Origin: Utricularia gibba
Lineage: Eukaryota; Plantae; Magnoliophyta
Direction of reading: 5' to 3'
Assembly: GCA_002189035.1 (NCBI GenBank)
Contig: NEEC01000139.1
Coordinates: forward strand, 1 to 21,373
Length of the DNA: 21,373 nucleotides
Below the pieces are notes generated by a model. The model was not told where the DNA came from. It searched no databases and was given only the letters and a program-made list of their open reading frames with translations. Shown one piece after another: positions 1 to 21,373 of the stretch; within the stretch, counting starts at the first letter, position 1; every line of letters starts with the position of its first letter. The translations under genes were made by a program, and so were the position numbers.

Positions 1-190
1 TGGGACCAGAGTGGGCTCATCAGCCAGACCGAACCCGGGCCAAGCCAAGGGCCCCTCGAGAGCGCCCCCACAAAACTAGATGGTGTTCCACGAAAAAAAA
101 TTAGGCGGCTCGTGATAACCAACGCTAAGAAATGCATCCCTTTTTTCGCCGGGCTAAAACTGACTTTGGGCTCATGCCCGGCGCGACCCC
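1..190. repeat. Partial GC-rich ~150/300-bp sub-repeat block (tail end)
   Basis: Matches 2323-2518 apart from several 1-nt deletions. Confidence 0.9.
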
Positions 191-337
191 AGCCGTGTGC
201 ATACGCAGCAGCACCACGAGGCCACATGGGCTTGGTTAATGCCCGCGTGCTCGAGCAGCAGCCACAAGGCCATACGGCCGGAAAAAAAGAAAAACAACCA
301 TAAAATACAATAAGCCAAAAATAAAAATAAAATTGAT

Positions 338-494
338 AAACCCTTGGTTCGGTTCGGGCCCAATCAAAACCCGTAGGGTTTAACCCGTTCGGGTTGAACA
401 GAAAGACAACCCCATGGGTCATGCAAACTGTAATACCCAGAATTTCATCGGGTTGGGTCCGAACCTGAATGGATCCAACCCAGGCCCATCTCTA
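338..494 (-). mobile_element. Probable solo terminus of a hAT-superfamily DNA transposon (copy 1)
   Basis: GGCCCATCTCTA at 483-494 reads TAGAGATGGGCC on the - strand, resembling Ac-type TIRs (Ac: TAGGGATGAAA). The adjacent ~150 bp has repeated AACCCG/CGGGTT/GGTTCGG/CCGAACC motifs in both orientations, typical of plant hAT subtermini. No partner TIR or TSD was found. Confidence 0.6.
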
Positions 495-497
495 ATC

Positions 498-1394
498 ATA
501 ATCATATGATATAGGTTTATTAAATTATAAATAATTGAAATACATTATTTATTAAACCGTAGGATAACTGTGAAAGCTTTTTGACTTAATTATTACCATT
601 TGATCCTCAGTTGTACTTTGGATGGAGTGTGTATTTTTACTTTAGTCAATTTAATTAGCATTCGATCCTTGGTTATGATTCAGATCATATTTGCTATTTT
701 TTTACTTTAAATATTTTTATTATCATTCGATCCTTAAGTATAATGCGGATCGAGCGCGTATTTTTTATTTTAATATTTTTTTTTAGCATTCGAACGTTAG
801 GTATGCTGCGGATCGAGCGTATATTTTCACTCTCATATTTTTATTAGCCTTAGATCCTTAGGTATACTTTGGATCGAGTGCATATTCATTTATTTTAAAT
901 CTTAATTAGCGTTCCACCGTTAGGAGCAATTTAGAACGTGTATACATTACAATGCCATGCCACACGGGCGTGGTTTACGCACAACCCACGCCCGTGTGCC
1001 CTTGCAATGTAAACACGCTCCACATTGCTCCTAAGGATCGAGCGTTAACACAAGTTTCAAGTAAACCATCTCCACTCGATCCGAATCATGTCTAAAGACC
1101 GAAAGCCAATAAAAATATTAAAATAAAAAATATACGCTCGATCCGCATCATATCTTAGAATCGAATGCAAATAGAATCGTTCAAATAAAAAATATACACT
1201 CGATTGGAATCTTAACCAAGGATCGAATGCTAATTAAAATGATTAAAATAAAAATGCACACTCCATCCAAAGTATAACTAAGGGTCGAATGCTAATAAAA
1301 TTAAAAACTAAGAAACTTTCACATGTAGTATATGCTTTAATAACTAACGTATTTACATTATTTATATTTTAATAAACATATATCACATGATTAT
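498..1394. mobile_element. Foldback / MULE-like non-autonomous element: ~900-bp imperfect inverted repeat with ~62-bp internal sub-repeats (copy 1)
   Basis: Left arm 498-973, right arm 986-1394. The outer 60 bp match 52/60 (498-557 vs reverse complement of 1335-1394). There is a perfect 13-bp inner stem CACACGGGCGTGG/CCACGCCCGTGTG. The element is AT-rich with no coding capacity. The inverted repeat is certain; the transposon class is inferred. Confidence 0.8.
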
Positions 1395-1411
1395 AAAAAT
1401 ATTTTTTTTGT

Positions 1412-1642
1412 CATTGTAGAAAGCTCATCACGCCACGCACACCACCCTGGAGAGGTTTCAACAGCTGTTATGAACTCACAACCCCTTGCTCAGCAGATTC
1501 AGTAAAATTCTCTAACACTTGGGCTTCCAACGGATCATATCCCATATTCATTCATACGAAATTGTGCAAGAATAATGTGACTTTGAGTTTGAACTAGATA
1601 GTAGGACGCTGATCGAAGAATGGCCCATCGAGTCTCTAAAAT
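1412..1642 (-). pseudogene. C-terminal fragment of a PIF/Harbinger (HARBI1-like, DDE_Tnp_4) transposase with 2 frameshifts and 1 stop (copy 1)
   Basis: Manual - strand translation: ILETRWAILRSASYYLVQTQSHIILA / frameshift / LHNFV*MNMGYDPLEAQVLENFTESAEQGV / frameshift / EFITAVETSPGWCAWRDELSTM. The motif order RWAIL..LHNF..DPLE..W..WRD.L matches plant PIF transposase C-termini as recalled; no database search was run. Confidence 0.85.
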
Positions 1643-1664
1643 TGGCCGTCCTCGCTCAACAAAT

Positions 1665-2518
1665 GTGGGGTGCACGTGACATCCCAATTTCAACAAATGC
1701 ATCATGATTTTCGTCGAGTGGGCCCATGAGCCCGTCCGAACCCGGGGCCCGGGCCAAGGGCCCCTCGAGAGCGCCCGCCTCAATACGAGGAGGTGTTCCT
1801 TCAAAAACCATATACGCGTCTCGTCACAACCCAACGTTAATAAATGCATCACTTTTTTTGGCGCGCTACTGCTGACTTTGGGCCTGAGTTCGGCACGACC
1901 TCCGGCCGATCAGGGTGCCCCCCGAGAGCTCCTCCTTAAGTATAAAGTGTGTTGTTGAAAAAAACCGTGTGCGGTTCTCGTGACATCCTAACTTCAACAA
2001 ATGCATCACGATTTTCGTCGAGTCGGACGGGACCGGGCTCCCGGGGCCCGGACGAGGCGCAGCGCCCGCTCCCCTCCCCCCCAAAACTAGAAGGTGTTCC
2101 ATGGAAAACCATTTAGGCGGCTCGTGACAACCCAAAGTTAATAAATGCATCACTTTCTTTGCCGGGCTACAATGACTTTACGCTCGAGCCTGGTACGACG
2201 TATGGGAAGATTCGAGTGCCCCCCGAGAGCGTCTCCACAAGTATAAAGCGTGTTGTTGAAAAAACCGTGTTGGGTGCACGTGACATCCTAATTTCAACAA
2301 ATGTGTCACGATTTTCGCCGAGTGGGACCAGAGTGGGCTCATCAGCCAGACCGAACCCGGGGCCCAAGCCAAGGGCCCCTCGAGAGCGCCCCCCCACAAA
2401 ACTAGATGGTGTTCCACGAAAAAAAATTAGGCGGCTCGTGATAACCCAACGCTAAGAAATGCATCCCTTTTTTCGCCGGGCTAAAACTGACTTTGGGCTC
2501 ATGCCCGGCGCGACCCCC
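1665..2518. repeat. GC-rich block of six ~150-bp sub-repeats arranged as ~300-bp dimers (copy 1)
   Basis: The CGT(G/C)A box starts at 1675, 1822, 1979, 2123, 2279 and 2437 (spacing 147/157/144/156/158). Alternate monomers are more alike than neighbouring ones. Confidence 0.93.
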
Positions 2519-2519
2519 A

Positions 2520-2604
2520 GCCCGTGTGCATACGCAGCAGCACCACGAGGCCACATGGGCTTGGTTAATGCCCGCGTGCTCGAGCAGCAGCCACAAGGCC
2601 ATAC
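2520..2604. repeat. Short degenerate direct duplication, ~50-bp period (present in every monomer)
   Basis: GCCCGTGTGCATACGCAGCAGCACCACGAGGCCACA at 2520 vs GCCCGCGTGCTCGAGCAGCAGCCACAAGGCCATA at 2570. Confidence 0.8.
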
Positions 2605-2669
2605 GGCCGTGGAAAAAAAGAAAAACAACCATAAAATACAATAAGCCAAAAATAAAAAATAAAATTGAT

Positions 2670-2826
2670 AAACCCTTGGTTCGGTTCGGGCCCAATCAAA
2701 ACCCGTAGGGTTTAACCCGTTCGGGTTGAACAGAAAGACAACCCCATGGGTCATGCAAACTGTAATACCCAGAATTTCATCGGGTTGGGTCCGAACCTGA
2801 ATGGATCCAACCCAGGCCCATCTCTA
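2670..2826 (-). mobile_element. Probable solo hAT terminus (copy 2)
   Basis: Same as 338-494; GGCCCATCTCTA ends at 2826. Confidence 0.6.
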
Positions 2827-2829
2827 ATC

Positions 2830-3726
2830 ATAATCATATGATATAGGTTTATTAAATTATAAATAATTGAAATACATTATTTATTAAACCGTAGGATAAC
2901 TGTGAAAGCTTCTTTGACTTAATTATTACCATTTGATCCTCAGTTGTACTTTGGATGGAGTGTGTATTTTTACTTTAGTCAATTTAATTAGCATTCGATC
3001 CTTGGTTATGATTCAGATCATATTTGCTATTTTTTTACTTTAAATATTTTTATTATCATTCGATCCTTAAGTATAATGCGGATCGAGCGCGTATTTTTAT
3101 TTTAATATTTTTATTAGCATTCGAACGTTAGGTATGCTGCGGATCGAGCGTATATTTTTCACTCTCATATTTTTATTAGCCTTAGATCCTTAGGTATACT
3201 TTGGATCGAGTGCATATTCATTTATTTTAAATCTTAATTAGCGTTCCACCGTTAGGAGCAATTTAGAACGTGTATACATTACAATGCCATGCCACACGGG
3301 CGTGGTTTACGCACAACCCACGCCCGTGTGCCCTTGCAATGTAAACACGCTCCACATTGCTCCTAAGGATCGAGCGTTAACACAAGTTTCAAGTAAACCA
3401 TCTCCACTCGATCCGAATCATGTCTAAAGACCGAAAGCCAATAAAAATATTAAAATAAAAAATATACGCTCGATCCGCATCATATCTTAGAATCGAATGC
3501 AAATAGAATCGTTCAAATAAAAAATATACACTCGATTGGAATCTTAACCAAGGATCGAATGCTAATTAAAATGATTAAAATAAAAATGCACACTCCATCC
3601 AAAGTATAACTAAGGGTCGAATGCTAATAAAATTAAAAACTAAGAAACTTTCACATGTAGTATATGCTTTAATAACTAACGTATTTACATTATTTATATT
3701 TTAATAAACATATATCACATGATTAT
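2830..3726. mobile_element. Foldback element (copy 2)
   Basis: Same as 498-1394 (ATAATCAT...ATGATTAT). Confidence 0.8.
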
Positions 3727-3743
3727 AAAAATATTTTTTTTGT

Positions 3744-3974
3744 CATTGTAGAAAGCTCATCACGCCACGCACACCACCCTGGAGAGGTTTCAACAGCTGT
3801 TATGAACTCACAACCCCTTGCTCAGCAGATTCAGTAAAATTCTCTAACACTTGGGCTTCCAACGGATCATATCCCATATTCATTCATACGAAATTGTGCA
3901 AGAATAATGTGACTTTGAGTTTGAACTAGATAGTAGGACGCTGATCGAAGAATGGCCCATCGAGTCTCTAAAAT
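3744..3974 (-). pseudogene. PIF/Harbinger transposase C-terminal fragment (copy 2)
   Basis: Same sequence as 1412-1642. Confidence 0.85.
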
Positions 3975-3996
3975 TGGCCGTCCTCGCTCAACAAAT

Positions 3997-4851
3997 GTGG
4001 GGTGCACGTGACATCCCAATTTCAACAAATGCATCATGATTTTCGTCGAGTGGGCCCATGAGCCCGTCCGAACCCGGGGCCCGGGCCAAGGGCCCCTCGA
4101 GAGCGCCCGCCTCAATACGAGGAGGTGTTCCTTCAAAAACCATATACGCGTCTCGTCACAACCCAACGTTAATAAATGCATCACTTTTTTTGGCGCGCTA
4201 CTGCTGACTTTGGGCCTGAGTTCGGCACGACCTCCGGCTCGATCAGGGTGCCCCACCGAGAGCTCCTCCTTAAGTATAAAGTGTGTTGTTGAAAAAAACC
4301 GTGTGCGGTTCTCGTGACATCCTAACTTCAACAAATGCATCACGATTTTCGTCGAGTCGGACGGGACCGGGCTCCCGGGGCCCGGACGAGGCGCAGCGCC
4401 CGCTCCCCTCCCCCCAAAACTAGAAGGTGTTCCATGGAAAACCATTTAGGCGGCTCGTGACAACCCAAAGTTAATAAATGCATCACTTTCTTTGCCGGGC
4501 TACAATGACTTTACGCTCGAGCCTGGTACGACGTATGGGAAGATTCGAGTGCCCCCCGAGAGCGTCTCCACAAGTATAAAGCGTGTTGTTGAAAAAACCG
4601 TGTTGGGTGCACGTGACATCCTAATTTCAACAAATGTGTCACGATTTTCGCCGAGTGGGACCAGAGTGGGCTCATCAGCCAGACCGAACCCGGGGCCCAA
4701 GCCAAGGGCCCCTCGAGAGCGCCCCCCCACAAAACTAGATGGTGTTCCACGAAAAAAAATTAGGCGGCTCGTGATAACCCAACGCTAAGAAATGCATCCC
4801 TTTTTTCGCCGGGCTAAAACTGACTTTGGGCTCATGCCCGGCGCGACCCCC
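3997..4851. repeat. GC-rich 150/300-bp sub-repeat block (copy 2)
   Basis: Same as 1665-2518. Confidence 0.93.
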
Positions 4852-5002
4852 AGCCCGTGTGCATACGCAGCAGCACCACGAGGCCACATGGGCTTGGTTA
4901 ATGCCCGCGTGCTCGAGCAGCAGCCACAAGGCCATACGGCCGTGGAAAAAAAGAAAAACAACCATAAAATACAATAAGCCAAAAATAAAAAATAAAATTG
5001 AT

Positions 5003-5159
5003 AAACCCTTGGTTCGGTTCGGGCCCAATCAAAACCCGTAGGGTTTAACCCGTTCGGGTTGAACAGAAAGACAACCCCATGGGTCATGCAAACTGTAATA
5101 CCCAGAATTTCATCGGGTTGGGTCCGAACCTGAATGGATCCAACCCAGGCCCATCTCTA
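5003..5159 (-). mobile_element. Probable solo hAT terminus (copy 3)
   Basis: Same as 338-494. Confidence 0.6.
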
Positions 5160-5162
5160 ATC

Positions 5163-6061
5163 ATAATCATATGATATAGGTTTATTAAATTATAAATAAT
5201 TGAAATACATTATTTATTAAACCGTAGGATAACTGTGAAAGCTTCTTTGACTTAATTATTACCATTTGATCCTCAGTTGTACTTTGGATGGAGTGTGTAT
5301 TTTTACTTTAGTCAATTTAATTAGCATTCGATCCTTGGTTATGATTCAGATCATATTTGCTATTTTTTTACTTTAAATATTTTTATTATCATTCGATCCT
5401 TAAGTATAATGCGGATCGAGCGCGTATTTTTTATTTTAATATTTTTTATTAGCATTCGAACGTTAGGTATGCTGCGGATCGAGCGTATATTTTTCACTCT
5501 CATATTTTTATTAGCCTTAGATCCTTAGGTATACTTTGGATCGAGTGCATATTCATTTATTTTAAATCTTAATTAGCGTTCCACCGTTAGGAGCAATTTA
5601 GAACGTGTATACATTACAATGCCATGCCACACGGGCGTGGTTTACGCACAACCCACGCCCGTGTGCCCTTGCAATGTAAACACGCTCCACATTGCTCCTA
5701 AGGATCGAGCGTTAACACAAGTTTCAAGTAAACCATCTCCACTCGATCCGAATCATGTCTAAAGACCGAAAGCCAATAAAAATATTAAAATAAAAAATAT
5801 ACGCTCGATCCGCATCATATCTTAGAATCGAATGCAAATAGAATCGTTCAAATAAAAAATATACACTCGATTGGAATCTTAACCAAGGATCGAATGCTAA
5901 TTAAAATGATTAAAATAAAAATGCACACTCCATCCAAAGTATAACTAAGGGTCGAATGCTAATAAAATTAAAAACTAAGAAACTTTCACATGTAGTATAT
6001 GCTTTAATAACTAACGTATTTACATTATTTATATTTTAATAAACATATATCACATGATTAT
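5163..6061. mobile_element. Foldback element (copy 3)
   Basis: Same as 498-1394. Confidence 0.8.
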
Positions 6062-6078
6062 AAAAATATTTTTTTTGT

Positions 6079-6309
6079 CATTGTAGAAAGCTCATCACGC
6101 CACGCACACCACCCTGGAGAGGTTTCAACAGCTGTTATGAACTCACAACCCCTTGCTCAGCAGATTCAGTAAAATTCTCTAACACTTGGGCTTCCAACGG
6201 ATCATATCCCATATTCATTCATACGAAATTGTGCAAGAATAATGTGACTTTGAGTTTGAACTAGATAGTAGGACGCTGATCGAAGAATGGCCCATCGAGT
6301 CTCTAAAAT
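6079..6309 (-). pseudogene. PIF/Harbinger transposase C-terminal fragment (copy 3)
   Basis: Same sequence as 1412-1642. Confidence 0.85.
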
Positions 6310-6331
6310 TGGCCGTCCTCGCTCAACAAAT

Positions 6332-7185
6332 GTGGGGTGCACGTGACATCCCAATTTCAACAAATGCATCATGATTTTCGTCGAGTGGGCCCATGAGCCC
6401 GTCCGAACCCGGGGCCCGGGCCAAGGGCCCCTCGAGAGCGCCCGCCTCAATACGAGGAGGTGTTCCTTCAAAAACCATATACGCGTCTCGTCACAACCCA
6501 ACGTTAATAAATGCATCACTTTTTTTGGCGCGCTACTGCTGACTTTGGGCCTGAGTTCGGCACGACCTCCGGCTCGATCAGGGTGCCCCCCGAGAGCTCC
6601 TCCTTAAGTATAAAGTGTGTTGTTGAAAAAAACCGTGTGCGGTTCTCGTGACATCCTAACTTCAACAAATGCATCACGATTTTCGTCGAGTCGGACGGGA
6701 CCGGGCTCCCGGGGCCCGGACGAGGCGCAGCGCCCGCTCCCCTCCCCCCCAAAACTAGAAGGTGTTCCATGGAAAACCATTTAGGCGGCTCGTGACAACC
6801 CAAAGTTAATAAATGCATCACTTTCTTTGCCGGGCTACAATGACTTTACGCTCGAGCCTGGTACGACGTATGGGAAGATTCGAGTGCCCCCGAGAGCGTC
6901 TCCACAAGTATAAAGCGTGTTGTTGAAAAAACCGTGTTGGGTGCACGTGACATCCTAATTTCAACAAATGTGTCACGATTTTCGCCGAGTGGGACCAGAG
7001 TGGGCTCATCAGCCAGACCGAACCCGGGGCCCAAGCCAAGGGCCCCTCGAGAGCGCCCCCCCACAAAACTAGATGGTGTTCCACGAAAAAAAATTAGGCG
7101 GCTCGTGATAACCCAACGCTAAGAAATGCATCCCTTTTTTCGCCGGGCTAAAACTGACTTTGGGCTCATGCCCGGCGCGACCCCC
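6332..7185. repeat. GC-rich 150/300-bp sub-repeat block (copy 3)
   Basis: Same as 1665-2518. Confidence 0.93.
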
Positions 7186-7336
7186 AGCCCGTGTGCATAC
7201 GCAGCAGCACCACGAGGCCACATGGGCTTGGTTAATGCCCGCGTGCTCGAGCAGCAGCCACAAGGCCATACGGCCGTGGAAAAAAAGAAAAACAACCATA
7301 AAATACAATAAGCCAAAAATAAAAAATAAAATTGAT

Positions 7337-7493
7337 AAACCCTTGGTTCGGTTCGGGCCCAATCAAAACCCGTAGGGTTTAACCCGTTCGGGTTGAACAG
7401 AAAGACAACCCCATGGGTCATGCAAACTGTAATACCCAGAATTTCATCGGGTTGGGTCCGAACCTGAATGGATCCAACCCAGGCCCATCTCTA
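7337..7493 (-). mobile_element. Probable solo hAT terminus (copy 4)
   Basis: Same as 338-494. Confidence 0.6.
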
Positions 7494-7496
7494 ATC

Positions 7497-8395
7497 ATAA
7501 TCATATGATATAGGTTTATTAAATTATAAATAATTGAAATACATTATTTATTAAACCGTAGGATAACTGTGAAAGCTTCTTTGACTTAATTATTACCATT
7601 TGATCCTCAGTTGTACTTTGGATGGAGTGTGTATTTTTACTTTAGTCAATTTAATTAGCATTCGATCCTTGGTTATGATTCAGATCATATTTGCTATTTT
7701 TTTACTTTAAATATTTTTATTATCATTCGATCCTTAAGTATAATGCGGATCGAGCGCGTATTTTTTATTTTAATATTTTTTATTAGCATTCGAACGTTAG
7801 GTATGCTGCGGATCGAGCGTATATTTTTCACTCTCATATTTTTATTAGCCTTAGATCCTTAGGTATACTTTGGATCGAGTGCATATTCATTTATTTTAAA
7901 TCTTAATTAGCGTTCCACCGTTAGGAGCAATTTAGAACGTGTATACATTACAATGCCATGCCACACGGGCGTGGTTTACGCACAACCCACGCCCGTGTGC
8001 CCTTGCAATGTAAACACGCTCCACATTGCTCCTAAGGATCGAGCGTTAACACAAGTTTCAAGTAAACCATCTCCACTCGATCCGAATCATGTCTAAAGAC
8101 CGAAAGCCAATAAAAATATTAAAATAAAAAATATACGCTCGATCCGCATCATATCTTAGAATCGAATGCAAATAGAATCGTTCAAATAAAAAATATACAC
8201 TCGATTGGAATCTTAACCAAGGATCGAATGCTAATTAAAATGATTAAAATAAAAATGCACACTCCATCCAAAGTATAACTAAGGGTCGAATGCTAATAAA
8301 ATTAAAAACTAAGAAACTTTCACATGTAGTATATGCTTTAATAACTAACGTATTTACATTATTTATATTTTAATAAACATATATCACATGATTAT
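7497..8395. mobile_element. Foldback element (copy 4)
   Basis: Same as 498-1394. Confidence 0.8.
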
Positions 8396-8412
8396 AAAAA
8401 TATTTTTTTTGT

Positions 8413-8643
8413 CATTGTAGAAAGCTCATCACGCCACGCACACCACCCTGGAGAGGTTTCAACAGCTGTTATGAACTCACAACCCCTTGCTCAGCAGATT
8501 CAGTAAAATTCTCTAACACTTGGGCTTCCAACGGATCATATCCCATATTCATTCATACGAAATTGTGCAAGAATAATGTGACTTTGAGTTTGAACTAGAT
8601 AGTAGGACGCTGATCGAAGAATGGCCCATCGAGTCTCTAAAAT
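8413..8643 (-). pseudogene. PIF/Harbinger transposase C-terminal fragment (copy 4)
   Basis: Same sequence as 1412-1642. Confidence 0.85.
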
Positions 8644-8665
8644 TGGCCGTCCTCGCTCAACAAAT

Positions 8666-9521
8666 GTGGGGTGCACGTGACATCCCAATTTCAACAAATG
8701 CATCATGATTTTCGTCGAGTGGGCCCATGAGCCCGTCCGAACCCGGGGCCCGGGCCAAGGGCCCCTCGAGAGCGCCCGCCTCAATACGAGGAGGTGTTCC
8801 TTCAAAAACCATATACGCGTCTCGTCACAACCCAACGTTAATAAATGCATCACTTTTTTTGGCGCGCTACTGCTGACTTTGGGCCTGAGTTCGGCACGAC
8901 CTCCGGCTCGATCAGGGTGCCCCACCGAGAGCTCCTCCTTAAGTATAAAGTGTGTTGTTGAAAAAAACCGTGTGCGGTTCTCGTGACATCCTAACTTCAA
9001 CAAATGCATCACGATTTTCGTCGAGTCGGACGGGACCGGGCTCCCGGGGCCCGGACGAGGCGCAGCGCCCGCTCCCCTCCCCCCCAAAACTAGAAGGTGT
9101 TCCATGGAAAACCATTTAGGCGGCTCGTGACAACCCAAAGTTAATAAATGCATCACTTTCTTTGCCGGGCTACAATGACTTTACGCTCGAGCCTGGTACG
9201 ACGTATGGGAAGATTCGAGTGCCCCCCGAGAGCGTCTCCACAAGTATAAAGCGTGTTGTTGAAAAAACCGTGTTGGGTGCACGTGACATCCTAATTTCAA
9301 CAAATGTGTCACGATTTTCGCCGAGTGGGACCAGAGTGGGCTCATCAGCCAGACCGAACCCGGGGCCCAAGCCAAGGGCCCCTCGAGAGCGCCCCCCCAC
9401 AAAACTAGATGGTGTTCCACGAAAAAAAATTAGGCGGCTCGTGATAACCCAACGCTAAGAAATGCATCCCTTTTTTCGCCGGGCTAAAACTGACTTTGGG
9501 CTCATGCCCGGCGCGACCCCC
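8666..9521. repeat. GC-rich 150/300-bp sub-repeat block (copy 4)
   Basis: Same as 1665-2518. Confidence 0.93.
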
Positions 9522-9672
9522 AGCCCGTGTGCATACGCAGCAGCACCACGAGGCCACATGGGCTTGGTTAATGCCCGCGTGCTCGAGCAGCAGCCACAAG
9601 GCCATACGGCCGTGGAAAAAAAGAAAAACAACCATAAAATACAATAAGCCAAAAATAAAAAATAAAATTGAT

Positions 9673-9829
9673 AAACCCTTGGTTCGGTTCGGGCCCAATC
9701 AAAACCCGTAGGGTTTAACCCGTTCGGGTTGAACAGAAAGACAACCCCATGGGTCATGCAAACTGTAATACCCAGAATTTCATCGGGTTGGGTCCGAACC
9801 TGAATGGATCCAACCCAGGCCCATCTCTA
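9673..9829 (-). mobile_element. Probable solo hAT terminus (copy 5)
   Basis: Same as 338-494. Confidence 0.6.
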
Positions 9830-9832
9830 ATC

Positions 9833-10731
9833 ATAATCATATGATATAGGTTTATTAAATTATAAATAATTGAAATACATTATTTATTAAACCGTAGGAT
9901 AACTGTGAAAGCTTCTTTGACTTAATTATTACCATTTGATCCTCAGTTGTACTTTGGATGGAGTGTGTATTTTTACTTTAGTCAATTTAATTAGCATTCG
10001 ATCCTTGGTTATGATTCAGATCATATTTGCTATTTTTTTACTTTAAATATTTTTATTATCATTCGATCCTTAAGTATAATGCGGATCGAGCGCGTATTTT
10101 TTATTTTAATATTTTTTATTAGCATTCGAACGTTAGGTATGCTGCGGATCGAGCGTATATTTTTCACTCTCATATTTTTATTAGCCTTAGATCCTTAGGT
10201 ATACTTTGGATCGAGTGCATATTCATTTATTTTAAATCTTAATTAGCGTTCCACCGTTAGGAGCAATTTAGAACGTGTATACATTACAATGCCATGCCAC
10301 ACGGGCGTGGTTTACGCACAACCCACGCCCGTGTGCCCTTGCAATGTAAACACGCTCCACATTGCTCCTAAGGATCGAGCGTTAACACAAGTTTCAAGTA
10401 AACCATCTCCACTCGATCCGAATCATGTCTAAAGACCGAAAGCCAATAAAAATATTAAAATAAAAAATATACGCTCGATCCGCATCATATCTTAGAATCG
10501 AATGCAAATAGAATCGTTCAAATAAAAAATATACACTCGATTGGAATCTTAACCAAGGATCGAATGCTAATTAAAATGATTAAAATAAAAATGCACACTC
10601 CATCCAAAGTATAACTAAGGGTCGAATGCTAATAAAATTAAAAACTAAGAAACTTTCACATGTAGTATATGCTTTAATAACTAACGTATTTACATTATTT
10701 ATATTTTAATAAACATATATCACATGATTAT
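9833..10731. mobile_element. Foldback element (copy 5)
   Basis: Same as 498-1394. Confidence 0.8.
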
Positions 10732-10748
10732 AAAAATATTTTTTTTGT

Positions 10749-10979
10749 CATTGTAGAAAGCTCATCACGCCACGCACACCACCCTGGAGAGGTTTCAACA
10801 GCTGTTATGAACTCACAACCCCTTGCTCAGCAGATTCAGTAAAATTCTCTAACACTTGGGCTTCCAACGGATCATATCCCATATTCATTCATACGAAATT
10901 GTGCAAGAATAATGTGACTTTGAGTTTGAACTAGATAGTAGGACGCTGATCGAAGAATGGCCCATCGAGTCTCTAAAAT
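10749..10979 (-). pseudogene. PIF/Harbinger transposase C-terminal fragment (copy 5)
   Basis: Same sequence as 1412-1642. Confidence 0.85.
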
Positions 10980-11001
10980 TGGCCGTCCTCGCTCAACAAA
11001 T

Positions 11002-11856
11002 GTGGGGTGCACGTGACATCCCAATTTCAACAAATGCATCATGATTTTCGTCGAGTGGGCCCATGAGCCCGTCCGAACCCGGGGCCCGGGCCAAGGGCCC
11101 CTCGAGAGCGCCCGCCTCAATACGAGGAGGTGTTCCTTCAAAAACCATATACGCGTCTCGTCACAACCCAACGTTAATAAATGCATCACTTTTTTTGGCG
11201 CGCTACTGCTGACTTTGGGCCTGAGTTCGGCACGACCTCCGGCTCGATCAGGGTGCCCCACCGAGAGCTCCTCCTTAAGTATAAAGTGTGTTGTTGAAAA
11301 AAACCGTGTGCGGTTCTCGTGACATCCTAACTTCAACAAATGCATCACGATTTTCGTCGAGTCGGACGGGACCGGGCTCCCGGGGCCCGGACGAGGCGCA
11401 GCGCCCGCTCCCCTCCCCCCAAAACTAGAAGGTGTTCCATGGAAAACCATTTAGGCGGCTCGTGACAACCCAAAGTTAATAAATGCATCACTTTCTTTGC
11501 CGGGCTACAATGACTTTACGCTCGAGCCTGGTACGACGTATGGGAAGATTCGAGTGCCCCCCGAGAGCGTCTCCACAAGTATAAAGCGTGTTGTTGAAAA
11601 AACCGTGTTGGGTGCACGTGACATCCTAATTTCAACAAATGTGTCACGATTTTCGCCGAGTGGGACCAGAGTGGGCTCATCAGCCAGACCGAACCCGGGG
11701 CCCAAGCCAAGGGCCCCTCGAGAGCGCCCCCCCACAAAACTAGATGGTGTTCCACGAAAAAAAATTAGGCGGCTCGTGATAACCCAACGCTAAGAAATGC
11801 ATCCCTTTTTTCGCCGGGCTAAAACTGACTTTGGGCTCATGCCCGGCGCGACCCCC
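11002..11856. repeat. GC-rich 150/300-bp sub-repeat block (copy 5)
   Basis: Same as 1665-2518. Confidence 0.93.
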
Positions 11857-12007
11857 AGCCCGTGTGCATACGCAGCAGCACCACGAGGCCACATGGGCTT
11901 GGTTAATGCCCGCGTGCTCGAGCAGCAGCCACAAGGCCATACGGCCGTGGAAAAAAAGAAAAACAACCATAAAATACAATAAGCCAAAAATAAAAAATAA
12001 AATTGAT

Positions 12008-12164
12008 AAACCCTTGGTTCGGTTCGGGCCCAATCAAAACCCGTAGGGTTTAACCCGTTCGGGTTGAACAGAAAGACAACCCCATGGGTCATGCAAACTG
12101 TAATACCCAGAATTTCATCGGGTTGGGTCCGAACCTGAATGGATCCAACCCAGGCCCATCTCTA
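12008..12164 (-). mobile_element. Probable solo hAT terminus (copy 6)
   Basis: Same as 338-494. Confidence 0.6.
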
Positions 12165-12167
12165 ATC

Positions 12168-13066
12168 ATAATCATATGATATAGGTTTATTAAATTATAA
12201 ATAATTGAAATACATTATTTATTAAACCGTAGGATAACTGTGAAAGCTTCTTTGACTTAATTATTACCATTTGATCCTCAGTTGTACTTTGGATGGAGTG
12301 TGTATTTTTACTTTAGTCAATTTAATTAGCATTCGATCCTTGGTTATGATTCAGATCATATTTGCTATTTTTTTACTTTAAATATTTTTATTATCATTCG
12401 ATCCTTAAGTATAATGCGGATCGAGCGCGTATTTTTTATTTTAATATTTTTTATTAGCATTCGAACGTTAGGTATGCTGCGGATCGAGCGTATATTTTTC
12501 ACTCTCATATTTTTATTAGCCTTAGATCCTTAGGTATACTTTGGATCGAGTGCATATTCATTTATTTTAAATCTTAATTAGCGTTCCACCGTTAGGAGCA
12601 ATTTAGAACGTGTATACATTACAATGCCATGCCACACGGGCGTGGTTTACGCACAACCCACGCCCGTGTGCCCTTGCAATGTAAACACGCTCCACATTGC
12701 TCCTAAGGATCGAGCGTTAACACAAGTTTCAAGTAAACCATCTCCACTCGATCCGAATCATGTCTAAAGACCGAAAGCCAATAAAAATATTAAAATAAAA
12801 AATATACGCTCGATCCGCATCATATCTTAGAATCGAATGCAAATAGAATCGTTCAAATAAAAAATATACACTCGATTGGAATCTTAACCAAGGATCGAAT
12901 GCTAATTAAAATGATTAAAATAAAAATGCACACTCCATCCAAAGTATAACTAAGGGTCGAATGCTAATAAAATTAAAAACTAAGAAACTTTCACATGTAG
13001 TATATGCTTTAATAACTAACGTATTTACATTATTTATATTTTAATAAACATATATCACATGATTAT
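12168..13066. mobile_element. Foldback element (copy 6)
   Basis: Same as 498-1394. Confidence 0.8.
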
Positions 13067-13083
13067 AAAAATATTTTTTTTGT

Positions 13084-13314
13084 CATTGTAGAAAGCTCAT
13101 CACGCCACGCACACCACCCTGGAGAGGTTTCAACAGCTGTTATGAACTCACAACCCCTTGCTCAGCAGATTCAGTAAAATTCTCTAACACTTGGGCTTCC
13201 AACGGATCATATCCCATATTCATTCATACGAAATTGTGCAAGAATAATGTGACTTTGAGTTTGAACTAGATAGTAGGACGCTGATCGAAGAATGGCCCAT
13301 CGAGTCTCTAAAAT
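13084..13314 (-). pseudogene. PIF/Harbinger transposase C-terminal fragment (copy 6)
   Basis: Same sequence as 1412-1642. Confidence 0.85.
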
Positions 13315-13336
13315 TGGCCGTCCTCGCTCAACAAAT

Positions 13337-14192
13337 GTGGGGTGCACGTGACATCCCAATTTCAACAAATGCATCATGATTTTCGTCGAGTGGGCCCATG
13401 AGCCCGTCCGAACCCGGGGCCCGGGCCAAGGGCCCCTCGAGAGCGCCCGCCTCAATACGAGGAGGTGTTCCTTCAAAAACCATATACGCGTCTCGTCACA
13501 ACCCAACGTTAATAAATGCATCACTTTTTTTGGCGCGCTACTGCTGACTTTGGGCCTGAGTTCGGCACGACCTCCGGCTCGATCAGGGTGCCCCACCGAG
13601 AGCTCCTCCTTAAGTATAAAGTGTGTTGTTGAAAAAAACCGTGTGCGGTTCTCGTGACATCCTAACTTCAACAAATGCATCACGATTTTCGTCGAGTCGG
13701 ACGGGACCGGGCTCCCGGGGCCCGGACGAGGCGCAGCGCCCGCTCCCCTCCCCCCCAAAACTAGAAGGTGTTCCATGGAAAACCATTTAGGCGGCTCGTG
13801 ACAACCCAAAGTTAATAAATGCATCACTTTCTTTGCCGGGCTACAATGACTTTACGCTCGAGCCTGGTACGACGTATGGGAAGATTCGAGTGCCCCCCGA
13901 GAGCGTCTCCACAAGTATAAAGCGTGTTGTTGAAAAAACCGTGTTGGGTGCACGTGACATCCTAATTTCAACAAATGTGTCACGATTTTCGCCGAGTGGG
14001 ACCAGAGTGGGCTCATCAGCCAGACCGAACCCGGGGCCCAAGCCAAGGGCCCCTCGAGAGCGCCCCCCCACAAAACTAGATGGTGTTCCACGAAAAAAAA
14101 TTAGGCGGCTCGTGATAACCCAACGCTAAGAAATGCATCCCTTTTTTCGCCGGGCTAAAACTGACTTTGGGCTCATGCCCGGCGCGACCCCC
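13337..14192. repeat. GC-rich 150/300-bp sub-repeat block (copy 6)
   Basis: Same as 1665-2518. Confidence 0.93.
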
Positions 14193-14343
14193 AGCCCGTG
14201 TGCATACGCAGCAGCACCACGAGGCCACATGGGCTTGGTTAATGCCCGCGTGCTCGAGCAGCAGCCACAAGGCCATACGGCCGTGGAAAAAAAGAAAAAC
14301 AACCATAAAATACAATAAGCCAAAAATAAAAAATAAAATTGAT

Positions 14344-14500
14344 AAACCCTTGGTTCGGTTCGGGCCCAATCAAAACCCGTAGGGTTTAACCCGTTCGGGT
14401 TGAACAGAAAGACAACCCCATGGGTCATGCAAACTGTAATACCCAGAATTTCATCGGGTTGGGTCCGAACCTGAATGGATCCAACCCAGGCCCATCTCTA
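14344..14500 (-). mobile_element. Probable solo hAT terminus (copy 7)
   Basis: Same as 338-494. Confidence 0.6.
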
Positions 14501-14503
14501 ATC

Positions 14504-15402
14504 ATAATCATATGATATAGGTTTATTAAATTATAAATAATTGAAATACATTATTTATTAAACCGTAGGATAACTGTGAAAGCTTCTTTGACTTAATTAT
14601 TACCATTTGATCCTCAGTTGTACTTTGGATGGAGTGTGTATTTTTACTTTAGTCAATTTAATTAGCATTCGATCCTTGGTTATGATTCAGATCATATTTG
14701 CTATTTTTTTACTTTAAATATTTTTATTATCATTCGATCCTTAAGTATAATGCGGATCGAGCGCGTATTTTTTATTTTAATATTTTTTATTAGCATTCGA
14801 ACGTTAGGTATGCTGCGGATCGAGCGTATATTTTTCACTCTCATATTTTTATTAGCCTTAGATCCTTAGGTATACTTTGGATCGAGTGCATATTCATTTA
14901 TTTTAAATCTTAATTAGCGTTCCACCGTTAGGAGCAATTTAGAACGTGTATACATTACAATGCCATGCCACACGGGCGTGGTTTACGCACAACCCACGCC
15001 CGTGTGCCCTTGCAATGTAAACACGCTCCACATTGCTCCTAAGGATCGAGCGTTAACACAAGTTTCAAGTAAACCATCTCCACTCGATCCGAATCATGTC
15101 TAAAGACCGAAAGCCAATAAAAATATTAAAATAAAAAATATACGCTCGATCCGCATCATATCTTAGAATCGAATGCAAATAGAATCGTTCAAATAAAAAA
15201 TATACACTCGATTGGAATCTTAACCAAGGATCGAATGCTAATTAAAATGATTAAAATAAAAATGCACACTCCATCCAAAGTATAACTAAGGGTCGAATGC
15301 TAATAAAATTAAAAACTAAGAAACTTTCACATGTAGTATATGCTTTAATAACTAACGTATTTACATTATTTATATTTTAATAAACATATATCACATGATT
15401 AT
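14504..15402. mobile_element. Foldback element (copy 7)
   Basis: Same as 498-1394. Confidence 0.8.
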
Positions 15403-15419
15403 AAAAATATTTTTTTTGT

Positions 15420-15650
15420 CATTGTAGAAAGCTCATCACGCCACGCACACCACCCTGGAGAGGTTTCAACAGCTGTTATGAACTCACAACCCCTTGCTCA
15501 GCAGATTCAGTAAAATTCTCTAACACTTGGGCTTCCAACGGATCATATCCCATATTCATTCATACGAAATTGTGCAAGAATAATGTGACTTTGAGTTTGA
15601 ACTAGATAGTAGGACGCTGATCGAAGAATGGCCCATCGAGTCTCTAAAAT
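15420..15650 (-). pseudogene. PIF/Harbinger transposase C-terminal fragment (copy 7)
   Basis: Same sequence as 1412-1642. Confidence 0.85.
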
Positions 15651-15672
15651 TGGCCGTCCTCGCTCAACAAAT

Positions 15673-16526
15673 GTGGGGTGCACGTGACATCCCAATTTCA
15701 ACAAATGCATCATGATTTTCGTCGAGTGGGCCCATGAGCCCGTCCGAACCCGGGGCCCGGGCCAAGGGCCCCTCGAGAGCGCCCGCCTCAATACGAGGAG
15801 GTGTTCCTTCAAAAACCATATACGCGTCTCGTCACAACCCAACGTTAATAAATGCATCACTTTTTTTGGCGCGCTACTGCTGACTTTGGGCCTGAGTTCG
15901 GCACGACCTCCGGCCGATCAGGGTGCCCCACCGAGAGCTCCTCCTTAAGTATAAAGTGTGTTGTTGAAAAAAACCGTGTGCGGTTCTCGTGACATCCTAA
16001 CTTCAACAAATGCATCACGATTTTCGTCGAGTCGGACGGGACCGGGCTCCCGGGGCCCGGACGAGGCGCAGCGCCCGCTCCCTCCCCCCCAAAACTAGAA
16101 GGTGTTCCATGGAAAACCATTTAGGCGGCTCGTGACAACCCAAAGTTAATAAATGCATCACTTTCTTTGCCGGGCTACAATGACTTTACGCTCGAGCCTG
16201 GTACGACGTATGGGAAGATTCGAGTGCCCCCCGAGAGCGTCTCCACAAGTATAAAGCGTGTTGTTGAAAAAACCGTGTTGGGTGCACGTGACATCCTAAT
16301 TTCAACAAATGTGTCACGATTTTCGCCGAGTGGGACCAGAGTGGGCTCATCAGCCAGACCGAACCCGGGGCCCAAGCCAAGGGCCCCTCGAGAGCGCCCC
16401 CCCACAAAACTAGATGGTGTTCCACGAAAAAAAATTAGGCGGCTCGTGATAACCCAACGCTAAGAAATGCATCCCTTTTTTCGCCGGGCTAAAACTGACT
16501 TTGGGCTCATGCCCGGCGCGACCCCC
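15673..16526. repeat. GC-rich 150/300-bp sub-repeat block (copy 7)
   Basis: Same as 1665-2518. Confidence 0.93.
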
Positions 16527-16677
16527 AGCCCGTGTGCATACGCAGCAGCACCACGAGGCCACATGGGCTTGGTTAATGCCCGCGTGCTCGAGCAGCAGCC
16601 ACAAGGCCATACGGCCGTGGAAAAAAAGAAAAACAACCATAAAATACAATAAGCCAAAAATAAAAAATAAAATTGAT

Positions 16678-16834
16678 AAACCCTTGGTTCGGTTCGGGCC
16701 CAATCAAAACCCGTAGGGTTTAACCCGTTCGGGTTGAACAGAAAGACAACCCCATGGGTCATGCAAACTGTAATACCCAGAATTTCATCGGGTTGGGTCC
16801 GAACCTGAATGGATCCAACCCAGGCCCATCTCTA
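16678..16834 (-). mobile_element. Probable solo hAT terminus (copy 8)
   Basis: Same as 338-494. Confidence 0.6.
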
Positions 16835-16837
16835 ATC

Positions 16838-17735
16838 ATAATCATATGATATAGGTTTATTAAATTATAAATAATTGAAATACATTATTTATTAAACCGT
16901 AGGATAACTGTGAAAGCTTCTTTGACTTAATTATTACCATTTGATCCTCAGTTGTACTTTGGATGGAGTGTGTATTTTTACTTTAGTCAATTTAATTAGC
17001 ATTCGATCCTTGGTTATGATTCAGATCATATTTGCTATTTTTTTACTTTAAATATTTTTATTATCATTCGATCCTTAAGTATAATGCGGATCGAGCGCGT
17101 ATTTTTTATTTTAATATTTTTATTAGCATTCGAACGTTAGGTATGCTGCGGATCGAGCGTATATTTTTCACTCTCATATTTTTATTAGCCTTAGATCCTT
17201 AGGTATACTTTGGATCGAGTGCATATTCATTTATTTTAAATCTTAATTAGCGTTCCACCGTTAGGAGCAATTTAGAACGTGTATACATTACAATGCCATG
17301 CCACACGGGCGTGGTTTACGCACAACCCACGCCCGTGTGCCCTTGCAATGTAAACACGCTCCACATTGCTCCTAAGGATCGAGCGTTAACACAAGTTTCA
17401 AGTAAACCATCTCCACTCGATCCGAATCATGTCTAAAGACCGAAAGCCAATAAAAATATTAAAATAAAAAATATACGCTCGATCCGCATCATATCTTAGA
17501 ATCGAATGCAAATAGAATCGTTCAAATAAAAAATATACACTCGATTGGAATCTTAACCAAGGATCGAATGCTAATTAAAATGATTAAAATAAAAATGCAC
17601 ACTCCATCCAAAGTATAACTAAGGGTCGAATGCTAATAAAATTAAAAACTAAGAAACTTTCACATGTAGTATATGCTTTAATAACTAACGTATTTACATT
17701 ATTTATATTTTAATAAACATATATCACATGATTAT
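16838..17735. mobile_element. Foldback element (copy 8)
   Basis: Same as 498-1394. Confidence 0.8.
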
Positions 17736-17752
17736 AAAAATATTTTTTTTGT

Positions 17753-17983
17753 CATTGTAGAAAGCTCATCACGCCACGCACACCACCCTGGAGAGGTTTC
17801 AACAGCTGTTATGAACTCACAACCCCTTGCTCAGCAGATTCAGTAAAATTCTCTAACACTTGGGCTTCCAACGGATCATATCCCATATTCATTCATACGA
17901 AATTGTGCAAGAATAATGTGACTTTGAGTTTGAACTAGATAGTAGGACGCTGATCGAAGAATGGCCCATCGAGTCTCTAAAAT
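17753..17983 (-). pseudogene. PIF/Harbinger transposase C-terminal fragment (copy 8)
   Basis: Same sequence as 1412-1642. Confidence 0.85.
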
Positions 17984-18005
17984 TGGCCGTCCTCGCTCAA
18001 CAAAT

Positions 18006-18856
18006 GTGGGGTGCACGTGACATCCCAATTTCAACAAATGCATCATGATTTTCGTCGAGTGGGCCCATGAGCCCGTCCGAACCCGGGGCCCGGGCCAAGG
18101 GCCCCTCGAGAGCGCCCGCCTCAATACGAGGAGGTGTTCCTTCAAAAACCATATACGCGTCTCGTCACAACCCAACGTTAATAAATGCATCACTTTTTTT
18201 GGCGCGCTACTGCTGACTTTGGGCCTGAGTTCGGCACGACCTCCGGCTCGATCAGGGTGCCCCCGAGAGCTCCTCCTTAAGTATAAAGTGTGTTGTTGAA
18301 AAAAACCGTGTGCGGTTCTCGTGACATCCTAACTTCAACAAATGCATCACGATTTTCGTCGAGTCGGACGGGACCGGGCTCCCGGGGCCCGGACGAGGCG
18401 CAGCGCCCGCTCCCCTCCCCCCAAAACTAGAAGGTGTTCCATGGAAAACCATTTAGGCGGCTCGTGACAACCCAAAGTTAATAAATGCATCACTTTCTTT
18501 GCCGGGCTACAATGACTTTACGCTCGAGCCTGGTACGACGTATGGGAAGATTCGAGTGCCCCCCGAGAGCGTCTCCACAAGTATAAAGCGTGTTGTTGAA
18601 AAAACCGTGTTGGGTGCACGTGACATCCTAATTTCAACAAATGTGTCACGATTTTCGCCGAGTGGGACCAGAGTGGGCTCATCAGCCAGACCGAACCCGG
18701 GCCCAAGCCAAGGGCCCCTCGAGAGCGCCCCCCACAAAACTAGATGGTGTTCCACGAAAAAAAATTAGGCGGCTCGTGATAACCCAACGCTAAGAAATGC
18801 ATCCCTTTTTTCGCCGGGCTAAAACTGACTTTGGGCTCATGCCCGGCGCGACCCCC
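18006..18856. repeat. GC-rich 150/300-bp sub-repeat block (copy 8)
   Basis: Same as 1665-2518. Confidence 0.93.
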
Positions 18857-19007
18857 AGCCCGTGTGCATACGCAGCAGCACCACGAGGCCACATGGGCTT
18901 GGTTAATGCCCGCGTGCTCGAGCAGCAGCCACAAGGCCATACGGCCGTGGAAAAAAAGAAAAACAACCATAAAATACAATAAGCCAAAAATAAAAAATAA
19001 AATTGAT

Positions 19008-19164
19008 AAACCCTTGGTTCGGTTCGGGCCCAATCAAAACCCGTAGGGTTTAACCCGTTCGGGTTGAACAGAAAGACAACCCCATGGGTCATGCAAACTG
19101 TAATACCCAGAATTTCATCGGGTTGGGTCCGAACCTGAATGGATCCAACCCAGGCCCATCTCTA
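19008..19164 (-). mobile_element. Probable solo hAT terminus (copy 9)
   Basis: Same as 338-494. Confidence 0.6.
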
Positions 19165-19167
19165 ATC

Positions 19168-20064
19168 ATAATCATATGATATAGGTTTATTAAATTATAA
19201 ATAATTGAAATACATTATTTATTAAACCGTAGGATAACTGTGAAAGCTTCTTTGACTTAATTATTACCATTTGATCCTCAGTTGTACTTTGGATGGAGTG
19301 TGTATTTTTACTTTAGTCAATTTAATTAGCATTCGATCCTTGGTTATGATTCAGATCATATTTGCTATTTTTTTACTTTAAATATTTTTATTATCATTCG
19401 ATCCTTAAGTATAATGCGGATCGAGCGCGTATTTTTTTATTTTAATATTTTTTATTAGCATTCGAACGTTAGGTATGCTGCGGATCGAGCGTATATTTTT
19501 CACTCTCATATTTTTATTAGCCTTAGATCCTTAGGTATACTTTGGATCGAGTGCATATTCATTTATTTTAAATCTTAATTAGCGTTCCACCGTTAGGAGC
19601 AATTTAGAACGTGTATACATTACAATGCCATGCCACACGGGCGTGGTTTACGCACAACCCACGCCCGTGTGCCCTTGCAATGTAAACACGCTCCACATTG
19701 CTCCTAAGGATCGAGCGTTAACACAAGTTTCAAGTAAACCATCTCCACTCGATCCGATCATGTCTAAAGACCGAAAGCCAATAAAATATTAAAATAAAAA
19801 ATATACGCTCGATCCGCATCATATCTTAGAATCGAATGCAAATAGAATCGTTCAAATAAAAATATACACTCGATTGGAATCTTAACCAAGGATCGAATGC
19901 TAATTAAAATGATTAAAATAAAAATGCACACTCCATCCAAAGTATAACTAAGGGTCGAATGCTAATAAAATTAAAAACTAAGAAACTTTCACATGTAGTA
20001 TATGCTTTAATAACTAACGTATTTACATTATTTATATTTTAATAAACGTATATCACATGATTAT
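19168..20064. mobile_element. Foldback element (copy 9)
   Basis: Same as 498-1394, with a few 1-nt deletions and an A>G at 20048. Confidence 0.8.
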
Positions 20065-20080
20065 AAAAATATTTTTTTGT

Positions 20081-20311
20081 CATTGTAGAAAGGTCATCAC
20101 GCCACGTACACCACCCTGGAGAGGTTTCAACAGCTGTTATGAACTCACAACCCCTTGCTCAGCAGATTCAGTAAAATTCTCTAACACTTGGGCTTCCAAC
20201 GGATCATATCCCATATTCATTCATACGAAATTGTGCAAGAATAATGTGACTTTGAGTTTGAACTAGATAGTAGGACGCTGATCGAAGAATGGCCCATCGA
20301 GTCTCTAAAAT
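20081..20311 (-). pseudogene. PIF/Harbinger transposase C-terminal fragment (copy 9, variant)
   Basis: As 1412-1642 but with C>G at 20093 and C>T at 20107, giving WCTWRDDLS instead of WCAWRDELS. Confidence 0.85.
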
Positions 20312-20333
20312 TGGCCGTCCTCGCTCAACAAAT

Positions 20334-21184
20334 GTGGGGTGCACGTGACATCCCAATTTCAACAAATGCATCATGATTTTCGTCGAGTGGGCCCATGAGC
20401 CCGTCCGAACCCGGGGCCCGGGCCAAGGGCCCCTCGAGAGCGCCCGCCTCAATACGAGGAGGTGTTCCTTCAAAAACCATATACGCGTCTCGTCACAACC
20501 CAACGTTAATAAATGCATCACTTTTTTTGGCGCGCTACTGCTGACTTTGGGCCCGAGTTCGGCACGACCTCCGGCCGATCAGGGTGCCCCCCGAGAGCTC
20601 CTCCTTAAGTATAAAGTGTGTTGTTGAAAAAAAACCGTGTGCGGTTCTCGTGACATCCTAACTTCAACAAATGCATCACGATTTTCGTCGAGTCGGACGG
20701 GACCGGGCTCCCGGGGCCCGGACGAGGCGCAGCGCCCGCTCCCTCCCCCCAAAACTAGAAGTGTTTCCATGGAAAACCATTTAGGCGGCTCGTGACAACC
20801 CAAAGTTAATAAATGCATCACTTTCTTTGACGGGCTACAATGACTTTACGCTCGAGCCTGGTACGACGTATGGGAAGATTCGAGTCCCCCCCGAGAGCGT
20901 CTCCACAAGTATAAAGCGTGTTGTTGAAAAAACCGTGTTGGGTGCACGTGACATCCTAATTTCAACAAATGTGTCACGATTTTCGCCGAGTGGGACCAGA
21001 GTGGGCTCATCAGCCAGACCGAACCCGGGCCCAAGCCAAGGGCCCCTCGAGAGCGCCCCCCACAAAACTAGATGGTGTTCCACGAAAAAAAATTAGGCGG
21101 CTCGTGATAACCCAACGCTTAGAAATGCATCCCTTTTTTCGCCGGGCTAAAACTGACTTTGGGCTCATGCCCGGCGCGACCCCC
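20334..21184. repeat. GC-rich 150/300-bp sub-repeat block (copy 9, slightly diverged)
   Basis: As 1665-2518, with changes at about 20554, 20761-20766, 20830, 20886 and 21120. Confidence 0.93.
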
Positions 21185-21335
21185 AGCCCGTGTGCATACG
21201 CAGCAGCACCACGAGGCCACATGGGCTTGGTTAATGCCCGCGTGCTCGAGCAGCAGCCACAAGGCCATACGGCCGTGGAAAAAAAGAAAAACAACCATAA
21301 AATACAATAAGCCAAAAATAAAAAATAAAATTGAT

Positions 21336-21373
21336 AAACCTTGGTTCGGTTCGGGCCCAATCAAACCCGTAGG
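21336..21373 (-). mobile_element. Partial hAT-like subterminal region, truncated by the window edge
   Basis: Matches the start of 338-494, with 1-nt deletions. Confidence 0.5.

Follow-up and report, generated by a model that had tools for sequence, protein, structure and literature searches.

Composite satellites assembled from heterochromatic transposable element (TE) 'graveyards' have been described (Satovic-Vuksic, Majcen & Plohl 2025 review, PMC12628747). The monomers of these satellites consist of successive stretches from different TEs, none of them intact, and the route proposed for them runs from nested insertions through decay to tandemisation of the scrambled segment. The evidence behind this proposal consists mainly of TE similarities in bivalve satellites that are short and hard to recognise. 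As far as the cited accounts describe them, the chromosome-specific centromeric satellites of potato (979 bp to 5.4 kb; Gong et al. 2012, via PMC4107277) and Sobo (PMC12628747) have kilobase monomers that are very homogeneous, lineage-specific and TE-related; these satellites are LTR-retrotransposon-like and centromeric or FISH-mapped. In the summary given in PMC12628747, the Tetris foldback of Drosophila virilis (Dias et al. 2014) carries arm subrepeats that expand into a satellite. Head-to-tail Helitron tandems with a direct CTRR-TC junction and an upstream hairpin at the unit boundary are also known, as dimers or short arrays in the account cited here (Pritham & Feschotte, via PMC2267711).

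We analysed a 21,373-nt stretch of Utricularia gibba DNA (the window), which was a tandem array from end to end with unique flanking DNA absent at both array ends. The array contained 9.15 head-to-tail copies of a unit with a period of 2,330-2,336 bp, as tandem satellite DNA or a macrosatellite does. The k-mer self-distance peaked at 2,332-2,336 bp and a 25-mer anchor occurred 9 times in the window at a spacing of 2,330-2,336 bp. Pairwise identity of the 8 full units, counting substitutions, was 99.87-100%. Each unit carried its modules in the same order: a GC-rich repeat block, a terminal piece ending in TAGAG, a foldback and a PIF/Harbinger remnant. Every unit contained one BamHI site (at 471 + n x 2.33 kb) and one HindIII site (at 574 + n x 2.33 kb). 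The anchors and the unit alignment therefore bear out the original prediction of a highly homogeneous tandem monomer of about 2.33 kb with its parts in fixed order, and the single BamHI (471) and HindIII (574) sites that it noted per monomer are present in the sequence. The coordinates of all features are collected in Table 1.

Table 1. Features of the U. gibba array, in positions of the 21,373-nt window
Feature	Position	Strand	Evidence
Tandem array, 9.15 copies of 2,330-2,336-bp unit	1..21373	.	k-mer distance, anchors, unit alignment
Reference unit, BamHI site to BamHI site	471..2802	+	anchors; 99.87-100% identity
Starts of units 2-8	2803, 5136, 7470, 9806, 12141, 14477, 16811		
Partial unit	from 19141		
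Helitron-type reading of tip: 12-bp-stem hairpin (450-461/470-481), 10 nt, CTAA (492-495), TC (496-497)	450..497	+	
Foldback, 897 bp; left arm 482 bp, right arm 415 bp	498..1394	.	inverted repeats I1-I3, fold z-score, arm alignment
Left-arm 62/63-bp subrepeats, ~5 copies, each with TCGATCC..GGATCGA	590..898	+	D3, D4
Foldback central GC-rich hairpin, 30-nt arms 83% complementary, 6-nt loop	947..1012	.	I13
Right-arm 62-bp subrepeats, ~3.7 copies, inverted relative to left arm	1073..1301	-	
Dead C-terminal transposase remnant, PIF/Harbinger (DDE_Tnp_4), ~90 codons	1394..1684	-	homology begins ~1660
GC-rich block, 2.8 units of ~300-bp repeat	1664..2522	+	subrepeat families D1, D2, D5-D7; alignment A1
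Terminal piece of TIR-type (hAT-like) element, ~300 bp	2523..2826	-	end motif; no Pfam match

Satellites recycled from TE debris are an already described kind, and this array adds one more case and leaves current understanding unchanged. Compared to the graveyard satellites, the 2.33 kb U. gibba unit is an unusually legible example of how a new satellite is made from dead TE pieces together with an earlier repeat: its modules are still sharply bounded, one of them still aligns to a transposase, with protein homology as its proof, and the unit includes an older tandem repeat. The original prediction likened the array to potato centromere repeats. This analogy holds for kilobase, homogeneous, TE-related monomers but is only loose, as the potato satellites are described as resembling retrotransposons (PMC4107277), whereas the recognisable pieces of the U. 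gibba unit are DNA-transposon debris. Both Tetris and this array tie a foldback with arm subrepeats to a satellite; in U. gibba, however, the whole foldback is a passenger module and its 62-bp subrepeats are unexpanded.

The transposase remnant was confirmed, by sequence homology, as a genuine PIF/Harbinger fragment. About 280 bp of homology was distributed over three frames with stops, and these frameshifts and stops were identical across all units. The best library matches were DDE_Tnp_4/Plant_tran proteins, one of them from Sesamum latifolium, which argues for a plant nuclear TE origin of the content. Identity to the library proteins was 54% in an alignment of 39 aa and 72% in one of 32 aa, with the remnant aligning to the end of DDE_Tnp_4 in proteins P0001 and P0003, and the next frame matched the C-end of P0003 with 81% identity over 21 aa. 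The three short transposase pieces gave zero matches when they were scanned directly against Pfam. Only the roughly 90 codons remain in the unit, where we found no intact transposase, Myb-like ORFs, PIF-type TIR pair or TTA/TAA duplication.

The GC-rich block is built from a ~300-bp repeat in which each unit comprises two related ~150-bp halves (A and B). The ~300-bp units were 77-80% alike and the A/A and B/B halves 79-87% alike. Homology to the ~300-bp unit extended from 1664 to ~2522, and the segment 2523-2700 had no significant homology to it. Within the array the block adjoins the debris on both sides. Comparison of the insertion phase of the debris indicated that the ~300-bp unit had lost ~60 bp, from phase ~253 to phase 9. 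The debris does not appear to be a clean insertion that keeps the phase of the ~300-bp repeat, an observation that counts against the satellite explanation favoured below.

The foldback has the long inverted arms with internal subrepeats that are expected of foldback or MITE-like elements. Its arms were 83.7% alike over 406 aligned positions and 80-88% complementary in the inverted-repeat families, and the left arm contained one extra 62-bp subrepeat as compared to the right arm. The predicted DNA fold was very stable (-210 kcal/mol, z = -29.7). No target-site duplication was found at the outer ends, where the flanks ...CTCTAATC and AAAAATAT... share none, and the foldback could be assigned to no superfamily. 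The possibility that it represents joined transposon ends with the termini at the centre was rejected, since the bases at the centre are unlike those of any TIR class and form an ordinary hairpin. A match to MIR6143 at this hairpin (28 bits, where the gathering score is 75) was at chance level.

The terminal piece ran from a GC-rich stretch through an A-rich stretch and ~170 bp dense in CGGGTT/AACCCG motifs to TAGAGATGGGCCTGGG, with its tip at 2826, equivalent to 494. Each unit had a single such end, which lay on the minus strand (479-494 and equivalents). The tip at 494, read on the minus strand as TAGAGATGGG..., begins with YARNG as hAT TIRs do, a likeness at motif level only. The candidate hAT-like assignment draws on this 5-base TIR motif together with the subterminal CGGGTT-type motifs. 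There was no second matching TIR, the end 16-mer being single per unit even at 3 mismatches; an 8-bp duplication would be recognisable only with two ends. No Pfam match to a hAT transposase or dimerisation domain remnant was obtained in the open frames of the unit. The proposal that the parts come from three DNA-transposon families was therefore upheld for one family only: PIF/Harbinger is supported by homology, but hAT is indicated by motif only and the foldback lacks a target-site duplication and a superfamily.

A Helitron 3' end followed directly by TC is an equally good reading of this end. By the published rules, a Helitron starts with TC, ends in CTRR and has a palindrome that lies 10-15 bp before its 3' end, and perfect head-to-tail CTAG-TC junctions have been interpreted as rolling-circle tandems (PMC2267711). 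All three features were found here, with a chance expectation of ~5%. The whole unit would then be one non-autonomous Helitron with captured or invading fragments, and the array a rolling-circle read-through concatemer or integrated multimer with CTAA joined to TC. The layout of the junction and hairpin fits the rules (PMC2267711), CTAA-TC at 492-497 is the only sharp module boundary, and the hairpin 10 nt upstream of CTAA has a 12-bp stem and folds at -20.9 kcal/mol, a value reached by just 1.4% of the unit's 42-nt windows. Helitrons carry mosaics of captured fragments. The match is however post hoc, as the unit contains 4 CTRR-TC sites and the chance that one lies behind such a hairpin is the ~5% given above. 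The 200 bp inside the CTAA end are dense in CGGGTT/AACCCG in both orientations, a pattern typical of TIR elements. This reading also places the foldback start 2 bp from the Helitron 5' end, and a Pfam scan of the unit's open frames gave no Rep or helicase remains. The putative 5' bases TCATAATCAT depart from the 5' consensus, which is that of maize (PMC2267711), and host A/T flanks are not visible within the array. The array resembles the known Helitron tandems in its direct junction and upstream hairpin, but it has at least 9 copies where those described in PMC2267711 are dimers or short arrays. Taken together we consider a Helitron origin of the array unlikely. If true, it would represent a plant macrosatellite born in one transposition-driven step, with CTAA-TC at every unit boundary, in a genome with reportedly satellite-free centromeres.

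We instead interpret the array as probably a genuine nuclear long-monomer satellite (macrosatellite) whose unit is a decayed TE-rich locus multiplied as a block. The internal repeats were 77-87% alike (parts 13-23% diverged) as compared to at least 99.87% identity between units. As the internal repeats are this diverged and the frameshifts are common to all units, the parts are old; as the units are near-identical, the block was multiplied late. Decay of the parts thus preceded multiplication of the block, and this gap between parts diverged by 13-23% and units diverged by ~0% dates the amplification late. The original prediction that the mosaic was amplified as one unit is borne out by this fixed mosaic of decayed parts repeated near-identically. 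The unit would be a frozen snapshot of 2.8 older ~300-bp repeats, an orphan hAT-like end, a foldback and a PIF/Harbinger tail. The first duplication and later growth may have occurred via unequal exchange between ~300-bp repeats flanking the debris, and such exchange would yield '2.8 repeats + debris' as a higher-order unit. We favour unequal exchange as the likeliest amplification route because the GC-rich block lies on both sides of the debris, as the model needs. Uniformity would be kept by continued exchange or conversion, or the array may simply be very young. As the array comes without flanking DNA, we infer its nuclear location, its copy number and the exchange mechanism.

The array encodes nothing. 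There was no ORF longer than 206 aa in the window, and Pfam searches of all open frames of at least 35 aa returned no family, in agreement with the prediction that no part is a complete autonomous element. Seven ORFs of the unit were absent from a 15-billion-protein collection by exact look-up, and a word-based protein search with the frame at the PIF/GC junction and the frame in the hAT-like end gave no match. Two exact patterns scanned against metagenome contigs and one scanned against genome contigs were also without match, in collections that hold little plant DNA. ARAGORN detected zero tRNA genes, and Rfam searches at gathering and permissive thresholds returned nothing real; matches to CrcZ and Guanidine-III were attributed to chance.

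Any effect of the array would be structural, through heterochromatin or through the 0.9-kb hairpin-prone palindrome that recurs every 2.3 kb. This palindrome may affect how stably the DNA replicates or whether small RNAs are produced, and U. gibba has an altered siRNA pathway. The U. gibba genome is very small, and repeat-only unplaced pieces such as NEEC01000139.1 are candidates for heterochromatin or centromere cores that are missing from the assembly. A published account describes the putative centromeres of U. gibba as free of satellites (PMC8333044).

A non-chromosomal origin was judged improbable, and more so than a Helitron origin. The 2.33-kb unit would here be a circle (eccDNA or a mitochondrial-plasmid-like replicon) present as rolling-circle concatemers that were assembled as arrays. 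Copies that are effectively identical, a window without flanks and CpG that is undepleted are all consistent with such a circle, and the AT-rich 0.9-kb palindrome could serve as its origin. The unit however consists of nuclear TE debris and lacks a replication gene, and a bacterial plasmid collection, searched in distant mode, gave no match. This negative search also led us to reject a plasmid concatemer from a trap microbe.

An assembly or consensus artefact, with one or two genomic copies or a real array far more varied than the one seen, appears very improbable. The 8 full units differed at 14 variable columns, nearly all of them homopolymer-length indels of the kind typical of long-read error. 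Near-perfect identity between units may be partly due to consensus polishing. The two end units were markedly noisier than the others, which points to low coverage. These features are consistent with an artefact, but hairpin-adapter read artefacts yield inverted copies, unlike the 21 kb of direct head-to-tail repeats seen here.

Derivation from the ribosomal DNA intergenic spacer appears highly improbable: GC-rich subrepeats beside AT-rich DNA resemble plant spacers, but there was no Rfam rRNA match and no plant Pol I start-like motif (TATRTANGGGG-like site) in the sequence, and the unit contains a transposase remnant.

Observed/expected CpG was 0.8-1.7 across the modules, with depletion in none. 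Undepleted CpG is unusual for old methylated heterochromatin and counts against the satellite explanation. Light methylation has, however, been reported for the U. gibba genome (PMC8333044).

The tandem array filled the window from end to end, without unique flanking DNA on either side. Identical 20-mers were most frequently 2,332-2,336 bp apart in a k-mer self-distance analysis of the window, and a unique 25-mer occurred nine times in it at a spacing of 2,330-2,336 bp. BamHI and HindIII sites, noted as occurring once per unit, were indeed found once per unit, at 471 and 574 plus multiples of the period. Substitution identity among the eight complete units in the window was 99.87-100%, and only 14 alignment columns varied, nearly all of them in the length of a homopolymer run. 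In the truncated units at both ends (1-470 and 19141-21373), substitutions and indels amounted to about 1-2.5% versus no more than 0.13% in the eight inner units, an excess that looks like the effect of low read depth near the ends of a contig. Few, mostly homopolymer differences inside together with noisy end units suggest that the window comprises a whole contig, a small one from a long-read assembly, and that the inner units are effectively identical, and they were therefore treated as such. No ORF longer than 206 aa was present in the window, and scans and protein look-ups of collections that are poor in plant DNA returned no match to the unit sequence.

Features of the repeat unit, with coordinates in the first unit (BamHI to BamHI, 471-2802)
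Feature	Coordinates	Strand	Basis or composition
Foldback	498-1394		arms of 482 and 415 bp, 83.7% alike
Transposase remnant	1394-1684	minus	protein homology to PIF/Harbinger
GC-rich block	1664-2522		~300-bp repeat in 2.8 copies, each subdivided into two related ~150-bp halves
Terminal piece	2523-2826 (equivalent to about 191-494)	minus-strand end	motif reading

No module of the unit (e.g. 471-2802) was depleted in CpG: the observed/expected ratio was highest in the AT-rich foldback (1.67), 1.0 in the GC-rich block and 0.8-0.9 in the rest of the unit. Old repeats do not usually show this, and the values are compatible with weak methylation, a young age or a compartment that is unmethylated. An extrachromosomal circle or a mitochondrial-plasmid-like concatemer would explain the undepleted CpG (0.8-1.7) along with the copy identity and the absent flanks, but the content of the unit is nuclear TE debris. 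A bacterial plasmid concatemer was excluded, as a distant-mode search of a bacterial plasmid collection gave no match.

The PIF/Harbinger transposase fragment of the original prediction was borne out by alignment. The remnant was read in three frames, with VERGRPILETRWAILRSASYYLVQTQSHIILA in one, LFLHNFV*MNMGYDPLEAQVLENFTESAE in the second and AWRDELSTM in the third. Pfam returned no match for such short remnant pieces. A full phmmer search against 1.84 billion representatives gave four matches, two of them DDE_Tnp_4/Plant_tran proteins (P0001 and P0003). The first piece matched the extreme end of DDE_Tnp_4, at 54% over 39 aa for P0001 and 72% over 32 aa for P0003, and the second-frame piece extended the match, still in register, to the C-end of P0003 (81% over 21 aa), making P0003 the closest relative at 72-81% identity across the two pieces. 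The best named relative came from Sesamum, in keeping with Utricularia gibba as the source, likewise a member of Lamiales. The GC-rich repeat begins at about 1660, and there the homology stopped. These alignments identify the remnant as a true, though dead, tail end of a PIF/Harbinger transposase. P0003 is itself a partial PIF/Harbinger protein of 146 aa, from a 1,169-bp contig of a Logan assembly of public read sets.

A foldback of ~900 bp was also seen as proposed. Its DNA fold reached -210 kcal/mol versus -75 in shuffles, and the arms contained about 5 (longer arm) and about 3.7 (shorter arm) copies of a 62-bp subrepeat. Every subrepeat held a small inverted motif, TCGATCC and GGATCGA separated by 14 nt, that may once have been bound by a transposase. 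GGATCGA occurred nine times per unit, always within the foldback (662-1226 and equivalents), and 81 times in the window versus 2.1 expected. Direct reading of the outer flanks of the foldback revealed no shared target-site duplication. The central hairpin (window 3264-3354, minus strand) gave a weak Rfam match to MIR6143 (E 0.014); a miRNA gene was rejected and the match taken as that of a generic hairpin, at 28 bits versus a gathering score of 75.

Within the GC-rich block, whole ~300-bp units were 77-80% alike and like halves 79-87%. Internal duplications of the unit were all 13-23% diverged, and the frameshifts and stops of the transposase remnant were common to all units. Set against units that are themselves about 100% identical, this shows from the sequence that the mosaic was assembled and decayed first and multiplied as a block afterwards, in agreement with the predicted amplification as one unit. 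The GC-rich repeat bordered the debris (terminal piece, foldback and remnant) on both sides in the array, and the simplest route would therefore be unequal exchange between the flanking ~300-bp repeats, giving a higher-order unit of 2.8 repeats plus debris. The ~300-bp repeat halted at phase ~253 and restarted at phase 9 of about 304, with ~60 bp missing or replaced. This gap contradicts a clean in-phase insertion of the debris, and the phase mismatch neither supports nor excludes unequal exchange.

The terminal piece passed from GC-rich to A-rich sequence and then to ~170 bp crowded with CGGGTT/AACCCG-type motifs in both orientations, with TAGAGATGGGCCTGGG as its minus-strand terminus. It lacked significant homology to the 300-bp unit, and a protein-domain search of it gave no match. 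Dense subterminal motifs are typical of TIR elements. The predicted hAT-like terminus held up in part: the motif density and the TAGAG tip, which satisfies the hAT YARNG rule, agreed with it, but the unit contained neither a second TIR matching the TAGAG end nor a hAT domain remnant, and only one end was available for a duplication. On the plus strand, the same tip reads as a hairpin with a 12-bp stem (450-461/470-481), 10 nt, CTAA and TC. This agrees with the hairpin-CTRR layout of Helitrons in PMC2267711, where a direct CTRR-TC junction is interpreted as a rolling-circle tandem. Equally good folding occurred in only 1.4% of 42-nt windows of the unit, and with four CTRR-TC sites per unit the chance of such a match is therefore roughly 5%. 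The match was found post hoc, and a Helitron reading of the CTAA/TC junction is retained as an improbable rival. A telomere-unit/telo-box-like octamer, TAGGGTTT, lay inside the hAT-like end once per unit (window 374-381 and equivalents), and this single copy is probably due to chance.

The array is unlikely to be a pure assembly artefact, and an rDNA-spacer origin of the unit found no support in Rfam searches for rRNA or in a scan for a motif like the plant Pol I start site. Composite satellite monomers, in which successive stretches derive from different TEs of scrambled 'TE graveyards', are described in a 2025 review (PMC12628747), and the U. gibba unit belongs to exactly this class. In Drosophila, Tetris is an example of satellites linked to a foldback (cited in PMC12628747), and kilobase-monomer, chromosome-specific satellites have been found at potato centromeres, as described in PMC4107277. 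The proposed potato analogy applies to the kilobase monomers, but the potato satellites are characterized there as retrotransposon-like. As the class and these relatives are already known, the array is a further case of a known class. Its interest is local: it is a satellite on an unplaced piece, while the putative centromeres of U. gibba were published as satellite-free (PMC8333044).
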